Virus record (IMG/VR): IMGVR_UViG_3300027741_000027
Location: 72,022-136,021 of that record
DNA from: a virus
Length of the DNA stretch: 64,000 nucleotides
Direction: 5' to 3' (one strand)
The notes below the pieces were generated by a model. It was given only the letters and a program-made list of their open reading frames with translations. It searched no databases and was not told the origin of the DNA. The position numbers were made by a program, and so were the translations under genes. Positions 1 to 64,000 of this stretch are shown in pieces. Positions within the stretch are counted from its first letter, which is position 1, and each line of letters begins with the position of its first letter.

Positions 1-80
1 TTATACACATAGCGCATTGGAACAACCGTCCGGGGATTGCTCTGGCAGGCCAATGGCACAAAGAAAGTAAAAGGAAATAT

Positions 81-1025
81 ATGTCTTATCCATATAACGC
101 TCTAGCCGTACTCGGTGGATTTGGTGTTACACTAAGCCAAACAACCATTGCTAAGGATACCGTAACAGTCACATCTGGTATCTATGATGATCGTAATGTT
201 CTAAGTGATGCATCGTATGTTTATGTTGCAGGTGCAGCCGTTTCAACAGCGGCGATTACTCTTGCAGCCACTGGTTACAAGCGTATCGACCTCGTTGTTT
301 ATGAAACATCAACAGCTAATACCAAGGGTTTCAAGGTTGTAACAGGTACTGCGGTTTTGGCCGCAGCCACCGCCGTTGCTCCACAGCCTACTAATACTCA
401 GGTTGCCATTGCACAGATTCCTGTCACTGCCGCAGCTATTGGTAGTCCGATTGATGCACGTTGTTTCCCATCATACATTGCCGTTCGTGCGTTTAATCGC
501 TCGCAGGCAGTTCGTATTGGTGGTCAGAAGGTTCTTACGGGAGCTAGTAGCTACATTGATACTGATGATCCAAAGGTTCGTAAAGAGCTTGCTTATCACT
601 CATCGATTGGTGCGGTTTATACTACCGGACCCGTTTCAAACTCTGGTAATGGTGTTTCAGTAAGAAATAACACTGGCCTTAAGGTCACATTGACTTACTC
701 CTCACCTAACTTCACTGCTGCTGTTGCCGCTGGTGAAATTTTTAACCGTGAGACCTCTACTATTACTACCGTTACAGGTGCAAATGCTACTACTACTGGC
801 CTTGTTGCCGGAACAGGTAACCTTCGTGCCGACATTGTTTGGGTTGACAACTATGACGCTTCCGTTGGTGTAACAGCAGGAACTGCTGCTGCTACCGGAA
901 CTCAGGTTGTTCCATTCTCAAGCGTACCTGCTAATAAGACCCCGATTGCTGTTATTATTTACCCAGCAGCGGCTTCTGCTGCATCTGATGCGACTGTCAT
1001 TGACATTCGTCCATTAAACAGCTAG
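81..1025 (+). CDS. Virion structural protein, Ala/Thr/Val-rich, with internal duplication
   Basis: 314 aa; two similar halves (RIDLVVY...KVVTGTA...IA.I.V.AAA...D.R and RADIVWV...GVTAGTA...IAVI.YPAAA...DIRP); AAGGA RBS upstream; followed by a terminator. Confidence 0.6.
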   Translation: MSYPYNALAVLGGFGVTLSQTTIAKDTVTVTSGIYDDRNVLSDASYVYVAGAAVSTAAITLAATGYKRIDLVVYETSTANTKGFKVVTGTAVLAAATAVAPQPTNTQVAIAQIPVTAAAIGSPIDARCFPSYIAVRAFNRSQAVRIGGQKVLTGASSYIDTDDPKVRKELAYHSSIGAVYTTGPVSNSGNGVSVRNNTGLKVTLTYSSPNFTAAVAAGEIFNRETSTITTVTGANATTTGLVAGTGNLRADIVWVDNYDASVGVTAGTAAATGTQVVPFSSVPANKTPIAVIIYPAAASAASDATVIDIRPLNS

Positions 1026-1044
1026 CAGTTAGCATTAACTAATG

Positions 1045-1077
1045 ATAAGGGCCGCTATATGCGGCCCTTATTTATTT
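1045..1077. terminator. Intrinsic terminator, probably bidirectional
   Basis: ATAAGGGCCGC-tatat-GCGGCCCTTAT perfect hairpin with T tract, between convergent genes. Confidence 0.8.
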
Positions 1078-1221
1078 TTGCTTAATATGCCAAGCCTTGC
1101 ATTTGCGGCATTTGAAAAAATCCCATCTGCCAATATGATTAAATGCTTCATAAGCGGCAGCATAAGCGGACGCATATTTAATTCCGCACTTGCGGCCTTT
1201 AAATGCTTGGATGATGCCCAT
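1072..1221 (-). CDS. Small Zn-finger-like protein (49 aa, not in ORF track)
   Basis: Manual translation MGIIQAFKGRKCGIKYASAYAAAYEAFNHIGRWDFFKCRKCKAWHIKQK; C..CxxC..WH pattern common in phage small proteins; start overlaps the end of the upstream gene. Confidence 0.6.
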   Translation of the reverse strand: MGIIQAFKGRKCGIKYASAYAAAYEAFNHIGRWDFFKCRKCKAWHIKQK

Positions 1222-3142
1222 TTTTAAATGACCAGCCTGCGCCCATATCTTCTACAAGAGTAAGGGGAACTGGGCGATTGCCTGTGCTTCTTTGAACAAT
1301 CTGCGCCCAATCTCCGGGTTCAGGTGGGCGCTGGCCGCCCGCTGCACGAATAGCAACTAACCATTTTCCATCTGGGCCTTTAACAAATCCGCCAGAGGTA
1401 TAAACTTCCCTACCCTCTTGGCCCTCTGGGACTTGAACTGGCTCAGGCTCAGGTACAGCATTGTACTGCTTAAAGTTCCAAATGTTCTTTGTATCAGAGG
1501 CTCGATCTGTAAGAATAACTTTAGATGGGTAGTTTCTATCTCTTGTCACGGTTACCATGTCGCCCGATTGAGGTGGCGTTTGTCCCTCTTGTAATTCAAC
1601 AAGGACTGCCCAAACTGGACGAGACCATCCTGTAAGGCTCATAAACCTACCAGTATACTCTTCGCCATTAGCGCCAATGCGAGGATCTAAACCTTCATCT
1701 GGACCAAGCGGTTTTTCTACGGGGTGTTTTACAGTTGGAGCATTAAAAGCATTTTCAAGATTTGCTTGTGATGATGAATCGGGTTTGATAGATGTGACCT
1801 TTTTAATAAAATTGAGAATGTCTAACACAATAGGTTGCATAATTTCTGTTAATTGTGTTAACATTTGTTGAAGTTGCTCTTGGCTCATTTTGCCCGCTTC
1901 CGCCATTATTTCGGACGGGTTCATACCAATAGCCCCATCAAATATTTTAGAGCGCTCTAACATGGTGTACACGGTCTCCGATGCAAAAAGCGAATTAAAT
2001 AATTGAAACAAGTTGGTCGTTGAAAGCGATACAAATGCGTTACACGCTTGAATCATTTGACTATATTCCGATCCAGAAAATCTAAAAACTGGATTGCCCT
2101 GTTCGTCCCTTGATACAATATTAGAATTTAAAAACTCTTCGGGTAGTAATTCATAAGCCTCTGCCCATTGAAAGAAGATATCGGCGGAATTTAATTCATT
2201 TCCATTTTTATCAATTGGGATAGTATAATATTGGTTATCTAATGATTCAGCGCCAGTATGAGGCCCAAGTGGATGCTCTACGGCAGGCATATTAAATTGT
2301 TTTTCAAGCATATTTATTTGACCAGCAGGGGTAGCGGGAGGAATTGAGTGAGGGATGTCATCCCATTCATCTTCATCTTCATCATCAATATCAGGACCGT
2401 AACCAGTATCCGCCCAAGCGGAATTGCACTGATTGCAGCGCCAGTCGCCATCATTGTCAAGGCTAAGCCACCCATCGCAAGCAGGGCAGCGCCACTGACG
2501 AAAACCTGATGGAAGTTCCATATCTGGGGCAGGATTTTCTTCATATTGCCAGCCTTCAAAAAGAGAAGGGCGAGATTCACCTTCAGGATTATATTCAGGG
2601 GCTTCAGATAGCTCTGGCACTTCGCCAAATATATCTTCGGCCTGACTGCCCATTGGGTTCTCGCCCTCTGCAAGGCCCTCTGGATTCTTTTCCATAGTAG
2701 GAATGTTTTCAAGATCAGCCATAGAGCTTGGCTCTGGCGTAGCTTCAAACATAGCATCTCCTGCAATTGCCATATCATCTAGGCCCGATCCGCTCTCATC
2801 AACAATAGACCCCCATTGATTAATAAATTCAGTTTCGCCAAGCTCTTCATAAAGATCCCAAGTTTGATTATAAGCGTTAATGAGCGTATCAAGCTCTTCT
2901 GCATTTAATCTAATTGTATTATCATCGCTAGAAATAGCATTAGCAATGTAATCTGTTAAAGGATTAAGCTTCTCTTGATCAACGCCTAGCAGAATAGAAG
3001 CAAACTGGATAATGGACAAAAGACCCATAAGCCCTTCGCGGTTTTTAAAATTAATAGTGTAGTAAGTGTTCTCTTTCTCACTATCTGCCTTTTTGCGAAT
3101 AGGCTCATCATCGGAGCCGTCAAATAAAGAAAAGTGTCGCAT
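1199..3142 (-). CDS. Multidomain hypothetical protein with acidic region, Zn ribbon and two C-terminal beta-domain repeats
   Basis: 647 aa; CPACD...CNQC Zn ribbon; two ~60-aa repeats G.F....G.W.V....PP..GD....WxF. Confidence 0.75.
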   Translation of the reverse strand: MRHFSLFDGSDDEPIRKKADSEKENTYYTINFKNREGLMGLLSIIQFASILLGVDQEKLNPLTDYIANAISSDDNTIRLNAEELDTLINAYNQTWDLYEELGETEFINQWGSIVDESGSGLDDMAIAGDAMFEATPEPSSMADLENIPTMEKNPEGLAEGENPMGSQAEDIFGEVPELSEAPEYNPEGESRPSLFEGWQYEENPAPDMELPSGFRQWRCPACDGWLSLDNDGDWRCNQCNSAWADTGYGPDIDDEDEDEWDDIPHSIPPATPAGQINMLEKQFNMPAVEHPLGPHTGAESLDNQYYTIPIDKNGNELNSADIFFQWAEAYELLPEEFLNSNIVSRDEQGNPVFRFSGSEYSQMIQACNAFVSLSTTNLFQLFNSLFASETVYTMLERSKIFDGAIGMNPSEIMAEAGKMSQEQLQQMLTQLTEIMQPIVLDILNFIKKVTSIKPDSSSQANLENAFNAPTVKHPVEKPLGPDEGLDPRIGANGEEYTGRFMSLTGWSRPVWAVLVELQEGQTPPQSGDMVTVTRDRNYPSKVILTDRASDTKNIWNFKQYNAVPEPEPVQVPEGQEGREVYTSGGFVKGPDGKWLVAIRAAGGQRPPEPGDWAQIVQRSTGNRPVPLTLVEDMGAGWSFKNGHHPSI

Positions 3143-4056
3143 TAGTATTCAGGCATTGTTGGAATATCATCCAGCCCTGATCCGGCTGCATCATATTCTG
3201 CTGTTTTAAGTGCTTCTAAAGCCTCTAGGATTTGAGCGCCCTGAGGATTGCTTTCCCCAACTTGATTTAGGAAAACCCTTAAAGCGCCGGTAATGTTAGA
3301 AAGCTGCTCTCCGGTAAGTCTAAGAGTGTAATAAGAGCTTCCAAGGTTATCATTAGACTGATGGTGCCAGCCAAGATGCTCATCAGGAATACTGGAGCGA
3401 TCAATTGACACAGCGTTCTCGCTATAAGCCATGTGCTTATTTGCGGAAATAGAAGCCTCAATGATCTCTTGAACCTGATTCATGATCTCTTGATGCGGAA
3501 CGCCTGCGTCTCGCATATGCTTAATTAGCTCGCGCAGTTTATTGTTTAGCTCAGGCTTGACGCTAGCGTAATCTTCGTCAGTGAACTCTTCGTTGCCAAA
3601 ATTGCTCTTTTTAAGTCGTTTATCCATAGCTTCCTCTATATCCTTAATGCTTGGAGCCACTTCACTCTCAGGTACCCCTCCGGCAATCATTTGCTCTCTA
3701 AGAACATCATTAAGGGTTTTATCAAGTTTATAGCTCATACTAGTTAACCTTTCGGATTCGCCTGAATTACTGTCGGCTACAGGCTCAAAAGTCCACCAAG
3801 AATAAAGTTCGTCCCTGCCAGCAGGATCGGCGGGCAGCATAGGAGGATAAATTCTTTCAAGAACACGAAAAGAATGATCTTCGCCCTTTACAGGGACAAT
3901 AACCTCTTCGCCCGGATCAGGAAACCTACTATTGCCATTTCTAGGATTAATGCCGATTTGAACGAGCCAAGTGCCATCGGGCTGCTTGCTAAATCCTCCA
4001 AGCAGCCTTTGGTCTCTAAATCGGTCAAAAGGTGTTTTCCATTCAATTTTAGCCAT
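3142..4056 (-). CDS. Hypothetical protein with N-terminal copy of the same beta-domain
   Basis: 304 aa; GGFSKQPDGTWLVQI...PDPGEEV...WWTF; leaderless promoter directly upstream. Confidence 0.75.
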   Translation of the reverse strand: MAKIEWKTPFDRFRDQRLLGGFSKQPDGTWLVQIGINPRNGNSRFPDPGEEVIVPVKGEDHSFRVLERIYPPMLPADPAGRDELYSWWTFEPVADSNSGESERLTSMSYKLDKTLNDVLREQMIAGGVPESEVAPSIKDIEEAMDKRLKKSNFGNEEFTDEDYASVKPELNNKLRELIKHMRDAGVPHQEIMNQVQEIIEASISANKHMAYSENAVSIDRSSIPDEHLGWHHQSNDNLGSSYYTLRLTGEQLSNITGALRVFLNQVGESNPQGAQILEALEALKTAEYDAAGSGLDDIPTMPEY

Positions 4057-4062
4057 CTAGGT

Positions 4063-4071
4063 ATTATACCA
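4063..4071 (-). promoter_or_regulatory. Extended -10 promoter, leaderless, for 3142..4056
   Basis: TGG-TATAAT followed by 6 nt then ATG at 4056. Confidence 0.65.
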
Positions 4072-4168
4072 ATGCTTTTTAGAAAAAACCAACCCTCTCG
4101 CGCAAACTCAAGCGATTTCAGTTTTGATTATTGCGTATTTAATAATTAGTTACAAATGGTGATTGTTA

Positions 4169-4177
4169 TGCTATACT
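4169..4177 (+). promoter_or_regulatory. Extended -10 promoter, leaderless, for 4184..4429
   Basis: TGC-TATACT followed by 6 nt then ATG at 4184. Confidence 0.65.
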
Positions 4178-4183
4178 CAAAGG

Positions 4184-4429
4184 ATGAATAAAACACTAAA
4201 GCAAGATTCCGGAGCTAGGTTTGTCCGAAGGCAAGGCAAATGGTTCATTGAGATTCCATTTGAGCCGAAGGGGTGGCATCCAGTTGCGAATCGAACAATA
4301 TATGTCCGAAGGAAAGACCGAAAGCATGTCGGGGTAATTCTGAAGGAAAAGGTAGATCAGACAGAATACGGCAACATATGGAGCTTTAAGAAGGGATACA
4401 ATGGCATAGGCGTCATCAGAGGCCCGTAG
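4184..4429 (+). CDS. Stand-alone copy of the repeated beta-domain (81 aa)
   Basis: GARFVRRQGKWFIEIP...HP...IYVRRK...VILKE...IWSF; start revised from 4163 using promoter position. Confidence 0.7.
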   Translation: MNKTLKQDSGARFVRRQGKWFIEIPFEPKGWHPVANRTIYVRRKDRKHVGVILKEKVDQTEYGNIWSFKKGYNGIGVIRGP

Positions 4430-4597
4430 AAGCCAATCTAAAAAGCCTGCTCCGCAGGCGGGCAAGATTGGGCGAATTAGGGCTTGTGTTTTTTAGAAGC
4501 GCCTTTATCGCGCAGAGACTGCTTGTACTTCTTGAATTTAGCTTCATACGATGCTTTTTTATTATTATTTTCTTTTTTCTTTTCCATATTATTTATA

Positions 4598-4745
4598 GTA
4601 CCGGAAAAGGGACCCATTATATTTTAGGTACCAAAAGGGGACCCGCAACAACAGTAACTTGCAACACGCAAACACCCTATAGGAAAAAATTATATTATTT
4701 TTTCAAAAGTTTACGATTGCCTAGCAAGGCAAAAGGGGACCCATT
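4598..4745 (+). repeat. Three copies of AAAAGG(G)GACCC in a non-coding segment
   Basis: Copies near 4605, 4633 and 4731 in an interval with no credible ORF. Confidence 0.6.
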
Positions 4746-4927
4746 ACTTTCTGTCGAAAGTAAGCCCGTAAGCAAAATCCCCCGCCTAGGGGGATAAAAA
4801 GAAGACTGCGGGTTACCCTATCCCCAGCTACAATAGGGACTCCTAAAGATCCTCAGGCTTTACCATACCTTTACTATTGGTATGATAGTGGGGGCGGGGC
4901 TGCTATGCCCCACCCTTTACCATCTCT

Positions 4928-5200
4928 TTACTTGCGGTCTACGTTCACGCTCAGGTCGAACGCTGCGTTAATCATGTTGATGGCCTCACGCAGCATGTCG
5001 TCTACTGCGTCTACTGCATCTCTGCGTTGGTCGTGCTGGATAGTGATAGGGTGCCACTCATTCTTCTCTGTGTCCTTGATGTAGTCTGTCTCGTCAAGGC
5101 TATGAACCAACGCCCATGTTTCCTGCTGTGCATCATGCACCATATCTAGGATGTTGTTGAGGCATGTTGTTGGGTCGTGGATGATCTTGGTCTTTGGCAT
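4928..5200 (-). CDS. Hypothetical early protein (90 aa)
   Basis: MPKTKIIHDP...; RBS GAGG and promoter at 5232-5264 indicate start at 5200 rather than 5314. Confidence 0.7.
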   Translation of the reverse strand: MPKTKIIHDPTTCLNNILDMVHDAQQETWALVHSLDETDYIKDTEKNEWHPITIQHDQRRDAVDAVDDMLREAINMINAAFDLSVNVDRK

Positions 5201-5231
5201 TTGGCCGTTCCTCTCATTGGTTGATGGAATC

Positions 5232-5264
5232 ATCTTAGCAGGTGCTAGGTAAAGTAAAGGTAAA
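5232..5264 (-). promoter_or_regulatory. Early promoter with TTTAC-N6-TTTAC box (8-nt class)
   Basis: TTTAC-N6-TTTAC-N8-TGC-TAAGAT on minus strand. Confidence 0.75.
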
Positions 5265-5267
5265 GCT

Positions 5268-5507
5268 TTATGATCCCCAACCGCGAGCCTGACCATACGG
5301 ATCATTGACTTCACGGTATAGGCGCTGTTCTGCCTGCTCCTGAGCGTCTGCGGCGGCGGCGGCAGGGTCAGCGGCCTGTAGTGCTTCCTTTTTTGCCTGA
5401 GCGTCTCTAAGACGCTTTAGGGCTTCATCGTATGCCTGTTGATCCTGTGCGCGTCTCATATCGAACGCTGCATCAGTCATCAGGTTTCTATAATCATTGA
5501 TTGTCAT
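5268..5507 (-). CDS. Hypothetical helical early protein (79 aa), leaderless
   Basis: ATG lies 6 nt after the -10 hexamer TAGGAT. Confidence 0.75.
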   Translation of the reverse strand: MTINDYRNLMTDAAFDMRRAQDQQAYDEALKRLRDAQAKKEALQAADPAAAAADAQEQAEQRLYREVNDPYGQARGWGS

Positions 5508-5513
5508 GGATTC

Positions 5514-5546
5514 ATCCTAGCAGGTCGAAGGTAAAGGAAAGGCAAA
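5514..5546 (-). promoter_or_regulatory. Early promoter with box (8-nt class)
   Basis: TTTGC-N6-TTTAC-N8-TGC-TAGGAT. Confidence 0.75.
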
Positions 5547-5651
5547 ACATCTGTTGCATGTTGTGCAACACGATCCATCTGGTCCTTCCCGCCCACCCTG
5601 TAAGTGTATCGCCATCCGGCGGCGGCAAGAGTAAAGATATGGCAAAAGATT

Positions 5652-5676
5652 GGAGGGGGCGATTGGCACCCCCTCC
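5652..5676. terminator. GC-rich hairpin, probable terminator
   Basis: GGAGGGGGC-gattg-GCACCCCCTCC downstream of 5688..5957. Confidence 0.5.
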
Positions 5677-5687
5677 GCTCTTGCTTG

Positions 5688-5957
5688 CTACGCTTTTGCT
5701 GCGAACCTGCGGCCCTTGTCTGTCAGGCCGTAGTAGTGGGCAGGGCGGCCACGCTTCTCGCTCTTGACCTTGCCTGTGATCTTGACCAGACCGGCCTTCT
5801 GCATCCGTGTCATAAATGACGGGGCAACCTCAAGGCTCATGGCCGTTGCTTGGCCCTTCTGTGCCTTGATTGCTGCCATTACAGTGGCGGCGTTGGCCTC
5901 ACCGAAGATTGTGCGGTGGTGCTTGGTGGTCTTGGTGGTTGTCTTGGTTGATGGCAT
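5688..5957 (-). CDS. Winged helix-turn-helix DNA-binding protein
   Basis: MPSTKTT... with ...RMQKAGLVKITGKVKSEKRGRPAHYYGLTDKG, a typical wHTH recognition helix and wing; RBS AAGGAG sets start at 5957. Confidence 0.65.
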   Translation of the reverse strand: MPSTKTTTKTTKHHRTIFGEANAATVMAAIKAQKGQATAMSLEVAPSFMTRMQKAGLVKITGKVKSEKRGRPAHYYGLTDKGRRFAAKA

Positions 5958-5997
5958 TTGGATTATCTCCTTGTTGGTTGATTGCCTTGTGTTACAC

Positions 5998-6041
5998 ACT
6001 GTATCAAATGATTTGATATTGAAAGGTAAAAGGTAAGTAAA
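5998..6041 (-). promoter_or_regulatory. Early promoter with box (18/19-nt class)
   Basis: TTTAC-N6-TTTAC-N19-TGA-TACAGT. Confidence 0.7.
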
Positions 6042-6053
6042 ATTTAGTCTTCG

Positions 6054-6248
6054 TCAAACGGGCATATTCTTTACGCCGTACTGAATCGCCATCTGTAACC
6101 AATTCCAGTGAAGGGGGGCGTAAAGCTCTTGCGTTCTCTGGCAAGAATGGCGTAATCCGCAATTCCCGAATGGCATATGCCAATTGCCTTCTTCGCTGCT
6201 ACTCCAATGTTCATACGGAGTCGGAGTCTTCTTTTTGTTGGGGTGCAT
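6054..6248 (-). CDS. Hypothetical early protein (64 aa)
   Basis: MHPNKKKTPT...; RBS AGGAG; promoter at 6277-6309. Confidence 0.6.
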   Translation of the reverse strand: MHPNKKKTPTPYEHWSSSEEGNWHMPFGNCGLRHSCQRTQELYAPLHWNWLQMAIQYGVKNMPV

Positions 6249-6276
6249 TCTTATCTCCTGATTGGTTGATAGAGTC

Positions 6277-6309
6277 ATACTATCAGGTGCTAAGTAAAGA
6301 AAAAGTAAA
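6277..6309 (-). promoter_or_regulatory. Early promoter with box (8-nt class)
   Basis: TTTAC-N6-TTTAC-N8-TGA-TAGTAT. Confidence 0.7.
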
Positions 6310-6354
6310 ACTTTCCCAATGCTTTTTACTGCCTTGTCCTCCCGCCCGCCCATC

Positions 6355-6397
6355 ATTATAACGACAGGCGGCGGGGCGCAAGCAAAGGTTAGGTAAA
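6355..6397 (-). promoter_or_regulatory. Promoter with box (18-nt class)
   Basis: TTTAC-N6-TTTGC-N18-CGT-TATAAT. Confidence 0.55.
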
Positions 6398-6448
6398 GGG
6401 TGGAGGGGGCATTTCAGCCCCCTCCGTGCCGCTCAACCAAACGGCAAA

Positions 6449-6709
6449 CTATGAAATCTCGTCCTGAAGCTCCCAAATCTCGATCTGATCGGGGTTCTGA
6501 GTCTGGAGGTTGGCAAAGTAATCGCCAATCGCCTCGTAGATCACGCGGCCCAGATCATCTTCGTTGATCTCTGACTCGTCTGGCGTGAACGGTGTCTTAG
6601 GCACCGCTACCAGAATCAGGCAATCTTCGTGAGCTTCTGCGTCCTGAGCAAGCTCATAGAAAGACTTAGGTGCTGCTTCGATCTTGTTACGACGGTTAAA
6701 GAACTTCAT
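6449..6709 (-). CDS. Acidic hypothetical early protein (86 aa)
   Basis: ORF with AAGGAG RBS and promoter at 6744-6786. Confidence 0.75.
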   Translation of the reverse strand: MKFFNRRNKIEAAPKSFYELAQDAEAHEDCLILVAVPKTPFTPDESEINEDDLGRVIYEAIGDYFANLQTQNPDQIEIWELQDEIS

Positions 6710-6743
6710 GTGATTCTCCTTCGGTTGATTTACTGTGTTTCAC

Positions 6744-6786
6744 ACTCTAGCAGGTCAATTGGAGCTAAAGGTAAAGGAATGGCAAA
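6744..6786 (-). promoter_or_regulatory. Early promoter with box (18-nt class)
   Basis: TTTGC-N6-TTTAC-N18-TGC-TAGAGT. Confidence 0.75.
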
Positions 6787-6799
6787 ACATTAAATTTGA

Positions 6800-6848
6800 T
6801 AAAGAAAGGGCCGGGATTGGGGAACTGTGAAATTCCTCTCCCGGCCCT
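6800..6848 (-). terminator. Intrinsic terminator
   Basis: AGGGCCGGGA...TCCCGGCCCT stem followed by TTCTTT on minus strand. Confidence 0.6.
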
Positions 6849-7112
6849 AACTGTCGCATATGCTGGCTATACCTGCTCAGTGCGCCTATCTTCTGAGTCA
6901 GTCGGCTTTATAGCTGCCTTATCGCTGGACACTCTCTACTTTGAGTTCCGAACCCATGATAGCTGTATAGTCGTCTATCCACTGCACTCGCACCTATGTT
7001 AGCGTGGCATCTCATCACGGTCTGTTTTACGAGATTGCTACCGACTCTCGTTAGTCCTCTAACCGACCGTCGCCGGTCTGACTACATGGCCGATGGGCTA
7101 GCTCCATCAACA
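6800..7112 (-). ncRNA. Candidate ~300-nt structured non-coding RNA
   Basis: Own promoter (TTGACT-17-TATAGT), own terminator, no credible ORF on the sense strand, consecutive hairpins including a GCGA tetraloop. Confidence 0.5.
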
Positions 7113-7118
7113 AGAACA

Positions 7119-7163
7119 ACTATACAGATGGCCCCATATGAAGTCAAGTAAAGGTTTAGTAAA
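7119..7163 (-). promoter_or_regulatory. Sigma70-type promoter abutted by TTTAC box pair
   Basis: TTTAC-N6-TTTAC-TTGACT-17 nt-TATAGT. Confidence 0.75.
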
Positions 7164-7211
7164 GGATTTACCAATGCAATGGATGGTCTTTGTTCCGCCC
7201 TCCCACCCTTC

Positions 7212-7254
7212 ATTATAGCAACAAAACCAATACGAAAAGTAAAGGTTTTGCAAA
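7212..7254 (-). promoter_or_regulatory. Promoter with box (18-nt class)
   Basis: TTTGC-N6-TTTAC-N18-TGC-TATAAT. Confidence 0.75.
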
Positions 7255-7453
7255 AAGCCTATAAAGTGGAAACAGAGAAAGGTGATGTATTCAGGGTTTT
7301 CTTTACTTTTCAGTAGTTTACCCGGATACTTTTCATATTATATAAAGGGGAATATTTTACTTTATATATATTGGTATATTTCACTAGGGATATTCTTAGT
7401 CTTTTCCCTGCAAAATAAAGGTTTTTATTTTTATAAAATAATACAATAAATTG

Positions 7454-7497
7454 ATTATATCATATTTTTTCCATTTGTCAAGTAAATATTTGGTTAA
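7454..7497 (-). promoter_or_regulatory. Sigma70-type promoter abutted by box pair
   Basis: TTAAC-N6-TTTAC-TTGACA-16 nt-TATAAT with TG extension. Confidence 0.7.
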
Positions 7498-7505
7498 TAC
7501 TTTAC

Positions 7506-7565
7506 TTATGCCTTAGCTGCACAAAATACCATCACTGCACCTACAACTGCAAATAATACGGTCAT
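7506..7565 (-). CDS. 19-aa hydrophobic peptide (not in ORF track)
   Basis: MTVLFAVVGAVMVFCAAKA; RBS GAAAGGA 3 nt before ATG. Confidence 0.55.
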   Translation of the reverse strand: MTVLFAVVGAVMVFCAAKA

Positions 7566-7581
7566 AATTCCTTTCAGATTG

Positions 7582-7640
7582 AATATTTTACTTATAAGTA
7601 TGAATACTTTACTTATGATAAGGGATATATTACTTATCAC
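7582..7640 (+). repeat. Iteron-like repeats with 21-22 bp period
   Basis: AATATTTTACTTAT (7582), AATACTTTACTTAT (7603), GATATATTACTTAT (7624); further copies near 7351 and 7496. Confidence 0.6.
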
Positions 7641-7871
7641 CTATTATATACACGGGAGGAAGTGGGGGTGAGTGGAGGGGGGTGGATAGGTGAACAACCT
7701 CACATTGAGCCATTCCATTTGGATTGAAGCACCTCACCCTGCCACCTCACAATCCTGCATTCTTCATTTTTGCTTCCCAATGCTTATCGTCAATCCATTT
7801 GTAAAACTTGAGCGAATTATCCCTCATAGACAGATATAGCTTTTCTTTTGCCTTATTTATTGTTTTCATTA

Positions 7872-8108
7872 TCATGCCCAAGCTCCCTTGTCTTTATTTC
7901 CAAATGGGCCGTTACATTCATCGCAAAAAATATAATCCTCCTCAGGGAATTTTTCTACAATTAAATGAATAGGGCCATCATAAGCAATATTATTGCAATC
8001 AGGCATACGACACTCTCTAGAAGCTGGATAATCAAATGGCGCGGTTATATGAGTGCCAAGACTACCATCTATTTGATCGTCTACTATTGGGTCTATTTCT
8101 TTATTCAT
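7872..8108 (-). CDS. Hypothetical protein with Cys motifs (78 aa)
   Basis: CRMPDC...FCDEC. Confidence 0.6.
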   Translation of the reverse strand: MNKEIDPIVDDQIDGSLGTHITAPFDYPASRECRMPDCNNIAYDGPIHLIVEKFPEEDYIFCDECNGPFGNKDKGAWA

Positions 8109-8313
8109 TGTTATTCTTTTTTCTTGTCAATAGTTCTAGCCTATGACTCCATAGGTCTATAACCAAAGTATATATGGGCGAAATAACTGCTCGTCTTTCT
8201 GGCAGTAATGCTTCCGCCTTTTGGAGATGAATACCAATAAGATGAAGTGATATATATTGGCGTTCAAATCGAAGGCCGATTATTCTTTTCTTTGTATTTA
8301 TTGTTTTATTCAT
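8101..8313 (-). CDS. Hypothetical basic protein (70 aa)
   Basis: Overlap-coupled to neighbour via repeated ATAACAATGAATAAA junction. Confidence 0.5.
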   Translation of the reverse strand: MNKTINTKKRIIGLRFERQYISLHLIGIHLQKAEALLPERRAVISPIYTLVIDLWSHRLELLTRKKNNNE

Positions 8314-8404
8314 TGTTATTTCTTTCTTATTGTTTTATATGTATTCTGGGGATAATCTGAGGGATGATTATGGGCGATTATCAGTATAGCCAACTGTCGT
8401 GAGT

Positions 8405-8641
8405 CTAGGCATCTAGCTCCTCCCACTTTTCTTTTTCTTTTAGGTCTGTGGTATACATTGCGAAACCGAATAGGCCGAACCTCACACGAATATACTTTTC
8501 ATATGAATTAGTTGTTCGACGGTATACGCCAAATAAATCTTTCAATAAAGCAAGCACCTTTCGGAAAAGACGAGTACGCCCTGCCCAAACAATCTTGATT
8601 TCTTTATTCTTTGTTTTATATATTGTTTTATCTATTTCCAT
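8405..8641 (-). CDS. Hypothetical basic protein (78 aa)
   Basis: MEIDKTIYK...; AAAGGA RBS favours start at 8641. Confidence 0.5.
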   Translation of the reverse strand: MEIDKTIYKTKNKEIKIVWAGRTRLFRKVLALLKDLFGVYRRTTNSYEKYIRVRFGLFGFAMYTTDLKEKEKWEELDA

Positions 8642-8670
8642 TGTGTTTTCCTTTGTTATTCTGAGATAGG

Positions 8671-8853
8671 TTATCGGCGATCTCTTTTGTCTATTGAGGC
8701 CGATATTCTTTTCCATTTAGCTTTATCCATTGACAGATAGCTCCACTTGCCAATCCGATCAGCGTACAGGGCAATCTTCAAATAAATCTTTTCTTTTATG
8801 GTGGCCGATTTGATTCTTGCCTCGCATTTAGCTTCCCATATTACTTTATTCAT
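8671..8853 (-). CDS. Hypothetical protein (60 aa)
   Basis: Coupled ORF in the co-oriented small-gene run. Confidence 0.5.
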   Translation of the reverse strand: MNKVIWEAKCEARIKSATIKEKIYLKIALYADRIGKWSYLSMDKAKWKRISASIDKRDRR

Positions 8854-9028
8854 TGTTATCCTTTTTTGCCCATGAATCTAGGTCGTACTTATCAACATTA
8901 GCAATCATGCGCTCAGTATTTCTTTTCTTATCACCTGCCGCATCCCAAAACTTTTTATCGCTCCAAGTGTAAACTCTAAACGAATAATTGCAAATGAAAT
9001 CGTATGTTCTTTTCTTTATATTAGTCAT
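8846..9028 (-). CDS. Hypothetical protein (60 aa)
   Basis: Coupled ORF with RBS. Confidence 0.5.
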   Translation of the reverse strand: MTNIKKRTYDFICNYSFRVYTWSDKKFWDAAGDKKRNTERMIANVDKYDLDSWAKKDNNE

Positions 9029-9182
9029 TATTCCTGTATATTTCTTTTTTGATTACATCTGTTTGCTTCTCAGGCCGATTTTCTTTATTTTATATAAAGA
9101 TTGCCTGCTCACTTCATTATATCAAAGATGTTCACTTATATCTATTATGTAACAAATGTTACATATAAAATAAAGTGCAAAA

Positions 9183-9206
9183 AAGAGAGGGCTTGCGCCC
9201 CCTCTC
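9183..9206. terminator. Hairpin terminator
   Basis: GAGAGGGC-ttgc-GCCCCCTCTC hairpin (imperfect) with A tract on the + side, giving a T tract on minus. Confidence 0.55.
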
Positions 9207-9270
9207 AAACTCTATCCTGCTGCCCACATCACACTTATAAGTATGATAAATAAGAATAAAGCAATGCCGA

Positions 9271-9468
9271 TCATTCGGCCCTCCACTTACCGTCGCGCCA
9301 GATGTATCCCCAATCACTCATTTCTTCGTGATCTTCGTCAGTGCAACGACAGGTGCCATCGCCACTGTAATGATCTGGCATAAGAATAAAGTAATCACAG
9401 GCCATGACTTCTTTGCGGGCGATTTCTTTATTTACAAACATTGCGTCAAGCAGATTTACTCGTCCCAT
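9271..9468 (-). CDS. Hypothetical protein, His/Cys metal-binding motif (65 aa)
   Basis: C....I.MPDHY..DGTCRC; GGAGG RBS; promoter at 9499-9531. Confidence 0.7.
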   Translation of the reverse strand: MGRVNLLDAMFVNKEIARKEVMACDYFILMPDHYSGDGTCRCTDEDHEEMSDWGYIWRDGKWRAE

Positions 9469-9498
9469 TTGGGAACCTCCTGATTAGTTGATGTAACC

Positions 9499-9531
9499 AT
9501 CGTAGCAAATGCTAGGTAAAGAACGAGTAAA
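9499..9531 (-). promoter_or_regulatory. Early promoter with box (8-nt class)
   Basis: TTTAC-N6-TTTAC-N8-TGC-TACGAT. Confidence 0.75.
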
Positions 9532-9533
9532 AC

Positions 9534-9692
9534 CTACTCCTCAATTTCGATAATATCGGCACACTCGCCATCTTCATTGACTAGGATAGCTTCTCTATGG
9601 CCGTCCATCACAAGGTCATACGCTTGCTCAGTAGAGTCAGCTTCGACCTCCCAATACTTTCTAATTACTTCTGTAACTTCGTATCTAGGCAT
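9534..9692 (-). CDS. Small acidic protein, DpnD/PcfM-like (52 aa, not in ORF track)
   Basis: MPRYEVTEVIRKYWEVEADSTEQAYDLV...; paralogue of 9685..9903; GGAGG RBS. Confidence 0.65.
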   Translation of the reverse strand: MPRYEVTEVIRKYWEVEADSTEQAYDLVMDGHREAILVNEDGECADIIEIEE

Positions 9693-9903
9693 TAGTTACC
9701 TCCTGAATCATCCAATCATAATTTTCAATGTAATTAAAAGCGTTATCAAGGTAATCATCCATTACGCAAGAATACTCTAGCTTACCTTCGACAACATCTC
9801 CACCGCCGTCAATAATACTTTTGATAGCTTCACGCTCATTTTCAGCCTCTACAGTGACCGTCTGATAGTGAAGCTCCGGCACCAATACTTCGTACTTAGG
9901 CAT
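9685..9903 (-). CDS. Small acidic protein, DpnD/PcfM-like (72 aa)
   Basis: MPKYEVLV.E...QTVTVEAENEREAI pattern. Confidence 0.7.
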   Translation of the reverse strand: MPKYEVLVPELHYQTVTVEAENEREAIKSIIDGGGDVVEGKLEYSCVMDDYLDNAFNYIENYDWMIQEVTNA

Positions 9904-9906
9904 TAG

Positions 9907-10125
9907 TTACGCCCGATCCCAGACGGGCCAATCGGCAGATTCGGCAATGTCAAGAACATTGTCAATAATTCCTTTTGCGTCAATTGGATTCCAAGACTCG
10001 TCATACACATCCGGCATATCGGGCAAGAAGATGTTTTCGTACTCCTGCAATACGCGAACCACCTCATTAGTTTCGGTGTCCACGAATACCGTGACGGGAA
10101 CCATATACTGAACCGCTGCTTCCAT
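9907..10125 (-). CDS. Acidic hypothetical protein, paralogue of 13668..13892
   Basis: VQY.VPV.VFV.TET.EV.RVL...LDIAE..DWP.WD.A shared. Confidence 0.8.
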   Translation of the reverse strand: MEAAVQYMVPVTVFVDTETNEVVRVLQEYENIFLPDMPDVYDESWNPIDAKGIIDNVLDIAESADWPVWDRA

Positions 10126-10156
10126 AACTGCCTCCTATTTGGTTGATTGCAATATA

Positions 10157-10188
10157 GGGCGGGGCTGTACGCCACCCCGCCCTTTTCT
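10157..10188. terminator. Hairpin terminator
   Basis: AGGGCGGGG...CCCCGCCCT followed by TTTCTTTT. Confidence 0.5.
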
Positions 10189-10219
10189 TTTAGCCGGGAT
10201 TCTCACCCTGTCTACGATC

Positions 10220-10252
10220 AGTCTAGCAAATCGAATGTAAAGGAAGGGTAAA
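10220..10252 (-). promoter_or_regulatory. Early promoter with box (8-nt class)
   Basis: TTTAC-N6-TTTAC-N8-TGC-TAGACT. Confidence 0.75.
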
Positions 10253-10261
10253 ACTATGAAA

Positions 10262-10480
10262 CTATTTACTTTTGTAATTGACTGCTTCTGCAAACACTCC
10301 ATCGCCGTCCCAAAGACTAATGAGGAAGGCATATTTCCACAGACAAAGCACAAAGCTACGAACTACATAATCACCATCATTACTTTTTTGACGATAGAGT
10401 GTCACTCCTACGTTTCGCATAATTTGATGATTTTCATGCCAACGAACTTGCAATTCTTTATTTTTGATGTTGAATTTCAT
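10262..10480 (-). CDS. Hypothetical protein (72 aa)
   Basis: MKFNIKNK...; ATGA overlap with the upstream gene. Confidence 0.55.
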   Translation of the reverse strand: MKFNIKNKELQVRWHENHQIMRNVGVTLYRQKSNDGDYVVRSFVLCLWKYAFLISLWDGDGVFAEAVNYKSK

Positions 10481-10791
10481 TTGTTTACCGATTTGTGAAG
10501 TGTGGTCAAGACGACCCATTTGTTTTCTTTTTTATCAAAAACAACAGGGCAAACTATATGACCTCTGTTTAATAAAAGATAATGGGAAGTAGAACGCCGA
10601 CCTCTGACCCAGCTTGGTTTCTTTTCTTTTGGCACAATAATAACATTGCGAAGATAGCCGGTACGCTTGATCCCCATATGAGAGATTTCATTTATGATTC
10701 TCTCTTGATCTAAGCTCACGGGCAAGACTCTACCATAGTATCGCTCAATGGCGTGATGTGTAAATATAAGTTGTTCAGGTTTGACTTGCAT
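10477..10791 (-). CDS. DUF4258/RelE-like small nuclease-fold protein
   Basis: IFTHHAIERY..R at N-terminus and ...VVLTTL at C-terminus. Confidence 0.5.
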   Translation of the reverse strand: MQVKPEQLIFTHHAIERYYGRVLPVSLDQERIINEISHMGIKRTGYLRNVIIVPKEKKPSWVRGRRSTSHYLLLNRGHIVCPVVFDKKENKWVVLTTLHKSVNK

Positions 10792-10806
10792 TACTTTTTA
10801 TAAAAC

Positions 10807-11007
10807 CTATCCTATGAATGACACTAGCAGGGCCGTAGATGCCATAGACCAAACTATAGCGATTCCTATGCGGTGCCTAGTGTGCTTACAGAACCCGCGA
10901 GCGTAGTAGCCACCCAATGCGGCTAGACCCTCAAAGCCAAGATGCAAAATATAATCAACTAATAATTTATTTATAGCCCATCTCCTTCTTATCCCAATAT
11001 TCATCAT
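10807..11007 (-). CDS. Small membrane protein
   Basis: Two hydrophobic segments. Confidence 0.5.
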   Translation of the reverse strand: MMNIGIRRRWAINKLLVDYILHLGFEGLAALGGYYARGFCKHTRHRIGIAIVWSMASTALLVSFIG

Positions 11008-11094
11008 GGCTTCTGAAATAGTTATCTATGGCCCAATAATATGTTTTATTAGCGATCCGCGCTATCTTTTGATAAACTTTTCGTTTAATATATA

Positions 11095-11331
11095 TCATAT
11101 AAAATATCCAAGTGCCTTCTGAACCTTGTCGTCCCATCCGTAGTCAATCCTTCGCCCGTAATGCTCTCTAAGCGCATCACGCTTCTCAGGCATATTAACA
11201 TAGACGTTACAAGCCTTTAGAGACTCTGAATGATTGCCAGCCACATATGCCGGGTCGAAGATGACTTCATCATCATCATCAACGACAATCCAGCGATCAG
11301 AAGGGTATTTATTTCCTGTTACAACTCTCAT
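11095..11331 (-). CDS. Hypothetical protein (78 aa)
   Basis: Co-oriented, overlap-coupled ORF. Confidence 0.6.
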   Translation of the reverse strand: MRVVTGNKYPSDRWIVVDDDDEVIFDPAYVAGNHSESLKACNVYVNMPEKRDALREHYGRRIDYGWDDKVQKALGYFI

Positions 11332-11497
11332 CTTTAAACTTTACTAATTCGATATTTATTGTGATGATTGGTAGGCCGATTTCAAGCCCGGTGTATTTGG
11401 TGCCGCGCTTAGTGTCGAACCTGTAGCTCCTGAGCATTAAGCCAAACTGCCAGCCAATTGCAGAGTCAATCCAAACTGTATATTTTCCAATACTCAT
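11309..11497 (-). CDS. Hypothetical protein (62 aa)
   Basis: Co-oriented coupled ORF. Confidence 0.5.
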   Translation of the reverse strand: MSIGKYTVWIDSAIGWQFGLMLRSYRFDTKRGTKYTGLEIGLPIITINIELVKFKDESCNRK

Positions 11498-11634
11498 TTT
11501 TTATTTGGCTTCCATCTACGAAACGGGTTACAAATAATTATGCAAGGGCAGCTATCATATTCTTTGTTATCGCCAAAAGCGGAAAAGGTTGTACCGACGT
11601 ACCAGAACCTATTATCAAATAAAAATTTACGCAT
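11494..11634 (-). CDS. Hypothetical protein (46 aa, not in ORF track)
   Basis: MRKFLFDNRFWYVG...KPNKK; overlaps both neighbours at start and stop. Confidence 0.45.
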   Translation of the reverse strand: MRKFLFDNRFWYVGTTFSAFGDNKEYDSCPCIIICNPFRRWKPNKK

Positions 11635-11852
11635 CACGCCTCCACAACTCTTGAGAGGGAGGCGGCTTCGGCATCACGAAGGATGGCAAGCTGCTCCTGA
11701 GCTACCTCTACAAGCATAGCTGCGTGTTGGATCTCCTTAGAGTCCATCAGGCTCTCAGCACCGGACAGATGAACTGAATCACTGTCGTCCATGTAAGCGA
11801 TGGCCCTAAGACCGAAATCGCCAACTACTTCTACTTTGATTAGGTAATCCAT
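11634..11852 (-). CDS. Hypothetical protein (72 aa)
   Basis: MDYLIKVEVV...; AAAGGAG RBS; extended -10 TGC-TACAGT at 11887-11895. Confidence 0.7.
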   Translation of the reverse strand: MDYLIKVEVVGDFGLRAIAYMDDSDSVHLSGAESLMDSKEIQHAAMLVEVAQEQLAILRDAEAASLSRVVEA

Positions 11853-11963
11853 TGTTAGTTCTCCTTTGATTCGATTGCGTAAGAACACTGTAGCAGGTTC
11901 TCAGGCGTTCATAGATTTGGGTGCATGATCTTTATTAGAAAGCAATACAACGCTGCGATTACT

Positions 11964-12068
11964 TTATTCATCATCTTCGTCATTGTTTCTACTTAGCAAG
12001 ATCAACACAAGCGTCATAATTGTTACATAAAGTATGGTTAAACCTGCTGCCATTGTGACAAAGTGCAT
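11964..12068 (-). CDS. Single-pass membrane microprotein with acidic tail (34 aa)
   Basis: MHFVTMAAGLTILYVTIMTLVLILLSRNNDEDDE; GGAG RBS. Confidence 0.6.
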   Translation of the reverse strand: MHFVTMAAGLTILYVTIMTLVLILLSRNNDEDDE

Positions 12069-12073
12069 TTCGA

Positions 12074-12292
12074 TCACTCCTCTTCATTCTTGCAATGAGC
12101 GCACCACGGACGGTCGCAATCAGCAATTCTTATTGTATTACCATTTGTGCGTAGTGGGCTTACCCACCAATCAACATCAGATTCATTTTCCCATACTTCG
12201 ATAGCATCGTCTGTCGTTGCATAAGGGCCATAGACGGTAATCCCATTCAAGGGATCGCCAACTACTACCACCACTCCATTTGTATCAGTCAT
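12074..12292 (-). CDS. Hypothetical protein with YGPY motif and C-terminal Cys cluster
   Basis: VVVVGDP..GITVYGPY...WWVSPL; CDRPWCAHC. Confidence 0.7.
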   Translation of the reverse strand: MTDTNGVVVVVGDPLNGITVYGPYATTDDAIEVWENESDVDWWVSPLRTNGNTIRIADCDRPWCAHCKNEEE

Positions 12293-12542
12293 TACTTTCT
12301 ACCTTCCATGTAAAGCCAGCCTGATCGAGGTAGGTATCACCACGACGTAGGGCCAGCAGAGCGCTATTAATAATTGCGGCACGATCAACTGCGTAGACCT
12401 CAGGATCATCGTCCTCGTCCACGTTCAGCAACAGCAGAGTCTCTTCTGCTGCATCAGCAACAACTGACAGGAACTCGTCATCGCCATGAAAAACGTATCC
12501 GCCTTCTGCCCCGTCATTGCTATAAAAAACAAGCTCAGTCAT
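12285..12542 (-). CDS. Acidic hypothetical protein (85 aa)
   Basis: Coupled ORF. Confidence 0.7.
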   Translation of the reverse strand: MTELVFYSNDGAEGGYVFHGDDEFLSVVADAAEETLLLLNVDEDDDPEVYAVDRAAIINSALLALRRGDTYLDQAGFTWKVESND

Positions 12543-12777
12543 TTTCTTTTTTATTCTCCAATATTCCTTCTACAGTATCAATCACTGATTGCAATGATTG
12601 TGTTTTATTGATTTTAGCTTTCGCTACGTTGAGCCTAGCAAATCCTTCATAGCTATTCAAGTTCTGAATAGCGAACGTCAGATCCTCTAGGCCGTTCTCT
12701 ACGCTTTTGTGAATGCCGTACAGGACAACCTCCATCTCGTCAATCACATCTTGTATTTCGTGCTTTTCGTAACTCAA
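12535..12777 (-). CDS. Helical hypothetical protein; start uncertain
   Basis: Coupled at 3' end; start codon ambiguous. Confidence 0.55.
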   Translation of the reverse strand: MSYEKHEIQDVIDEMEVVLYGIHKSVENGLEDLTFAIQNLNSYEGFARLNVAKAKINKTQSLQSVIDTVEGILENKKEND

Positions 12778-12947
12778 TTTTTTCCTTTAGCTTCTCTGGT
12801 GTCCAATTTTTATACTCAAAAAGAGCGTTGATGCGCTCTTTTTCTTTTGCTTTATCTGATTTCTTTTTATTAGCCATAAACGGTGACGGCGACTACCCCC
12901 TTTGACAGAAAATAGTCGCCGCATTGTTTAACTATTGCGTCAAATGC

Positions 12948-13637
12948 TTACCATGCAGTGAAGATGTCTTCATAATCCTGCTGCAACGTTGAGAGGCTCA
13001 ACTGCTGCTGCGGCTTATATCCAGCAAGCGCAATCGTATCTTCTCGCGTAACAGCCCTTTCTTCGTCCAACTTAGTCAGATTTACAAAAGTGCCATTATT
13101 GACTCTATCCCTAATCGTAGAAAAAGCACTGCTTCTAGGATTGTCGGTATTAGAATAATCACAATTATCATGCAAGAGGTCAGCAAGATCGCCAGCAATC
13201 ACGGTGTCATTATTAGCAAAATAATTGTTAATAAACTCTTCACGCTTCATTCTTTCTAGCTTGCGAGCAGGCTTACGATTACTAGACTTTTCATCAATGT
13301 ATACCTTTAGATCTTCCTCAAAAACGTGAAGCCTTCCATTAACTTTAATGTTGCGTAAAACTCCACGATTTGCATAACGCTCAATAGTTTTTTTACTTCT
13401 ATTCGCCTTTTCAGCCGCCTTTTCGTAATCACAAACACTGAGCGGTTCGTGTGACCGATTGATAATCGCATCAATCCTGTCAGACAAAGTTTCACTAGCC
13501 GACTGATCTAGCAAACCCCTCTTGGTCAAAATATCATTCATATTTTTTGCAAAATAAGTTTTCTGTTCCTCTGTCAGAACATCAATAACTTTTATCTCAA
13601 TGGTTGTCAAAACATCATCTACATCTGAGTAATTCAT
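12948..13637 (-). CDS. DNA-binding protein with excisionase/MerR-like HTH
   Basis: YEKAAEKANRSKKTIERYANRGVLRNIKVNGRLHVFEEDL matches the Xis/HTH_17 pattern; AAGGAG RBS. Confidence 0.65.
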   Translation of the reverse strand: MNYSDVDDVLTTIEIKVIDVLTEEQKTYFAKNMNDILTKRGLLDQSASETLSDRIDAIINRSHEPLSVCDYEKAAEKANRSKKTIERYANRGVLRNIKVNGRLHVFEEDLKVYIDEKSSNRKPARKLERMKREEFINNYFANNDTVIAGDLADLLHDNCDYSNTDNPRSSAFSTIRDRVNNGTFVNLTKLDEERAVTREDTIALAGYKPQQQLSLSTLQQDYEDIFTAW

Positions 13638-13667
13638 TGTGTCTCCTTATACTTTTATATTAATTGA

Positions 13668-13892
13668 TTATGCTTGATCCCAAGCGGGCCAATCATAAGT
13701 CTCAGCGATATCAAGGGCGGCTGCTTCAACACCATCGTTCGTCACAGGTTGCCAATCTGTAGTGTCCACTACAGTCTCAGCCTTGTTCAGTTCGATGTTT
13801 TGAGTTTCCAGCAGAACCCTGTCTACCTCGCCCGTCTCAGTGTTTACAAATACTGATACAGGAACTGTGTATTGCACTACGACTTCCATCAC
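13668..13892 (-). CDS. Acidic hypothetical protein, paralogue of 9907..10125
   Basis: Near-collinear similarity; promoter at 13920-13952. Confidence 0.8.
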   Translation of the reverse strand: MMEVVVQYTVPVSVFVNTETGEVDRVLLETQNIELNKAETVVDTTDWQPVTNDGVEAAALDIAETYDWPAWDQA

Positions 13893-13919
13893 TTCTCCCT
13901 CTGTTGGTTTGTAATAACT

Positions 13920-13952
13920 ACTCTAGCAAACTGATGGTAAAGAACAGGCAAA
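13920..13952 (-). promoter_or_regulatory. Early promoter with box (8-nt class)
   Basis: TTTGC-N6-TTTAC-N8-TGC-TAGAGT. Confidence 0.75.
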
Positions 13953-13954
13953 AC

Positions 13955-14227
13955 CTATTCAGTGTCCAGAGCGTGAATCTCTGTAAGCCGCTCTGCGATC
14001 TTATCAAGATCCTTTGGTGTCTCTTCGATAGGAAGAAACGGATCGTCATGGTCAATAATTGTTAGAATAAGTTTCTCATCATCTGAGGCTGTATCAACAA
14101 TAAAGTTTGCTGTCTTGCCGATGATCGAAACTTCTCCTGAGTCAGTCACCTTAGCTTCGTATGGTGTCATCATGGAAATATATCCTGCCACCATGTTGTC
14201 CACTACTTCCTGATTAGTCATTGTCAT
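13955..14227 (-). CDS. Hypothetical acidic protein (90 aa)
   Basis: Coupled ORF. Confidence 0.7.
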   Translation of the reverse strand: MTMTNQEVVDNMVAGYISMMTPYEAKVTDSGEVSIIGKTANFIVDTASDDEKLILTIIDHDDPFLPIEETPKDLDKIAERLTEIHALDTE

Positions 14228-14453
14228 ATCTTTCTTCCATTAGGTCAAGCCCGAACCTGAGTAGCAGCTTCGATGCAGCAATGAGTTTAGCAGACTTATC
14301 AAGCTCTGCCTCTGCTAGCTCAGGATCAATCGTTAGCATACTCTTGGCGAATTCATTTCTTTGAACAACACCGCGATTGATTTCTTTTGTCGCGGTGTTG
14401 AGTGCGCCTAGCACATCGTCAAGCCTAGTATCCGTATGCGCAATAATTGTCAC
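14214..14453 (-). CDS. Hypothetical helical protein (79 aa)
   Basis: Coupled ORF. Confidence 0.7.
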   Translation of the reverse strand: MTIIAHTDTRLDDVLGALNTATKEINRGVVQRNEFAKSMLTIDPELAEAELDKSAKLIAASKLLLRFGLDLMEERYDND

Positions 14454-14632
14454 TTGCCATCCCTCACAGGATCGTGCTTAGGTGGCTTGGTACCCATAAA
14501 CGCCGGGTGCATCGTGCGAGCCACAGGGCGCGGCACATCAAGCATATGATTCTGCTTGTAGATCGTTACAGGTTGGCCCGCCATCTGCGCATGATCCAGA
14601 GCGGCCTTCCACTGATTCATAAAATCACTCAT
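14450..14632 (-). CDS. Hypothetical protein (60 aa)
   Basis: AAAGGA RBS; coupled to the next gene. Confidence 0.6.
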   Translation of the reverse strand: MSDFMNQWKAALDHAQMAGQPVTIYKQNHMLDVPRPVARTMHPAFMGTKPPKHDPVRDGK

Positions 14633-14646
14633 TTGTTTTCCTTTGT

Positions 14647-15009
14647 TTAGTACCTGAATAGGTAGTTGTTGCCTTGAAATTCTACATCGGTGTAATCATA
14701 ACGAAGTTCGTCTGCTGCTGCCGACCAATCAATATGAGTGGCAGGCCAAGTTGTTTCGTCATCAATGGCTCCGATATCGTGAGCAAATTCTTTGGCGTAA
14801 TCCTCAAAATAATCTTCATCAATAAAATATACGCTATCCCGATCTGCTTCTTCTAGCGTGATGCCCATATCAGATTCAAGCTCAATAAGCTCATTAAGCT
14901 CTTCTTGCAGATTTTCTTTTTCGAGAGGAAGAAGGGTGTTTTCTTCTACATTATTTTGTAGAAGCTCAGTAAGTTCTACCTTGCGATTAAGTAGTGCATT
15001 AATATCCAT
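14647..15009 (-). CDS. Highly acidic protein resembling the ArdA antirestriction C-terminal domain
   Basis: YFIDEDYFEDYAKEFA.DIG...HIDW.AAADEL..DY..VEF.G..YLFR; about 30% Asp/Glu; AAGGAG RBS. Confidence 0.55.
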   Translation of the reverse strand: MDINALLNRKVELTELLQNNVEENTLLPLEKENLQEELNELIELESDMGITLEEADRDSVYFIDEDYFEDYAKEFAHDIGAIDDETTWPATHIDWSAAADELRYDYTDVEFQGNNYLFRY

Positions 15010-15038
15010 TACGATCTCCTTAGTTGGTTGTTGCAATC

Positions 15039-15071
15039 AGCATAGCAAATCAAGGGTAAAGACTTAGTAAA
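15039..15071 (-). promoter_or_regulatory. Early promoter with box (8-nt class)
   Basis: TTTAC-N6-TTTAC-N8-TGC-TATGCT. Confidence 0.75.
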
Positions 15072-15073
15072 AC

Positions 15074-15289
15074 CTAATCCTTGTCCTCGCTAAAGTCAGG
15101 AAGCGGATCCGCAAAGTGAGTCATGTACATATCCACTGCCTGCTTGACCTGATTGTAAAGACTAGCAGCATGAGGTTCTACAAAAGCATCATACTTTTCA
15201 TTCCACTCAATGCCTTCATCCTGAGCCTGCTGGAAATAACTATCGCTAACATAATCTTCGATAGCTTTGTAAATATTATTGTCAGTCAT
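15074..15289 (-). CDS. Acidic hypothetical protein (71 aa)
   Basis: MTDNNIYK...; overlaps upstream stop. Confidence 0.65.
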   Translation of the reverse strand: MTDNNIYKAIEDYVSDSYFQQAQDEGIEWNEKYDAFVEPHAASLYNQVKQAVDMYMTHFADPLPDFSEDKD

Positions 15290-15530
15290 TCTTGTCCCCC
15301 TCTGATTTAATATTGAATGGAATGGTTGTCTCTGCATCTGTAATAAAACTAATCTCAGCCCATTCGATTGAATCCTCGTTATAGATTCCGACAATTCGGG
15401 CTACGTCATCGTTGTCGTCTGTGTGCTGCTCTACGGCCTCCTGAAAGCTGCTGTAAGGGCCGTACTGCCCTAGCGTATCGGGATTGTCAGAAGCAGGGCC
15501 ATTGAGCAATAGAGCGTATACTTTCATCAT
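15282..15530 (-). CDS. Acidic hypothetical protein with YGPY motif
   Basis: AGGAG RBS; GQYGPYSSF.EA. Confidence 0.7.
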   Translation of the reverse strand: MMKVYALLLNGPASDNPDTLGQYGPYSSFQEAVEQHTDDNDDVARIVGIYNEDSIEWAEISFITDAETTIPFNIKSEGDKND

Positions 15531-15539
15531 TGTCTCCTA

Positions 15540-16136
15540 TCAAGTGTGAACGTCACAGGTAAGGATAGCAAGCCCGAAGTCCTCGCCATCAGTTAGGTCA
15601 AAGGTACGCGCCGTGTAAGGCGAAAACTGATAAGCATTAAAGAACGGCGGAGTAAAATACTTATCATTAAGCTGCTCATAAACCCTAGCAAGGTTAGGAC
15701 GAACCGATAGCCTCCAAGAATCAATGCCATCATCGGTGCCTGCGTAGCTAGCTGCAAGAGCCTCACGAATAGTTTGGGCAGCTTCATCAGTAGATTTAAA
15801 CTTATACTGATAATTATGATCGCCCTCAGTCAGAACGCGAAGATCGTTGCCGATATCCCAATACATACAATTGTATGCAGACTTCATAGCGGCATCGTAG
15901 TCCCAGCTATCACGATCATCAACCCAAGAGTCAAAGCCGCCGCGATAGGTGTCATCACTAATCACTGCCTCGCCATCCTTGACGGCTAGGGCAAGAGGTG
16001 TGTACCAATTGTTATCGTCAAACTTATGCTCAACATAAGAACTAAATGCACCATGTTCAATTGCAAAGATACGTCCGTCCTGAACAATGTCGTCAGTGTC
16101 ATCAATGTTAATAAGAAAATGCTGTAGAGCGTGAAT
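15540..16136 (-). CDS. Hypothetical protein, probably 198 aa with ATT start (ORF track gives 15540..15965)
   Basis: Frame is open 57 codons upstream of GTG 15965; AGGAGG lies 8 nt before ATT at 16136; promoter at 16178-16220. Confidence 0.6.
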   Translation of the reverse strand: MHALQHFLINIDDTDDIVQDGRIFAIEHGAFSSYVEHKFDDNNWYTPLALAVKDGEAVISDDTYRGGFDSWVDDRDSWDYDAAMKSAYNCMYWDIGNDLRVLTEGDHNYQYKFKSTDEAAQTIREALAASYAGTDDGIDSWRLSVRPNLARVYEQLNDKYFTPPFFNAYQFSPYTARTFDLTDGEDFGLAILTCDVHT

Positions 16137-16177
16137 TGTAATCGCCTCCTATGGCGGTCTGTTTAGTCAGTAGATAC

Positions 16178-16220
16178 AACTTAGCAGTTTCGCTTTTGTC
16201 TTGGGTAAAGGTTTGGTTAA
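16178..16220 (-). promoter_or_regulatory. Early promoter with box (18-nt class)
   Basis: TTAAC-N6-TTTAC-N18-TGC-TAAGTT. Confidence 0.7.
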
Positions 16221-16402
16221 GACTTGCTCAACTTACGTTCGATGTACCTAACGAGAATATCAGCGTTAGCGATATCGCCCTCCATGTATTTAATCATCTC
16301 GTCGTTGTTGTCCTGAGTTTCTAGCGTATTTTGCAACTCCTCCGCATAACTATTTGCGATGCGGATAATTTCTTCTGCAATATCATTCTCAATACTAATC
16401 AT
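16217..16402 (-). CDS. Hypothetical helical protein (61 aa)
   Basis: MISIEND...; ATGA overlap. Confidence 0.6.
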   Translation of the reverse strand: MISIENDIAEEIIRIANSYAEELQNTLETQDNNDEMIKYMEGDIANADILVRYIERKLSKS

Positions 16403-16782
16403 ACTTCCATCTCCTCGCAATTACAATCCCAATCCATATCCTCGCCGCAATCATCGCAAAGGCTATCATCCTCCTGTGGATCAAAGTCAATCGTGAGGGT
16501 CTTGACCCTATTGCGATTGTCAAACTCTGCGTACACAGGGTACACACCGTCACCGTACAAGGTGCCACAGGCGATAGCAAGGTTCTCAAGCTGTCCGTAA
16601 CCATTGCTACTCAGAGTTGCGTTGCAGCAACCATCGTAATTCATTTCGTATGATGAACTTGGCTTATTCTTAGTGCTAGTGTCAAATTCTTTTACAAAGT
16701 CTGCATTGATGTAGCAGGGGTCAATAATCATAATCTGGCCTGAGTCTACCGCGACCTGACCGATAAGTGTCTTTGTAGTCAT
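16399..16782 (-). CDS. DUF4241-like protein
   Basis: IGQVAVDSGQIMIIDPCY...TLYGDGVYPVY motif; AAGGAG RBS sets start at 16782. Confidence 0.65.
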   Translation of the reverse strand: MTTKTLIGQVAVDSGQIMIIDPCYINADFVKEFDTSTKNKPSSSYEMNYDGCCNATLSSNGYGQLENLAIACGTLYGDGVYPVYAEFDNRNRVKTLTIDFDPQEDDSLCDDCGEDMDWDCNCEEMEV

Positions 16783-16819
16783 TGTGTTTCTCCTTGTTTT
16801 GTGTTCAACAACTGAATAC

Positions 16820-16862
16820 AACATAGCAAACCGTTTCACCGCTTGGGTAAAGACTTGGCAAA
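16820..16862 (-). promoter_or_regulatory. Early promoter with box (18-nt class)
   Basis: TTTGC-N6-TTTAC-N18-TGC-TATGTT. Confidence 0.75.
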
Positions 16863-16864
16863 AC

Positions 16865-17173
16865 CTACGTTCCCCGAATGGTGGCACCCTTTAGAGGCCA
16901 ACCCTGACACACCTTCACAGTGACATTCTTTCCAACTGGATTATTTGCTGTAAAAGTAAACAGGACTGTATCACCCTTGCCGCAACCCTTGAATCCAACA
17001 AATATAGAATCGCGGTCAATAAGTTTTACATTAGTAAATCCATTGGTCACAAGGGTATTCTCTGCCACCCTCTGATCTGCAAACTGTCCAAACGCACAAC
17101 CCGCAAACAAAACAAAAACAATAGCTACGAGGGTTCCAACCCATGTATATTTATCTTTGATATTTCTTTTCAT
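16865..17173 (-). CDS. Membrane-anchored/exported protein with two Cys
   Basis: N-terminal hydrophobic helix; GCGKGD...F.A.NP.GK.V.V.VC.G. Confidence 0.7.
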   Translation of the reverse strand: MKRNIKDKYTWVGTLVAIVFVLFAGCAFGQFADQRVAENTLVTNGFTNVKLIDRDSIFVGFKGCGKGDTVLFTFTANNPVGKNVTVKVCQGWPLKGATIRGT

Positions 17174-17598
17174 TAGTAAAGGTGTCCTGATCTAGAGAAT
17201 GGGTCTTGCATGATCTTAGCTCGCATCTTCTCAAGATCAGCAAGGTCGTTGTGAGAGCGTTCTGCCCTGTGATTAGTCAGTTGGTCTTGGATATAGCGCA
17301 GCTTGGACACGGTATGCGGCCTAGCGTCAGTGGAATACCTATCGGGGACGCTCACGGTCATGCGAGGGTCACGGATAACAGACTCAACCCGTTCAGACCA
17401 CTCCTGTTCCTCCTGAGACTTCTTATTGGCCTTAGCAGCGTGAGCCGCTTGGATTCCAGTGATGGTAACAGGGGCAGAAGTGCCTGTGATTACTTTTTCT
17501 TCTGTATGTTCGGGACAGTTGAGAGGTAAACGACCGCGCTGTGCGGCTCTCTGCCACTCATGGTTCCCTGCTTGGCAATGCAATGTTTTCATAGTCAT
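17173..17598 (-). CDS. Hypothetical protein with N-terminal C-x3-H/C metal site, leaderless
   Basis: LHCQAGNHEW...RGRLPLNCPEH; ATG 6 nt after -10. Confidence 0.7.
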   Translation of the reverse strand: MTMKTLHCQAGNHEWQRAAQRGRLPLNCPEHTEEKVITGTSAPVTITGIQAAHAAKANKKSQEEQEWSERVESVIRDPRMTVSVPDRYSTDARPHTVSKLRYIQDQLTNHRAERSHNDLADLEKMRAKIMQDPFSRSGHLY

Positions 17599-17604
17599 AA
17601 GTTT

Positions 17605-17647
17605 ACCTTAGCACACTTGATTACTTTTTAAGTAAAGACTTAGTAAA
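17605..17647 (-). promoter_or_regulatory. Early promoter with box (18-nt class)
   Basis: TTTAC-N6-TTTAC-N18-TGC-TAAGGT. Confidence 0.75.
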
Positions 17648-17733
17648 GGAAGGGAGGACGCAGCGGGGGAGTATTGTCTTTTATATCCGAAGCCAATGGG
17701 GACGGGCATTGGCTGGAGTCCTCAATATATTAC

Positions 17734-18720
17734 TTAAGCGTTAAGGACGAGTTCAAAGCCCCTCTGCTTAAGTGCGTTGTCATCGAAGCTACGCGCCATT
17801 TGTGAGCCACGCTTAGTCATCTTGCGACCGTAATCGGCATACTCTGCGATTGCGTTAGCTGCGCACCACTTGCTGCCCGGTGCGTTGCCTGTAGTGTCGC
17901 CATTGACGCCTTCGCCCCTGTAGATCGCCATGATTGCATTCTTTGCAACTGAGCGATTAGTTACAGCACGATCACCCATGCTGCCCTCAACAGGGTAAAG
18001 CTCATCAAGAACAGAGCGCAGACGGCCCTCTGAAAAAGAAGTCAGAGCCAACTGATCGCCAAGATCCTTAAATTGCTTGTAATAGTCAATGGTAATACCC
18101 ATGACGTTACGAGCCTCATGGAGCTTTGCATTAATATTACCTGTGTGACGTACAGTGTAGGTGCGCTTACCCTGCTTGGCCCTGCTTACAGCCCAACCAA
18201 GAGTGTTTGCGCAAACAATACGAATTGGGCTAACAGACACAAGGCAAGCAGACTTACCATCGTGAGCATTAGCAATAAATACATATTGCCCAACATCGTC
18301 ACCTGCAACCTGAATGTAATCAGGCATCTTGCACAGTACCCATACCTTCTTACCTGCGTACAGGGAACCTGCGGTTTCGTACATCATATCTGTGCCAATA
18401 AGATTGTCCATGAAAGCAAATGCCTCATGGTTCTGAATTGGCTTGTAACGCTCTGTTACGACACCCATTACATCGTTGGTATCCTCACGGACGTTCATCC
18501 AAAGATTGTCTACCTTTGGGTACGTTGTGATGTTCTGACCACCGACGTTGGTAATAATTTCCTGATGAACAGGGCGCTGAATGATGTTCCAATCAAGACC
18601 TGAAAGCTCTAGTGCTTCCTTGATCGAACCGGGGTACTGATCTAGTACGTTACCAAGACCATGCCACGGCATTTCGCGTACCGAGAACATCTGATCTTTG
18701 TCTGTAATTCCGTGTGCCAT
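17734..18720 (-). CDS. DUF932 / TIGR03299 phage-plasmid family protein
   Basis: MFSVRE.PWHGLG, ETAGSL..GKKVW, NAHDG, TPIR/SPIRIVCANT, ...HT motifs. Confidence 0.9.
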   Translation of the reverse strand: MAHGITDKDQMFSVREMPWHGLGNVLDQYPGSIKEALELSGLDWNIIQRPVHQEIITNVGGQNITTYPKVDNLWMNVREDTNDVMGVVTERYKPIQNHEAFAFMDNLIGTDMMYETAGSLYAGKKVWVLCKMPDYIQVAGDDVGQYVFIANAHDGKSACLVSVSPIRIVCANTLGWAVSRAKQGKRTYTVRHTGNINAKLHEARNVMGITIDYYKQFKDLGDQLALTSFSEGRLRSVLDELYPVEGSMGDRAVTNRSVAKNAIMAIYRGEGVNGDTTGNAPGSKWCAANAIAEYADYGRKMTKRGSQMARSFDDNALKQRGFELVLNA

Positions 18721-18761
18721 TTGCTGCTCCTTTGTTTTGTTGTATTCAACTGCTGAACAGG

Positions 18762-18770
18762 AGTGTAGCA
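18762..18770 (-). promoter_or_regulatory. Extended -10 promoter of the DUF932 gene; inverted box pair at 18794-18809
   Basis: TGC-TACACT; TTTAC-N6-TTTAC on the + strand upstream. Confidence 0.6.
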
Positions 18771-18875
18771 GCTATTTCATCATTGAAGAGGATTTTACCA
18801 AGATTTTACCTTTCGATATGATTCTGGCTTGATTAATCTTATTAAAATAAGAAAAACAAATCTTTAATTAATACA

Positions 18876-19031
18876 ATGAGTTTATTGAGAATAGACAACC
18901 AGCTAAAAAGAGTTTGGATTCTCAATAAAAGAATTCATCACGGAGCAGTTGGATTCGTTATGTTTGTTGCGGGAATTGCCTTAATGCAGAATGATTGGCA
19001 CGATTTTCCGTGGCTTCGTGATAATGATTGA
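18876..19031 (+). CDS. Small membrane protein with HHG motif (51 aa, not in ORF track)
   Basis: MSLLRIDNQLKRVWILNKRIHHGAVGFVMFVAGIALMQNDWHDFPWLRDND. Confidence 0.6.
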   Translation: MSLLRIDNQLKRVWILNKRIHHGAVGFVMFVAGIALMQNDWHDFPWLRDND

Positions 19032-19041
19032 GATTCCGAAC

Positions 19042-19051
19042 CTTAAATAGT
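19042..19051 (+). promoter_or_regulatory. Candidate late promoter CTTAAATAGT
   Basis: Identical 10-mer precedes the portal gene at 40236-40245 (minus). Confidence 0.45.
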
Positions 19052-19059
19052 AGATACCT

Positions 19060-19488
19060 ATGTTATTAGCATCATTTTCAAGCTTTATGGGGCAACCCAC
19101 CCCTCTCGTCATCTTTGAATTGATCGGCGCAAGCTTGGGATCTTATGCTCTTTTTTCTTATATTAAAAATATCAATGTAAAATCACAATTAACGGCAAAA
19201 GATACAATAATTGAAACCAATCAACAAACTATAGTATCATATGGAGAAAGATTAGATTCTTTGGAAGCTCAAGTCAAAGCCCTTGAGAAAGAAAACAATT
19301 TTCTTAAGACCGAATTAACTAATTGGGAAGAAAAATATAGGTCGCTTGAGAGCTTTGCCGCTCCGCAACTAGGCGAAAAATTAATTAAGATGTTCGAACA
19401 ACAAGAGGATTTGTTAAGTAAAATGGTGTGTGCATTAGAAGGAATCCAAGCTAAAATTGATTCCTTTGATGAACAGCAGAGTGAGTAA
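19060..19488 (+). CDS. Membrane protein with N-terminal TM helix and coiled coil
   Basis: Hydrophobic residues ~14-33 then heptad-rich region. Confidence 0.7.
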   Translation: MLLASFSSFMGQPTPLVIFELIGASLGSYALFSYIKNINVKSQLTAKDTIIETNQQTIVSYGERLDSLEAQVKALEKENNFLKTELTNWEEKYRSLESFAAPQLGEKLIKMFEQQEDLLSKMVCALEGIQAKIDSFDEQQSE

Positions 19489-22400
19489 TGTGGGATTTCT
19501 CTTTTCAAAAAGAATCTACGGATAATCATGATTGGACACCGGGGCGACTCGGTGCCGGATATATCCACGCTAGAACGAATACCCCAGATTCGTTCAACCT
19601 GCTTGACTATAGCATACGCACATGGTCAGTAGGCCCAGACTATACAGATGACATTGACCGCGAGTACCAGCGTATTCGCGCTACTGATCTTGTCGTATTT
19701 AAGTTTTATATTACACCTACAGGTGGTATCCATGATCGTGGCGAAGGTTTTAAGAATAGAACCGGCAAGTCAGATCGTTCTGTAATTGCCTTTCTTCATC
19801 GTAAAGATAATCGTTTTTATGATGGACGCAATGATATTAAGACAAGCGCAACAGAAGATAGCGCACTGCACTTTAATCATTATACAGGTGAGCCTTGCTA
19901 CTGCGGATTTGGTCAGACGCATGGCTTAGAGAAGGAAGCCAATCTAAAGTATAAAGATATTAAACGAGGCGAGCTTCCAGAAAGCTATTATATGAATTTG
20001 GAAGGCGAAAATGGCAGGGTTTTTCGAGATTATGTTGTTGCTTTAGCCGAAGGCGGAGAGGTTGTAGGCGCTGGAGGTAATACAGAAACAATAGAGGCGA
20101 TTCCCGGAATCAAAAAAGTTATTCCGTGGATTGTCGGTCAAATGAAAAAAGGAACTCTTAATTTTGAATCGGGTCGTCGCAGCACCAGACCCGGTTTTGA
20201 GCGCGTTGTTTCTGAAAGAAACTTTGAATTTTGGTCGCCGGGACGCCTTGAAAATATTGCTGATTTATTTAATGCCGAAGGATCTCCTTATCAAAACAAA
20301 CTTGTAGAGTGTCCAGAGTGCAAGGGAAAAGGAGAAAAGTGGAATACGGAGGTTGAAGCTCATGTAATGTGCGATAGATGCATGGCACACAAAACTGCGC
20401 CAAGTAATCAAAAAGAAAACTTGATGGAGCTACCTCCAGACGAAATAGAAACAAGAGCTAAACGCCATCGAAATTGGGTTAGAGAGCGCGAAGCAGAAGC
20501 TATGCGCAAAGCCGATGTTAAAAATCAAGAGAGGGTTTACGAATTTACTGATCCAGACCATAAAGGCTGGTTTGTTACAAGACTTAATCCTGATGCTGGT
20601 GAGGCTAAACGAGTTGGCATTGAGCAAGGCAATTGTTTTCAACAGGAGGCGCAGGGCTATCAAAGGTCAGTTGCAGAGGGCGATTTAACTGTTTATGTAT
20701 TAAGGGATCCTAAAGGGTTGGGTCATGCGCTATGGGCTTATGACCGCGATGGCAAAATCGCGGTTATGGAAGATTCTAGTAAACTTTATAACAAACGAGG
20801 CAAAGGTTGGGTAGGTTATGAAGTAAATAATCAATGGATTCGAAATATGATTAATGAAGCCAGTGATGCCTTAGGTATGCAAAAAAGATACCACAAAGAT
20901 AATTATGATGTTCAACTGCCCGATGTTTTAACAGTAGATCAATTTTTAATTCAATTTTCAAACGATGATTCGGATGCATATAAACAATTAGTTGCAAAAT
21001 CCGCAGATGAACAAGATATTGATGCGGATATGGTTTCGGAAGTTATAAAAGGTCGCGTTGATTGGAGGTCCATTGTCGGAGATTTGTTTAACGGGCCAAC
21101 TACCGGAAACCTATCTGATGAACAAATCCCTTTTAATGATTTTATAAAAATTATGGATGGTGATGATCGTCTTATCTTTGCTTTGGATCAATTTGTTCAA
21201 GAAGCAGATAGAAGAATATCAGACCCAGAAGTAGAAGCCAATCAGCGCAATCAAGATCATGTAAATGATTATAAAGAGTGGAAAAAAATTCACACTCATC
21301 CATATACTGGCGAATATACACACCCAGAAACATGGGCAAATACCGCTTGGCACAAAAATGACTATGAAGAATTTCGTGAAAATTTCAGTGACAGTCCGTG
21401 GGCTTTTTCACTTCCTGATTGGGACACATTTATTTCTGAGTGGGGCGGCAAACTTCCAGCAAGTTTAAATCCTGCTTATCGAAAAGGCAAACCTGTAATT
21501 GAAACCAGTGCTTGCAAAAAATGTGGTGGGTCTGGTCGTCTTATTACTCCAAATGGTTATGTCACTTGTGATAAATGTTGGGGTGATGGTGATGAACGAA
21601 ATAAAGTTGTATTTCCTGATCCAGAATCAGATGCCGCCAAGTGTCAGTCCTGTGCAGGATCAGGCGTCGATCAAAGCAAAGTTCAACACCTTAAACAACA
21701 GGTTGAGCAATTAAAAGCAGATGGTGTTCATGACCGTCTTATTGTTGAATTTGAAAGAACTTTAGGAAGAAAAGATTTACAAAATACTGATTTGCGTTGC
21801 GGGGCTTGTAATGGCACGGGCAAAAACAAGCCTGCCGCAAAGCTCATGGAAGAGGGTTCAGGGCAACTTAAATTTGGTAAAAAGAAACAAGACAATTACA
21901 TTGTTCACTTTGATTCTATTACAGGCAAGCCATGCACCTGTGGATTTGGTGCATATAGGAATACCAATGAAGATGGCGAGCGATTCTTTAAAGAAGCATC
22001 AGGTTACAAGTTTAAAGAAATTACAAAGAGTCCGCCTTCATTTCTTCAAAATGAAGAGGGTCAAGCCCTCATTGAGTATTTAACATCTCTTATTAAGGGT
22101 GTTGGCGAGAATCCTCAACCCATACTAGAGGGAGCTAAAACTCTTGTTCCGTGGATTGTTAAACAGTTCAAAGAAGGCAATCTTACTTACAATCCAAACG
22201 AAGATCGATCATATTATACGGGCATTGAAAGAGTGTATCCGGGTGGAAATACACCAATTGATTTTGATGAGTTAGAGTTCATAGTTAATTATGTTAATGC
22301 AAGCGAAGGCCCATATAGACAAAATGTTGATTGGATGTCTTTTGATTTTATTGACCTAATACGTCAGGGGATGAGGCATCATGAGTGGGTTAAAGAAAAA

Positions 22401-25400
22401 GAAAAAGACGCTAAGTTTTTAGCAAATCAAAACACCGTTTATACATTTGATGACTCTAACCTTGAATGGGTTGGTTGGACTGTTGCTAAATTAGAAGACG
22501 AAAATGAAGTTGAGCAAGAAGGAATAAGGCAGGGCAATTGTATTAAAGACGAAGAAAGCGGTTATTTAGAAGCTTTTGATAAAGGTTATCTTGATCTTTA
22601 TGTATTGAGAGATACATTTGGAGGCAGTCATGCAATTTGGGGATATAACACAGACGATGGTTCTGTGGCATTTATGGAGGATTCTTCTAAAAGATATGCA
22701 GAAGAGAGAAGGCGAACTGACTTTCCTTACTACAAGGTAAATGTCCCATTTATTCGTGAAATGATTTCTACTGCTAATCAAGCACTTGGTTTAGATGATG
22801 ACTACGATAATGGTAGTTATAATTATAATAGAGGTGAAACTGGTGAAGATTGTTACGATAGAAATAGGGAGCATTGGAGGCCAGAGCGGGAAGAAGAGGA
22901 AGAGGAGGAAGAGGAGGAAAAGGAAGCACTTGAAATTCAATTGTCAGATGTAACAAGTTTTGCAGAATACGAAGCTCAATATGGCGAGGACAATAATTGT
23001 TGGGAGCTTGCAGCAAGGGAGGCACAAGATGAAGGTCTTATTATTGGCGATGATACACAGATTTATCCCGGCTCAATTCATTGGGATGATATAGCCTATG
23101 AATACTTTAATACTCCAAGAGACTTTCAAACCAACTTAGATTTGTTGAACAAATGGGCCGCAGTTTTTCATAATCAATTTCAGATTGGAGATTTTTACGA
23201 AGAGTGTCAAAGGTATTTAGAAACAGCAGATCTTGATGAAGAAGACGATGCAGAAATACAGGCTTACCAAGAGTGGGTTAAATTACACACAAATCCGCTT
23301 ACGGGTAAATTTCAAGATCCTAGAGGAATTTCGCCAAGTAATTTAGATAGATTAAGAAGGCAAGAAGAAGAAAACGTTTGGGGATTCTCTGTTCCAAGCG
23401 ATGAAGATTTAGCATCATTTAACGGCATTCTTCCTGCGGGCTTAAATCCACAAAACAGAAGAGGCGAGCCATTACATACAAAAATTCAATGCCTGTCTTG
23501 CGGTGGAGCTGGAGGAGATCCTAATACTGGCGCAACGTGTCGGGCCTGTAATGGAACGGGTATGATGCAGGCTAGAGCCACAATGCCCGATTGGGAAACA
23601 AGATTGAAAAATCGGGGCGAGAACGGTGGAATTCCAAACCCCGCAGCAATGATTCATGAAGAGCCATCAGGTCAATTGTTTATGGCAAAGAAAAAGTGGG
23701 ACATGACCCCTCTTAGTTTTACCGACCAATTGAAACTTCACTTATCAACGATTGAAGCTAAGGTTTCTCATGATCTTAGCTGGGTAGCTGGTGGTCGCGG
23801 TCGCGGCCTTATGCTCAATAGCGGTAAACTTATCACTTGGCCAGTGAACAAGAAAGGCGAGCCGCAGCATCCTGATATGTATGAATACCTTACAGGACAC
23901 AAATTGCCTGAGACTCATTCCGTACATGATTTTACAGAAGGCATCCCATTTGATATTAATGAAGATGGATCGGTCAATTGGTTCTCTAAGGATACATCGC
24001 CTGATCTTATTGCTGATATCTCCAAGATTGATTATCGACTTAAAACTTCCGCAATTGATCCTTGTTGGAGAACGGGGGAATGCGCAGCCTTTGCTCTTGC
24101 AGCACACGATTTAACAGGTTGGCCAATCTTTAAAATTGACGAAAGACCAAACGGTGGGGCGTGGCACTTTATGGTTCAGACACCAAACGGCGACTTTTTA
24201 GATGGCGATGGAATTAGAAGAGGAGAGGAAATTTTAGCTGAGCATAGCGAGGCTGCCGAAGAACTTGCAAAGACCCATGACATCTATCCTTCCAGCAGAG
24301 AAGAAGTAGTGGCTTATGGTTCAAATGTAATAGAGAAGGCAAAAGAAGCCACACCTATTATTCAAAACATGTTGAAATCTTCTAAAACTTATGAAGGGTT
24401 TGATGTTCATTTCCACCCTTACACGGGCGAGCCATGCACTTGCGCTTATGGTCAATCACCAAACAACAGACGCACAGCATCACAGGCTGTTCGTAAAGTA
24501 AAGAATCAAGATCAGAAGCATATGCGCAGTGAAAAAGGTCAAGCCATTCTTGATTATCTACATAAACTTATTTCAGGTCACGGTCTGAGTGAGCAAGGTG
24601 AATTCGGGCGAGGTCCGGCTCCCGGTCTTGAAGGCATGGTGCCATGGATTGTAAAACAAATCAAAACAGAAGACATTAAACCGTTTACTTATGACGATGG
24701 AGAAGTGTATGGTCTTGGTCGCTTTTCAACTATGGAATTTAGCTCTGTTCAACAGGCGAAGATGGCACTTGCTGGTAAACATGAATCATTGATTAGTGTT
24801 CAGCAGAATTACGAATCAGATTATTGGAAGACAAGGTTAGAAAGCTTTGGGTATCAAGTAGATGATACCTACGGAGCAGTTGATAACCCTGACATTGATG
24901 CTGTAGTAATTAACTGCGATATTGTTGGTCCTAATGACCTTATTGATCTTTTAAAGAAGATTCCTGAGGGTACGCCCACTTGGATTGGTGGATCAGATGC
25001 AATATTGGAACAAATCGGTGCAACGGAAGACGCAGAAGAATATTTGAAGGACTTACTCAAAAGAAACAAAATTAATTCTCGCAAAATTTACATCACGACG
25101 ACAATGTATAGAGCAGTGCAAGCAATAGACGACACTGTTAGAGAAGAAAACCCAGACCTATCTAATTTTGAATTACCAGATAAGTATTACGCCAAGATCA
25201 AACCAGAGGATTGGGCAAATTGGTTTAATGCATCCAACGCACCTGCTCGTCGCAGCAGGACAGAAAAGGAAGTCAGGGCCGCATTTAATAGGTCAGAGAA
25301 ATACATTCAGTATCGCATCGAACGGGGAAACAAAACAATTAATGGTGATATTAATTCTCCTATGTATAACGATGATTTGTTAGGACTTATGGCCGATCAA

Positions 25401-27002
25401 CTAAAAGTTGATGAACGCGATCTTCGTGAGAATATGATGACTACATATAGAGAAATGCAGGCCGATAATGCCATAGATACAATCGATGGTACCGTGCCTG
25501 AAGAGAACATGAAGGACTTTCTTAATAGATTAACTAAAAAGTTTGAGATTAATCTCAATGATATGTCAGTGGCGCAAGTTTCAGACGCTGTACATAGGCA
25601 TAAAAGATACCTTTATGAATTACAAACTATTGAAGGCCTTAAGAAACAATTTGCTGATAAATTAAACGACCCAGAAAGCGTTGTTTATAGAGTCCAAGAT
25701 CCATTCTTTAAAGGTTGGACCGTTCATCAATTAAAATCCATGGAAGACGCCGGACTTGAAAGTGAAGTATTAGGTCATTGCATTGGCAGCGATGAACAAA
25801 AGTATGCACAGGGCATTGAAAATGATGTTATTGCTGCTTATTCTTTAAGAGATGAAAACGGCATTCCTAAGTTTACATGGCATTATAACCCTGATGGATC
25901 ATTTGCTCACGCTCAGGGTAAGTCTAAAGACTCCTACGCTAGATTTAGAGATATTGTAACAGAATTTAATGAGGCAATGGGACTTGATGATGCAAATGGT
26001 GGCGAAGGCTCGGAAGATAATTCTTGGTTCCAAGATTTTGAAGACGAAACATTACACACACTTCAAATGCCAGACCCAGAATCAATAGAAGAATATATGG
26101 CGCAAATAGACCATCTTGAAGAGGCGGCTGAGGAGTATGCAGATCAACTTGGGGAAACATTAGCAGACGATTGCGATATTGAACGCGGAGACCCAGAATG
26201 GAATCTTATTGCAGACGAATTTTTTGAAGAGTCGCATATAAATGTTGGAACGTATCAACTTATTAATGCTTTGATGAGTGAATTTGCGCCACCTTATCAT
26301 TTGCGAGATTTTGTCACGGCAGCAAATAAAATATTTGATAGAAACAAAGAAGGATTTATCAGAGATGGGGAATTGATGGGACTTGAAGAAAGATCAGATG
26401 ATGATTTCTTTGACACCTATCCAATATGTAGATTTTATGATACATGGCGCAGAATGCACACCAATCCAAAAACAAATAAGGTGGAAAAACCAATTACTCT
26501 TTGGCGAGAAGAAGCATACATGCAAAGATTTAAACCAGATGAAGCGCCAGAAATTTCATATCAAGAATTACCATACAACAGAATTGGCATTCACGATGAA
26601 GATATCGCTCCGGACATGCCAAATTATTGGGATGCAAGCGGCGGCGTAAGAATGATGCCTGCAAGTATGAACCCTCAATACGCGCCTAACGCTGTAACAT
26701 GCGCAAAATGCAATGGTCGTGGTTATATAGGTTCATTAAATTGTGATAAGTGTAATACCAGAGGTTGGTACATTGAAGAAAACCCAGTCGAAAGAGAGCC
26801 GGGTGCAGAATGTCAAAATTGTGGTGGCTCAGGCAGAATTCAAATTACTGATGACCGTGGTGTTGTAACGGAAAACTGCGCAAATTGTAATGGTACAGGA
26901 AAAACAGCATCTTTAACAATAAAAGAAAAGGCTGCCGCTTGGGACCAGCCACTAACTAAATTAACCTATGCACAGGCTAAATATATAAATGGAAAACTTT
27001 AA
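19488..27002 (+). CDS. Giant polyvalent protein: three PcfJ-like modules with DnaJ-type Zn fingers plus a papain-like domain
   Basis: 2504 aa; three repeats of GW.V..L...E...G.C...Y...LRD..G; six CxxC..CxxC fingers mostly of CxxCxGxG type; GECAAFA...WHF...LDGDG. Confidence 0.85.
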   Translation: MWDFSFQKESTDNHDWTPGRLGAGYIHARTNTPDSFNLLDYSIRTWSVGPDYTDDIDREYQRIRATDLVVFKFYITPTGGIHDRGEGFKNRTGKSDRSVIAFLHRKDNRFYDGRNDIKTSATEDSALHFNHYTGEPCYCGFGQTHGLEKEANLKYKDIKRGELPESYYMNLEGENGRVFRDYVVALAEGGEVVGAGGNTETIEAIPGIKKVIPWIVGQMKKGTLNFESGRRSTRPGFERVVSERNFEFWSPGRLENIADLFNAEGSPYQNKLVECPECKGKGEKWNTEVEAHVMCDRCMAHKTAPSNQKENLMELPPDEIETRAKRHRNWVREREAEAMRKADVKNQERVYEFTDPDHKGWFVTRLNPDAGEAKRVGIEQGNCFQQEAQGYQRSVAEGDLTVYVLRDPKGLGHALWAYDRDGKIAVMEDSSKLYNKRGKGWVGYEVNNQWIRNMINEASDALGMQKRYHKDNYDVQLPDVLTVDQFLIQFSNDDSDAYKQLVAKSADEQDIDADMVSEVIKGRVDWRSIVGDLFNGPTTGNLSDEQIPFNDFIKIMDGDDRLIFALDQFVQEADRRISDPEVEANQRNQDHVNDYKEWKKIHTHPYTGEYTHPETWANTAWHKNDYEEFRENFSDSPWAFSLPDWDTFISEWGGKLPASLNPAYRKGKPVIETSACKKCGGSGRLITPNGYVTCDKCWGDGDERNKVVFPDPESDAAKCQSCAGSGVDQSKVQHLKQQVEQLKADGVHDRLIVEFERTLGRKDLQNTDLRCGACNGTGKNKPAAKLMEEGSGQLKFGKKKQDNYIVHFDSITGKPCTCGFGAYRNTNEDGERFFKEASGYKFKEITKSPPSFLQNEEGQALIEYLTSLIKGVGENPQPILEGAKTLVPWIVKQFKEGNLTYNPNEDRSYYTGIERVYPGGNTPIDFDELEFIVNYVNASEGPYRQNVDWMSFDFIDLIRQGMRHHEWVKEKEKDAKFLANQNTVYTFDDSNLEWVGWTVAKLEDENEVEQEGIRQGNCIKDEESGYLEAFDKGYLDLYVLRDTFGGSHAIWGYNTDDGSVAFMEDSSKRYAEERRRTDFPYYKVNVPFIREMISTANQALGLDDDYDNGSYNYNRGETGEDCYDRNREHWRPEREEEEEEEEEEKEALEIQLSDVTSFAEYEAQYGEDNNCWELAAREAQDEGLIIGDDTQIYPGSIHWDDIAYEYFNTPRDFQTNLDLLNKWAAVFHNQFQIGDFYEECQRYLETADLDEEDDAEIQAYQEWVKLHTNPLTGKFQDPRGISPSNLDRLRRQEEENVWGFSVPSDEDLASFNGILPAGLNPQNRRGEPLHTKIQCLSCGGAGGDPNTGATCRACNGTGMMQARATMPDWETRLKNRGENGGIPNPAAMIHEEPSGQLFMAKKKWDMTPLSFTDQLKLHLSTIEAKVSHDLSWVAGGRGRGLMLNSGKLITWPVNKKGEPQHPDMYEYLTGHKLPETHSVHDFTEGIPFDINEDGSVNWFSKDTSPDLIADISKIDYRLKTSAIDPCWRTGECAAFALAAHDLTGWPIFKIDERPNGGAWHFMVQTPNGDFLDGDGIRRGEEILAEHSEAAEELAKTHDIYPSSREEVVAYGSNVIEKAKEATPIIQNMLKSSKTYEGFDVHFHPYTGEPCTCAYGQSPNNRRTASQAVRKVKNQDQKHMRSEKGQAILDYLHKLISGHGLSEQGEFGRGPAPGLEGMVPWIVKQIKTEDIKPFTYDDGEVYGLGRFSTMEFSSVQQAKMALAGKHESLISVQQNYESDYWKTRLESFGYQVDDTYGAVDNPDIDAVVINCDIVGPNDLIDLLKKIPEGTPTWIGGSDAILEQIGATEDAEEYLKDLLKRNKINSRKIYITTTMYRAVQAIDDTVREENPDLSNFELPDKYYAKIKPEDWANWFNASNAPARRSRTEKEVRAAFNRSEKYIQYRIERGNKTINGDINSPMYNDDLLGLMADQLKVDERDLRENMMTTYREMQADNAIDTIDGTVPEENMKDFLNRLTKKFEINLNDMSVAQVSDAVHRHKRYLYELQTIEGLKKQFADKLNDPESVVYRVQDPFFKGWTVHQLKSMEDAGLESEVLGHCIGSDEQKYAQGIENDVIAAYSLRDENGIPKFTWHYNPDGSFAHAQGKSKDSYARFRDIVTEFNEAMGLDDANGGEGSEDNSWFQDFEDETLHTLQMPDPESIEEYMAQIDHLEEAAEEYADQLGETLADDCDIERGDPEWNLIADEFFEESHINVGTYQLINALMSEFAPPYHLRDFVTAANKIFDRNKEGFIRDGELMGLEERSDDDFFDTYPICRFYDTWRRMHTNPKTNKVEKPITLWREEAYMQRFKPDEAPEISYQELPYNRIGIHDEDIAPDMPNYWDASGGVRMMPASMNPQYAPNAVTCAKCNGRGYIGSLNCDKCNTRGWYIEENPVEREPGAECQNCGGSGRIQITDDRGVVTENCANCNGTGKTASLTIKEKAAAWDQPLTKLTYAQAKYINGKL

Positions 27003-27131
27003 ACTATCAGAGGTTTTGTTTTGGGGATCATTACCCTTTAGGGTTTTGTTCTCTGTAATTAGGGACGAATACGAATTTTGGACTGTAGTCAAGGGTTATA
27101 CTCTTGACAAGCCTTTAAAGAACTCTAAGTT

Positions 27132-28631
27132 CTAAGTTCCAAACGGTCTTGGTTTCGTATCAGGATCGCGGCGCTCTGTTCCCTCATCAGGTTTATTTTT
27201 TGTTTTTGGTGGAGCAATATCAGTCATATCTAAAAAACATCTGACATGCGTAGGTGTTTTTGGACCACCTGACAATGGGAAGATTGCTTCAACGTATGCA
27301 AGTGCAGGATTTGCGTTACGTTCTTGAACATAAACCTCGCCAACTGATCCCGCTGGCACCTCTACAAACTTACCTACGCCGATAGCATTACTTGGCCCTT
27401 CAGTTTCACCAATAACAGATTTAGCTAGTGTAATTGTGTCACCGCTTTTATAATTATACCAACCGGGTGTGGCAGCCATCCTATGACCATTATAAGTATT
27501 TGACCAAATGCTACCAAATGGATTTCTTTCACTTGGTTGGCGAGCATGAGGAACAGACACAGTACCGGGAGGCGATGCTTGACCGTAAGGTGATTCACCG
27601 GGCCTAGTATACTGCTGCTGTTGACGTTGCTGCTCTTTAAGTTGTTCTAATGGCGGAGTTTGTATCTTTTTCCGTGGCTCAAATCCTAAGAATCTTTCTT
27701 CTTCTGGAGTTAATTGAGTCTCAGGACGATCATATTGTTGAGGCGCAAGTGGGCCAAGCCTTTGCTCAAGCAGTTCATCAGGAGACACAGCACCAACATC
27801 TTCTGGTTTAAATGGTGTAAGCTGTCGAATACCACGCGCACCCTCAGGAACAGAGGGAACGATACCACCGGGTGTGCCACCGGGTCCAACTTGGCCGGGT
27901 GGTAGAGCAAATGGGCTAGGCTCACCAACAGGGCCAACTGGTGCCTGTGGTGGAAGCTCAGTAACCATTGCCTCTTCAACCTGTTGCACTGGTAGCATCT
28001 TAGATAAAAAGTAAAGTGCTAGAACGTGAGAGCATGGGCGACCTTCATAAATCTTCCATTGACGAGTACGTTGCCAAGCAAACTGCTGCCACTTGCATTC
28101 ACAATGCCATCCTGTAATGACGGGCGAAGCAGGGTCTTGGCGCATGATGGTTGATTCATAAGTTCCATGATCGCCAATAACAGTACCAACAACATGATCT
28201 TGGTCATTAATTATAACTGTTACATGGCCTGTATTGACTAGTCGCTTTGCTTTCTCAACAAGGTCGTTCCAGTTATCTTGGCGCTCAATAACGCGCTCGC
28301 GCTGTCTAGCATTAAGTCCTTCATCTTCATCAGCAAAACCTCTGCTTGGTTGCTCTTGCTCAGTTCTTTCTTTATCAAGAATTTCAGCAGGGTCGCCTTC
28401 AGCAAAGTGAAAGGTTGCCCGCTTGTATCCAAAACCCTCTAGTTGGGCAGCTACAATCTTTTCAGCAAGGATCTTATCAAGGGTGCTTCCCTCTTTAGCC
28501 ATGACTACAGCATCGCCGGGTTTACCCTCCCACCATTCAACAATTGAATTGCCGATCTTCTGAGTGCGAGCAGGTAGGGGTTTAACAGAGGCAATAACTT
28601 CGCGGATGTATGAAACGTCTTTATTCATCAC
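27132..28631 (-). CDS. SWIM Zn-finger protein with Pro/Gln-rich linker and C-terminal SH3-like domain
   Basis: WHCECKW...PCSHVLAL (CxC...CxH). Confidence 0.75.
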   Translation of the reverse strand: MMNKDVSYIREVIASVKPLPARTQKIGNSIVEWWEGKPGDAVVMAKEGSTLDKILAEKIVAAQLEGFGYKRATFHFAEGDPAEILDKERTEQEQPSRGFADEDEGLNARQRERVIERQDNWNDLVEKAKRLVNTGHVTVIINDQDHVVGTVIGDHGTYESTIMRQDPASPVITGWHCECKWQQFAWQRTRQWKIYEGRPCSHVLALYFLSKMLPVQQVEEAMVTELPPQAPVGPVGEPSPFALPPGQVGPGGTPGGIVPSVPEGARGIRQLTPFKPEDVGAVSPDELLEQRLGPLAPQQYDRPETQLTPEEERFLGFEPRKKIQTPPLEQLKEQQRQQQQYTRPGESPYGQASPPGTVSVPHARQPSERNPFGSIWSNTYNGHRMAATPGWYNYKSGDTITLAKSVIGETEGPSNAIGVGKFVEVPAGSVGEVYVQERNANPALAYVEAIFPLSGGPKTPTHVRCFLDMTDIAPPKTKNKPDEGTERRDPDTKPRPFGT

Positions 28632-29209
28632 TGATTAACTGTTCGTTTCCTGTAGTAAGTCAAGCCCTTGCTTTTAAGCAGGCTACGATCCCTTGTAATT
28701 GTTTTATTTAGCAAACGTGCAATATTCCTCGGTTTATAATTAATAACCTCTACAGACACGTTTACGTTGCCCCAACGAGTTGGTTCGTTTCTTGAGTAAT
28801 CGTGGTTGTGAATATGACCATGCACATGAATCTTTAGCTCATCCTCGGACTTAAACAGCTTAGGATAATGGTCAAAGCTAATCTCATACTGCCTGTATTC
28901 CATTTTAAATGGTTTAACAACTTCAAAGCCTAGCTTGTCGTAATCATATTTACGTTTATCATGATTGCCAAGAATAATATATTTTTTGCCAGTGAGTTTT
29001 GGAGCGACCTCTGACTTGAAATAATGAAAGTATTCATCGCCTCCCATCATCAGATCGCCCAAGTGAAGAATTACATCGTTCTCTTTTACCTTTTTGCGCC
29101 AATGAGCAATCATTAGTTCTTCATGATACTTGGGCCTGTCGCAATACTTAACAATGTTTTTATGACCGAAGTGAGTATCGGATATTACATAAAAAGGAAA
29201 TTTAATCAA
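28628..29209 (-). CDS. Calcineurin-like metallophosphoesterase
   Basis: SDTHFGH, HLGD, GNHD, HGHIH motifs. Confidence 0.9.
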   Translation of the reverse strand: MIKFPFYVISDTHFGHKNIVKYCDRPKYHEELMIAHWRKKVKENDVILHLGDLMMGGDEYFHYFKSEVAPKLTGKKYIILGNHDKRKYDYDKLGFEVVKPFKMEYRQYEISFDHYPKLFKSEDELKIHVHGHIHNHDYSRNEPTRWGNVNVSVEVINYKPRNIARLLNKTITRDRSLLKSKGLTYYRKRTVNQ

Positions 29210-31874
29210 TGTTATATTGTTTCATGATGCCATGAATCTGATCAATTAGGCCGCGCTCTTCAATCATCTTATACGAAATGTTAGATGGGGAGAAGTCGCC
29301 CTTGCCCTGTTCCATGTCATTCTTTCTTCTTCTATGAAGTTGATTATAGTATTGAACTGCTTTGAATGGTTCGTAGCGAATAAGTCCCTCCATCTTATCA
29401 GCATTCTCAAGAGCAATCGTATGAACTTCATTCATTTCTTTAATTACATTGCGAGAGCGTTCCTTCTCTGGAGGAACAATCCAAGTGTCAGTTGACAGAT
29501 CATATGCTGACCTAAGACCGGGCTTGTAAAGATCGGTTTTCTCAAAACCCTCTGCAACTACATAGCATTGTAGTGGGTGACCGGTACCCGGAACAGGAAT
29601 GTTATCGCACTCGTCCATCATAATAGCAATCATCTCTGCCCTTGACCACTCAGGAAACTTATCGGCATTAACAAACAGTGAAACATCAAAGTCTGATGCG
29701 GGTGAATACTGATACGTTGTAAGGCTACCTGTAACAATTAGCTCAAGCCAATCTTCCATGTGAGTATAACCATTGTGATCTAATGCTTCAATAATAAAAT
29801 TAGTTACCCAGCTATTGATCTCTGGGCGCAAAACGGGGTTAGGGGCATAAGCGTCATCCCAAACCTTTGGATCAAGCTGATCGCTAACTTCATCAAGGAT
29901 GTTAGCTTTCCTTCTAAACCATTTAAGGAAGCGCTTACCAAATCGACCTAATTGATTATCATAATTTTCAGGATCGCTCCATGGAACAATTTTGTCTGCT
30001 TTTGGACCGAGGGTGCTGTTTTCCCATTGCTCTGTAGCAATTTCGTTCCATACATTGCGTATTTGTTCTCCTTCTGTTTCTCCGGGAACCTCAATGCCTT
30101 CACGCTCTCGCATTTCAATACGCCTTTGCACATCTCTCTCTTGATCTTCCGTTGGAGCAATAGGACCAAATAACTTATTTTGATCAAGATTGGGTTTAGC
30201 TGGATCAGGTTCATTAGGATCAATATAGTTGTGACCCAGAAGCTGATCTGCATAACGAAACTCAGGAACTCTTGCCCATTGCTGAGCTTCTGAAAGGTAG
30301 CTGTTAGGATCGTAATAACGAGCTTCAAACTCTGGATAAAGTTGTTCTTTAATATAATCATTTACTTCAGCTACAAAATCATCGTAATACGATCTGTCTC
30401 GATACATCATGCGGTCAGGAGTAAATTCATCTGCCTTTTTTGCAAGCTCGGGTAATTTATCAATTGAACCAGTTGTTGATCCCCATTGCCTTAAACTTTT
30501 AAATGCATAGTCAATAATTTCTTCCCAATTATCACGACGAATGAATTCTCTATCGTATTTAGTGCAATAGCCTTCGCCATCGGGATCATGCAAGTATCCA
30601 TGTTCTTGATCATCTGGGAAATAATCTTCCCAATTGCGGGTAGGTGTAACTTTTTCATGTTGATATTCAGAGTTGCCGTAATCAATGTTCTCTTCGTCAA
30701 AGTCTTGTGGATTAATCCAAATTTGTAACTCTTGCACGGTTTTTGGCGCTGGAATCCAAATTTCTTGAACGGTGCGCTCATAACCCGGAGGATTATCCAT
30801 GCTAATCAACCAGTCGCCAACCATCTCACGATACTTAGGCACAAGCATTTTATTTTCTTTGCCTTGAATCTGCACAACATTGCCACCATCAGGGGTAACT
30901 CTTGTCAAATGATTAGCGAGAGTCTCATCTGATAACTCATCCCTACTACGACCTTCAAGAAAAGCGCGAACGACTTGCACTAGTGGTTTATACTCAAGGT
31001 TATTGGCTTCGCAAAGGTTAGTTAGAAATTTTCCAAATTCCTCATTGCTAACGCCAGTGTCTTTATAAGCTTTAATTGCCGCCCAATCATGACCAACAAA
31101 ATTAATTAATTTAATGTCTCGTTTAAGTTCTTTAAGAACTGCCTCATTACGTTTGGCTGTTTCTAAAGCATTAGGATCATGCCTGTCGGGTTCGTCAGTA
31201 TATTCGTCATCTTCCCATTGATAATCATATCCTACTTCGACAGGATCAATTTCAATGGTTCCATGAGGTTGATTCTTAGGATCACGCAAAGAATAAATAA
31301 GCGTGTGGCCATTTTGAATTTGACCGCCATATCCGCCAACGCAATGACCCATAGCTTCACCCTCTTGTTTAGCCTCGTTAGCGTTAGTGATTTGTCGAAT
31401 AGTCCAACCGTCATCAAGCTTGGCTACAACGGTGCCACCCTCTGTTTGAGCCTCATCCATCTTTGATGCAAGCTCGGCATCCCATTCTGCCATTTTAGAA
31501 ATAACATCTTCATAAGTAAGTTGCATAATATCCACGCCACGACGAGTGGGTGAATTAGAGGCAAACCAGTCAGCTAAATGAGGAAGAAAAGCAGGATAAG
31601 CATTAAGCTCCTCGGGCTGGATTCGGCCCTTCTTTAATTCTCTCCAAATCCACGGAGCTAAAGGGTCAAGTTTTTCATTACCTTCAACCTTCTTTTCAAG
31701 CCATTGAAATGCCATTTGCCCTTCTTCGCTTTTGAAGAATTTATCTTCGCGTTCACGAAGCCAATCGAGCTTTGCCCCTGCTTCTCTTTGAAGAGGTTGC
31801 GGAGTATATGGATCTTGGAACTTTCCAAATCCACAACGGCATGGTTCGCCGTTTGCGTTAAGATGAGGTTTCAT
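29202..31874 (-). CDS. PcfJ-like module fused to a Pol-beta-fold nucleotidyltransferase
   Basis: DGWTIRQI...EGEAMGHCVGGY...YSLRDPKN.PH.TIE; C-terminal GSLTTYQY...SDFDVSL. Confidence 0.85.
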   Translation of the reverse strand: MKPHLNANGEPCRCGFGKFQDPYTPQPLQREAGAKLDWLREREDKFFKSEEGQMAFQWLEKKVEGNEKLDPLAPWIWRELKKGRIQPEELNAYPAFLPHLADWFASNSPTRRGVDIMQLTYEDVISKMAEWDAELASKMDEAQTEGGTVVAKLDDGWTIRQITNANEAKQEGEAMGHCVGGYGGQIQNGHTLIYSLRDPKNQPHGTIEIDPVEVGYDYQWEDDEYTDEPDRHDPNALETAKRNEAVLKELKRDIKLINFVGHDWAAIKAYKDTGVSNEEFGKFLTNLCEANNLEYKPLVQVVRAFLEGRSRDELSDETLANHLTRVTPDGGNVVQIQGKENKMLVPKYREMVGDWLISMDNPPGYERTVQEIWIPAPKTVQELQIWINPQDFDEENIDYGNSEYQHEKVTPTRNWEDYFPDDQEHGYLHDPDGEGYCTKYDREFIRRDNWEEIIDYAFKSLRQWGSTTGSIDKLPELAKKADEFTPDRMMYRDRSYYDDFVAEVNDYIKEQLYPEFEARYYDPNSYLSEAQQWARVPEFRYADQLLGHNYIDPNEPDPAKPNLDQNKLFGPIAPTEDQERDVQRRIEMREREGIEVPGETEGEQIRNVWNEIATEQWENSTLGPKADKIVPWSDPENYDNQLGRFGKRFLKWFRRKANILDEVSDQLDPKVWDDAYAPNPVLRPEINSWVTNFIIEALDHNGYTHMEDWLELIVTGSLTTYQYSPASDFDVSLFVNADKFPEWSRAEMIAIMMDECDNIPVPGTGHPLQCYVVAEGFEKTDLYKPGLRSAYDLSTDTWIVPPEKERSRNVIKEMNEVHTIALENADKMEGLIRYEPFKAVQYYNQLHRRRKNDMEQGKGDFSPSNISYKMIEERGLIDQIHGIMKQYNID

Positions 31875-33810
31875 TAGCTAACTTAGTTTTCTTTCCTTCA
31901 GCGTCAAGGAGGTTAATCCTCTTAACACTAAACTCTGGGTATTGATAATACCATAATGTCAAAATATGATTTACTGTGTAAGGCATAGTGGTCATGGTTG
32001 TAATGTTTACTGTGCCGCCCGGTTCATACATACCTTCCACAATGCCTGCGGGTGTAAACTTGCCGGGGATATCTGATGTGCGCTGGCCGGGGTGACCGAC
32101 TGTAACCGTGTCTGCTGGGATATCGTAAATAAACGGAATAGGATCTGTAAGAACATCCTTAGGCTCTCTGGCCGCCATATGAACCCATGTCTTGCCATCT
32201 ACATTAACCCAACCACGACGACGAAGCACAGTGGCCTCCCAATCATGCGCAATGTGAGTCTCTAAGTAAGGGTGATGCCTTTTAACCTGATGCTCTAATG
32301 CAGAAAACACTCCACGGTTTCTAACTGCTGAATAGATCATCCTTAGCTTTTCATCCCTGACAGCAGCATAGCCAACGGGTGAGCCATGAAGATACGCTAC
32401 ATAAAACATATCGTCATCAGTGTAGCCAAACGCTCTAGTATATTTATCAAATGGGCCGTCAACCCTTGCAGCTTCTGTCATGCCATAGACTGGCATCGTA
32501 GTTGGCTGCTGCTCAGTGAAGTGTGGTGGGTTAGTTTGATCCATGTCAAGCTCTGGAAATTTACCATCCTCAAGAACCTCGCCATCATCGCCATGCTCTT
32601 CCCTGCGATGCTCGCTAAACAAATGCCAATCGGGAAAAATCTCATCGCAGATAGGACACTTATGAACACCAAGCTCAGTCTCTGAATTGATTGGCGTATC
32701 GTCCTCTGCTTCGCCCTCTACAGGATTCATTGGTGGTCTTTTATCACTAGGTATACCAAGATCCTCCTGCTCCATTGTCTCATTGCGCTGAATAAGGTTA
32801 TTTGAAGAACCGTAAAGTCTAATGCCCTGATCGCCTGCCCACTCAAATAACTGGGGTAAGACGGTTGTGTAAGCAGGATTGATACGAGCCTTCTTGCCAA
32901 TGATTTCAATGGTGCCATAAAGGGGTTTACCCTCGGCCTCTAAAGCAAGGACTGCATGAGAGGTTTTACCCATGTATAAATGATTATTAGCCCAAACGTA
33001 GTTAAGCACTACAGGGCGCTTGGCTGGCTCTAAGCTCTTGCTTACGACTTGACCATGAATATCCTTAAGACCATTCCACTTCCAACCAACCTGATCAGAG
33101 TAATCTTTAAAGATACGAGCCATTGACTTGAGGTTTACATTAGAGTAAACATCCCATGTTGCTTCATTATTAGATACGGTAACTGAACCGCTAGCCATTG
33201 GGCCAGAATGATCATTGCCGATATTTAAATGACGGGCAAGATCATCATGGTTAAACGTATCTTCTGGAGAGATTTCTAATGATCCATTAGCATAAAAGAA
33301 GTTGTATGTACGAACGGGATCATCAGAACCATCAATGGCTGGTTCATCATGCCAATACTGCTGATCGTTGTCGCTTTGCCTCTGTGGTTCTTCACCGGGG
33401 AACGCATCGCTTGTCAAGCTGTCGTTAGAGACCTTTAAAGCGGTCTCTAAGTTATTAAAAATAAGATTAGCTCTCTTACTAAAGATCTGAGTTCTTTTAT
33501 TTAAAACGGGCTTATATGGCTTGTAACCATCATTGCTGGCATAAACAGGATTCCCTGAATGATTGCCAGTGATATCAAGAATATATGACTCATCTGGACT
33601 AAGCCAAGCAAAGTGTCCATTACGTTTACCAATAAAGCCGCCAAGCCTCTGTTGAAGCCAAGCGGCAGTAACATAACATTGGCCGCCGCCCACTGACGCA
33701 TTCTTAATCCATCGTGGGTAGCGAGTATCATCCGCCCAAGCCTGCGCAGCCGCAACCTTAAAGGCATCAATCTCACCCGGCGTAATTAATTTTGGATTCC
33801 AGTCCATCAC
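31858..33810 (-). CDS. Multidomain protein: papain/transglutaminase-like, C2H2 Zn finger, GNAT-like
   Basis: GQCYVTA...GHFAW...ILDIT; CPICDEIF...H...H; YVAYLHGSPVGYA...RNRGVFSAL. Confidence 0.75.
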   Translation of the reverse strand: MMDWNPKLITPGEIDAFKVAAAQAWADDTRYPRWIKNASVGGGQCYVTAAWLQQRLGGFIGKRNGHFAWLSPDESYILDITGNHSGNPVYASNDGYKPYKPVLNKRTQIFSKRANLIFNNLETALKVSNDSLTSDAFPGEEPQRQSDNDQQYWHDEPAIDGSDDPVRTYNFFYANGSLEISPEDTFNHDDLARHLNIGNDHSGPMASGSVTVSNNEATWDVYSNVNLKSMARIFKDYSDQVGWKWNGLKDIHGQVVSKSLEPAKRPVVLNYVWANNHLYMGKTSHAVLALEAEGKPLYGTIEIIGKKARINPAYTTVLPQLFEWAGDQGIRLYGSSNNLIQRNETMEQEDLGIPSDKRPPMNPVEGEAEDDTPINSETELGVHKCPICDEIFPDWHLFSEHRREEHGDDGEVLEDGKFPELDMDQTNPPHFTEQQPTTMPVYGMTEAARVDGPFDKYTRAFGYTDDDMFYVAYLHGSPVGYAAVRDEKLRMIYSAVRNRGVFSALEHQVKRHHPYLETHIAHDWEATVLRRRGWVNVDGKTWVHMAAREPKDVLTDPIPFIYDIPADTVTVGHPGQRTSDIPGKFTPAGIVEGMYEPGGTVNITTMTTMPYTVNHILTLWYYQYPEFSVKRINLLDAEGKKTKLANETSS

Positions 33811-34007
33811 ATATTATCTATGCGTTTTTGATGCGTGGCTAGTGCCATCTCTAGTTCTTGCTCATCACAAACGGGGCATAAAAACACAGGAAGGCCTTTA
33901 TTATTAAATACCTCGCTTTGAGTTACCTCTGTAGGAAGGCGTACAAGCTCGCGTGGATCACGCGCTTCACGCTTACGACTAGACTTACAACCATTACATG
34001 TTGGCAC
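33807..34007 (-). CDS. Small Zn-binding protein (66 aa)
   Basis: AGGAGG then GTG-PTCNGC...CPVCD; shorter than the ORF-track call. Confidence 0.6.
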   Translation of the reverse strand: MPTCNGCKSSRKREARDPRELVRLPTEVTQSEVFNNKGLPVFLCPVCDEQELEMALATHQKRIDNM

Positions 34008-34230
34008 GACTTGCCTCCTCACAGCCGACTCCACAAGTGAAGCCTTTACCAAACTTTCTAGCCGGTCTAAGACATTTCGTGCAGCGATTCTCACCATTAG
34101 TGCAGCGAGCATACTTAGAATAAGGCGCTGCATAAACTTTGCCCCCGCAGGGACAATCAACTTCGTTTTTAATTGGTTTATCATTATGAATAACCTTAGT
34201 GATTCTTTGTCCTCTACCGTCCTGACTCAT
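33994..34230 (-). CDS. Cys-rich Zn-ribbon protein
   Basis: CPCGG...C....RCTKC...CGVGC; start overlaps upstream gene end. Confidence 0.6.
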   Translation of the reverse strand: MSQDGRGQRITKVIHNDKPIKNEVDCPCGGKVYAAPYSKYARCTNGENRCTKCLRPARKFGKGFTCGVGCEEASRANM

Positions 34231-34735
34231 CTTCATCCTTATTTTCTTTTTGATTATACAATTCTTCTAATTGCTCTGCAACGTATTCATCAAAAATGCT
34301 GCTGGCAACACTAATAATTTCAGCCTCAATCATATTCATCTTTTCAATATCAAAATACTCACCGACAACGGAAACCTTATAATAATCTTTTTCGTCGTCA
34401 GTTTTCTTGTTGAGAGAAAACATCATAAAGGCTTCGCCGGATAAAGCTAGGTCTGTTGCTTTGCGAATTGCATCAATATATTCCTCTGCTGTGCTACCGC
34501 CGTCATGAAGAACTTCAAAGTGCGATTCAAAAACCCACTTGTCTCTTTCTCCAGCATAGTTTGGATGACCTTCGTCCCATGTAATAAAAATCATTGGGAA
34601 TCCATCGTCTACTTTGCGATCCTTTACCCAGCCGGTAGAACCTGCTGATACACCACGATAAAAATCGGTATCAGCAAACTCGCCCTTCAACTGAACATAG
34701 GAGTCGATTAAGATTTTATTTTTTGAATCAGACAT
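34214..34735 (-). CDS. Hypothetical protein with SH3-like N-terminus
   Basis: DSYVQLK...GSTGWVK.RK.DDGFPMIFITWD. Confidence 0.7.
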   Translation of the reverse strand: MSDSKNKILIDSYVQLKGEFADTDFYRGVSAGSTGWVKDRKVDDGFPMIFITWDEGHPNYAGERDKWVFESHFEVLHDGGSTAEEYIDAIRKATDLALSGEAFMMFSLNKKTDDEKDYYKVSVVGEYFDIEKMNMIEAEIISVASSIFDEYVAEQLEELYNQKENKDEDESGR

Positions 34736-34988
34736 CAGCAAACCTCTTAGCAACTTCAGAAATGCTATTGACTTCTTCTTTTTTAATTGACATAAATGCC
34801 TTAAGAGGGCCATCAATCCTACGAGTCATAACATAAAGAAATGTGCTAATCGACAATCCCTTTGTAACCTTAAAAGGCCAAAGTAATCCAGCAAAGGTCA
34901 TAAGGAATACGTCAATGTCTGTTTTAATAGCATTAGCCAATCCCTTAAAAACGCTCTTGGCAAAATCCTTAAAATTTACCTCATGCAT
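34728..34988 (-). CDS. Hypothetical protein (86 aa)
   Basis: Coupled ORF with hydrophobic centre. Confidence 0.6.
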   Translation of the reverse strand: MHEVNFKDFAKSVFKGLANAIKTDIDVFLMTFAGLLWPFKVTKGLSISTFLYVMTRRIDGPLKAFMSIKKEEVNSISEVAKRFADV

Positions 34989-35239
34989 CGGTAAACCTCA
35001 TCTCTAGCTTCTTCAATAAGCCTAGTCGCCTGCAAATTGTTGCTATGAATCAAAGCTTCATCTAGCTTGCGATAAATGCCTTCAAGGTCAAGGTCTGAAG
35101 TTGCAGCAATACGCTCTGCCCGCTCAATAACCTTGCCTAGATCTTCATCATCCTCAATTAGCTTTAGTTGACTAGCAATAGTCGCCGCCTGCTTAAACGC
35201 CGACTCTTTAACAAAATCTGTGCCTTCAAGTTTACTCAT
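34976..35239 (-). CDS. Helical hypothetical protein (87 aa)
   Basis: MSKLEGTD...; GAGGA RBS. Confidence 0.7.
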   Translation of the reverse strand: MSKLEGTDFVKESAFKQAATIASQLKLIEDDEDLGKVIERAERIAATSDLDLEGIYRKLDEALIHSNNLQATRLIEEARDEVYRCMR

Positions 35240-35480
35240 CTGTTTCCTCGTTTTCTTCATCTGCAATGATAGCAAGATTAATATAATTTTCAACCTTAGC
35301 AACCGCACCCTGTAGTGCCTTTGTCATAGGACTAGGTTGTGGGCGATTGTTAAGCTTACGATACTGCTCTGATAGGTCCATTGTCTCGTTCTGATAATAA
35401 GCTGACGACAGTGCCGCCCGCATAATCTCAAGATCAGAAAGAAGAACTGATACCTGTGGGATTTCATCTATTTTACTCAC
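35232..35480 (-). CDS. Hypothetical protein (82 aa)
   Basis: Coupled ORF. Confidence 0.7.
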   Translation of the reverse strand: MSKIDEIPQVSVLLSDLEIMRAALSSAYYQNETMDLSEQYRKLNNRPQPSPMTKALQGAVAKVENYINLAIIADEENEETDE

Positions 35481-36112
35481 GAACCTATTGCCTTCATAAC
35501 TTTGTCATTAATAATTTCATCAGCGATACGATTAAAACAATTTCTTACAGTTCCACGAAGCTCATCTCTAGTGCCATTGTTATCAATGACTAGATCCCAA
35601 TTGGCATCTAAATCTTGTTCAGAAGCATGACCTGTCTTATCGTCCCGTGTATTCCTGCGTACCTTCCAGATCTCGCCACCGGACTGAACTACGCGAGTAA
35701 TTTCATTTTGATAACGAACATCAGGGATCACAAGAACGTCAGCATTGCGAATAACACCACTAGCCATTAGCCTAGGAAAACTAGGATCTGGGATAACAGC
35801 ATCAACCCAAAAATCCTCACCGAACATATTCCTATGAGCCTCCGTTCCGTAATTCTGTAGGAACTGACGACCAGAAATCATACCAAAAGGCGACTTAACC
35901 TGACCTGACTCTTTGATCCTATCCATCTTTGCAATCAGTTTAGCATCATTATCATCTGGACCCCCAAGGCCCAAAGCCAAGGCAGCAGAAACCTTAAGGG
36001 CATCTGCAAAACCTTGACGTTGAAACTTAATCGTTGGGAATTCTTCTAAAAGAATTTGATAGATGGTGTCCTTACCACTACGCGATGAGCCATGAATACC
36101 AATAATCTTCAT
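35477..36112 (-). CDS. Deoxynucleoside monophosphate kinase
   Basis: IIGIHGSSRSGKDT, FADALK, R.FLQ.YGTE..R, IPDVRY.NE, HASE. Confidence 0.9.
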   Translation of the reverse strand: MKIIGIHGSSRSGKDTIYQILLEEFPTIKFQRQGFADALKVSAALALGLGGPDDNDAKLIAKMDRIKESGQVKSPFGMISGRQFLQNYGTEAHRNMFGEDFWVDAVIPDPSFPRLMASGVIRNADVLVIPDVRYQNEITRVVQSGGEIWKVRRNTRDDKTGHASEQDLDANWDLVIDNNGTRDELRGTVRNCFNRIADEIINDKVMKAIGS

Positions 36113-36336
36113 TATCGAACGGTATCCTCTACATCCGTAGGCTCAGAGGCATTATTAACATGCATGTAAAGATCAACGTGCATCTTTGCAACAAGCTCAA
36201 TAAGAGCCTTAAGATCCTCCATAGTCTTGTGCATCCTAGCATCAAGGCTACCAAGCATATCGCTTACATACTGCGGGTCAATTTCTGTAATCTCATCATT
36301 TGTTTTACTCATTGTTTGCTCCATACTTTTGTTCAA
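36112..36336 (-). CDS. Hypothetical helical protein
   Basis: Coupled ORF; start may be the MSKTND codon. Confidence 0.6.
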   Translation of the reverse strand: MNKSMEQTMSKTNDEITEIDPQYVSDMLGSLDARMHKTMEDLKALIELVAKMHVDLYMHVNNASEPTDVEDTVR

Positions 36337-36565
36337 TTAACTGATCTACGCGAGCCTGAGCAAGTTCCTGTAGATCGGCGTCAAGCTTTTGCTGCTTCTC
36401 TTTGCGAAGTGCAGCAACCTGCTCGGCAGTCCAATCCTCGGGAATTGACCACTTCTCTGACTGCGAAAAGTGATAATCCTCAGAATACTCAAACTTAATG
36501 ATTTGTACCTTACCGCCAACTGAAGAAGATACTGTAATCTCCAGCGGCGTGGCCTCGGCACTCAT
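36305..36565 (-). CDS. Hypothetical protein (86 aa)
   Basis: Coupled ORF. Confidence 0.7.
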   Translation of the reverse strand: MSAEATPLEITVSSSVGGKVQIIKFEYSEDYHFSQSEKWSIPEDWTAEQVAALRKEKQQKLDADLQELAQARVDQLIEQKYGANNE

Positions 36566-36734
36566 GCTCTTGTAACGCTTACAGCGTACTTTTCACGCTG
36601 CGCAATATACGTAATGCTGTCCGCAATCTCATTTGCGACAACATCCGAAATTGGAGCGCCTGACATATCATAAACCACGACGCAAACTGACTGCTTGCGT
36701 GTATGTGGATTGTCCTTCTTCTTTACTTTACTCA
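36562..36734 (-). CDS. Hypothetical protein (57 codons)
   Basis: MSKVKKKDNP...; overlaps upstream stop. Confidence 0.6.
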
Positions 36735-38008
36735 TAACGGGTATCTCCGTAATACAGCACACCATTAACATAGGTGGCTAGATCGATTTTAAATTTACCA
36801 TCTGGCCAAACTCGCGCAGTTGCGAAACCATTTAACCAGTCAGGAGCCACAGCGTAGCCAAGGCCTCCTTCAACACGACACATACAACCTGTTTCAACAC
36901 CAGTAATCGTTGAAGGTTTACCATCAATGTCATGCTTAGTCTTATAGACTAGGCTCTGACGATGAGTATGACCAACAACAGTACTATAACCAAGATGCTC
37001 AAGTGTTGCCAACGCAGATGCGCCAGAACCCTTACGAGCTACCCAACCATGCCTTGCAGCAAGATAAGGCGACACCTGATACTGAGCATGCTTCCAATCA
37101 CCATCAGGGCGAATGAACTCAATACCAAGCTCATCAAGACGCAGCAAATGCTCTACATCAAGAAGAGGATTTTCGGGAATTTCATTACGGCCAACGCCAC
37201 GGCGAATACCATAAAAATCCCTAAGGTTATCAATGACAGCCCTACGAAGGCGATAGTCATGATTACCTTCAAGTTTAACCCAATTAGTAGACTCGCTGCT
37301 TTCTACATAATCACGAAGAATCTGATAACCGATATCGATGCATTCCTGAACACTTGAATCTTGCTCAGGGGTATCAGGGTGACGGCTAATCGTAGGTAGA
37401 TCAATCGTATCACCAATTAGAACGCCACGACTAGGCTGATAATCAGCAAGCCACTGACAGAACTTCTCATGAAGGTCTTGATCATGGAAAGGAGCCTGCT
37501 GGTCACCAACAAAGACGACAAGCTCGGGCTTACCCTCACCCTTTTTAAATAGACCCTTAGACTTCTTGATCTGAGGCCTCTTGTAGTCGCTAGGAATACG
37601 AGCAGGGATAATTGCATCAAACGGTTCAATGCGAGTAAGCGTAATCCTAGCCTGCTTTGTTACGCCATCAGCGGTTTCCCTAATCGTAAAAGTGGGCTTC
37701 TCAATCTGCCATTCATTAGGATCAAGATTATGACTGGCAACTAATTCTTCAATGTCGTAAGTGTCATTGTAAACACTAGTTACAATGATTGCGCGATCTT
37801 GATCAACCTTAGTATAAGGCTGCTCAAAGCCAGAATCGGGTTTAATAACACCCCAACGCTTAATTGCCCTACGGACACTAGCCTCAGAAGTTTTAATTCC
37901 TAATTCTTTTTTAATTTTACGAGCAAGCTGAGTATTGCTAAGACCTTCTAAGGTCCACGCTTTAATCTTCGCTTGATGTGGATCCAGCGGACTGTTCTTT
38001 TGATTCAT
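36728..38008 (-). CDS. Metallophosphoesterase with N-terminal HTH
   Basis: GDQQAPFHD, GD..D, GNHD, HG, GHTHR; N-terminal GLSNTQLARKI...SEASVRRAI. Confidence 0.9.
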   Translation of the reverse strand: MNQKNSPLDPHQAKIKAWTLEGLSNTQLARKIKKELGIKTSEASVRRAIKRWGVIKPDSGFEQPYTKVDQDRAIIVTSVYNDTYDIEELVASHNLDPNEWQIEKPTFTIRETADGVTKQARITLTRIEPFDAIIPARIPSDYKRPQIKKSKGLFKKGEGKPELVVFVGDQQAPFHDQDLHEKFCQWLADYQPSRGVLIGDTIDLPTISRHPDTPEQDSSVQECIDIGYQILRDYVESSESTNWVKLEGNHDYRLRRAVIDNLRDFYGIRRGVGRNEIPENPLLDVEHLLRLDELGIEFIRPDGDWKHAQYQVSPYLAARHGWVARKGSGASALATLEHLGYSTVVGHTHRQSLVYKTKHDIDGKPSTITGVETGCMCRVEGGLGYAVAPDWLNGFATARVWPDGKFKIDLATYVNGVLYYGDTRYE

Positions 38009-40235
38009 CCTCTAATTCCTCTGTTACAAAACTGTAACTTTTCTTGTTTTTTGCCTTAGGTAGAGCATGAACAGTTTCAGTCTCATTTTCTATCCTAGAC
38101 CTTGTAGGTGCAAGTTTAGCATGTTCATCATCAATATTCAAATCACTTGCAGATTTTGTTGCAGTTGAAGCTGGCTTGGGCATACCGGGTCTACGCTCAA
38201 AACTTGCAGGAGGAGCAAACCCATTGCCAATGTTAGAATCGTTGCCAGCGACTGGAGGTGGGCCACCACCGGGTACACCAGCAGGACCGCCACCAGTTGG
38301 GCCAAGACCTTCAGGCATACCGGGCATTACAATACCGCCACCGGCTCCACCGGGAAGTCCACCAGCAGGGCCACCGGGCATGCCGCCGGGACCGCCTGCA
38401 CCAGCAGGGCCACCCTCTGCGCCACCGGGCGCAGGTTGCTGTGGTGCTGCCTCGCCCATAACGGTGCGAACCTCTGCATCAAGATCGGGCGGAATTGGAA
38501 GGTTGGCTCTATCAAGAGCCTTCCAAGTCTCAACCTTAGCCTGCTGCTGATTAATAGTCTTATACATAAGCTCTTCGTTGTATTCATCAACAAGCTCACG
38601 AATATCATACTTAACGCCAATCATAAGTTTTTGATCGGGGATTGGCAGACCCATTGCGCGAAGGCTCTGGAAGAACTGACGCTGCGTTGCTTCATCACGA
38701 AGGTCAAGGGTCTGGAACTCAAGATCAGGAATAAGAAGTTTATGCTTAGTGACAATGTGCTTATTGCCATCTTCATCATATTCAACAACTTCTTCCATAA
38801 CTGGTACACGATGAAGGCCGCGCTTTTCGTATTCCCAATGCTCCTGTGCCTCAGCAACAACATAAGCGCGATCCATGTAATGCTTCTTAAGATAACCTTG
38901 GAAGGTACGAAGGATCTGATTAAGGAATTCTGCCTGTAATGCAGATGATGCATAGGGCTGTGAAGATGAGCCAGCAGAAAGCAATGATGGGTTGACACCA
39001 AAGATCTGCATGATACGACGCTCAATACGGTCAAAGTCATCACCAAGGCGCGGCATCTGCTCACGACCAAATACATTTTCTACCTCAAGGCCAAAGTGAT
39101 GAACAAGAAGGCGGAAATCAGATGACAGGGCAATATCCATATCATCACGGAAAGCATCAAGCTCATCTGGGCCGGGGACCCAAGGACCTTGACCATCGCC
39201 AAGTTCCATAATGCCAAGGCGGGCAAGAATCAGAGGCGAGTAAAGGCGCTCTGCAATTGCGTCCTGTGATGCAAGAAGCTTCTCTTCATGAATAAGAGTA
39301 CGAAGGCCACGAAGTAGAATTGGGGTACCGTGATCATCCCAATCAGTAAGAGTGTTAGCAACCTGTTTAAGAAGCACATCAGAAATTGGAATATGCTCAT
39401 TGCGCCTAAGGTAAGGAATAAGCTCGGGATAATTCATTTCAAGCTGTGCAAACTCCTTAGCAGGAGATTTAGTCTGTGCAAGCTTCTTAAGATAATCAGG
39501 TGGGACAATCTTCATCTGGCGAGAACCAAGAAGAGGGAAGTTTTCAATAACAACATCTTCTGGGTTTAGAAGTTCTTCGCGCTCCCAAATGCCTAGATCT
39601 TCATCAAAAGAGCCAAGGGGGAATGCTTCACCAACTGTCCAATACTCACGGCCAAGCGATACCAAAAACTCAGGATAATCAAGCTGATCAAGGAATAGAT
39701 CCTCATAAAATCTTTGAAGTTTCTTATCTTTTGAATCAAGCTCCATGCCAACAAGCGGGAAACGAGTAAAGATGTCAATAAGGATAGGAACTAGATAATG
39801 AGTTGCATAAAAGAGGCGAAGCCACTTGTGGAGCTTGTGCCTATGACCTTCGTCTGCAATATTCCATGGAAGACCATTTAGATCCCAAAATTCAAGCGGA
39901 TCATAGAAACGAGGGATGGCAGAATAAACGTCTCCGCCGCCACCAGATGATGCAACACGGCGACCAAGGCGGCGGCTATCGCCCATTGCCCTCATAAGCT
40001 CATTATTTTGCTCAATTTCAGAAACAGTTTGAGATACTTGAGTTTTACCTACACGACCGCGAGTTTGACCATAAGCTTGATCACCAATAGCAGCTTTAAG
40101 CGGGCCGCCTGTAGCAGTAGCCATTTCATGCATTGTGGCTGCTGCGAGTTTAGCGCGAGCAGGGTTCTTTGGAAGAGCCACGCCGCGTTTCTTGAGATTT
40201 TCTACCTGCGCATTTAACTTGTCTGTATTATCCAT
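37962..40235 (-). CDS. Portal protein with Gly/Pro-rich C-terminal tail
   Basis: 757 aa; IDIFTRFPLVG, EYW.VGEAFP, GTPILLRG.R.L, P.I...LG, I...FGVN..LL motifs; downstream of terminase. Confidence 0.85.
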   Translation of the reverse strand: MDNTDKLNAQVENLKKRGVALPKNPARAKLAAATMHEMATATGGPLKAAIGDQAYGQTRGRVGKTQVSQTVSEIEQNNELMRAMGDSRRLGRRVASSGGGGDVYSAIPRFYDPLEFWDLNGLPWNIADEGHRHKLHKWLRLFYATHYLVPILIDIFTRFPLVGMELDSKDKKLQRFYEDLFLDQLDYPEFLVSLGREYWTVGEAFPLGSFDEDLGIWEREELLNPEDVVIENFPLLGSRQMKIVPPDYLKKLAQTKSPAKEFAQLEMNYPELIPYLRRNEHIPISDVLLKQVANTLTDWDDHGTPILLRGLRTLIHEEKLLASQDAIAERLYSPLILARLGIMELGDGQGPWVPGPDELDAFRDDMDIALSSDFRLLVHHFGLEVENVFGREQMPRLGDDFDRIERRIMQIFGVNPSLLSAGSSSQPYASSALQAEFLNQILRTFQGYLKKHYMDRAYVVAEAQEHWEYEKRGLHRVPVMEEVVEYDEDGNKHIVTKHKLLIPDLEFQTLDLRDEATQRQFFQSLRAMGLPIPDQKLMIGVKYDIRELVDEYNEELMYKTINQQQAKVETWKALDRANLPIPPDLDAEVRTVMGEAAPQQPAPGGAEGGPAGAGGPGGMPGGPAGGLPGGAGGGIVMPGMPEGLGPTGGGPAGVPGGGPPPVAGNDSNIGNGFAPPASFERRPGMPKPASTATKSASDLNIDDEHAKLAPTRSRIENETETVHALPKAKNKKSYSFVTEELEDESKEQSAGSTSSED

Positions 40236-40245
40236 ACTATTTAAG
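40236..40245 (-). promoter_or_regulatory. Candidate late promoter directly before portal ATG
   Basis: CTTAAATAGT-ATG. Confidence 0.45.
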
Positions 40246-40304
40246 GGCTTGTTGTGACCCTTCTTCCTGTTCTACACAATAGCAGGTTTAATATTAAATT
40301 GCAA

Positions 40305-41123
40305 TTACTCTACTGATTCGGTGTGCGTATCTTCTTTACCGAACGGTTCGTTGCTAACAAGGTAACGAACGCGAGTACGACCGGCGCTCATAAACCCATG
40401 ATTGCATTTGCCCTCGGGATGGGTTTCGCAACCTTTAGGACAATCAGTTTGCTTAAGAAGCTCTTTAGCTTCGTCTTCATTGCCGCCTGCAAGAGCTTCA
40501 AATACAGCTTGAGCGGCATGAGGTGAAGGCTTATCGCCTTGAGACGAAGTTTTATCTGGCCCATGACCAACAGCGCTAGGGGCAGTTTCAAGAACTTCAC
40601 CGATGGGTTTATTGCCGGGTGTAGTACCCGGAGCATCAGCTAAAGGGACGGGATTAGCAAAAGGTTGAGAATTTAAATCACTTGATTTTTTGCTATGCTT
40701 ATCGCATTTTTCGCATGAACCCGGAGCGCAAGGTTTAGTACCGGGAACACGCTTATAGCCTTCCCAACACTCGCATTTATTTTTGCTTTGGTATTTATTA
40801 CCATTGTAACGATCATAAATATCTTGTAAACAATTTTCGCAACCTCTACCCTGACAATTGGCGCAAGAGCTAAACTCGCACTGCTCGCAACCAGCGCCTT
40901 GACAATAAGGACAATTAGGATCGCCCGGTGGTGGGGGTGGCGCTGCTGCCGCAGGTCCCGAATCGCGTTTAGGATGAGGGCGAAAATGCTGATCCTCAGG
41001 AGTGTAAGGATCAAGATCGGCTCGCCCAACCTCTAAATCAGCCCTTTTAAGAAGAAAGGGAAGGCCCTCATGGCGAGCAATAGCCTTTTCAATATCGTAA
41101 TTATCATCAGCAAAATGCTGCAT
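40305..41123 (-). CDS. Cys-rich modular head-associated protein
   Basis: Two CxxCxGxGCxxC mini-fingers, CWEGYKRVPG...GSC motif, CPKGC..HPEG.C.HG motif. Confidence 0.75.
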   Translation of the reverse strand: MQHFADDNYDIEKAIARHEGLPFLLKRADLEVGRADLDPYTPEDQHFRPHPKRDSGPAAAAPPPPPGDPNCPYCQGAGCEQCEFSSCANCQGRGCENCLQDIYDRYNGNKYQSKNKCECWEGYKRVPGTKPCAPGSCEKCDKHSKKSSDLNSQPFANPVPLADAPGTTPGNKPIGEVLETAPSAVGHGPDKTSSQGDKPSPHAAQAVFEALAGGNEDEAKELLKQTDCPKGCETHPEGKCNHGFMSAGRTRVRYLVSNEPFGKEDTHTESVE

Positions 41124-41168
41124 AATTATTTACCTTTAATGCAAATGCAATCTCCGCCGCAAGGACAA

Positions 41169-43859
41169 TTACTTCCACTCATCTGGATCTTCCTCTTCTC
41201 CGCGCTCAAAGCGCTCAAGCTGTTCATCAGTTGGCCCATCAAGCTCATCAAATGAGTCAGGCTCGTCTGATTCTTCTTCATCATGCTCATGAACAACTTC
41301 AACCCTATCGCCTTCGTCATCGCCGCGCTCAATGATTTCTTCCATATCTTCTTCTGGGGCAATTTCAGGCTCTGTGGCTTCGGCATCTAATTCATCGCCG
41401 CCATCTTCCCTAAACATTCTAATGTATTCCTGAGCGGCGTCAGGATCGCCCTGAGCTACGCCTCGTTCAATCTCGGCTGGAATATCGGGTTGAGGGTAGT
41501 TATTTGGATCAAACTCATGTAATGAAAAAGCTAATTCCTGAGCCTGCTGAAGCAAACCGCTTCTTACAAGCTGACGAATAGCCTGCATATTTCCGCCCTC
41601 TGCCTGATCAAGAGCCTTTGCAATGTCTGGATACTCATTAGCAAGAGCATCAAGAATCATGCGGCCCGGACGACCCGGATCCCACATTGCAGATTGCTTT
41701 TCAGCAAGCGCCTGTGGAAGTGAAACGTTAGTTACAGGATTAGCTTGGTTTTTATTAGGAAAAGTTTCTGCTGCCTTAGTTTCTTCTTGAATGTTTCTAG
41801 TTGCTTCAAATCCCGCCGAATCATGATCGCGCTTATTGGGTAACGTTTGACGTTCCCAAACATCATTATCGTACTTTTTTACAGTATCAAATGTATCCTC
41901 TTGATAATCAGGCTTATCTTTAATATCCATGTGACGAGTAGGATGAGGAGAATTGTCGCCCTCTGTCTTAATTGGCTTTAGATTACCATCTGGATTAGTA
42001 GCATTAGGCTTCCACTTCTTCTTGTCTATTTTAGGAGAAGGACCGCCTAAAGCTGATTCATCGCCTTTTGGGAGGGATTCGCGACCCTCCGTGGAGTCGC
42101 CGGTTTCAGGTTTAGCAGCAGTTACGCTAGAGAAAGTTTTAACCTTCATTGCGCCGGGAGCAACATCCTTAGCATTTTTATTTCCTTCAAATGCGGCTTG
42201 AGTCTGAGCGCCAAATGTACCGTCAGCGCGAAGTCCACGATCCTGCTGAAACTGCTGAAGAGCGGCCTGAGTTTGATTGCCAAAAGTACCGTCAGCACCT
42301 TCCTTACCAAGATCATAACCCGAATGAAGAAGGTGAGTCTGAATATTCTTAACCTGATTTCCAGCATCGCCTACGCCATAAGTGCCTTGCTCAGGAGTGA
42401 ATGTAAAACCGGTTCCCTTAGCAGGTGAAGCAGGTGATGTTTGACCCTGAGCGGCTGGAGCCTGACCCTGAGCGGCTGGAGCCTGACCCTGTTGAGCAAG
42501 CAATTTAGTATTAATATCAAAAGTACCGTTAACGTTAGGAACAACAGCTTTCTGCACCAGTTCAGGATTCGACCAATCTAAGTTATCGTAAGTACCGGGT
42601 TTTGCCTGTGCAAGCTGATTAAAAAGAGCATATGGTTGATTAATTAATCCTGCATAATTTTCTGGCTTTCTAAGATCTGCAAATCCGGGATTTTCTATTA
42701 AAGCGTCGTGAACACCAGAATCTCCAGTTGCATAAGAACCAAGAACATCACTATAATCGTTTAAATCTAATCCGCCGCCATAAGTTCTTGTTTCAGGATC
42801 GTAAACATCGTATGGACTGCGATTTGATTCCCAATCGCCTTCATAAGACATTTTGCGAGCGGCTTCTTTAAGATAAAGAGCGCGAGCCATTGCAGGAGTA
42901 ATAGAAGAACTCTTTTCAAGATTTTCAAGATTGTTAAGCTCTTTAGCGCGAGCCTGAGCCTTTTCTTTAGAATCAAATGGGCCAGCAGCCTTTTCGTCGC
43001 CATCTTCAATTACAAAAAATTTGTCGCCCTTCTTCTCTACTTTATGAGCAGCGGCTTCCTTATTGCGAAGGTTTCCGCCGTCTTCTTGATCCTCATCCTG
43101 AATCTGCTTTTTAAGCCATGGTGAAACCTGCGAATGCTCATCAGCAAGTTGAACCTCATCCTGTGCTTTAAGGTGCTCGGGACGATCCTTAGAAGCAGTT
43201 CTAAAATGCTGATTGAACCACTGCTCAATAGCTTTCATTACAGAATCAACATCATAAGATGTTACATTGGCTAAAATTGTATCTTTGTCCTGATCAATGT
43301 GATATTTGGCAGTTTCATAAGCCTCAGAAGGAATCTGCTCTGCTGGAGTGCCGGGAGCAACTTCTTCAGGATGCATACGAACAAACTTAGTTGTGGCTTC
43401 GTCCCAAATAGGGTCATTAGAAGTTTTCTTTGATGATGTATAATCCCAATCATCACCAATATAAGGCATTTCGTATTTATCAATAAATGGACCGTCATCC
43501 TCTGGATAATCATCTGAGTCGTCATCGCACTGCTCGCAACCATGACCGCCACAATTTTCGCACATTGGAGCTTCATCAGCAGGAGGCGTAGGACCAAATG
43601 CAGCCCTTACAGTTGCGCTGACTGCCTTGGCAATCTTCTCAGCGTCTCCGCCATACTCATTAGCTACATCGGCAGCCATATTAGCAATGTCCTGCTCTAC
43701 AAGAGCAAGGCGGCCATTAAATTCTTTCTCAGATGAAGCCTGACGAAGGAAACTCGCAAAGGTATCATTAAAACGCTTATTAGCAACTGCTACAGCCTGA
43801 CGAGTAGCGACTTTATCGCCTTCGTCAAACATCTCAATATGTTCAAATAGTCCGCTCAT
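41169..43859 (-). CDS. Large acidic modular protein (putative prohead core/internal protein) with peptidoglycan-binding domain
   Basis: 896 aa; GD.GNQVKNIQTHL..SGYDLG..GADG.FG..TQAA...FQ...GL.ADG..G PG-binding motif; CxxCxGxGCxxC; between terminase and portal. Confidence 0.75.
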   Translation of the reverse strand: MSGLFEHIEMFDEGDKVATRQAVAVANKRFNDTFASFLRQASSEKEFNGRLALVEQDIANMAADVANEYGGDAEKIAKAVSATVRAAFGPTPPADEAPMCENCGGHGCEQCDDDSDDYPEDDGPFIDKYEMPYIGDDWDYTSSKKTSNDPIWDEATTKFVRMHPEEVAPGTPAEQIPSEAYETAKYHIDQDKDTILANVTSYDVDSVMKAIEQWFNQHFRTASKDRPEHLKAQDEVQLADEHSQVSPWLKKQIQDEDQEDGGNLRNKEAAAHKVEKKGDKFFVIEDGDEKAAGPFDSKEKAQARAKELNNLENLEKSSSITPAMARALYLKEAARKMSYEGDWESNRSPYDVYDPETRTYGGGLDLNDYSDVLGSYATGDSGVHDALIENPGFADLRKPENYAGLINQPYALFNQLAQAKPGTYDNLDWSNPELVQKAVVPNVNGTFDINTKLLAQQGQAPAAQGQAPAAQGQTSPASPAKGTGFTFTPEQGTYGVGDAGNQVKNIQTHLLHSGYDLGKEGADGTFGNQTQAALQQFQQDRGLRADGTFGAQTQAAFEGNKNAKDVAPGAMKVKTFSSVTAAKPETGDSTEGRESLPKGDESALGGPSPKIDKKKWKPNATNPDGNLKPIKTEGDNSPHPTRHMDIKDKPDYQEDTFDTVKKYDNDVWERQTLPNKRDHDSAGFEATRNIQEETKAAETFPNKNQANPVTNVSLPQALAEKQSAMWDPGRPGRMILDALANEYPDIAKALDQAEGGNMQAIRQLVRSGLLQQAQELAFSLHEFDPNNYPQPDIPAEIERGVAQGDPDAAQEYIRMFREDGGDELDAEATEPEIAPEEDMEEIIERGDDEGDRVEVVHEHDEEESDEPDSFDELDGPTDEQLERFERGEEEDPDEWK
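42441..42491 (+). repeat. 21-bp coding tandem repeat (QGQAPAA)
   Basis: GACCCTGAGCGGCTGGAGCCT repeated about 2.4 times. Confidence 0.85.
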
Positions 43860-43869
43860 TATATTTAAA
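43860..43869 (-). promoter_or_regulatory. Candidate late promoter TTTAAATATA directly before ATG
   Basis: TAAATA + 2 nt + ATG, same geometry as for the portal gene. Confidence 0.4.
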
Positions 43870-44027
43870 TACTAGTTTCTTTGTAATTGGATCGTAGGCG
43901 TCAAGCTCATAAACCACTATACATCTTGGACAAACAACTGCCTTTGGCGGAAATTCGACACACATATTCACCCATTTGACTCCGCACACACAGCGCATCA
44001 GGTATTCTGATGTTAGTGAGCGGTGCA

Positions 44028-44972
44028 TTATAGGAAAAGTGAGTCGTCGCCAATTTTGTCGTAATCAGTGAATTCTTTAGCTGATGCCTCCTTGTGCATT
44101 TCTTCTTTTACTTCTACAAACATTGCACGACGCTGTTCTTCAACGCGAGCAAGCCACACCTTCTCATACTTCTCACGAACATCATCATCGGCAGCCGCTG
44201 TCTTAGAGCGGATCCAATTTGAAGCGAGAGAACGGACTGTACCTGAGTCCGCAAGTGTCTCATTGTCAAGTCCAGCGGTAAAGGCCTCTGGGCCTTCATC
44301 CATAAGTTTTGCATAATCGGTTGAATTGGCTTCAACAATCATTTCGTTAATTGACTGATCTAGCCAAGTTGCTTCGCGGCCACCAGTAGGTCCACCCTGC
44401 TCAACAGCTTGCATGCTGAAAGGAGCAGGAGCTTCGTAAGCTGAAGTATGGCCTTCTTCAAGAGCGCGAATAACATCGCCGATCTCTTCCATCTCATAAT
44501 TAGCTTGAGTGATAACATTAGCAACGCGAGCAAGGTCAGTATCAGAAAGACCTGAGTCAATAAATAGCGAAGCCTCAACCTTAATTGCATCAAGGTCACG
44601 AACGCGATCTTCAATTGTCTTAGCATCAAATACTGAAACGGAAGATTCTACCTTCTTTTCAAGCTCTGCAATTTCATCCTTCTCTTCTTCTTCCTCTTCT
44701 TTAGAAAAAGTAAGCTTGCTAACAGGAAGTGAAGAAATACGACCATTCTCAAAACGAATAGTTACTTCATCTTCCCAAAGGCCCTTAACGCGGCCAAGAA
44801 CCTTGCCCTTAAGTCCGTTAGGAGTTACAACGTGAGTAGCGCCCTCTGCTGATGCAAGGTGGGCAGCTTCTTCTTCTATGAACATATCCTCTGAAACAGA
44901 GGCGACAATTTTTCCATCTTGATAAGTGTAAACACTACCATTTTTGAAAATATAAGTGGGTTCTGAATTCAT
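44028..44972 (-). CDS. Acidic head-morphogenesis-region protein
   Basis: 314 aa; SH3-like segment GLKGKVLGR...EVTIRFENG; between terminase and core gene. Confidence 0.75.
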   Translation of the reverse strand: MNSEPTYIFKNGSVYTYQDGKIVASVSEDMFIEEEAAHLASAEGATHVVTPNGLKGKVLGRVKGLWEDEVTIRFENGRISSLPVSKLTFSKEEEEEEKDEIAELEKKVESSVSVFDAKTIEDRVRDLDAIKVEASLFIDSGLSDTDLARVANVITQANYEMEEIGDVIRALEEGHTSAYEAPAPFSMQAVEQGGPTGGREATWLDQSINEMIVEANSTDYAKLMDEGPEAFTAGLDNETLADSGTVRSLASNWIRSKTAAADDDVREKYEKVWLARVEEQRRAMFVEVKEEMHKEASAKEFTDYDKIGDDSLFL

Positions 44973-45009
44973 CTCAATGATTACAATGTTGTTACAGTAT
45001 ATTTTCTAG

Positions 45010-47061
45010 TTATCTATTTGGAAGTCTTCTTGAAACTGGTTTTCCACCAATAGAACGCCTAGTAGGTGATACGGGGTTTTGCTTTCTTCCCATTGAACCA
45101 GAAAAATATTGTTCACCTTGCCTTTGCCCGTAAAAATGAGCTATTTGACCGGGCGTAGCGCTATCCCTGCCGCCCATGGCATAACCTCCGGGCGATCCCA
45201 TGCGCATACTTTGACCAAGGTCTGCCCTTGTTTGATTAGCCATAGAATCACCAATACAGGCTTCCACAACTTCCATCATTGCATCTGCAATATCTTTAGT
45301 TTGAATGGGGCCGACTTCTTGTTTTTCAACTCTTGGAACCCTCGCAGATTTAATTTCTTGAAGGAATTTAAGTTCAAGATTGGCGTATTGACAATCGGCA
45401 GTATCGTATGGAGCATGAATTTTATTTTGATTAACAGCAGTTTTAAATACTTCTGCTCTGTGCCAATTACCTAACGAAGTGGCGGTTTTTTCAAATACTC
45501 TAGTACTTATTCCTTGATTACGTAAAGTTTTACGAAGATAAGAAATAGGCCAAGAACTTTGATGTTGATCCATTGTTAATTGTTCAGGACGAAATATTCC
45601 ACACAATTGAACAACTTCTTCTAATATTGGTTCCCAATCAATAGTTGAATCATCAAAATCAGCAGGATTCCACCTTTGAATAATATCAAATATTACATGC
45701 TCCTCTTGTTTGTCATCTATATTAAACATTTCAGTGTGACCAAGGGCAAATCCAAAACCGGCAGTAGTAGACGATGGATCTAGATGAGCAAAATACTGAT
45801 AATCATAACTAGTACTATTTCGATTAGTTTTTAAAGGTTCATATATCAAACCATCATCGTTTTGACCAATTGGAACGCCCTTAAACATACGATCAACTTT
45901 AGCGGCATCAAGATATGAGTCAATGACTTCAGCAAAGTTTGCGCGTCTCTCAACCTTGAATTTTTCATGATCTTGACGTTCATCTTCTCGCATCTGAATA
46001 ATGGCTTGACGATCTTCATTAGTATAAAAGAATTCATCAGAGCCTTCTACGCGCTTATTAACATCCCAATCAGGAGATACAGTAACGCACTTTTTAGGAC
46101 CAATGTATAGTGGGTCTTCCCACCAACCATCAAACAATGCCCAAGAAGGAAGTTTAATACCAAGCGTCATGGGCGACATGGCATTGCCATTTTCAGTAGC
46201 CATAGCATTCTCATAACGTTCATAAAACTTGCCAACTTTAGAATAAGGCGATGAGTTAGCAAAGATCATGCCAGCAGTACCAAACTGCGCAAGGGCAGGA
46301 ATAGCAGCAGCATATACTTCATTATCAGATTGGTCAGAGTCGCCCTGCATAAAGTGAGCAAATTCGTCGAATGCAAAAACCATAGTGGCAGAACCACGAA
46401 TTGTACGAGAGTTAGCTGGAAGTGCCTTACCACGGATTGTAGCGGTGTCTCGCATGACCTTGCGGCCCTGACGTTTCCAACTAGAAATTTTGCGAAGGTC
46501 GGCTTCAGTATAAAGACTAAATTCAAGCTCTTGCATTTTGTTGATATAGCGCTGAACCGCCATGCAGGAGTTAATCATGCCCGAAACGTCGGCGTATTGC
46601 TGATCCTTAGCCTGATCTTGAGCGGCAGCGATTACAGAAAAGTAAATTTCCTTATCTGCGTCAATACCATAATGAGCATTGGGATCTTGCAGTTGAAGGG
46701 TGTCATATATTTTTTTAGATATAGAAAGTCCTGTAATGAAACCCTTTGAACAACGACGACCACCAACAAGGACAATTTCCCTGAAGTGCTTGTATCCGTT
46801 ATCTTTGCACCACTGAATTCGCTCTCTGATATTAGGAGAAATTTCAATGTTATCGCCCATGCTACCTCCGGCAATCCAGAGGTCAAGAATGCGCTCTTCT
46901 TCGTTTGTTAAATCCTCAAGAAAAAACAACTTAAGAAGAAGACGCTGCCTAGGATATAAGATTCTTCCGCAAAACTCCTTACTTTCGGCAAATTCTGTAA
47001 TGCCGACATGCCTGCGATTGAAATTAGCTTCTAACTGACCGATTAAGTCTAGTTCGCTCAT
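45010..47061 (-). CDS. terL: Terminase large subunit
   Basis: VGGRRCSKG Walker A-like, AFDEFAHF Walker B, ANSSP coupling motif, AHLDPS and KDIADAM nuclease acidic motifs. Confidence 0.92.
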   Translation of the reverse strand: MSELDLIGQLEANFNRRHVGITEFAESKEFCGRILYPRQRLLLKLFFLEDLTNEEERILDLWIAGGSMGDNIEISPNIRERIQWCKDNGYKHFREIVLVGGRRCSKGFITGLSISKKIYDTLQLQDPNAHYGIDADKEIYFSVIAAAQDQAKDQQYADVSGMINSCMAVQRYINKMQELEFSLYTEADLRKISSWKRQGRKVMRDTATIRGKALPANSRTIRGSATMVFAFDEFAHFMQGDSDQSDNEVYAAAIPALAQFGTAGMIFANSSPYSKVGKFYERYENAMATENGNAMSPMTLGIKLPSWALFDGWWEDPLYIGPKKCVTVSPDWDVNKRVEGSDEFFYTNEDRQAIIQMREDERQDHEKFKVERRANFAEVIDSYLDAAKVDRMFKGVPIGQNDDGLIYEPLKTNRNSTSYDYQYFAHLDPSSTTAGFGFALGHTEMFNIDDKQEEHVIFDIIQRWNPADFDDSTIDWEPILEEVVQLCGIFRPEQLTMDQHQSSWPISYLRKTLRNQGISTRVFEKTATSLGNWHRAEVFKTAVNQNKIHAPYDTADCQYANLELKFLQEIKSARVPRVEKQEVGPIQTKDIADAMMEVVEACIGDSMANQTRADLGQSMRMGSPGGYAMGGRDSATPGQIAHFYGQRQGEQYFSGSMGRKQNPVSPTRRSIGGKPVSRRLPNR

Positions 47062-47444
47062 CCCTTAGACTTTTCTTTTTGACCAAGGTAAGCCTCGCCC
47101 TTCTTATTGGCCTGCTTAACTTCCCAATACTTACGCTCATGGTCAAATCCATCTTTATTAAATGAATGACCTGCGACCTTACCAACGATTTCTACAATTG
47201 GTGGTTCGCCATGAAAACAGGGTGTTGGATCAAGAGTTGCAAGGATACCCATTTCTTCGGCAAGTCTAGTAATAACTTCGTCCCTAAGTTGATCCAAAAC
47301 CTCTGGGGTATTAGGACGACTAGCATACTTGCGCTGAAGGCTGCCAATAATTTTGCCCACTTGACCAACCTCAATGTCGCTAAGATCTTGAGCAAATCCC
47401 GCTAATTGTTCTGTACTTTTAATAATGTCATCTGTTTGTGACAT
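47058..47444 (-). CDS. Conserved phage hypothetical protein upstream of terminase
   Basis: 128 aa; ATGA-coupled to terL. Confidence 0.7.
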   Translation of the reverse strand: MSQTDDIIKSTEQLAGFAQDLSDIEVGQVGKIIGSLQRKYASRPNTPEVLDQLRDEVITRLAEEMGILATLDPTPCFHGEPPIVEIVGKVAGHSFNKDGFDHERKYWEVKQANKKGEAYLGQKEKSKG

Positions 47445-47482
47445 AACTTTCCTTTACTGTGATTAATTTATAAAAATTAATA

Positions 47483-48397
47483 TTATGCAATATCAATATA
47501 AGTAGGACGAATTGATAAAGAGTGCTGAGTAACTGACGCGGCAGCGCTCCATTTAAATTGAGCGGTTATTGTAGAACCAGCAGTTCCACCCTCTACTCCT
47601 ATTGTAAATGGAAATGTAGAAGAATTATAAGTAATTAATGATGACCTGAACCCGGAAAAATAACCATTTGCTGGTGACGATTGTAACCACTCATTGTCAA
47701 CCGATGCGTTATTATTACCAACTGCAAAAGACATACCAATATTGCTAGCACTGGTTGTAGTTCCTGACGCAAAAGATTCTATTCTGAAAACCGCCCCGGT
47801 CACAGTCTGTGTAGATAAAATACTTGGAATTTGAATAGTAATTCCATTACTACTAGGATTAGCGTAAACGCTTGAGGTAGTATTTAATGCTGCCGAAGTA
47901 GTAATTAAAGAAGATTGTTTCCAAGATCCTCCAACAAATTCCCATCTACTAGCGGAATTAGTATATCTCATTTTCCAAACCCAATTTGGAGAACTTGTAC
48001 TGTCAGTTAAATTAACTGTATATCCATCAAACAAATTTGAAGTAGGAAGAGTGGTTGAAAGTACAGGAAGAATTCCCGCCTTAAGTTTAGTTTCTGTTAC
48101 AGCATTGTCTGCAAGCTTTGCCGTGGTTACACCTGTCGAACCAGATGTATAAGTTTCAAGTTTTGCAGTTGTTACAGCACCGTCTGCAATTTTTGTCGTG
48201 GTTATTCCGGTTGTAGAATTTGTGCTATCTTCAATAGCACTATTTGTAATTTTAGCGCCGTGACCTAAGGCGCCTGTGTGATCATGAGCGTCAACAATAT
48301 CCCAATTAGCTGCTAATTGAATATAATCAAACTTGTTTGATGCTCCCCAAGTTTGCAATTGAAGATTTGTTGTTTTACTTCCGGGTGCTGTAGCCAT
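47483..48397 (-). CDS. Tail-fibre-like protein
   Basis: TTTKIADGAVTTAKL repeats; Ser/Thr-rich beta C-terminus; N-terminus shared with 48445..49569. Confidence 0.7.
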   Translation of the reverse strand: MATAPGSKTTNLQLQTWGASNKFDYIQLAANWDIVDAHDHTGALGHGAKITNSAIEDSTNSTTGITTTKIADGAVTTAKLETYTSGSTGVTTAKLADNAVTETKLKAGILPVLSTTLPTSNLFDGYTVNLTDSTSSPNWVWKMRYTNSASRWEFVGGSWKQSSLITTSAALNTTSSVYANPSSNGITIQIPSILSTQTVTGAVFRIESFASGTTTSASNIGMSFAVGNNNASVDNEWLQSSPANGYFSGFRSSLITYNSSTFPFTIGVEGGTAGSTITAQFKWSAAASVTQHSLSIRPTYIDIA

Positions 48398-48444
48398 AAA
48401 ATTCCTTTAACCTTTATTTATTATAATAGCAGTATTGATTTAAA

Positions 48445-49569
48445 TTATTCGTATTTGCCCAAATATGTTGCGGCAAAATTAATACTTTTAGCAGTAAAAA
48501 TTGTATAATCAGACGTTTGCGGCTCAAGTTTAATTCTGTACCACAAAGATAAATATTGACCCTGATCCATATTAACAATGCCATTAACATTGACTGGGTA
48601 GCTATCGCCAGAATATTCAAACCCGCCAGTTCCAATTGCTATATTTGTATTATCTTGTCCGGCGGCAGTATTTGAGGTAAGAGGGTCCGTATCAAATGCA
48701 TTTGCTCTAATTAAAACAGACATGGCATTATTTTTACCGGGCTGTTGATCGTGATTGAGAGTAGCACTATTCGATTCTGTCATACTAATAGATAATGAAG
48801 CAGATACTGCATAAATGCCCTTTTTAAGAATTTTAATTTTTCCGTTACTTTGAGCCATGTCGTTATAGCCCGTTGACACGACACTTGTTACAAATTGATT
48901 GTTAGGATCTAAAAATTGTCGCGCCAAAGGAACAGAGGCTCCGCCGCTCCACGTTCCGGAGCCATTAGAACCCGTTTTATCGCTGGCAACCCAAAAGGTT
49001 CCACCGGAAGTAGATGCATTTACTCCAACTATTTTATAATAACCATTATACTGTACATTTACAGTATCAGGAGAATTTTGATCACTTCTGCTGATACCTG
49101 TAATTGAAATAATTTCGCCAACGGCGGGATGTTCACTCTTTGCAGTGATCCCAGCGGCGCTATTTAAATCACTGAGGGTGTAAGTGTATTGAACGTATCC
49201 GGTGGTTGGAGAGCCGTTTACTGTGCCAGAATTTACCCCAGTAATAGCAAACCCTTTATAATTTGTTAAATCATAAGACGATAATGTTAATTTACAATAC
49301 GGATTAACGGCGGTTTTTTCAGAAGTAACTGCATTATTTTTAAGAGCTTTACCGTCAATACTGTTATCAGCAAAAGCAAAAGAAGCAAGCTTAGACTGAG
49401 GAATAGTTCCATCTTTAATTCCAGTATTACCATCAATTTGAACGCCATTGCCCGGAGAATGATCATGCTGATCAAGGGCAATAAAATTAGAAGCAAGCTG
49501 CTTATAATCATAAATATCAGTTCCAGAATTCCAAGCTGTTAAAGCCATGTTAGGAGTAGTAATAGCCAT
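48445..49569 (-). CDS. Tail-fibre-like protein with C1q/TNF-like C-terminal domain
   Basis: MAITTPNM.L..W...DY.QLA.N...D.HDH; KI.I.KKGIY.VSAS...VN.NGIV.M..G.YLSL. Confidence 0.7.
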   Translation of the reverse strand: MAITTPNMALTAWNSGTDIYDYKQLASNFIALDQHDHSPGNGVQIDGNTGIKDGTIPQSKLASFAFADNSIDGKALKNNAVTSEKTAVNPYCKLTLSSYDLTNYKGFAITGVNSGTVNGSPTTGYVQYTYTLSDLNSAAGITAKSEHPAVGEIISITGISRSDQNSPDTVNVQYNGYYKIVGVNASTSGGTFWVASDKTGSNGSGTWSGGASVPLARQFLDPNNQFVTSVVSTGYNDMAQSNGKIKILKKGIYAVSASLSISMTESNSATLNHDQQPGKNNAMSVLIRANAFDTDPLTSNTAAGQDNTNIAIGTGGFEYSGDSYPVNVNGIVNMDQGQYLSLWYRIKLEPQTSDYTIFTAKSINFAATYLGKYE

Positions 49570-49571
49570 AA

Positions 49572-50933
49572 TTACACCAAATAATTCATGTCGCAGTTGC
49601 CAATACCGCGAGCCTGCTTAGGCTCAATGCTGCCGGTAGTGCCATCCGTGTACTGACAAGCCCACAGATAGGGCTTGGCAATTGCTGGGACGTTTGCTTG
49701 AGGATTCTTTGTATAGGCTGCATGCCAATATTTAAGAGGGTTACGAGTGTGATCTGCGGGCCATTTGGTAATAGAGCTATTAATATATGGGCCGCCGCTA
49801 TAAAGTACGCGAACTGTGTAGCCAAAACGATAACAAGACTCTACAAAGTCAGCAACCCATTTATCGCCGTTCTTGCCCTCAAACTTAGGATCTTCCCAAT
49901 CAAGAACAAGGCGGTCGCCGGGATTAAGCTTACCAGCCGCCTTAATAGCATCAGTAAAATTCTTTGCCTCTGCTACAGGACCATTATTGCTTGGACGAGC
50001 AAAATGATAAACAAAGCGAGTAAGGCCAACATGACCTGCTTCACGAAAACGAGCAGTAAATGCCTGATCTTTGAAAGTAGCCCCCTCTGATGCTTTTAAA
50101 ACAATAAGTGGATAACCACCAAGTTTATATTGAGGGGCATTAAAAGAATCGTCTGCATAAATATCAGCAAAATATTTAGCATTAGGATTTGGCTTGGGCT
50201 TAGCAACAACGGGCTTGGGTTTTGGTTTTACCGGGGCTGGAATAGGTGGTTTAGCAGGAGTTGGCTTAGGTTTAGGTTTAGAAGCACCTGCTTTAACAAG
50301 ACCATTAAGAACTTTCCAAGTGCCGGGACCAACTACGCCATCGGCTTTGAGACCATAAGCAGCTTGAAATTTGTTGACTTGCTCTCTTGTACGACCACCA
50401 AAACCCGCATTTACGGGATAAAGAGCGGGCCAAAAACCATGCTTTTTAAGAAGTTTTTTCAAAAGGATGACGTAAGGACCCTTGTCGTCTTGCTTAATAA
50501 TAGGAGCGGTTTTATACTTATCAACTCCTGAATAATGACCCTCTTTCCACTTAAAATGCCAAGCCTCAGAAGGAGCATCACTCCATTGTTTCTTGAAACC
50601 AAAATTAGATCCGTAATTGGCAATAAGTTTTTGAGTTTGATAAGGAACATCAAGAGCAAGACCTAATCCATGATTAGATGTACCGGGTTGAGCAGCAAGG
50701 TTTCCTCCCGCTTGATATTTTTCCCAAGCGGCGTACTGGCTCCAACGATTAGCCCTCCAATCACCGGGCTTACCAAGAGGACGATAAGAATCATTAACCT
50801 CAACGTTTTGATTATGGACTTCCTTGCAATAACGAGCAAAAGCGTTCCAAGCATCAGCAGCGTCATGGCGAAGGCGACCCCCGCCAGTGATATTGGTCAA
50901 TTCACTATCTTTAAGTTTACCGTTAGCACTCAT
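49572..50933 (-). CDS. Endolysin: M15/VanY-like peptidase + PG-binding domain + GH25-like muramidase
   Basis: SYR...Q...AAQPGTSNHGLGLALD...EAWHF; DGVVGPGTW; KASEG, YHFARP, LDWE, QYTDG, CDMN. Confidence 0.88.
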   Translation of the reverse strand: MSANGKLKDSELTNITGGGRLRHDAADAWNAFARYCKEVHNQNVEVNDSYRPLGKPGDWRANRWSQYAAWEKYQAGGNLAAQPGTSNHGLGLALDVPYQTQKLIANYGSNFGFKKQWSDAPSEAWHFKWKEGHYSGVDKYKTAPIIKQDDKGPYVILLKKLLKKHGFWPALYPVNAGFGGRTREQVNKFQAAYGLKADGVVGPGTWKVLNGLVKAGASKPKPKPTPAKPPIPAPVKPKPKPVVAKPKPNPNAKYFADIYADDSFNAPQYKLGGYPLIVLKASEGATFKDQAFTARFREAGHVGLTRFVYHFARPSNNGPVAEAKNFTDAIKAAGKLNPGDRLVLDWEDPKFEGKNGDKWVADFVESCYRFGYTVRVLYSGGPYINSSITKWPADHTRNPLKYWHAAYTKNPQANVPAIAKPYLWACQYTDGTTGSIEPKQARGIGNCDMNYLV

Positions 50934-50960
50934 AATAAGGATTCAATACTTAAGTTACAG

Positions 50961-51221
50961 TTATAGAAGAATTTTAAGAGCTAGTTCTTGAGTACAACCC
51001 GCTTCAAGCATTTTATTAACCTTGTGCCAAGAAAGAGGAAACTCATAAGATTTTCCATTAATGACATCAACATGCTTGGCCTTTGCAAGGGATTCAGAAT
51101 CTTCCTTAGAAAATCCAAGAGCCTCAAATGTTGAAACGCGATGATCGGAAAGTTCGTCTTTGTCTGTAGCAGTCGTTGACATAACTTCCGTTTCCTCGTT
51201 TTGATATAGCTTCTTATTCAT
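50961..51221 (-). CDS. Small conserved hypothetical protein
   Basis: HRVSTF..LGF...LA...WH.V..ML.AGC..ELALKIL; start may be at MSTTATD. Confidence 0.65.
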   Translation of the reverse strand: MNKKLYQNEETEVMSTTATDKDELSDHRVSTFEALGFSKEDSESLAKAKHVDVINGKSYEFPLSWHKVNKMLEAGCTQELALKILL

Positions 51222-51251
51222 TAATTGCCGTTCTTTAGTGTTTTAACAAAA

Positions 51252-51695
51252 CTATTTATTCCAAAACCAACGATTCTTATTCTTTGGCTTAGTAAAATCA
51301 ATTGTTGTATTGTAAATATAACCTGAGCCACTAGTACCAGTAGTGTTTGGTGACTTAGGCAATGTAGCAGACTCTTTAATAACTTCCTTAGTTGCCTCAT
51401 CTACATCAACAGGAATATCATTTTTCTTTGTATAAGGATGAAAAGGACTATTTAATTGATCAAAATAATCATCTGGCATGAAAGCATCTTTAACGTCAAC
51501 TTTCTTGCCAATATTACGTTGACGAAAATAGTTAAGCTCCCTTTTAGTTGCCTCTAAAGCAATCGCTTGACTTTCGCCTTTATGACGAAGTACTCTAAGT
51601 TGTTCTTCAAGAAGGGCGACAACATATTCTGCATCCCAATACTGATTTTCAAAACACTTAGCTTGTTTTTTCCAATATTTCTTATTCTTCTTCAT
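51252..51695 (-). CDS. Coiled-coil hypothetical protein (147 aa)
   Basis: MKKNKKYW...; AAAGGA RBS. Confidence 0.65.
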   Translation of the reverse strand: MKKNKKYWKKQAKCFENQYWDAEYVVALLEEQLRVLRHKGESQAIALEATKRELNYFRQRNIGKKVDVKDAFMPDDYFDQLNSPFHPYTKKNDIPVDVDEATKEVIKESATLPKSPNTTGTSGSGYIYNTTIDFTKPKNKNRWFWNK

Positions 51696-51978
51696 TATTT
51701 TCCTTTCTGCAACAACCGTCGCAGCCGTGTATAGATTCAATTTTAGCGGCTCTAGGGCCAACATTACGAGATATCCAATTAATATGATCTGGGTCGGGAT
51801 GACCAACACCATGCTCACAAATCCTTTCCATCATAGCACGATCATCGCGCCAATGAGTGGGCCAATCTTTCATATTATGATCAGAGGGATTATGAATAGA
51901 GCAACCGTACTTGCTGCAATTTGCGGTTTCCTCATGAGTGTTAACAATTTTTTGTTTTGTGCCAGTAATATACGTCAT
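51682..51978 (-). CDS. His/Cys-rich metal-binding phage protein, leaderless
   Basis: C...CSIHNPSDH.M..WP..WR.DR..MER.C.HGVGHPDPD...HGCDGCC; TGC-TATGCT 7 nt before ATG. Confidence 0.75.
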   Translation of the reverse strand: MTYITGTKQKIVNTHEETANCSKYGCSIHNPSDHNMKDWPTHWRDDRAMMERICEHGVGHPDPDHINWISRNVGPRAAKIESIHGCDGCCRKENNEEE

Positions 51979-52068
51979 GCAAAACAGCATAGCAAAGTCC
52001 CAGCTATATTTCAAGCCGGGACCCGCTAGATAAGGATCACCCCCTAGGTAGTAGGAGAAAACCCCCTA

Positions 52069-52290
52069 CTATGCCTTGGGGGGTAATGCTGAACGAATAC
52101 CAACTGCTGATGCAAAAGCAATAACAGTTGTAAGGATCTTTTGTGCTGTTGTAGTGGCTGAGCCACCAAGTACGCCAGACTGGATAATAAATGTTGCTGC
52201 ACCAACAGCGATACCAAAGCCAAATGATACTTGTGCCTTGGTAAGATGACGGAGCCAATCAATAAATTTTGCCATATTACCTCCTTTCAA
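52069..52290 (-). CDS. Holin-like two-TM membrane protein; true start probably the second Met (MAKFID)
   Basis: Two hydrophobic helices; AAGGAGG RBS; upstream of the endolysin. Confidence 0.6.
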   Translation of the reverse strand: MKGGNMAKFIDWLRHLTKAQVSFGFGIAVGAATFIIQSGVLGGSATTTAQKILTTVIAFASAVGIRSALPPKA

Positions 52291-52309
52291 ATATTAGTGT
52301 CGGGAGTAA

Positions 52310-52382
52310 TGCCACGGACAGGGTTCGAACCTGTATAAAACCGATTATGAGTCGGGTGCCTAAACCATTCAGCCACCATGGC
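52310..52382 (-). tRNA. tRNA with CAT anticodon (elongator Met or lysidine-type Ile2)
   Basis: GCCATGG/CCGTGGC acceptor, CCCGA-CTCATAA-TCGGT arm, GGTTCGAAC T loop; no encoded CCA. Confidence 0.9.
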
Positions 52383-52385
52383 CAT

Positions 52386-52456
52386 AGTCCCGCCGGGATT
52401 TGAACCCAGAATACCACTTTATAAGAATGGCGTGTTTACCACTTACACTACGGGAC
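52386..52456 (-). tRNA. tRNA with TAT anticodon (Ile, reads AUA)
   Basis: GTCCCGT/GCGGGAC acceptor, CCATT-CTTATAA-AGTGG arm, GGTTCAAAT T loop; discriminator U. Confidence 0.85.
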
Positions 52457-52463
52457 ATTAAAT

Positions 52464-52937
52464 TTAAGCCGTCATTTTATTAGCGTACTTAGCCCATTGA
52501 ACATCAGACCTAGCAACAAGTGACTCAATACTTTCATTGTTAACAATCCAAGAACCGTCATTACTGAATTCGCAATAAATGACAGATTCAACAACGCCAA
52601 GCAACTGACGACTGCAAGAAATACAGGGCCTAGAACTAGTTGCAAAATTGCCCGTTCTGGTCAAAGTTACAATGCAAATGGTGTCTGCATTGTGATGATC
52701 TTTAGGAAGATTTAGCAAAGCATGATGTTCGGCATGAACAGAAGCAATAGCCATACCGCCGTCATGCTTATGAGCGCAACCCTTAGCTAAAATCTCGCAC
52801 TTCTTATCACTTTTAAAAACAACTGCTCCGGTTCTATGTCTCTTATGAGTAGAACGCATAGCTTGCTTAGTAGCCTCGTCCCAAATAGACATTGGAGCAT
52901 ATTCTGTTAATAGACTTGTAGATGGAATGTTTTTCAT
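52464..52937 (-). CDS. Zn-dependent cytidine/deoxycytidylate deaminase family protein, leaderless
   Basis: HRTGAVV, HAEHHAL, RPCISC; TGT-TATACT 6 nt before ATG 52937. Confidence 0.88.
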   Translation of the reverse strand: MKNIPSTSLLTEYAPMSIWDEATKQAMRSTHKRHRTGAVVFKSDKKCEILAKGCAHKHDGGMAIASVHAEHHALLNLPKDHHNADTICIVTLTRTGNFATSSRPCISCSRQLLGVVESVIYCEFSNDGSWIVNNESIESLVARSDVQWAKYANKMTA

Positions 52938-52953
52938 ACCATCAGTATAACAC

Positions 52954-52991
52954 AAAACCCCCGGCGGGGCAACCACGAACCGGGGGCTTTA
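52954..52991. terminator. Hairpin terminator
   Basis: AAAACCCCCGG...CCGGGGGCTTT. Confidence 0.6.
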
Positions 52992-53000
52992 TTATATAAT

Positions 53001-53034
53001 CCCCGGTAAGCTTCAGTGAGAAGCTTATCCGGGG
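53001..53034. other. Strong hairpin downstream of tRNA-fMet
   Basis: CCCCGG-TAAGCTTC-agtga-GAAGCTTA-T-CCGGGG. Confidence 0.6.
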
Positions 53035-53036
53035 AA

Positions 53037-53108
53037 TAGCGGTGGAGGGAATCGAACCCTCTGCCTCTTGGATATGAACCAAGCGAGATACCAGTTCTCC
53101 ACACCGCG
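53037..53108 (-). tRNA. Initiator-like tRNA-fMet (CAT)
   Basis: CGCGGTG acceptor with C1:U72 mismatch; CTTGG-TTCATAT-CCAAG arm; A73. Confidence 0.85.
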
Positions 53109-53150
53109 ATGTACTATTATAACAGAGTTATAATAAATTTTCAAGTCAAA

Positions 53151-53222
53151 CTCCCCGACTAGGATTCGAACCTAGAACCTAATGATTAACAGTCATTTGC
53201 GCTGCCGTTGCGCCATCGGGGA
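53151..53222 (-). tRNA. tRNA-Asn (GTT)
   Basis: TCCCCGA/TCGGGGA acceptor, AATGA-CTGTTAA-TCATT arm, G73. Confidence 0.92.
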
Positions 53223-53225
53223 ATG

Positions 53226-53346
53226 AGGGTCACCTACGCTTTTCCGCTTGCGTATAATGGATCATTGTCTATAAATTAATTCCATTTTTTCATTTATAGA
53301 TTAGGCGGTTTCATCAGTGTCTATTATAACACCAATGGGTGACCCT
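53226..53346. ncRNA. Candidate ~120-nt structured RNA between tRNA-Leu and tRNA-Asn
   Basis: AGGGTCACC/GGTGACCCT closing stem enclosing three hairpins. Confidence 0.4.
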
Positions 53347-53348
53347 AA

Positions 53349-53431
53349 TACTCAGGAAGGGATTCGAACCCTTAAGGCCGCTTGGCCGGAAGATTTTGAG
53401 TCTTCTGTGTATACCGTTCCACCACCTGAGC
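53349..53431 (-). tRNA. tRNA-Leu (CAA)
   Basis: GCTCAGG/CCTGAGT acceptor, GAAGA-CTCAAAA-TCTTC arm, long variable arm, A73. Confidence 0.92.
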
Positions 53432-53481
53432 AAGTTGTTGTATTGTAACAGATGCTGGCAAAAATGCAAAATTTAAATCGT

Positions 53482-56400
53482 CTATGTTCTACCTTGATAA
53501 TTAAGCGCCTCATCTTGATAAGTTTGAGCCACAAGTTTAGGTTGTATAGAAAGTTGAATTTCAGCATTAGTTAAAATTAAATTATCAATTTCTGTTTTAG
53601 TAACATTTTCAAAACTATCAATATAAAATGTAGTATTTGTTACATTTAATTTATTAATTAAAAATAAACCATTAAATTTATTAGAAATAGAACCATCTGA
53701 ATTTTGAATTCCAACAATCAATGTTGTATCAAATCCCATTGTATGAGTGCCAGTTATTAATTTAGGATCAAAATCCAGATAGCTCTTAATATTGTGATCT
53801 GAAACTGTAGTAAACATTACAGTTGTAGAATCTTTATATGTAATTTTATCAATTTTAATTGATTTTTCTAAATTTGTTTTACTATATAATATTTTTTGAT
53901 TTGTAGTTTTAATAGTTGTATAATTATATGGTGATTTTTTACTTCTGTTTCGAATTGTTTTACCGGGAGTTAAATTTGATGTAAAATTTTGAAATGTGGG
54001 GGGATTAGATGATTTATTGATAACAAGATAAGGAAACGTATAATTTGTAATCTTAGAAATTGTTCCTGTGTTTTGATTAACAGAGCCAGAAGGAGGATTA
54101 TTTTCAAATGCAGAAATTGGAATTGTAAAAGTTGTAGTATTAGAATCACCCGTTACTGTTATAGGCAACTCATTTATATTAAAATTTGTACCTCCGATTA
54201 TGTTTTTAATTGTTACCCTTTGACCCGTAATAAGAAAATGGGGGGATCTTGTTACGTAAGTAACAATGCCATTATTAACATTGGCTGAATTAATTAAAAT
54301 GTTTGACGAGGTTGAATATGGCATTTTAAAATATATGGTTTTTTTATTAGCGGAAATAGAGTCAATTTCTAATCCACTTTCTGATCCATTAGGAAGAATT
54401 GTCTTAGGAAAATTGGACAAATCTGAAGTGTCTTCTCCAAATAATTTATAAATTATTGTTCCTTGCGTCCACGAACTTGGAACTACGGAGGTGGTTGTGG
54501 CAAATGTATCACCTTTGTTAATTGTTATGCTGCCTGTTTTTAATGCAGGGTTTTTATAACGATATATACCCCTTACGTTATTCGTTCCCGAATCATCATT
54601 TGAAACACTACTTGGAACAGCATAAGCGGTTTCATTACTTGCCCAGTTAAAATACATTGCGTTTTCTATTTTCCAAAAAGTATTTTGATTAAAATCAATT
54701 AATTTTCTAAAACTGGCTTGATAGTCATTACTGTTTAAGTCAGGCCAAGACATGAAAGTATCTATATATCCATTTTGCAAACTCTCGGTTTTAGCACTAT
54801 TTATAGCCATTTTATCAGTTGAATAACCGTATTCACTTAAAATTAAATTTGGAAAAGTTAAATTATTTGCTGTTGGAATTCCATAATATTGTGGTTTAAT
54901 AAACAAATTTTTTAATGTAACAAATTGATCTATTAAATCTGTTGCATAGCCCGGATATTTATTAACTCCAAATTTGTCGTATGCGTATTTACCATTTTTA
55001 ACTGCAAGAAGCCTCGGATACGTTTTGTTTGGTTGAGTAACTGCATTTGAAACCGCATTTGCCTTTGAATCAACGTCATGCATTTCTTTTTTAACTGTTT
55101 GAACAAAATCAAGAAAACTAAATTCAAAACCATATGAATAATCTTTTATAGAAGTTTTAATTTTAAGATTGCGATTAGTTGTAAGAGACAATTGTCTAGG
55201 ATGAAAAGGCCAATTGGCCCCTCGACTAATTCCAGTTCTTTTTATTGTGTGAATTTTATTATTATTACCAATTTGAAATTTAAAATCCGCTGGATAGTTT
55301 TTGCCTCCGTAAGCAGCGCTATCACATTCATTCCAAATTTGATAATTAATCATTTTTGGAAAATTAAGTTTGACAGAAACGCCCGCTGGCATTGATTTAT
55401 TTAATGGTTTATCAATTGTAATTTGATTACCATTGATAGAACAAATTCTTGCATCTGGGGGAATGTACGAGTTATTACCGTCTTGGGCGGTTGATGGTAC
55501 TGAACCAAAAGCATCGCTCTCTATTGTCATTCCAACAACAATGTTTGAAGTTGTCGGATAACTAGAATTAAAAGTTAAATTAATTGTTTGACTGTAAGCG
55601 TTTTTATTAACGTTAGAAATTGCGCTGGTTATTGAATTAACAGTGTTATTTAATTCGGTCCAAAAAGTTCCATTAGTACCAAATTTTGTTAAAAATATAT
55701 TCATAAATGCGGCAAAATCATAATAATCACTTGGAAGTGACCCTCCTTTTCTTTTTAAATTAATAAGAAATATTGCAACATCTTTTACACTATTAAATTT
55801 AAAAACATCATTTTGATTTATATCAATTTTTTTACTTTTACCATTAATAACATTATTTAATTCATAATCTTGAATTGAACCTATGACATAATTATCTAAT
55901 ATTTGAGACAGAGGTTGATTTAAACCAATTTTCCAAGAATTATTTTTAGTTAAACGGTCAGTTGGATCATAACTTGTTACAAGTGATCCATTTAAATGAG
56001 ATTTAAGGACGGGATATTTTGCTGTTAATACATTTCCTGAGCGAGATGTAATTGTAATTATTTCATCATCAATGTAAATTTTAAATTCTCCGCGACCTGA
56101 TGAAAAAAACGATCCGTCAGTTACAGTTATCTTTTTTGGTTCATTTGGATCTATACTTACAAGTCTAGTATTTGCAATTTGCGTTACAGACGTTATTTTA
56201 CAATTATTTGGAATATTATCTCCAGTAATTACCATATTTGGTAATAATAAACATCCTCTTTTTAAATCATTAACAATAATAAAAGAGTCTCCAACATTTC
56301 CCGTTGCATAAACTTTGACACCTTTATTTTTTAATTGAGTTTTTGTTTCAGGGTCATTAAAAGAAAATATATTATTGTTATCAATAAAATAATCCCAATC

Positions 56401-57441
56401 CATTGCCCAATTTGGCGGAGATCCAAATCTTGGCATAACTTGAATACCTCTTTCGCTTGCTAATTGTAAATATTTTTCTAAAGGAAAGGTAGCATTATTC
56501 CAATTTATTGAATGAGTTAAAATTCCATTTACAATAGTTGGAGCATTAGGTTCAAAATCTTTCCACATCATAGAAGTTCTTACTGATTCATTTCCACTTC
56601 CGGCCATGTGATGAACCATGTATTCTATGTTATTTTGACCTATATTTTTATCAAAAAAATAAATATTTAAATTTATAATATTTTGATTAATTTTTGAATT
56701 TAAAGTAATTTGATTGCTATTATTAGCAATAGCAATAACTTTAGTGGGTTCACCTTGACTATTTAATGTAGGTATGTTTACACCAGTCACAAACTGGCCA
56801 ATTTCAATTCCTGTTTTATCTGCAACGGTTACAATTGATGTACCAGCAGTTGCTGATTGACAAATAGTTTGAATTTTGTCAGAAACTTGAGAACCATTAT
56901 AAACTAATTTAGCTTGTCCGCCTTGAGTGGTATTTGAAAAAGTATTTACAAAACTAAATGTTACTTCTCCTCCAGACACCCAACTAGAATTTGTTGGATT
57001 GTTAATAGGAACAAAAATTCCAGAAAAATAATTGTAATTACTTTTTACTTTAGTTTCATTAACAATACCTGTTCCTGTAACTAATTGATTTGCAGTAATT
57101 CCAATTGAATTCGCCACTGTAAGTACGGTTTGATCTGCTCCGTTTGTTGCCGTTGCAGTTGTAATTTTATTTTTTGCAATTGTAAATTGTGAATTTGTCC
57201 TAGTTGCAATAGTGCCTGTAATATTGTACTCAATTGGCAACATTCCTGTAATTGTTACCGTTTGACCAATTGCAAATTTATTACTGCCAAAGTAAGTTAA
57301 ATTATTTCCGTCATTTGTTGCATTTGTAATAATTGCTGTATCTAATTGATTAATTTGATACATGGTAAAACTTTCTCTTAAATAAGTAGGCGGCAAAAAA
57401 TTTGTGCCAATAAAATTTAATGGAAATTTTCTTGTAGTCAT
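53482..57441 (-). CDS. Large AT-rich protein with clan GH-A glycoside hydrolase motifs split by beta-rich inserts; putative tail depolymerase
   Basis: SVRTSMMWKDFEP, YQIWNECD (acid/base), LILSEYGYS (nucleophile), MYFNW; repeated GQ.VTITG-type virion domains. Confidence 0.65.
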   Translation of the reverse strand: MTTRKFPLNFIGTNFLPPTYLRESFTMYQINQLDTAIITNATNDGNNLTYFGSNKFAIGQTVTITGMLPIEYNITGTIATRTNSQFTIAKNKITTATATNGADQTVLTVANSIGITANQLVTGTGIVNETKVKSNYNYFSGIFVPINNPTNSSWVSGGEVTFSFVNTFSNTTQGGQAKLVYNGSQVSDKIQTICQSATAGTSIVTVADKTGIEIGQFVTGVNIPTLNSQGEPTKVIAIANNSNQITLNSKINQNIINLNIYFFDKNIGQNNIEYMVHHMAGSGNESVRTSMMWKDFEPNAPTIVNGILTHSINWNNATFPLEKYLQLASERGIQVMPRFGSPPNWAMDWDYFIDNNNIFSFNDPETKTQLKNKGVKVYATGNVGDSFIIVNDLKRGCLLLPNMVITGDNIPNNCKITSVTQIANTRLVSIDPNEPKKITVTDGSFFSSGRGEFKIYIDDEIITITSRSGNVLTAKYPVLKSHLNGSLVTSYDPTDRLTKNNSWKIGLNQPLSQILDNYVIGSIQDYELNNVINGKSKKIDINQNDVFKFNSVKDVAIFLINLKRKGGSLPSDYYDFAAFMNIFLTKFGTNGTFWTELNNTVNSITSAISNVNKNAYSQTINLTFNSSYPTTSNIVVGMTIESDAFGSVPSTAQDGNNSYIPPDARICSINGNQITIDKPLNKSMPAGVSVKLNFPKMINYQIWNECDSAAYGGKNYPADFKFQIGNNNKIHTIKRTGISRGANWPFHPRQLSLTTNRNLKIKTSIKDYSYGFEFSFLDFVQTVKKEMHDVDSKANAVSNAVTQPNKTYPRLLAVKNGKYAYDKFGVNKYPGYATDLIDQFVTLKNLFIKPQYYGIPTANNLTFPNLILSEYGYSTDKMAINSAKTESLQNGYIDTFMSWPDLNSNDYQASFRKLIDFNQNTFWKIENAMYFNWASNETAYAVPSSVSNDDSGTNNVRGIYRYKNPALKTGSITINKGDTFATTTSVVPSSWTQGTIIYKLFGEDTSDLSNFPKTILPNGSESGLEIDSISANKKTIYFKMPYSTSSNILINSANVNNGIVTYVTRSPHFLITGQRVTIKNIIGGTNFNINELPITVTGDSNTTTFTIPISAFENNPPSGSVNQNTGTISKITNYTFPYLVINKSSNPPTFQNFTSNLTPGKTIRNRSKKSPYNYTTIKTTNQKILYSKTNLEKSIKIDKITYKDSTTVMFTTVSDHNIKSYLDFDPKLITGTHTMGFDTTLIVGIQNSDGSISNKFNGLFLINKLNVTNTTFYIDSFENVTKTEIDNLILTNAEIQLSIQPKLVAQTYQDEALNYQGRT

Positions 57442-57497
57442 TATGAATCCGTTTTAAAAATCATCTTATACATTAAGAGTTTGATTATACAAAACAA

Positions 57498-57525
57498 GAA
57501 AGGCTCCGCAAGGGAACCTTTCCAT
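57498..57525. terminator. Possible terminator after nrdJ
   Basis: AAGGCTCC-gcaa-GGGAACCTT imperfect hairpin. Confidence 0.4.
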
Positions 57526-57553
57526 ACTTCTTGTCTATATAGTTAGACTAAGC

Positions 57554-59233
57554 TTAAACGCCGCACAAGCCTCCTACGCACTTCGCTTCATCTTCCTCGT
57601 ATACGACGCCAACCTTATCTTTAGCTTCTTCATAAGTGGAGATGGTAAAGGGTTGTCCGCCTCTTGACCCGTCAGGATAACAAGTGATTCCACGCAATTG
57701 CGGTAAGTAGCCATACAGAAGATCTGCAAAATCAGCAACCTCTGTTGGGTCTGTGATTGGGTACGGAAGATTAATTGTTGAAGAAATGCCGTGATCGACA
57801 TACTGCTGCATCCATGCCTGCATTGCAATCCTGCGCTCAACATCAAATGCAAGGGTGTAGGCATCTTCAATAGCCTCTGGGTCTACGCCTTCATCAATAA
57901 GGCGCTTGGCAGTAGGATCAATTACATACTGGTAATTAATAATGTCGTCGCCATTAGCCTTAGCTTCTTTGTAGCGCCTTTTAAAGGCCACACAAAAGAT
58001 TGGTTCAATGCCAGTAGTAGTTTCAGCCATAATGCCAATTGTGCCAGTAGGAGCAATTGCACGGGTTTTAACGGGAGTATTAAGACTGTGCTTAGCAGCC
58101 CAATCGCTAGCAAAATTAGTTGACTGAGTGTAAACGTCAAGCCAATCGCCAAGCTCTGTATCAGGTCCATACTTTTTGCCCTTCTTAAGCAACCACTCAT
58201 GAACGCCCATTACGCCAAGACCAAGACGACGATTCTTTGCACGAACTTCCTTAACTTTATCATATGGAAGGTGTGAATATACAGTTCCAGCAAGAAGGAA
58301 CAAGGTGCCATACCTGACCACTTCACGCATTTCATCAATGTCAGCAATACGAGCAAGATTAATTGAACCAAGATTGCAGATATCTGAATCATCATGCGAC
58401 GTTACTTCGCAACATGCGTTTCTAAGTGTTTCACCAGCATTATCACCAATGTCTACGCTAAATCCGGGTTCAGCGGTCTTAACCATGAATTGAACACCAA
58501 GATGGTAAATGTGATGAGCAAGCTTATGCTTCTCATGATCCTTATCTTCATAAGCTGCAAAGAATTCATCATCAAGAAGAATTGACACATTGGTAAATTC
58601 CATGTCTGCTGGGAAATTAAAATCAACAGCCTTGATGTCCCTTACTTCTTGACGCCAATCCTTGATGCGAATAAACTCTTCGCAATCTGGATGCGACCAA
58701 TTAAGGCCAGCCCAAATAGCTGAACGACGAGCACCACCCTGCATTACACCGCGACCGATCTCATTGATCATCTTCATAAGAGGAATGGGACCAGAAGCAA
58801 CTCCGCCAGTCCTTTTAATAGGCGTATTTGATGCGCGAATACCGCTGTAATCAACACCAATGCCAGCACCAGTCTGTAGTGCCATAGCCGACTTAGCTAA
58901 AAGATCAGCCCAACCTTCCCTTGAATCCTCTGCTTTAAGCAAAAGACAATTCTGGGTCTGATGAAGATCTCTACCGGAAGCATAAAGATAACGACCACCC
59001 GGAATAAATTTCCTATCTTTTACAAAATCATAAAGTTTATTAAATTCTTCACTATCGGTTGAATAGCCAAGAGCACCAAGAACATTCTCAACTACACGAT
59101 ATGCAGTATCTGACCAATTCTCAACTACATTACCTTCTTCATCTCTCCAAGCATACTTTTGCTCATAAATGGTATTAGCAAAATCACTCATTTCAGATGA
59201 TAAAACATTATTACTTTTTTTACCTAGATTCAT
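57554..59233 (-). CDS. nrdJ: Class II (adenosylcobalamin-dependent) ribonucleotide reductase
   Basis: FIPGGRYLY, QNC, G.G.G.DYS.IR, RRSA, NACCE, ICNLGSINLA, RRLGLG.MG, IAPTGTI, ISSTINLP, GITCYPDGSR. Confidence 0.93.
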   Translation of the reverse strand: MNLGKKSNNVLSSEMSDFANTIYEQKYAWRDEEGNVVENWSDTAYRVVENVLGALGYSTDSEEFNKLYDFVKDRKFIPGGRYLYASGRDLHQTQNCLLLKAEDSREGWADLLAKSAMALQTGAGIGVDYSGIRASNTPIKRTGGVASGPIPLMKMINEIGRGVMQGGARRSAIWAGLNWSHPDCEEFIRIKDWRQEVRDIKAVDFNFPADMEFTNVSILLDDEFFAAYEDKDHEKHKLAHHIYHLGVQFMVKTAEPGFSVDIGDNAGETLRNACCEVTSHDDSDICNLGSINLARIADIDEMREVVRYGTLFLLAGTVYSHLPYDKVKEVRAKNRRLGLGVMGVHEWLLKKGKKYGPDTELGDWLDVYTQSTNFASDWAAKHSLNTPVKTRAIAPTGTIGIMAETTTGIEPIFCVAFKRRYKEAKANGDDIINYQYVIDPTAKRLIDEGVDPEAIEDAYTLAFDVERRIAMQAWMQQYVDHGISSTINLPYPITDPTEVADFADLLYGYLPQLRGITCYPDGSRGGQPFTISTYEEAKDKVGVVYEEDEAKCVGGLCGV

Positions 59234-59545
59234 AACTTTTTCCTTTTAAGTTTTTTATTTGGTAGTGATTATATTCTTTGTTTACTGTTTGTCTTTAGTG
59301 GAAGCTTGAGTTAATACTATTAATTAATATAACCCCTGTTGTAGCCCTTCGTCATACGACGACACCGCCTCCCTGCTATCCACAATGTAGCAGATAGCAA
59401 CACCTACCCATCTGACGGGTTAAGTGACGTTTGGCAAAATGGCGAGCTATTGGCTCTTTATTTTCAACGCCCGCTTCTCAGCTATAACGACGATAACACA
59501 GTTGAATAAAGATTGCAAGCCAAGTTGATATAAAAATTAAATTTC

Positions 59546-59574
59546 TTGCAAAATGGTGTCAAATGTGCTAGATT
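59546..59574 (+). promoter_or_regulatory. Sigma70-type leaderless promoter of the replication operon
   Basis: TTGCAA-17 nt-TAGATT with TG extension; ATG 59581 lies 6 nt downstream. Confidence 0.7.
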
Positions 59575-59580
59575 ACTCAC

Positions 59581-59886
59581 ATGGAAATCAAACCTTATCA
59601 AATTTGCGTATCCGCAGATGGGTGGTATCCCATTCGGATTGAATCCAGTAATCAGGATCAGTATTATACCGTAATGGTCTCTCCTTGGGGAGAACAAAAC
59701 GATCACATTTGCGAATGCGCAGGATATACATATCGCGGCTCATGTCGTCATCAAGAAGCGGCTCAACGATATCGATGTGCTTGGAAAGAAATTGAGTCAG
59801 ATGTAAAACAAACAGAAGATAAAAAGGAAGAAATGATCTGCCCTAAATGCGGCGGACCTACTAAATGGGCAATTGAGGTAAAATGA
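59581..59886 (+). CDS. SWIM Zn-finger protein with second C-terminal CxxC
   Basis: YYTV...ICECAGYTYRGSCRH; CPKCGG. Confidence 0.8.
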   Translation: MEIKPYQICVSADGWYPIRIESSNQDQYYTVMVSPWGEQNDHICECAGYTYRGSCRHQEAAQRYRCAWKEIESDVKQTEDKKEEMICPKCGGPTKWAIEVK

Positions 59887-60428
59887 ACGAAGAACTTTTA
59901 AATATCACTAGCAAACTTGGAGCTTCTTATAAAGAGGCTAAAAAGTGGGATGGATCAAAGAATGAGTATAGGAAAAAGTTCTTTGAAATTGCAGAACAAC
60001 AGCATAATACGTTAGCCGAGAAGATTGTTGCTGTTTCAGCAGCAAGTTTGGGCGATGCAATTTCACAAGCTGAAAAACTACATCCGGCTTGGACTCCTCT
60101 TTCAGCAACAGAAACTGATAGCGGGTTTGATGTTAGAATCAAAGAAAACCCTGCATTTATGCCATTTGTTTTTGTAAATGATGAAGATGGTATGGTTTAT
60201 CAAAAGCAGGTTGTTTCTGGGCCTGTCATGTTTGACGATGAACGGTTTGAAAAAGATCATCCAACGTTGTATCATGTAGTGACCCATGTGCCAGAACCAA
60301 AGCGCGAGCTTAGGCCGTTAGAGGATTTGTCAGATGAACAGATTGCTATTATTCAAGACTACGTTTATGAAGGCAAACCAATTATTAAACTGGCCGCTCC
60401 TAGGAAAGCAAAAGAAGACGAACTTTAA
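59883..60428 (+). CDS. Hypothetical protein (181 aa)
   Basis: ATGA-coupled in the replication operon. Confidence 0.75.
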   Translation: MNEELLNITSKLGASYKEAKKWDGSKNEYRKKFFEIAEQQHNTLAEKIVAVSAASLGDAISQAEKLHPAWTPLSATETDSGFDVRIKENPAFMPFVFVNDEDGMVYQKQVVSGPVMFDDERFEKDHPTLYHVVTHVPEPKRELRPLEDLSDEQIAIIQDYVYEGKPIIKLAAPRKAKEDEL

Positions 60429-60689
60429 ATGACAGGTAAATTTTCTTTTACTGTTACAGACCTTGCTCGTTTTTTGGGCAAATCATCTGTTACCCTTAGG
60501 GGGTGGGAACGAAAAGGTCTTTTTGACTTTCCCAGAGATCCAAGTGGTGATCGAAAATTTACTACTACTGACATTAGAGATGCGGCTCGCAAAGCAAGAG
60601 AATTAAAGCGCATTTCTAATCAAAGATTACAATACATTGAAGCGTCTGTTACGATGCTTGAACTTATCGAAAGAGAAAATAAAAAATGA
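60429..60689 (+). CDS. MerR-type HTH DNA-binding protein
   Basis: FTVTDLARFLGKSSVTLRGWERKGLF..PRD.SGDRKFT..DI. Confidence 0.85.
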   Translation: MTGKFSFTVTDLARFLGKSSVTLRGWERKGLFDFPRDPSGDRKFTTTDIRDAARKARELKRISNQRLQYIEASVTMLELIERENKK

Positions 60690-61330
60690 AAATTGGTTTA
60701 GCAGGAGTACAAGGTGCAGGAAAAACAGAACTTGCCAATGATTTAAAAAAAGTTTTAGAGGAAACGGGTAAATATAAATCTATTAAAATTATTGATAATT
60801 ATGTAGAAGAAATAGAAAAAGAAACGCATTTGTCTTTAGATTTTTGCGCTACTTATCTTGGAAATGCGTATATTGCGCTAGGTAGATATGCTCGCGAAAG
60901 AGTTGCAATTGAAGATAATGATGTTGTCATTACTTGCGGTACTGTATTTGAAACTGCGACATATGCAGCTCAACAAATGGAGAGCGAGTTTAATTCTATT
61001 TTAGACGAAGCGGAAAAATTAGAACACGTTCGAAGAGTTGAAGCTTTTATGAAATTTGTATCTTGTTTATATATTGACACTGTAGAATATGATCACATAT
61101 TTCATTTACCAAGAATTTTTAAAAACGAAGAAGAAGATTTAAGAATTGAAAAATTAAATAAGAATCTTTTATTTGCGTTTGAAACATTTTCTTTGTTTCC
61201 AACGGTAAAAATAGAATCCGAAGGTCAAAATTTAGAAGAAGTAAATGCCAACAGAGTGAAAAAGGTAATGGAGACAATTAATGCAAATAACGTTAAGGAA
61301 CAAGACGTACAACCTGAAGAATCTGACTGA
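60686..61330 (+). CDS. P-loop nucleotide kinase-like protein (AAA_28/thymidylate-kinase-like)
   Basis: MKIGLAGVQGAGKTEL; YDHIFHL. Confidence 0.75.
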   Translation: MKIGLAGVQGAGKTELANDLKKVLEETGKYKSIKIIDNYVEEIEKETHLSLDFCATYLGNAYIALGRYARERVAIEDNDVVITCGTVFETATYAAQQMESEFNSILDEAEKLEHVRRVEAFMKFVSCLYIDTVEYDHIFHLPRIFKNEEEDLRIEKLNKNLLFAFETFSLFPTVKIESEGQNLEEVNANRVKKVMETINANNVKEQDVQPEESD

Positions 61331-62111
61331 TCAAGAATACAATCTGGCTATCAAACTTGCTAAAAGCAAGCAGTCATTAGATCAGTGTCCAACTTGTGAT
61401 TCTAAGCTAGAGGTTATTCCCGGCTCTGGTGGAGTTAGAGAAAGAACCAACGGAGAGTATCGTTACATGGGAGAATTGTATCCGTGTGAATGTGACGCAC
61501 AAATCGCTCTCAGGGCAAGATATCTAGTAGCAAACATCGGTGAGCAGTATCAGCGCTTGTCATGGGACGAGTGGGACGGATGCGAAGATACTAGAAGCGT
61601 AGTTGATACATATCTTGGTAGTTGGGAAAAGTTTTTTAAACAGGGTATTGGCATTGAGTTTTATAGTTCGGCACTTGGAACTGGTAAAACCTTTGCATCT
61701 ACTCATATTGGTAAAGAATTAATCAAGCAGGGTCAATCTGTTTATTTTATTCCATTTATTGAAATGGTTGCAGCGTTTGATAGACAGGACTCTGAATACA
61801 TTGCGGGCAAAATTAGAGAATCAGGATTTGTTATTCTTGATGAAGTAACGCCTCCTTTTTCAGAGGCGCAAAGGGCGTTTTTCTCAGTTCAGCTAGAAGC
61901 CCTTATTCGTCATCGAACAAATAATAACCTTCCTACAATAATGACAACGAACATGAGCCAAGAGATGCTAAACTCATCTTACCCGCGCATTTATTCGCTG
62001 TTGTCTGCAAAGCAGATTAGGCAGGAAGTGAAGGGAACCGATAGGCGAAATCTAATCGGAATTAAGGAAATGGAAATCATTGCAAACGGAGAAACGAGAC
62101 CTATTACATGA
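61281..62111 (+). CDS. DnaC/IstB-like helicase-loader ATPase
   Basis: CPTC...CEC Zn site; GTGKT Walker A; VILDEV; R.NNNLPTIMTTN. Confidence 0.88.
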   Translation: MQITLRNKTYNLKNLTDQEYNLAIKLAKSKQSLDQCPTCDSKLEVIPGSGGVRERTNGEYRYMGELYPCECDAQIALRARYLVANIGEQYQRLSWDEWDGCEDTRSVVDTYLGSWEKFFKQGIGIEFYSSALGTGKTFASTHIGKELIKQGQSVYFIPFIEMVAAFDRQDSEYIAGKIRESGFVILDEVTPPFSEAQRAFFSVQLEALIRHRTNNNLPTIMTTNMSQEMLNSSYPRIYSLLSAKQIRQEVKGTDRRNLIGIKEMEIIANGETRPIT

Positions 62112-63355
62112 GTATTACCACGCCGTATCTTGATCTTGATGAAGAGATCCTTCATCATCTATCAATCCCTGAGTCAATTGGTTATATTCAGGCAGAACAA
62201 ATCACTTCTGGCCTAATTGAAGATCAGTCGGTAAAAACCGTTTTTGATTGGCAGATGAATTACATTCGTGAGTACGGCAAGCATGCCACTCCAGCAGTAA
62301 TTCAAGATGAATTTGGAATTGCCATATCTGAACCGCAGACGGTTATCGGTGATCTTATTAATCGACTTAGAGAGCGCCATATTCGTACATATGGTCGTGA
62401 TATTATTCGCAACCTTGCAGAGATGGCAAACAGCGAACCCTTGGCAGTGTCTAAGGAAATGCTTAAGGCGGGTCGTGATCTTGCTGACCTAACCCTCAAG
62501 AGGGGCGAAGTATTTGGTTCAGGCGATTATCACCGAGCAATGGCAATGTATGACAAACGTGCGCTTAAGGGTCGCGGTCCAAGTCTTGGGTTTCGTGAAG
62601 TGGATGACCACTTTAACGGCATGCAAGGTGTTACATTTCTTATTGCCGCTCCTAAGACTTACAAGAGTTGGATGACCATCAAGATGGTGTTGAATAACAT
62701 CACCACCGAAGATGAACATTTTCCATACTTGTATTCACTTGAGCTTCCTGCAAATGAGAGCGATATGCGCCTTCGTTGCATGGCCGCAAACGTTCCCTAC
62801 TGGAAATACCTTAAGAATTCTCTTATGCCAGAGGATAGGCGGGCTATTGAGGATTCATCTGAGTTGATGGATGAACGCGGCCAGTTTAGAATTGAAAAAC
62901 CCGATCAGGGTGAGCGTGGAGTTCAGCGTATGGTTGAGCGAGCAATTAACGCAGGGGCATCATGCGTATTTATCGATCAGCTTCAATACATCGAAAATCG
63001 CAAGGGTTTAAACCTTGGTGCGCAAAACAACACGGGCGATTACTTTGAAGTAGTTAACGATCTTCGTAACTACTCTGATCAGATTCCAATTTTTGTTGTT
63101 CATCAGTTTAATCGTTCAGTAATGAACGCTAGTGAGATGCCTGAGATGCAGCAGGGCAAAGGTTCATCAGCAATTGAAGAAGTTGCAACCCTTTCACTTG
63201 GCCTTTGGGCAAGTAAGGAAATGCGCAAGAGTAATACATTGCAAATTGGTACCCTTGCTTCTCGTAATTATTCGTATCAAAATTGGGAAGTAGGAGTTCA
63301 ACTTTCTCACGGTTGTCGGTTTGATATGATCGGCCCAGTGACTGACGATGAGTGA
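62108..63355 (+). CDS. DnaB-like replicative helicase
   Basis: LIAAPKTYKS, YSLE, VFIDQLQ, VVHQFNR, GSSAIEE. Confidence 0.88.
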   Translation: MSITTPYLDLDEEILHHLSIPESIGYIQAEQITSGLIEDQSVKTVFDWQMNYIREYGKHATPAVIQDEFGIAISEPQTVIGDLINRLRERHIRTYGRDIIRNLAEMANSEPLAVSKEMLKAGRDLADLTLKRGEVFGSGDYHRAMAMYDKRALKGRGPSLGFREVDDHFNGMQGVTFLIAAPKTYKSWMTIKMVLNNITTEDEHFPYLYSLELPANESDMRLRCMAANVPYWKYLKNSLMPEDRRAIEDSSELMDERGQFRIEKPDQGERGVQRMVERAINAGASCVFIDQLQYIENRKGLNLGAQNNTGDYFEVVNDLRNYSDQIPIFVVHQFNRSVMNASEMPEMQQGKGSSAIEEVATLSLGLWASKEMRKSNTLQIGTLASRNYSYQNWEVGVQLSHGCRFDMIGPVTDDE

Positions 63356-63551
63356 GTACCGTCAACAGAGGGCGCACGATTTGGCTTTATCTTGTCGTCG
63401 CTGTGGTTATCCTACCGATGCACAATTAAACACAAGAACGTCAAAGTGGACGACTTGGTGCGAATGCGGTAAAACAGGGAGTCATTTAAAGTCTGACATT
63501 GATAAAGAAGTTGAAGAACTGATTAAAACTATTCCTAATAAACGCAAGTGA
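63348..63551 (+). CDS. Small Zn-ribbon protein
   Basis: CRRCG...WCECG; coupled. Confidence 0.65.
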   Translation: MSEYRQQRAHDLALSCRRCGYPTDAQLNTRTSKWTTWCECGKTGSHLKSDIDKEVEELIKTIPNKRK

Positions 63552-64000
63552 AAAAATACTTTGACATTGTAAACACCATTGATGTTGATGAGTTTGAGAG
63601 CGCCATTGGTTTTGAGCCAATGGGTCGAAGCGAAAATGGTGAGGATTGGGGTCAATGCCCAGATCCGTGGAGCATGCACAAGCATGGCGATAGAACCGGC
63701 AAATTTTCAATCAATAGAGAGAAGAGGGTTTTTAATTGCTTTGTTTGTGGTGGCGGTAGCCTGCTTTCATTAACTATGGCTGTGCGCGATTGCACCGAAG
63801 GTGATGCAATCAACTGGCTACATCAGTTTGCATCTAAAACCAATCAAACTAACGAGGGTTTTCTTGAAGAAATCAGTCGAATGTTGACTGATAAAGCAGT
63901 GGAGGAAAAACCTAGCCTGCCTTGGTTTAATAAAAATGTGTTAAAGCAATGGGAGGGGCAAGATCATGAGTGGTTTACCGAAAGAGGTATTACCGACGAT
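63548..64000 (+). CDS. DNA primase, N-terminal CHC2 Zn-binding domain (partial, runs off the window)
   Basis: Manual translation from GTG: ...QCPDPWSMHKHGDRTGKFSINREKRVFNCFVCGGGS...WFTERGI. Confidence 0.85.
   Translation, partial: MKKYFDIVNTIDVDEFESAIGFEPMGRSENGEDWGQCPDPWSMHKHGDRTGKFSINREKRVFNCFVCGGGSLLSLTMAVRDCTEGDAINWLHQFASKTNQTNEGFLEEISRMLTDKAVEEKPSLPWFNKNVLKQWEGQDHEWFTERGITDD

What the first reader, a model, noticed from the sequence alone, without database searches (positions are those of the whole stretch)
4859..18809. Early regulon defined by 19 tandem TTT[A/G]C-N6-TTTAC boxes phased to extended -10 promoters
Pairs with an exact 6-nt spacer (11-bp period) read as G[TC][AT]AA-N6-G[TC][AT]AA on + at 5249, 5531, 6026, 6294, 6382, 6771, 7148, 7239, 7482, 9516, 10237, 13937, 15056, 16205, 16847 and 17632, and inverted at 4859, 4916 and 18794. 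Nearly all 16 minus-sense pairs sit either 8 nt or 18-19 nt upstream of TGn-TAnnnT (one has CGT instead of TGn); two directly abut a TTGAC[AT] -35. The two geometries differ by one helical turn. Head-to-tail binding to direct repeats is established for OmpR/PhoB-family and MerR/Xis-like (BldC-type) winged-helix proteins. I did not notice pairs beyond 19 kb but did not scan exhaustively.
Basis: partly seen in the sequence, partly recalled or inferred. Interest (0 to 1): 0.85.

Follow-up and report, generated by a model that had tools for sequence, protein, structure and literature searches.

The report
Phased TTTAC-box phage early promoters
An uncultured 136-kb phage and its close relatives drive about twenty small early-type genes from promoters in which two TTTAC boxes 11 bp apart take the place of the usual -35 element; bacteria use this same layout for promoters switched on by OmpR/PhoB-type response regulators, so the phage's early programme may be wired to a host signalling protein.

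Summary
The pattern occurs 27 times in the window against 4.2 expected. There are 20 true sites, all between 4859 and 18809, and none in the other 120 kb of the genome. Seventeen point with the minus-strand genes. Seven have an extended -10 (TGnTAnnnT) exactly 8 nt downstream, eight have it at 18-19 nt, and two abut a TTGAC -35. The same cluster is conserved in at least three related IMG/VR phages, where 40 of 67 box pairs have the 8-nt geometry. Orthologous promoters switch between 8 and 18 nt through an exact 10-nt indel.

A scan of 185,579 species genomes found this architecture upstream of Na/Pi-cotransporter (Pho-type) and kinase genes in Clostridia. In Chloroflexota it sits next to an OmpR-family regulator-kinase pair, upstream of ABC transporters.

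My best reading is an OmpR/PhoB-type, -35-replacing activator promoter class. The phages encode no detectable OmpR-type domain, so a host response regulator is the likeliest binder (about 0.5). The binder, the host, the start sites and the early timing are all unproven. The Xis/MerR-like candidates are not supported. A clade-specific 89-aa winged-helix protein remains a rival. I file this as a new variant of a known kind, because cyanophage Pho boxes set a precedent.

The parts
17605..17647 (-). Box promoter with 18-nt spacing. Boxes lie at 17632-17647 and the extended -10 (TGCTAAGGT) at 17605-17613. The ATG at 17598 is only 6 nt after the -10, so the 141-aa gene 17173-17598 is leaderless.
16820..16862 (-). 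Box promoter with 18-nt spacing and -10 TGCTATGTT. It drives gene 16399-16782, which is DUF4241-like.
16178..16220 (-). Box promoter with 18-nt spacing. The distal box is TTAAC and the -10 is TGCTAAGTT. The downstream gene is unclear.
15039..15071 (-). Box promoter with 8-nt spacing and -10 TGCTATGCT. A third register TTTGC overlaps the TG. It drives gene 14647-15009.
13920..13952 (-). Box promoter with 8-nt spacing and -10 TGCTAGAGT. It drives gene 13668-13889, followed by the HTH_17 gene 12948-13637.
10220..10252 (-). Box promoter with 8-nt spacing and -10 TGCTAGACT. It drives gene 9903-10175.
9499..9531 (-). Box promoter with 8-nt spacing and -10 TGCTACGAT. It drives gene 9271-9468.
7454..7497 (-). 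Box pair directly abutting a consensus TTGACA / TATAAT promoter (12 of 12 matches). The roughly 200 nt downstream are ORF-poor.
7212..7254 (-). Box promoter with 18-nt spacing and -10 TGCTATAAT. The transcript would begin with a conserved G-rich leader.
7119..7163 (-). Box pair abutting TTGACT-17-TATAGT. It leads into an ORF-poor stretch of about 310 nt. In G003, 94 of the 95 compared positions are identical.
6744..6786 (-). Box promoter with 18-nt spacing that drives gene 6449-6709. The orthologous promoters in G003 and G001 have 8-nt spacing, and the difference is one exact 10-nt insertion in this genome.
   Evidence: alignment A5
6355..6397 (-). Box promoter with 18-nt spacing and CGT in place of TGn before TATAAT. 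It has the G-rich leader and is preceded by a terminator hairpin. The G003 orthologue has 8-nt spacing.
6277..6309 (-). Box promoter with 8-nt spacing and -10 TGATAGTAT. It drives gene 6054-6248.
5998..6041 (-). Box promoter with 19-nt spacing that drives the winged-helix gene. A perfect 7+1+7 palindrome lies between the boxes and the -10.
5603..5646 (-). Box promoter with 19-nt spacing and CGA in place of TGn. It has the G-rich leader and is preceded by a terminator hairpin.
5514..5546 (-). Box promoter with 8-nt spacing and -10 TGCTAGGAT. The ATG at 5507 lies 6 nt after the -10, so gene 5268-5507 is leaderless.
5232..5264 (-). Box promoter with 8-nt spacing and -10 TGCTAAGAT. It drives gene 4928-5200, the last gene of the block.
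18794..18809 (+). Box pair in the plus sense, in the divergent gap between the DUF932 gene (minus strand, -10 TGCTACACT at 18762-18770) and the plus-strand genes. Relatives have a different arrangement here.
4859..4931 (+). Two plus-sense box pairs (4859-4874 and 4916-4931) flanking a GC-rich hairpin at the convergent 3' end of the block. They are conserved in G001 and G003, but no conserved -10 follows them.
5688..5957 (-). 89-aa MarR/PadR-like winged-helix protein. It is the only DNA-binding candidate found whose distribution matches the boxes.

Best explanation
The boxes are the upstream half of a dedicated promoter class for the phage's block of small early-type genes. Each promoter has a host sigma-A/sigma-70-type extended -10 (TGnTAnnnT) but no -35. 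In place of the -35 are two 5-6-bp half-sites, (T/C)TTT(A/G)C(C/T) and CTTTAC(C/T), in direct repeat with an 11-bp period. They are centred near -31.5 (8-nt class), one turn further upstream near -41.5 (18-19-nt class), or directly against a real -35. This is the layout of promoters activated by OmpR/PhoB-family response regulators. In those, a head-to-tail dimer of winged-helix domains sits on the two half-sites, takes the place of the sigma region 4 / -35 contact, and recruits RNA polymerase through the beta-flap and sigma region 4. The phages encode no detectable domain of that family, so the binder is most likely a host response regulator of PhoP/PhoB, KdpE or GlnR/MtrA type. That would couple early phage transcription to a host signalling state. 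Shown here: the motif, its confinement, orientation, quantised spacing and conservation, and the use of the same architecture by response-regulator regulons in bacteria. Inferred: that these are active promoters, that the effect is activation, and that the binder is a host protein.
For: Enrichment and confinement. Fixed 8 or 18-19-nt spacing to YGnTAnnnT, followed within 25-70 nt by SD+ATG or a leaderless ATG. Conservation in related phages G001, G002 and G003, always in one block of about 15 kb and one orientation. A consensus from 39 sites with invariant CTTTAC and free spacers. Box positions are 93% identical between G000 and G003, against 47-65% in the spacers. An orthologous promoter moves from 8 to 18 nt through one exact 10-nt indel, and a second case does the same; this points to a face-of-helix constraint, as expected for a factor that touches RNA polymerase. 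The GTDB-wide scan for the architecture gave recurrent functional contexts. All 5 of the ~580-aa downstream genes sampled in Clostridia are Na/Pi-cotransporter+PhoU genes, and 3 are DUF4118 (KdpD-type) kinases. In Chloroflexota, MacB/FtsX permeases follow the sites, with an orthologous OmpR-family regulator plus kinase immediately upstream in 4 of 4 genomes. Those loci have 43-70% GC, where an AT-rich 18-base match is unlikely by chance. Literature: the E. coli Pho box is two 11-bp direct repeats; B. subtilis PhoP sites are TT(A/T/C)ACA with 11-bp periodicity; the L. paracasei pstS site has TTTACA twice at 11 bp (PMC11870197). KdpE half-sites are TTTATA/TTTACA with a 5-bp spacer (PMC3264566). 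The GlnR box has a 5+6+5 format with an essential A at position 4 (PMC10704036). In M. tuberculosis, tandem PhoP dimers overlap the -35 and displace sigma-A region 4 (PMC11825685). Host PhoB controls some cyanophage genes (PMC10976474).
Against: No binder is identified and the host is unknown. Random samples of 301 Chloroflexota and 301 Actinomycetota genomes show the pattern in only 3 and 2 genomes, so they give no host clue. Extended -10 promoters can work without any activator. A box-free TGCTAnnnT promoter heads the first gene in G001, and others occur elsewhere in this genome. The two consensus promoters at 7482 and 7148 also carry boxes, at a third phase about 3 bp off, though they should need no help. 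Three box pairs are reversed and two of them have no -10. Relying on a conditionally active regulator for nearly all early promoters would be risky for a lytic phage. Bioinformatic Pho-box calls in phages have proved unreliable (PMC10976474). The bacterial scan selected on the geometry, and about half of its 61 hits may be chance.
Confidence: 0.5

Rival explanations
1. A phage-encoded factor of another fold binds the boxes and activates these promoters as a delayed-early or middle class. This would be analogous to T4 MotA or lambda CII. The 89-aa winged-helix protein (5688-5957) is the leading candidate.
For: The boxes are restricted to a narrow phage clade. The winged-helix protein is likewise clade-restricted, with only 5 close and about 23 remote homologues among billions of proteins. 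It is present in G000, G001 and G003. Its gene lies inside the regulon behind its own box promoter. Box-free extended -10 promoters exist that could give the first transcripts.
Against: The fold is MarR/PadR-like with only weak matches (best E 3.7e-3, model pLDDT 69.7). Such proteins usually bind palindromes as dimers, and a perfect palindrome sits in its own promoter. It was not found in the G002 stretches compared, and that contig breaks inside the region. Two distant relatives sit in contigs without boxes. An activator made from a promoter that needs it has a start-up problem. The half-site and geometry match OmpR-family sites too closely for an unrelated fold to be the simplest reading.
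Confidence: 0.27
2. The boxes are operators for a repressor, either phage-made (for example the winged-helix protein) or a host protein. The repressor shuts early transcription off, or keeps it silent, by occupying the -24 to -39 region.
For: The 8-nt class puts the boxes inside the core promoter. In 4 of 7 such window sites a third 11-bp register runs into the TG of the -10. Strong consensus promoters that need no activator (7482, 7148) carry boxes too. Box pairs without a promoter lie at the 3' end of the block. OmpR-family proteins can also repress (PMC11825685, PMC6525291).
Against: Simple occlusion does not require spacing quantised at 8 or 18-19 nt, nor an exact 10-nt indel between orthologues. 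In the 18-nt class the boxes lie upstream of the polymerase core contacts. The bacterial promoters with the identical geometry belong to regulons that are typically activated. The third register is not conserved in G001.
Confidence: 0.15
3. No dedicated regulator exists. On this reading the repeats are a by-product of duplicated promoter-terminator cassettes, of T-rich terminator tails, or of some non-transcriptional function such as iterons or a packaging signal.
For: At about five sites the box pair directly follows a GC-rich hairpin and could serve as its U-tract. The region is an array of short promoter-gene-terminator units.
Against: Only the boxes and the -10 are conserved, while the spacers and flanks diverge. 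Most sites have no hairpin upstream. Strict co-orientation with the genes and fixed distance to the -10 do not fit iterons or a packaging signal.
Confidence: 0.05

Closest known systems
Pho-box promoters of PhoB/PhoP (OmpR/PhoB family), with related KdpE and GlnR/MtrA boxes
   Same: Two direct-repeat half-sites with an 11-bp period. A TTTAC(A/C)-type half-site, as for B. subtilis or Lacticaseibacillus PhoP and for KdpE. The 5+6+5 format of GlnR boxes. The site ends about 10 bp upstream of the -10 hexamer and stands in for the -35. More upstream arrangements also occur.
   Different: The sites are in a phage, about 20 of them in 14 kb. No cognate regulator is known, and none of this family is encoded by the phage. 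The inter-box spacer shows no AT-rich preference. Neither binding nor phosphate (or any other signal) dependence is shown.
Cyanophage genes controlled by host PhoBR (P-SSM2 pstS; S-PM2d low-P genes)
   Same: A phage promoter carrying binding sites for a host OmpR/PhoB-family response regulator.
   Different: In those phages only a handful of auxiliary or replication genes respond, the boxes are loose (PyTTAAPyPy(T/A)) and their positions vary. Here almost the whole early-type promoter set shares a sharply defined box and geometry, in an unrelated phage group.
T4 middle promoters (MotA box plus AsiA sigma appropriation)
   Same: A phage-specific promoter class scattered through the early region. 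It has a sigma-70-type -10 (often extended) and a factor site near -30 replacing the -35.
   Different: T4 uses a single 9-bp MotA box, not two phased repeats. This comparison rests on my own knowledge; MotA and AsiA homologues were not searched for.
Lambda CII-dependent promoters (TTGC-N6-TTGC straddling the -35)
   Same: Short direct repeats separated by 6 nt around the -35 of weak phage promoters, bound by a phage activator.
   Different: The period is 10 bp rather than 11 and the repeats are tetranucleotides. CII serves lysogeny promoters. This comparison rests on my own knowledge; CII-like proteins were not searched for.
RpaB HLR1 sites of cyanobacteria
   Same: An OmpR-family regulator, a (G/T)TTACA half-site, and position-dependent activation or repression.
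   Different: HLR1 is 8+2, a 10-bp period (PMC6525291). Here the period is strictly 11 bp.

Membership tests
OmpR/PhoB-type response-regulator-dependent (Pho-box-like) promoter | Two or more direct-repeat half-sites with a 10-11-bp period | tested here: met
   The period is exactly 11 bp at all 20 window sites and at 67 sites in four phages.
OmpR/PhoB-type response-regulator-dependent (Pho-box-like) promoter | Half-site of the kind recognised by family members | tested here: met
   TTTAC(C/T) matches published PhoP, KdpE and GlnR-type half-sites (PMC11870197, PMC3264566, PMC10704036). It also matches sites next to OmpR-family regulator genes and Pho-type genes in bacteria.
OmpR/PhoB-type response-regulator-dependent (Pho-box-like) promoter | Site overlaps or replaces the -35, about 10 bp upstream of the -10 hexamer, or lies integral helical turns further upstream | tested here: met
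   The 8-nt class has TTTACC + 7 nt + TGn + hexamer. The 18-19-nt class lies one turn further upstream. An exact 10-nt indel separates orthologues. The two promoters whose boxes abut a -35 are about 3 bp out of this phase.
OmpR/PhoB-type response-regulator-dependent (Pho-box-like) promoter | A cognate regulator with a Trans_reg_C winged-helix domain is available | tested here: inconclusive
   None is encoded by G000-G003 (Pfam six-frame search; local HMM, nothing below E=2). A host protein cannot be checked because the host is unknown.
OmpR/PhoB-type response-regulator-dependent (Pho-box-like) promoter | Regulator binding and regulator-dependent transcription | not testable with these tools
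   This needs EMSA or DAP-seq, and start-site mapping in the infected host.
BldC / Xis-type (HTH_17, MerR-like) head-to-tail binder encoded by the phage | The candidate protein co-occurs with the boxes | tested here: not met
   The 229-aa HTH_17 protein occurs only in G000. The 86-aa protein is also present in box-less G006 and G007.
Alternative sigma or sigma region-4 protein reading the box as a -35 | The protein co-occurs with the boxes, and the box sits at one fixed -35 distance | tested here: not met
   The 127-aa Sigma70_r4_2 protein has an invariant recognition helix. It is found in 17 more distant phages that lack box clusters. The boxes occur at several distances from the -10, and also without any -10.
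RpaB HLR1 | 8-nt repeats separated by 2 nt (10-bp period) | tested here: not met
   The period is 11 bp throughout; the HLR1 definition is from PMC6525291.
T4 MotA-type middle promoter | A single MotA box near -30 plus MotA and AsiA proteins | not tested
   The anatomy differs (two phased boxes). No search was made for MotA or AsiA homologues.

The most novel reading that the evidence does not exclude
A whole clade of large lytic-type phages has wired essentially its entire early gene programme (about 20 promoters per genome) to one host two-component response regulator, for example a phosphate-starvation PhoP/PhoB type. The start of infection would then be gated by a host nutrient or stress signal, and the many high-affinity sites on replicating phage DNA could also titrate that regulator away from host genes.
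Probability: 0.35. Interest if true: 0.75.

Novelty: new variant of a known kind. Interest (0 to 1): 0.55.

Why it matters
Early promoters of uncultured phages are almost never defined. Here a sharp motif with a fixed geometry gives about 20 predicted promoters per genome and a concrete, testable mechanism. If a host response regulator reads them, a phage would be making its whole early programme conditional on a host signalling state. That goes well beyond the few Pho-regulated auxiliary genes known in cyanophages, and it bears on how nutrient status controls phage success in nature. The motif also offers a handle for host assignment: look for the bacterium whose own regulon uses the same boxes. 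The exact 10-bp switches between orthologous promoters are a natural experiment on helical phasing.

Tried and rejected
1. The 229-aa HTH_17 protein as binder: rejected, because it is not conserved in relatives.
2. The 86-aa MerR-type protein: rejected, because it is a core gene that box-less phages also carry.
3. The 127-aa sigma region-4 protein: rejected, because 17 more distant phages have it and none has a box cluster.
4. A hidden OmpR-type domain in the phage: none found by Pfam six-frame search or by a local HMM built from four regulators.
5. RpaB HLR1: the period is wrong.
6. WhiB as a host marker: absent.
7. Analogous but different boxes in distant relatives G006 and G007 (57% GC): none seen in k-mer pair counts or by inspecting extended -10 sites.
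8. Phage G004, which has five tandem boxes plus the same -10: it shares no proteins with this phage and has 53.6% GC, so it is an unrelated parallel case, not kin.
9. Host identification: megablast to known phages found nothing. The terminase is only 30-35% identical to actinophage, Myrna and Microcystis-phage terminases. A RecA scan of genomes found nothing. The sigma-4 family has one provirus in a Solirubrobacter genome. Phylum samples were uninformative. One of the two actinobacterial matches is in an unpublished genome (G567); no claim here rests on it.
10. ESM Atlas searches on two conserved 141-aa early proteins gave nothing usable.
11. Rfam found only tRNAs.

Full report
WHAT THE DNA IS. 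The window is bases 72,022-136,021 of a 136,021-bp virus record (40.6% GC). A 126-nt repeat joins its two ends. The record encodes a terminase distantly related (30-35%) to those of Rhodococcus phage E3, mycobacteriophage Myrna and some Microcystis phages. It has five tRNAs and a replication module with a Pol III alpha, RecA and RuvC. No close relative is present among deposited phage genomes.

Window 4.9-18.8 kb is a block of about 45 small minus-strand ORFs. Their few recognisable families are typical of early or anti-defence regions: DUF932, DpnD/PcfM-like and an anti-restriction PHROG. 'Early' is therefore an inference from gene content, not a measurement.

In the whole genome every convincing copy lies in window 4859-18809. 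Seventeen are co-oriented with the minus-strand genes.

- At seven of these, YGnTAnnnT begins exactly 8 nt after the proximal box.
- At eight, it begins 18-19 nt after.
- At two, the boxes abut TTGACA or TTGACT with a proper -10.
- About 0.1 such coincidences are expected by chance.

Most sites are followed within 25-70 nt by a Shine-Dalgarno sequence and a start codon. Twice (17598, 5507) an ATG lies 6 nt after the -10, which implies leaderless mRNAs. Ordinary -35/-10 promoter matches in the region are at chance level, so this is the region's main promoter type.

CONSERVATION. A pattern scan of IMG/VR found the same architecture many times in three large related contigs: G001 (127 kb), G002 (132 kb) and G003 (97 kb). 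Whole-record scans show one cluster per genome, in one orientation, in the homologous block.

Over the four phages, 40 of 67 box pairs have the -10 at 8 nt and 13 have it at 18-19 nt. The consensus of 39 sites of the 8-nt class has these elements:

- a distal box (T/C)TTT(A/g)C(C/T);
- three free positions, then T/c;
- an invariant proximal CTTTAC(C/t);
- seven weakly conserved positions;
- TG(C)TAnnnT, followed by G.

Between G000 and G003, box positions are 93% identical while the spacers are 47-65% identical. Most telling, the promoter of the same gene (6449-6709) has 18-nt spacing here but 8-nt spacing in G003 and G001. The only difference is one exact 10-nt insertion. The promoter at 6382 shows the same switch. 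Spacing is thus quantised by one helical turn, as expected if the bound factor must face RNA polymerase.

WHAT KIND OF SITE IT IS. In the 8-nt class the proximal half-site ends about 10 bp before the -10 hexamer and the pair is centred near -31.5. This matches the published description of the E. coli Pho box. Half-sites of the TTTAC(A/C) type with 11-bp periodicity are published for PhoP of Bacillus and Lacticaseibacillus and for KdpE. The 5+6+5 format is that of actinobacterial GlnR boxes. Cryo-EM work shows tandem head-to-tail PhoP dimers overlapping the -35 and displacing sigma-A region 4.

I tested this lead independently by scanning one genome from each of 185,579 species for the architecture. 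It returned 61 loci; roughly 35 are expected by chance at even base composition, so the contexts matter more than the count.

- In Clostridia, all five of the ~580-aa downstream genes examined are Na/Pi cotransporter-PhoU genes, and three more are KdpD-type (DUF4118) kinases.
- In Chloroflexota (loci of 43-70% GC), the sites precede MacB/FtsX permeases or Cthe_2159 proteins.
- In four of four of those genomes, an orthologous 220-aa OmpR-family regulator and its kinase lie immediately upstream of the box promoters.

Each bacterial genome has only 1-6 such sites. Random samples of 301 genomes each from Chloroflexota and Actinomycetota rarely have any. In bacteria, then, this is a small-regulon architecture, not a general promoter type.

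WHO BINDS. No OmpR-type domain is detectable in the phages. The candidate DNA-binding proteins fared as follows.

- The 229-aa HTH_17 protein is unique to G000.
- The 86-aa MerR-type protein and the highly conserved 127-aa sigma region-4 protein are core genes. They are also present in distant phages of 57% GC that have no box clusters.
- The 89-aa protein at 5688-5957 is clade-restricted like the boxes. It lies behind its own box promoter.
- Its model (pLDDT 69.7) resembles MarR/PadR winged helices only weakly, and not OmpR effectors. A perfect palindrome in its own promoter looks like its more natural target.

A host response regulator is therefore the leading candidate and a phage factor is the main rival. 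The host itself could not be identified. Weak hints point to a Gram-positive or actinobacterial-type host: leaderless starts, actinophage-like terminase, and a provirus of the wider phage group in a Solirubrobacter genome.

OPEN POINTS AGAINST A SIMPLE STORY.
- Box-free TGCTAnnnT promoters exist, including at the first gene in G001.
- The two consensus promoters carry boxes at a phase about 3 bp off the other classes.
- Three box pairs are reversed, and two of them flank a hairpin at the 3' end of the block with no conserved -10.
- A repressor role is therefore not excluded.

COMPARISON AND NOVELTY. Host PhoBR control of a few cyanophage genes is established, so a phage using a host response regulator is not new in kind. 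What is new is the scale (nearly all promoters of the early-type block), the sharply defined box and geometry, the helical-turn switching between orthologues, and the phage group. I therefore file it as a new variant of a known kind, with moderate interest. The mechanism is inferred; nothing about binding, timing or activation has been measured.

Noticed in passing
window 7200-7220, 6340-6363 and 5590-5611 (minus strand); also L005, L009, L016: Three box promoters with near-consensus -10 elements start a conserved G-rich leader: three GGG runs and then GGA, about 16 nt. The same module recurs at least seven times in the related phages, often just after a GC-rich terminator hairpin. It could be a small-RNA family, a G-quadruplex-type element or an attenuator.
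   Followed up: partly
window, 5' leaders of genes starting at 5200, 6248, 6709, 9468, 13889, 15009; same in L005, L009, L016, L018: Many early mRNA leaders share an A/C-rich element (consensus ATCAACCAA) 1-3 nt before the Shine-Dalgarno sequence. This could be a translational enhancer.
   Followed up: no
window 5652-5676 and about 6398-6425 (minus strand): GC-rich terminator hairpins are followed directly by a box pair, so the T-rich boxes could double as the terminator's U-tract. These form very compact terminator-promoter cassettes.
   Followed up: partly
window 6008-6022 (minus strand): A perfect 7+1+7 palindrome (ATCAAAT c ATTTGAT) lies between the boxes and the -10 of the winged-helix gene, and is conserved in G003. 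It is probably that protein's own operator.
   Followed up: partly
window 7255-7453 and 6801-7118 (minus strand): The two strongest sigma-70-type promoters of the region (7482, 7148) lead into ORF-poor stretches of about 200 and 310 nt. These are candidate non-coding RNAs. Rfam has no match.
   Followed up: partly
G000 8099-8482 (L032), outside the window: A 127-aa protein consists of an N-terminal part plus a Sigma70_r4_2 domain, with no region 2. It has more than 800 homologues at 60-98% identity and an invariant recognition helix. It is a core gene of a wide group of phages of about 90-170 kb, and its function is unknown.
   Followed up: partly
L013 / L023 (IMGVR_UViG_3300033149_001159, positions 53775-53823): An unrelated 68.7-kb phage (53.6% GC, terminal repeats) has five tandem 11-bp CTTTACGC boxes followed 8 nt later by TGCTATGCT and a gene. 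This is a parallel use of the same architecture.
   Followed up: partly
L125, L160, L140, L107 (Chloroflexota MAGs): A conserved module of OmpR-family regulator (220 aa), kinase (about 373 aa), box promoter, small ORF, second box promoter, then MacB/FtsX permease and ABC ATPase. It gives a predicted binding site for this regulator family in Chloroflexota.
   Followed up: partly
L102, L106, L111, L119, L147 (Clostridia MAGs): Na/Pi cotransporter-PhoU genes are preceded by the box pair with an almost fixed spacer (CGCAT or CGAAT), 7 nt before TGCTATAAT. This is a likely Pho box of Oscillospiraceae and Lachnospiraceae.
   Followed up: partly
window 18720-18880, compared with L036, L037, L038: The promoter of the first gene (DUF932) differs in each relative: reversed boxes here, forward boxes at 8 nt in L038, no boxes in G001, and a single box abutting TTGACA in G002.
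   Followed up: partly
G000 21-146 and 135896-136021: A 126-nt exact repeat joins the two ends of the record, offset by 20 nt from the start. It is probably an assembly overlap of a circularly permuted or terminally redundant genome, although the record is classed as linear.
   Followed up: partly

Follow-up and report, generated by a model that had tools for sequence, protein, structure and literature searches.

A stretch of about 310 nt on the minus strand (7112 to about 6801) of an uncultured phage genome very probably encodes a real, stand-alone structured non-coding RNA (ncRNA). It lies in a window of 64,000 nt, the whole stretch of DNA that was analysed, which corresponds to positions 72022–136021 of IMG/VR record IMGVR_UViG_3300027741_000027 (136 kb, about 85% complete). 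The unit has a promoter, a terminator and covarying helices and no coding frame, and RNA-library contigs are consistent with a transcript. The best explanation overall, to which about an even chance is given, is a stand-alone structured ncRNA of a new family that most likely acts in trans as a protein binder. In the proposed mechanism, RNA polymerase would start at the promoter at 7147–7119 and stop at the intrinsic terminator at 6847–6801; the transcript would fold into a core of about 160 nt (P2 to P6), with a possible pseudoknot of the P3 loop and with an exchangeable P1, P2a and 3′ domain; and the folded RNA would act in trans during infection by binding a host or phage protein.

Homologues, transcription unit and genome setting

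Homologues were sought by protein and pattern scans of viral, metagenome, bacterial and archaeal collections, and matches were judged by reading or with covariance model R1. Besides the window, five further variants (71–96% identical) were found: an IMG/VR phage contig (L003/L016) that is 96% identical and lacks the 3′ domain, a second IMG/VR phage contig (L004/L022) that is about 71% identical, and three lake metagenome contigs (L013, L009 and L018). Model R1 gives the six variants 143–189 bits and has no further match across about 1.5 Mb of decoy loci; each of the three phage genomes has one copy. A distant blastn search with 601 nt against 50,697 phage records gave no match, and no cultured phage shares the stretch. 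Chance accounted for all 13 bacterial and archaeal genome pattern matches, nine of the 15 metagenome pattern matches and 120 viral loci obtained with a 14-base pattern; L006, L007, L159 and L160 were likewise rejected as chance pattern matches. The RNA is the first member of a new family of narrow distribution, carried by uncultured myovirus-like phages of a single lake-water lineage with genomes of about 130–140 kb. Since there are only six variants, about four of them independent, from one phage lineage, the covariation statistics are thin.

The features of the unit are as follows.

7148–7165, minus strand: CCTTTAC box pair directly upstream of the −35 hexamer (one match, 0 expected by chance)
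7119–7147, minus strand: sigma-70-type promoter TTGACT-17-TATAGT (10/12 consensus matches)
near 7112–7111, minus strand: inferred transcription start, placed from the promoter
7089–7111, minus strand: P1, variable 5′ hairpin of 8 bp with a 7-nt loop holding a 6-nt palindrome
7052–7084, minus strand: P2, 7084–7080 with 7056–7052; 3 of 5 pairs changed on both sides, 100% paired
7078–7065, minus strand: P2a, variable hairpin within P2, with a GNRA loop in the window phage
7030–7050, minus strand: P3 hairpin, 7050–7046 with 7034–7030; 2 pairs changed on both sides
7043–7040 with 7021–7018, minus strand: candidate pseudoknot of the P3 loop, 77% paired
6983–7009, minus strand: P4, outer stem 7009–7007/6985–6983 and inner stem 7004–7002/6991–6989; 100% paired, one pair changed on both sides
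6958–6979, minus strand: P5, 6979–6975 with 6962–6958; 5 bp, 2 pairs changed on both sides, 96.7% paired
6927–6949, minus strand: P6, 6949–6943 with 6934–6927; 3 + 3 bp, 2 pairs changed on both sides, 100% paired
6848–6926, minus strand: variable 3′ domain, containing H7 and a 16-nt block
6901–6893 with 6880–6873, minus strand: H7, covarying, with a 12-nt loop at 6892–6881
6801–6847, minus strand: intrinsic terminator seen in the fold, a GC-rich stem with an inner hairpin, then TTTCTTT

The region shows no general excess of promoter-like sites (6 against 6.6 expected), but the promoter at 7119–7147 counts nonetheless because the distance of its −10 box to the conserved 5′ end is constant. The −10 hexamer TATAGT is invariant in the window, L003, L009 and L004, and all six variants have a −10 box at a fixed distance to the conserved 5′ end and TTTAC-type boxes upstream; in L004, L009, L013 and L018, too, these upstream boxes form pairs. 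The CCTTTAC boxes at 7148–7165 are part of a phage-wide box-promoter set. At the other end of the unit, a simple hairpin scan missed the terminator because its loop exceeds 8 nt, and the RNA fold shows it: GGGCCGGG at 6847–6840 pairs with 6815–6808, and TTTCTTT follows at 6807–6801. A GC-rich hairpin with a T-run closes the 3′ end in all six variants, with a different sequence in each. These results agree with the first-pass annotation, which had described a near-consensus promoter carrying a box pair, a strong terminator at the end of the unit and a second boxed promoter pointing the same way; the last has a conserved −10 box TATAAT at about 7222–7217.

Upstream of the unit there is also a perfect extended −10 promoter, TTGACA-16-TATAAT (7481–7454, minus strand), and downstream of it, within 7481–7250, a conserved AT-rich non-coding element with a 5-bp hairpin at about 7412–7386, which is common to the window, L003, L013 and L004. 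This element could be an additional small RNA, a leader or part of an origin.

The RNA gene comes first in an array of short promoter–gene–terminator cassettes that share one orientation (about 4900–7100). The content of this array varies among related phages, while the RNA keeps its place at the head. Which unit follows the terminator depends on the phage: a gene of 86 aa, one of 160 aa, a G-rich promoter element with a gene of 50 aa behind it, or a PadR-like gene. A separate promoter lies 3′ of the terminator, each downstream cassette has its own, and the distance from core to terminator varies between about 30 and about 135 nt. No cassettes separate the RNA from the conserved 86-aa gene in the window phage and L013; L016 has three small genes there, and L022 has three different ones. 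Such differences fit a shuffling of promoter–gene–terminator units. In L004 (1925–1950) and L009 (745–775), the T-rich tail of the RNA terminator doubles as a box pair, TTTAC-N6-TTTAC, which precedes the next −10 box by 11 nt, and terminator and next promoter therefore overlap. On the plus strand at 4875–4945 there is an inverted copy of the box pair with a −10-like element and a G-rich run, directed rightwards and antisense to the array's last small gene (4928–5314).

Two further elements were observed. A small, basic PadR-like winged-helix protein is encoded at 5688–5999 (minus strand; Pfam E = 7e-5, below the curated cut-off); it is kept in all related loci, and in L018 (835–1066) it directly follows the RNA and a G-rich element. 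This protein is a candidate binder of the TTTAC boxes. Meanwhile, a G-rich motif (three G-triplets one base apart, then a GGAC-like sequence) begins 2–4 nt past a −10 box at 7222–7190, 6365–6335 and 5612–5580 on the minus strand; these are the only three copies in the 136-kb genome, all at most 1.7 kb from the RNA. The motif lies directly 3′ of the RNA terminator in four other variants (L009:770–800, L018:612–640, L022 and L011), and a small hairpin with a T-run follows the copy at 5598 and that of L018, where the motif may give rise to a G-rich RNA of about 50 nt with predicted G-quadruplex potential.

In the Pfam screen (99 of 102 ORFs of at least 90 aa, up to 25 families listed per screen at E ≤ 1e-4, genome about 85% complete), the phage was found to encode a tail sheath protein, a DnaE-type polymerase III alpha subunit, RecA and an SNF2 helicase, as well as a sigma-70 region-4 protein, ThyX, a class II ribonucleotide reductase and lysis enzymes. 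The nearest relatives of its DnaE, at about 30% identity, are those of Rhodococcus phage E3 and cluster-C-type mycobacteriophages, and this identity, taken by itself, weakly suggests a possible actinobacterial host. At 52310–53432 on the minus strand, 45 kb from the RNA, lie five clustered tRNA genes (Met, Ile-TAT, Met, Asn and Leu-CAA).

Parts of 6400–7500 occur in 24 public runs, six of which are lake metatranscriptomes; four of these, from four studies, were compared, and DNA runs with word shares of 0.28–0.47 were left out of habitat claims. RNA-library contigs lie on 6840–7101 (a whole contig of 262 nt), 6844–7050 and 6865–7013, the loose ends of the last matching the L013-type 3′ domain, and also on upstream non-coding sequence at 7190–7483; such contigs carry no strand, end or level information, and RNA libraries can contain DNA. 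The contigs leave 6400–6840 and 7103–7176 uncovered, gaps that carry no evidential weight. Two of the contigs, each from a different study, stop at 6840 and 6844 with no loose ends and thereby hint weakly at a discrete 3′ end close to the terminator. The lake RNA-library contigs are thus consistent with a transcript of the RNA gene, as support and not as proof.

Conserved core and exchangeable periphery

The predicted fold of the RNA has an energy of −105.5 kcal/mol (z = −2.7), and none of 100 shuffled sequences is as stable. The conserved core of about 160 nt (7084–6927, minus strand) consists of the five helices P2 to P6. In alignment A7 of the six-variant core, 96.2% of the cells form standard pairs, and 10 pairs are changed on both sides, compared with 3.9 ± 1.4 in shuffles (0 of 500 reach 10) and with 0–3 in slid controls in which the partners were moved by 1–3 columns; the covariation score is 0.299 vs 0.119. 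The compensatory changes keep strand-specific helices, G-U pairs included. When all column pairs were searched for additional covarying helices under strict criteria, nothing besides P2 and P3 was found. The covariation among collected homologues, which the first-pass annotation had proposed to examine, speaks for the RNA within the limits of six variants. Of the four hairpins it had picked out, GACCG/CGGTC (P2a), CGAGA/TCTCG (P3) and CTCAG/CTGAG (H7) show compensatory changes and stand, but the variants contradict GTTAG-AGGA-CTAAC, the 3′ half of which pairs instead, with covariation, with 7084–7080 in P2.

The individual helices differ in how they vary. The two compensatory changes in P3 recur in an L013-like strain in RNA run X19. 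The 10-nt loop of P4 (7001–6992) varies at only one position among the six variants, the loop of P5 is conserved with 11–13 nt, and P6 has three versions of its inner stem and a conserved 8-nt loop. The junction ahead of P6 (6957–6950) is invariant, and the core junctions and loops hold many invariant unpaired bases. The complementarity between the P3 loop and 7021–7018 occurs in two different versions, and the pseudoknot is rated only as possible because its register is off by one base in L009 and L004. Other contacts were considered and rejected: a kissing contact between the P4 and P5 loops and an alternative pairing of 7015–7009 with the 5′ strand of P6 would each require the register to shift from variant to variant, and visual likenesses to 5S rRNA loop C, the sarcin-ricin loop, T-arms, the hammerhead and the k-turn are not kept across variants.

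Outside the core helices, P1, P2a and the 3′ domain are regarded as periphery because they are replaced or deleted wholesale in some variants. P2a is swapped for a different hairpin in L013, L004 and L018. L004 has a different, shorter P1, the loop of which again holds a 6-nt palindrome, and L018 has a longer 5′ domain instead. The 3′ domain is replaced in L013 and L018; it is wholly deleted in L003, and at least this part of the RNA is therefore dispensable. Three of the five inner pairs of H7 are changed on both sides between the window and L009/L004, the 16-nt block at 6869–6854 is identical in these three variants, and the conserved 3′ block contains a palindromic octamer. The pentamer AUAGG is common to the 12-nt loop of H7 and the 10-nt loop of P4. 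The palindromic loop of P1 is kept only as a lead to a dimerisation site; it recurs in two lineages out of three, each with a post hoc probability of roughly 0.1.

Alternative explanations

It is highly improbable that the stretch is no RNA gene at all and instead encodes a small protein, forms a 5′ leader or riboswitch for the following gene, or serves at the DNA level, for example within a replication origin. An AT-rich region does lie 200–500 bp upstream, and an 18-codon ATG ORF, the only one that the first-pass annotation had noted in the 310 nt, is present at the 5′ end (7106–7050, minus strand) with its ATG kept in five of the six variants; but the ORF is 8, 15, 18 or 37 codons long, or absent, its peptides differ, no ORF on either strand is conserved in all variants, and no Shine-Dalgarno sequence precedes the 5′ ATG. 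A small-protein gene was rejected for this want of a conserved frame and a ribosome-binding site. The RNA is not a leader, riboswitch-bearing or otherwise, because the gene past the terminator differs between phages: the downstream unit differs four ways, the spacer varies from about 30 to about 135 nt, and a promoter of its own follows the terminator. The helices preserved by compensatory changes, G-U pairs among them, are specific to one strand, and the stretch is found in RNA-library contigs. The proposal of the first-pass annotation that this is a phage ncRNA with its own promoter and terminator is supported by the promoter, terminator and covarying helices, which are kept, by the unconserved frame and by the varying downstream gene.

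Known RNA classes were examined with Rfam 15 (4227 models), which covers tmRNA, RNase P, 6S, Ms1, Y RNA-like RNAs, pRNA, GOLLD, ROOL and HEARO as well as riboswitches, self-cleaving ribozymes and group I/II introns. At gathering score only the five tRNAs elsewhere in the window were reported; at E ≤ 10, four variants gave scattered chance matches on terminator hairpins, none recurring in the core, and ARAGORN found no tRNA or tmRNA at 6800–7112. The earlier impression that hallmarks of tmRNA, RNase P, 6S and group I introns are missing is in line with both searches. As for a partner protein, no RT (RVT), Cas, TROVE/Ro or Hfq-like family is among the families listed by the Pfam screen (99 of 102 ORFs of at least 90 aa, genome about 85% complete), and the genes adjoining the RNA encode small proteins and have no RT-type Pfam match. 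The template RNA of a retron, DRT or DGR was rejected on these grounds, within the scope of that screen, and a bacterial Y RNA of the YrlA type was rejected on the missing TROVE family together with the Rfam and ARAGORN results.

The remaining rivals accept the transcript and differ in what it does. It is unlikely that the RNA is a base-pairing regulatory sRNA, the conserved loops of which (10 nt in P4, 12 nt in H7) would serve as seeds on host or phage mRNAs: its own promoter and terminator are those of a classical sRNA and the two loops share AUAGG, but the longest complement elsewhere in the 136-kb genome is 12–13 nt, which is chance level, the RNA is much larger and its conservation more intricate than in seed-type sRNAs, and the H7 loop is missing in L003 and altered in L018. 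The same complement length speaks against a long antisense RNA aimed at the phage's own genome. Action as an antisense regulator or leader is not considered likely. A cis-acting RNA for processive antitermination, similar to HK022 put or the Bacillus EAR, would let the polymerase read through the RNA's own terminator and those of the array; this is quite unlikely, since the downstream cassettes each have a promoter, the core is roughly twice as large as put or EAR and resembles neither in Rfam, and two RNA-library contigs end at the terminator stem and not across it (a weak hint), even though in all variants the RNA comes right after a promoter and heads the cassette array (4900–7100). Very unlikely, too, is a ribozyme or ligand-sensing RNA, in which a pseudoknotted core would form a catalytic or metabolite-binding fold. 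Many invariant unpaired nucleotides beside covarying stems and a possible pseudoknot would suit such a fold, but no self-cleaving ribozyme or riboswitch model matches, the RNA-library contig of 262 nt spans the whole core uncut, and the variable spacer between core and terminator speaks against a coupled expression platform.

The reading preferred here, although held tentatively and at somewhat less than an even chance, is a folded RNA acting in trans that would serve as a scaffold or decoy for a host or phage protein to which it binds. Covarying stems, invariant unpaired bases and a swappable periphery together argue that the RNA would function through a defined three-dimensional fold. Trans-acting protein binding is therefore favoured for a self-contained transcription unit that has no fixed neighbour.

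Comparison with known RNAs and significance

It is useful to compare the RNA with phage RNAs that work as folded molecules. GOLLD and ROOL are likewise stand-alone phage or prophage RNAs with covarying helices and many conserved unpaired bases, and they do not depend on a partner gene next to them; GOLLD first came to notice in metagenomes from lakes. A recent cryo-EM preprint reports that ornate RNAs of the GOLLD/ROOL type self-assemble via loop contacts (bioRxiv 10.1101/2024.12.08.627333). However, GOLLD and ROOL are 500–800 nt long and usually lie beside tRNA genes, whereas this RNA has about 310 nt with a core of about 160 nt and lies 45 kb from the tRNAs; it has no Rfam similarity to them. 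The phi29 pRNA is similar in being a phage-encoded structured RNA with its own promoter, which works as a folded RNA in an RNP and multimerises through loop–loop contacts. It differs in belonging to small phi29-like podoviruses with protein-primed genomes and in its location at the genome end, while the present phage has a tail sheath, DnaE and RecA, and its RNA gives no match to the Rfam Phage_pRNA model.

HK022 put and EAR resemble the RNA in position, as they lie directly past a promoter and before several intrinsic terminators in a co-oriented array, but they are only 70–120 nt long, are not closed by a dedicated terminator and a fresh promoter, and show no match in sequence or structure; only position would fit membership in this group. 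6S and Ms1 are abundant stand-alone protein-binding RNAs that act as polymerase decoys, and Ms1 is of similar size (about 300 nt). Unlike these rod-like RNAs with a central bubble, the RNA has a multi-hairpin fold, and it has no Rfam match to them. Stable phage-encoded RNAs without an assigned function include RNAs C and D of T4 and the abundant early ncRNAs of mycobacteriophages; no sequence relation to them was found by blastn against the 50,697 phage records.

To our knowledge, a function has been assigned to few structured RNAs of phages, and every solved case (pRNA, put and the RNA anti-CRISPRs) has opened a new mechanism. The narrow distribution in one uncultured lineage limits the generality of what this RNA can teach. 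Its compact, well-defined core is small enough for chemical probing, crystallography and cryo-EM, the natural variants already mark its essential parts, and its presence in lake RNA libraries makes testing in vitro feasible though the phage is uncultured. In addition, the RNA marks one unit of a phage-specific box-promoter regulon, which aids the annotation of freshwater phages.

A more far-reaching possibility, which is doubtful at present, is that the core is a new functional fold, either a self-associating "ornate" RNA or a ribozyme or RNP cofactor, which the phage would use to take over or disarm a host machine; the self-associating option is considered because of the palindromic hexamers in the P1 loop of two lineages and the palindromic octamer in the 3′ block. 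If this new-fold reading is true, the RNA would be a phage counterpart to 6S, Y RNA or pRNA with an unrelated architecture.

Follow-up and report, generated by a model that had tools for sequence, protein, structure and literature searches.

The DNA analysed here (the window) is a stretch of 64,000 nucleotides from the 136,021 bp genome of an uncultured lake-type phage, and all coordinates refer to positions in that window. Two of its genes encode proteins with PcfJ-like modules, one of 2504 amino acids (aa) and one of 890 aa (table 1). Each of the three modules of the 2504-aa protein comprises a tag, a linker, a short motif termed here the joint, a helical N-domain, a PcfJ-like core and closing DnaJ-type CxxCxGxG fingers; the CxxCxGxG motif occurs 10 times in this protein, which matches PF00684 at 57.1 bits (gathering cut-off 32.7). 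The single module of the 890-aa protein has a GNAT-like core with a helical insert, as judged from a predicted structure. Both proteins belong to the PcfJ family PF14284 (41.7 bits for the 890-aa and 30.1 bits for the 2504-aa protein; gathering cut-off 25), and a search of the PcfJ literature turned up nothing on function or on presence in virions. The 650-aa protein encoded upstream of the 890-aa gene contains neither tag nor joint motif and lies outside the tagged set.

The genes of the tagged proteins are surrounded by phosphoesterase and nucleotidyltransferase genes, not by head genes. The operon of the 2504-aa gene is preceded by a TTTAC-N6-TTTAC box; the 16 other boxes of this type all lie within a cluster of small genes at 4859–17647, and by its box sequence the 2504-aa gene falls into the promoter class of that cluster, not that of the structural genes. 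A scan of 26800–41300 for sigma-70 promoters and terminators gave results no better than shuffles.

Table 1. Features of the tagged genes and of a head-cluster gene used for comparison; coordinates are positions in the 64,000-nucleotide window.
Feature	Position	Strand	Remark
TTTAC-N6-TTTAC box	18794–18809	+	ahead of operon of 2504-aa gene
2504-aa protein	19488–27002	+	three tandem modules: residues 127–714, 806–1371, 1626–2452
Tag 1	19866–19913	+	2504-aa protein; translation and six-frame scan
Joint 1, K-E-A-N	19932–19943	+	translation
PcfJ-like core, module 1	20418–20807	+	profile search
DnaJ-type CxxCxGxG zinc fingers closing module 1	21513–21821	+	
Tag 2	21903–21950	+	2504-aa protein; translation and six-frame scan
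Joint 2, K-E-A-S	21990–22001	+	translation
PcfJ-like core, module 2	22320–22715	+	profile search
DnaJ-type zinc fingers closing module 2	23490–23561	+	
Tag 3	24405–24452	+	2504-aa protein; translation and six-frame scan
Joint 3, R-T-A-S	24471–24482	+	translation
PcfJ-like core, module 3	25527–25961	+	Pfam PF14284 match
DnaJ-type zinc fingers closing module 3	26700–26900	+	PF00684, 57 bits
Fourth K-T-A-S of 2504-aa protein	26901–26912	+	directly after last zinc finger, 30 residues from C-terminus
890-aa protein	29202–31874	-	leader, PcfJ-like module, C-terminal nucleotidyltransferase-like domain
PcfJ-like core, first half, 890-aa protein	31173–31541	-	contains invariant His-Cys pair H177, C178
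Joint 4, R-E-A-G	31776–31787	-	between disordered linker (pLDDT ~40) and first helix (residues 34–41)
Tag 4	31824–31874	-	very N-terminus of 890-aa protein; translation and six-frame scan
650-aa protein	31858–33810	-	upstream of 890-aa gene, 17-nt overlap
314-aa head-cluster protein	44028–44972	-	comparison case for joint motif

Tag, linker and joint

The tag has the layout His-x7-9-Cys-x-Cys-x-aromatic-Gly. A six-frame scan of the whole 136,021 bp with the pattern G-[EKDQ]-P-C-x-C-[GA]-[FYW]-G yields exactly four matches; a degenerate DNA pattern recovers the identical four copies and its reversed control none. A six-frame profile search likewise finds exactly four PcfJ-like modules in the genome, of which the 2504-aa protein has three and the 890-aa protein one. 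An earlier sequence-only reading of this DNA had listed these tags and claimed one ahead of every PcfJ-like module: translation reproduces all four exactly as written there, and the association holds for 4/4 modules. The same reading had proposed a [KR]-x-A junction 8–16 residues past each tag, and the spacing agrees: counted from the tag's last Gly, the Ala of the joint lies 9, 16, 9 and 15 residues further on for tags 1–4, and KEAN, KEAS, RTAS and REAG are all present. After every tag come 6–13 unconserved residues and then [KR]-[TE]-A-[SGN]; the four linkers share no sequence, while the joint is retained. The fourth K-T-A-S of the 2504-aa protein is not conserved in more distant orthologues and may be a chance occurrence.

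The unit of tag, linker and joint occurs family-wide, beyond this genome. About 200 homologues contain 134 non-redundant tags, 48 of them (36%) within the first 30 residues and 86 internal, counts that describe the retrieved homologues and are not an unbiased census; in this phage the tag of the 890-aa protein is N-terminal and the three of the 2504-aa protein are internal. The strict joint motif follows 63 of the 134 tags, the others keeping mainly x-x-A-[SGD]. Some untagged homologues begin 2–15 residues ahead of the joint and keep K-T-A, which makes the joint a natural boundary of the module. The tag was found on PcfJ modules only (4/4 in this genome, 1/1 in a second genome and 91/95 retrieved homologues), and no non-PcfJ protein of the two genomes carries it. 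Tag-only DNA patterns searched against IMG/VR returned 1 and 23 stretches, among which a single genuine tag stands ahead of a PcfJ core; the remaining matches were rejected as out-of-frame chance matches. Narrow tag patterns gave no match in GTDB genomes, cultured phages yielded no homologue of the tagged N-terminal part and no close homologue, and plasmids gave three weak matches, to the core only. Among 71 PcfJ-like modules in cellular genomes, tag and joint are found in one, which lies in a provirus of this phage clade. Some PcfJ relatives have a different N-terminal His...CxxC element at the same place.

The tag is probably a small metal-binding knuckle. Its identification as a SWIM zinc finger was rejected: neither tagged protein has a Pfam match to that finger, and the tag, in which His precedes CxC and no CxH follows, lacks the CxC...CxH signature. 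The leader is an undescribed, widespread element.

Predicted structure of leader and module

An AlphaFold model of the 890-aa protein was built from an alignment of 61 sequences. The tag has pLDDT values of 40–60 (60, 48 and 40 along residues 1–30), against 84–97 for the module; it is not docked on the module, and the linker is disordered. Joint 4 lies at the start of the first helix of the module, which begins one residue past it. No Cys or His of the module that could act as a fourth zinc ligand goes along with the presence of the tag; between tagged and untagged modules Cys/His frequencies differ by at most 0.21. The model therefore supports the tag as a separable N-terminal extension that is not part of the module fold, and folding of the tag as an integral part of the following domain, which the sequence-only reading had named as counter-evidence, is not seen in it. 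That reading had joined separability to a role in packaging; the first part stands, on the low pLDDT, the undocked position, the untagged homologues and the absence of a tracking Cys or His, whereas the second is not supported, as discussed below.

The module core appears GNAT-like in this model. VIA-align places it on HAT1 with Z 8.4 (rmsd 3.5–5.1 over 105–112 residues), and nearly all of the top 50 matches are GNAT proteins; Foldseek with the whole 890-residue model against the PDB returned nothing below E 0.09. The invariant His-Cys pair had suggested a self-processing cysteine peptidase, an idea rejected on the match to the GNAT-like fold.

The joint motif in head proteins

The candidate prohead protease is a gp21/gp245-type domain that forms the N-terminal part of an 848-aa protein whose gene lies outside the window; the protease matches PHROG 18299 and, weakly, the head maturation proteases of jumbo phages. 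The motif [KR]-[TE]-A-[SGN] occurs 17 times in the proteome against 7.8 expected. Three adjacent head-module proteins account for seven of these copies, where 0.67 would be expected: the 848-aa protease protein has four, a 340-aa protein two and an 1129-aa protein one. Across 120 homologues of the protease protein the mean is 2.9 copies against 0.24 expected (~12-fold); the copies lie at conserved positions, have Val ahead of them in 49% of cases and are followed by no common helix. The protease protein of the second genome (64% GC) is similarly enriched. The joint in many PcfJ homologues is V-K-[TE]-A-S, the identical five residues found in the protease protein, and the joint motif and protease-protein motif are identical in every genome seen. 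In this genome the joint is preceded by E, F, R or Q, whereas protease-protein sites typically have Val there.

In three head-cluster proteins the motif stands 20–46 residues before a conserved acidic Leu-Phe C-terminal tail; in the 314-aa protein it is K-E-A-S at 44082–44093, 21 residues before the tail. In mycobacteriophage MoMoMixon the motif is close to the C-ends of gp97 and gp98. The acidic Leu-Phe C-terminus preceded by the motif looks like a releasable anchor, and it is absent from 199 of 200 PcfJ proteins. Three Cys knuckles occur in the 340-aa head-module protein; each adjoins a joint motif, and one of the knuckles resembles the tag. The N-terminus of the capsid protein holds no conserved joint motif.

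Possible cleavage at the joint and alternative readings

The joint corresponds to a motif over-represented in the prohead-protease protein of the clade and its neighbours, so cleavage there is a reasonable and, from sequence comparison, plausible proposal. Tentatively, and at somewhat less than an even chance, we read the joint as a site that the phage's own prohead maturation protease recognizes, and the leader as a propeptide. The protease domain of the 848-aa protein would recognize the joint, cut the leader off the 890-aa protein and separate the three modules of the 2504-aa protein, the scissile bond falling either between [TE] and A or between A and [SG]; T4 gp21 cuts between E and A of [LI]-x-E-A. 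Cutting by this protease would require the tagged proteins to be inside the prohead, and each module released would comprise a GNAT-like core that contains the invariant His-Cys pair. Cleavage draws support from the undocked tag and linker, from untagged homologues that start just before the joint and from linkers that have diverged around a kept joint. The enrichment of the motif in head-module and protease proteins, the shared V-K-[TE]-A-S and the copies before acidic Leu-Phe tails point the same way, as do the lack of tag and joint in cellular modules outside the one provirus copy and the precedent of T4 and SPN3US. Prohead proteases of these two phages trim short propeptides off internal proteins and ejection proteins; for gp245 of SPN3US the preferred residues are Val at P4 and Ser at P1′ (PMC10052503). 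Against cleavage stand the non-Val residue before the joints, the many tags without the strict motif, the capsid protein without a conserved motif, the PcfJ proteins without a Leu-Phe tail and the promoter class of the 2504-aa gene; untagged homologues keep K-T-A near their start, where a cut removes almost nothing, and co-occurrence of joint and protease may merely reflect the common ancestry of one phage clade.

A further objection is that the joint may be left uncut and may cap the first helix at its N-terminus (N′ Ala, N-cap Ser/Gly/Asp/Asn, N3 acidic, N4 Trp), a reading that is possible but on the doubtful side. The tag would then be an attached metal-binding accessory of the PcfJ-like module, binding for example substrate, nucleic acid or a partner, and the likeness to the protease motif would be coincidental. 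Past the joint, S/G/D/N followed by K-L-[DE]-W makes up a classic helix capping box, with which positions P1′ to P5′ are compatible, so much of the conservation is explained without cutting. A module-linked role also fits the restriction of the tag to PcfJ modules and the His...CxxC element of other relatives, and helix capping fits the K-T-A kept in untagged proteins and the non-structural promoter class. Capping leaves unexplained, however, the Lys/Arg-Thr/Glu before Ala, the frequent Val before these, and the 12-fold enrichment of the same five-residue string in a protein where no common helix follows; nor does an accessory sit easily with an undocked tag whose presence no module residue tracks.

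The sequence-only reading went further, taking the tag as a metal-binding capsid-targeting sequence (CTS) of the T4 kind that guides the proteins into the prohead and is removed at the joint, the freed modules being injected with the DNA. We consider this unlikely. It shares all the support for cutting by the prohead protease, which is expected to act inside proheads, and if that protease does cut, the leader is the sole conserved extra element on the tagged proteins; roughly a third of tags sit at the extreme N-terminus as in the T4 CTS, and the knuckles of the 340-aa protein adjoin joint motifs. Yet a CTS is portable across unrelated cargo, whereas the tag is confined to PcfJ modules, and head-cluster proteins bear another candidate signal, the acidic Leu-Phe tail. 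After cutting at the joints, each internal tag would remain as the C-terminal end of the preceding fragment, many family members have a joint but no tag, and the 2504-aa gene lies behind the box promoter of the small-gene cluster. The packaging signal is thus not borne out. Equally improbable is a new metal-dependent capsid-targeting propeptide for GNAT-like PcfJ effectors, working beside the acidic Leu-Phe anchor with one protease for both; here the C-terminal anchor would be on the protease and core proteins, both elements being released at [VLI]-[KR]-[TE]-A-[SG] in a Bxz1-related clade. Lastly, the leader could act in the infected cell, as a cis-inhibitory or folding propeptide for another protease or as a tether to DNA or to a partner, the SWIM-like 499-aa protein next to it being one example. 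The promoter class, the phosphoesterase and nucleotidyltransferase neighbours and the flexible, tethered leader agree with this very unlikely reading, but the proteins examined include no candidate second protease, and the reading leaves unexplained why joint and protease-protein motif are identical.

If the prohead protease does cut at the joint, the motif would be a readable cleavage code for a clade of large, mostly uncultured phages related to Bxz1-type mycobacteriophages, and mature virion proteins and delivered effectors could be predicted from sequence alone. The protease-protein part of the motif is testable at once in cultured cluster C mycobacteriophages. Were the joint merely a helix cap, the leader would be an ordinary subfamily-specific N-terminal extension. 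The GNAT-like fold and the invariant His-Cys pair give a first handle on PcfJ function.

Comparison with known systems

The T4-type CTS is common to unrelated cargo and has no Cys/His pattern. The T4 proteins IPI–III and Alt, from which gp21 removes the CTS, likewise begin with a short leader followed by a short protease-type motif, and gp21 and the protease here belong to the same broad gp21-like group on the PHROG 18299 and weak jumbo-phage matches. Unlike the CTS, the tag is limited to one module family, two thirds of its copies are internal and the motif reads [KR]-[TE]-A-[SG] where T4 has [LI]-x-E. In SPN3US, phiKZ and 201phi2-1 (gp245/gp175) propeptides are removed from many head and ejection proteins at a single short motif, and the giant-phage protease cuts itself and sheds a C-terminal propeptide (PMC10052503, PMC7411985). 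Another point of likeness is the preference for Val at P4 and Ser at P1′. These giant-phage proteases cut after Glu in A/S/G-x-E, whereas the motif here, at which cutting is predicted, has Thr more often than Glu.

Within the PcfJ family, the Pfam model covers the core only, which is present in all four modules here; leader, joint and helical N-domain are specific to the phage-borne subfamily and are lacking in 70 of 71 relatives from cellular genomes. The polyvalent proteins described from phages and conjugative elements (Iyer, Burroughs, Anand, de Souza, Aravind 2017; PMC5512222) include effector-like proteins of great length and several modules in portal-terminase phages, for which delivery together with the DNA and processing into units have been proposed; that paper mentions neither PcfJ, nor the tag, nor DnaJ-type fingers. 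Their processing agent is a built-in zincin-like peptidase (MPTase), whereas neither tagged protein has a Pfam or PHROGs match to a peptidase domain, and they combine many modules where the 2504-aa protein repeats one. The tagged proteins resemble them in bearing several effector domains per polypeptide, as three modules with zinc fingers in the 2504-aa protein and as a module with a nucleotidyltransferase-like domain in the 890-aa protein.

Genomic context

The window covers the right-hand 64 kb of one virus contig of 136,021 bp, from an uncultured phage with a GC content of approximately 42%. Five tRNAs lie inside it; the major head protein is encoded outside it. The portal and the candidate prohead protease share 37–40% identity with their counterparts in Bxz1-type (cluster C) mycobacteriophages and related Gordonia phages. 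Boxes of the form TTTRC-N6-TTTAC occur 17 times in the window versus 0.47 expected from shuffling, all between positions 4859 and 18809, where small genes and DUF932 cluster, and none is found in the structural region of the window. The box upstream of the 2504-aa operon is the only plus-strand box near the region of tagged genes, and thus the two tagged genes apparently fall into different transcription classes.

Location of the features discussed. Coordinates are those of the window unless marked as genome.
Feature	Coordinates	Strand	Remarks
TTTAC-N6-TTTAC box	18794–18809	+	precedes operon of 2504-aa gene
2504-aa protein	19488–27002	+	three modules
Tags 1, 2 and 3	19866–19913, 21903–21950, 24405–24452	+	in 2504-aa protein
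Metallophosphoesterase	28628–29209		next to 890-aa gene
890-aa protein	29202–31874	-	one module
Tag 4	31824–31874	-	N-terminus of 890-aa protein
650-aa protein	31858–33810	-	
Portal	37962–40235	-	
272-aa protein	40305–41123	-	
896-aa protein	41169–43859	-	peptidoglycan-hydrolase-like region
314-aa protein	44028–44972	-	acidic Leu-Phe tail, joint motif upstream
Large terminase	45010–47061		
848-aa protease protein	genome 40844–43390	-	outside window; first ~270 residues match head maturation protease family
340-aa protein	genome 43598–44620	-	acidic; between 1129-aa protein and protease, 27,401–28,423 bases before window start
1129-aa protein	genome 44654–48043	-	outside window; acidic Leu-Phe tail, joint motif upstream

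Tags and modules in this genome

The sequence-only reading had placed a His/Cys tag before every PcfJ-like module, followed by a [KR]-x-A junction, here called the joint. Translation reproduces all four tags exactly, both in sequence and in position, and the joints K-E-A-N, K-E-A-S, R-T-A-S and R-E-A-G are found after them. The tag core has only four matches in a six-frame scan of the whole genome, and a degenerate DNA pattern recovers the same four copies, with none for the reversed control. Since a profile search yields exactly four PcfJ-like modules, each of them carries a tag. The 2504-aa protein is built from three tandem copies of a module of ~570–830 residues (residues 127–714, 806–1371 and 1626–2452), and the repeat alignments start at the tag. 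Spacers of 6–13 residues separate tag from joint and share no sequence among the four copies.

Other elements of these genes may be recorded here. In modules 1 and 2 the DnaJ-type fingers are succeeded by a second short motif, E-E-[GP]-S-G-Q-[LM] and then basic residues (window 21800–21900 and 23560–23700, plus strand); this motif reappears ahead of the conserved C-terminal tail in orthologues. The 650-aa gene and the beginning of the 890-aa gene overlap by 17 nt; the 650-aa protein has one C2H2-type finger, whose Pfam match (E 0.004) falls short of the cut-off, and neither tag nor joint.

The leader across the family

When 1.84 billion cluster representatives were searched with a profile built from the four modules, 2,305 proteins matched at E <= 0.001, and approximately 200 retrieved homologues supplied 134 distinct tags. 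Their consensus is, in this order, a His, x-[NH]-x-x-T-G-x-P and C-x-C-x-[WFY]-G. Of the 134 tags, 48 sit no more than 30 residues from the protein start, and the PcfJ core follows 190–590 residues downstream in 91 of 95. The linker between tag and joint is 4–19 residues long; a strict joint, [KR]-[TE]-A-[SGANDT], follows 63 of the 134 tags, and the remainder mainly retain the Ala and, behind it, a Ser, Gly or Asp. Downstream of the joint is a conserved helix with K-L-[DE]-W-L-R or Q-A-V-R-K. Untagged homologues occur as well and start 2–15 residues upstream of the joint, and untagged internal modules of other polyproteins likewise open with V-K-T-A-D. The joint is therefore the module boundary, and the tag an optional addition ahead of it.

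Structure of leader and module

AlphaFold2 models were made of the full-length 890-aa protein (42 sequences) and of residues 1–380 (61 sequences, mean pLDDT 86.6), and the two runs concur. Residues 1–30 have pLDDT values of 60, 48 and 40, the linker falls below 50 and the first helix spans residues 34–41, which therefore places R30-E31-A32-G33 exactly at the predicted transition from disorder to fold. Folding of the tag into the following domain, an outcome that the sequence-only reading had named as telling against itself, is not seen in these models. A comparison of 100 tagged with 76 untagged modules revealed no Cys/His-enriched column in the tagged set, and the core's invariant His-Cys pair shows the same conservation in the two sets. 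The predicted core (residues 148–372, with a helical insert) resembles HAT1 and GNAT acetyltransferases, the best 50 VIA-align matches being nearly all GNAT; the highest Z, 8.4, is a middling score that allows no firm statement on the activity of the modelled core.

The C-terminal domain of the 890-aa protein (~657–886) matches PHROG 36119, has a weak fold likeness to aminoglycoside nucleotidyltransferases and contains a G-S...D-x-D type motif (residues 235–890 correspond to window 29202–31173, minus strand).

The joint motif in head proteins

The motif [KR]-[TE]-A-[SGN] occurs 17 times in this proteome versus 7.8 expected. Four copies fall in the protease protein (0.34 expected), two in its 340-aa neighbour (0.09) and one in the 1129-aa neighbour; together these three head proteins, which were not used in defining the motif, hold seven copies versus 0.67 expected. 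Among 120 homologues of the protease protein the mean is 2.9 copies versus 0.24 expected, with Val directly before the motif in 49% of cases and conserved positions near residue 25, in mid-protein and ~40 residues before the end. A 152-kb relative of 64% GC has 22 copies versus 11.1 expected, again concentrated in protease and head-cluster proteins, and a single tag, borne by a PcfJ polyprotein. In mycobacteriophage MoMoMixon, gp97 and gp98 have [KR]-T-A-G close to their C-ends.

An acidic Leu-Phe C-terminal tail is found on exactly three proteins of the genome, the protease protein and the 1129-aa and 314-aa proteins, each with a [KR]-[TE]-A-[SG] motif 20–46 residues upstream; 109 of the 120 protease homologues share this ending. 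By analogy, the tail looks like a candidate C-terminal capsid anchor freed by cutting.

The 340-aa protein has three small Cys knuckles, each adjoining a joint motif, and one is tag-like (G-x-P-C-x-C-G, then S-T-A-S). Similar mini-knuckles, C-x-x-C-x-G-x-G-C-x-x-C, occur in the 896-aa and 272-aa proteins. Some protease homologues (P0205, P0295, P0297) are 300–400 residues longer, with Hint/intein and LAGLIDADG Pfam hits that suggest an intein insertion within the head protease gene.

Possible cleavage or capping at the joint

The joint of many PcfJ homologues is V-K-[TE]-A-S and thus matches the sites of the protease protein exactly, which makes cleavage there a fair hypothesis. The scissile bond could lie between [TE] and A, in agreement with the T4 register, or between A and [SG]. 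That the leader is cleavable and processed by the head protease is quite possible, if somewhat short of probable. Several observations count against cutting: the stretch just behind the joint reads as a textbook helix capping box, untagged proteins retain K-T-A beside their own start, and in this genome E, F, R or Q stands before the joint where Val would be expected from the protease protein. In the capsid protein no conserved joint site was found. The rival reading is an uncut joint that serves as a helix cap, with the tag as a metal-binding accessory bound to its module; we consider it possible and only a little less likely than cleavage.

The sequence-only reading went further, proposing a metal-binding packaging signal on proteins that are packaged, cleaved and injected. 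That reading is partly supported: its separable leader is upheld, and cleavage stays tenable as described, but the packaging signal is not supported. Sharing among unrelated cargo is a defining feature of a T4-type capsid-targeting sequence (CTS), and no tag was found on any non-PcfJ protein in two genomes, this one and the 152-kb relative. The Leu-Phe tail occurs on only one of 200 PcfJ proteins. If the 2504-aa protein were cut at its joints, tags 2 and 3 would stay attached to the C-terminal ends of the fragments before them. The box ahead of the 2504-aa operon, of a type absent from the structural region, likewise counts against cutting and packaging. The full packaging-signal model is improbable.

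Distribution and comparison with known systems

PcfJ-like modules in GTDB cellular genomes are without both tag and joint in 70 of 71 cases, and the single exception is a Solirubrobacter provirus matching the 152-kb relative. Homologues of PcfJ and of the protease come from metagenomic contigs of matching length, which suggests that they lie on the same contigs. Together, the provirus and this apparent sharing tie the leader to the clade of phages that has this protease, a link that shared ancestry by itself could yield. The closest known systems are the T4 CTS with gp21, propeptide processing in SPN3US and phiKZ, and the polyvalent proteins, the account of which by Iyer et al. (2017; PMC5512222) makes no mention of PcfJ. 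The T4 CTS is common to unrelated cargo, whereas the tag described here is borne only by PcfJ modules in the two genomes. SPN3US gp245 sheds a C-terminal propeptide (PMC10052503), and the proposed release of the Leu-Phe tail would resemble that loss.
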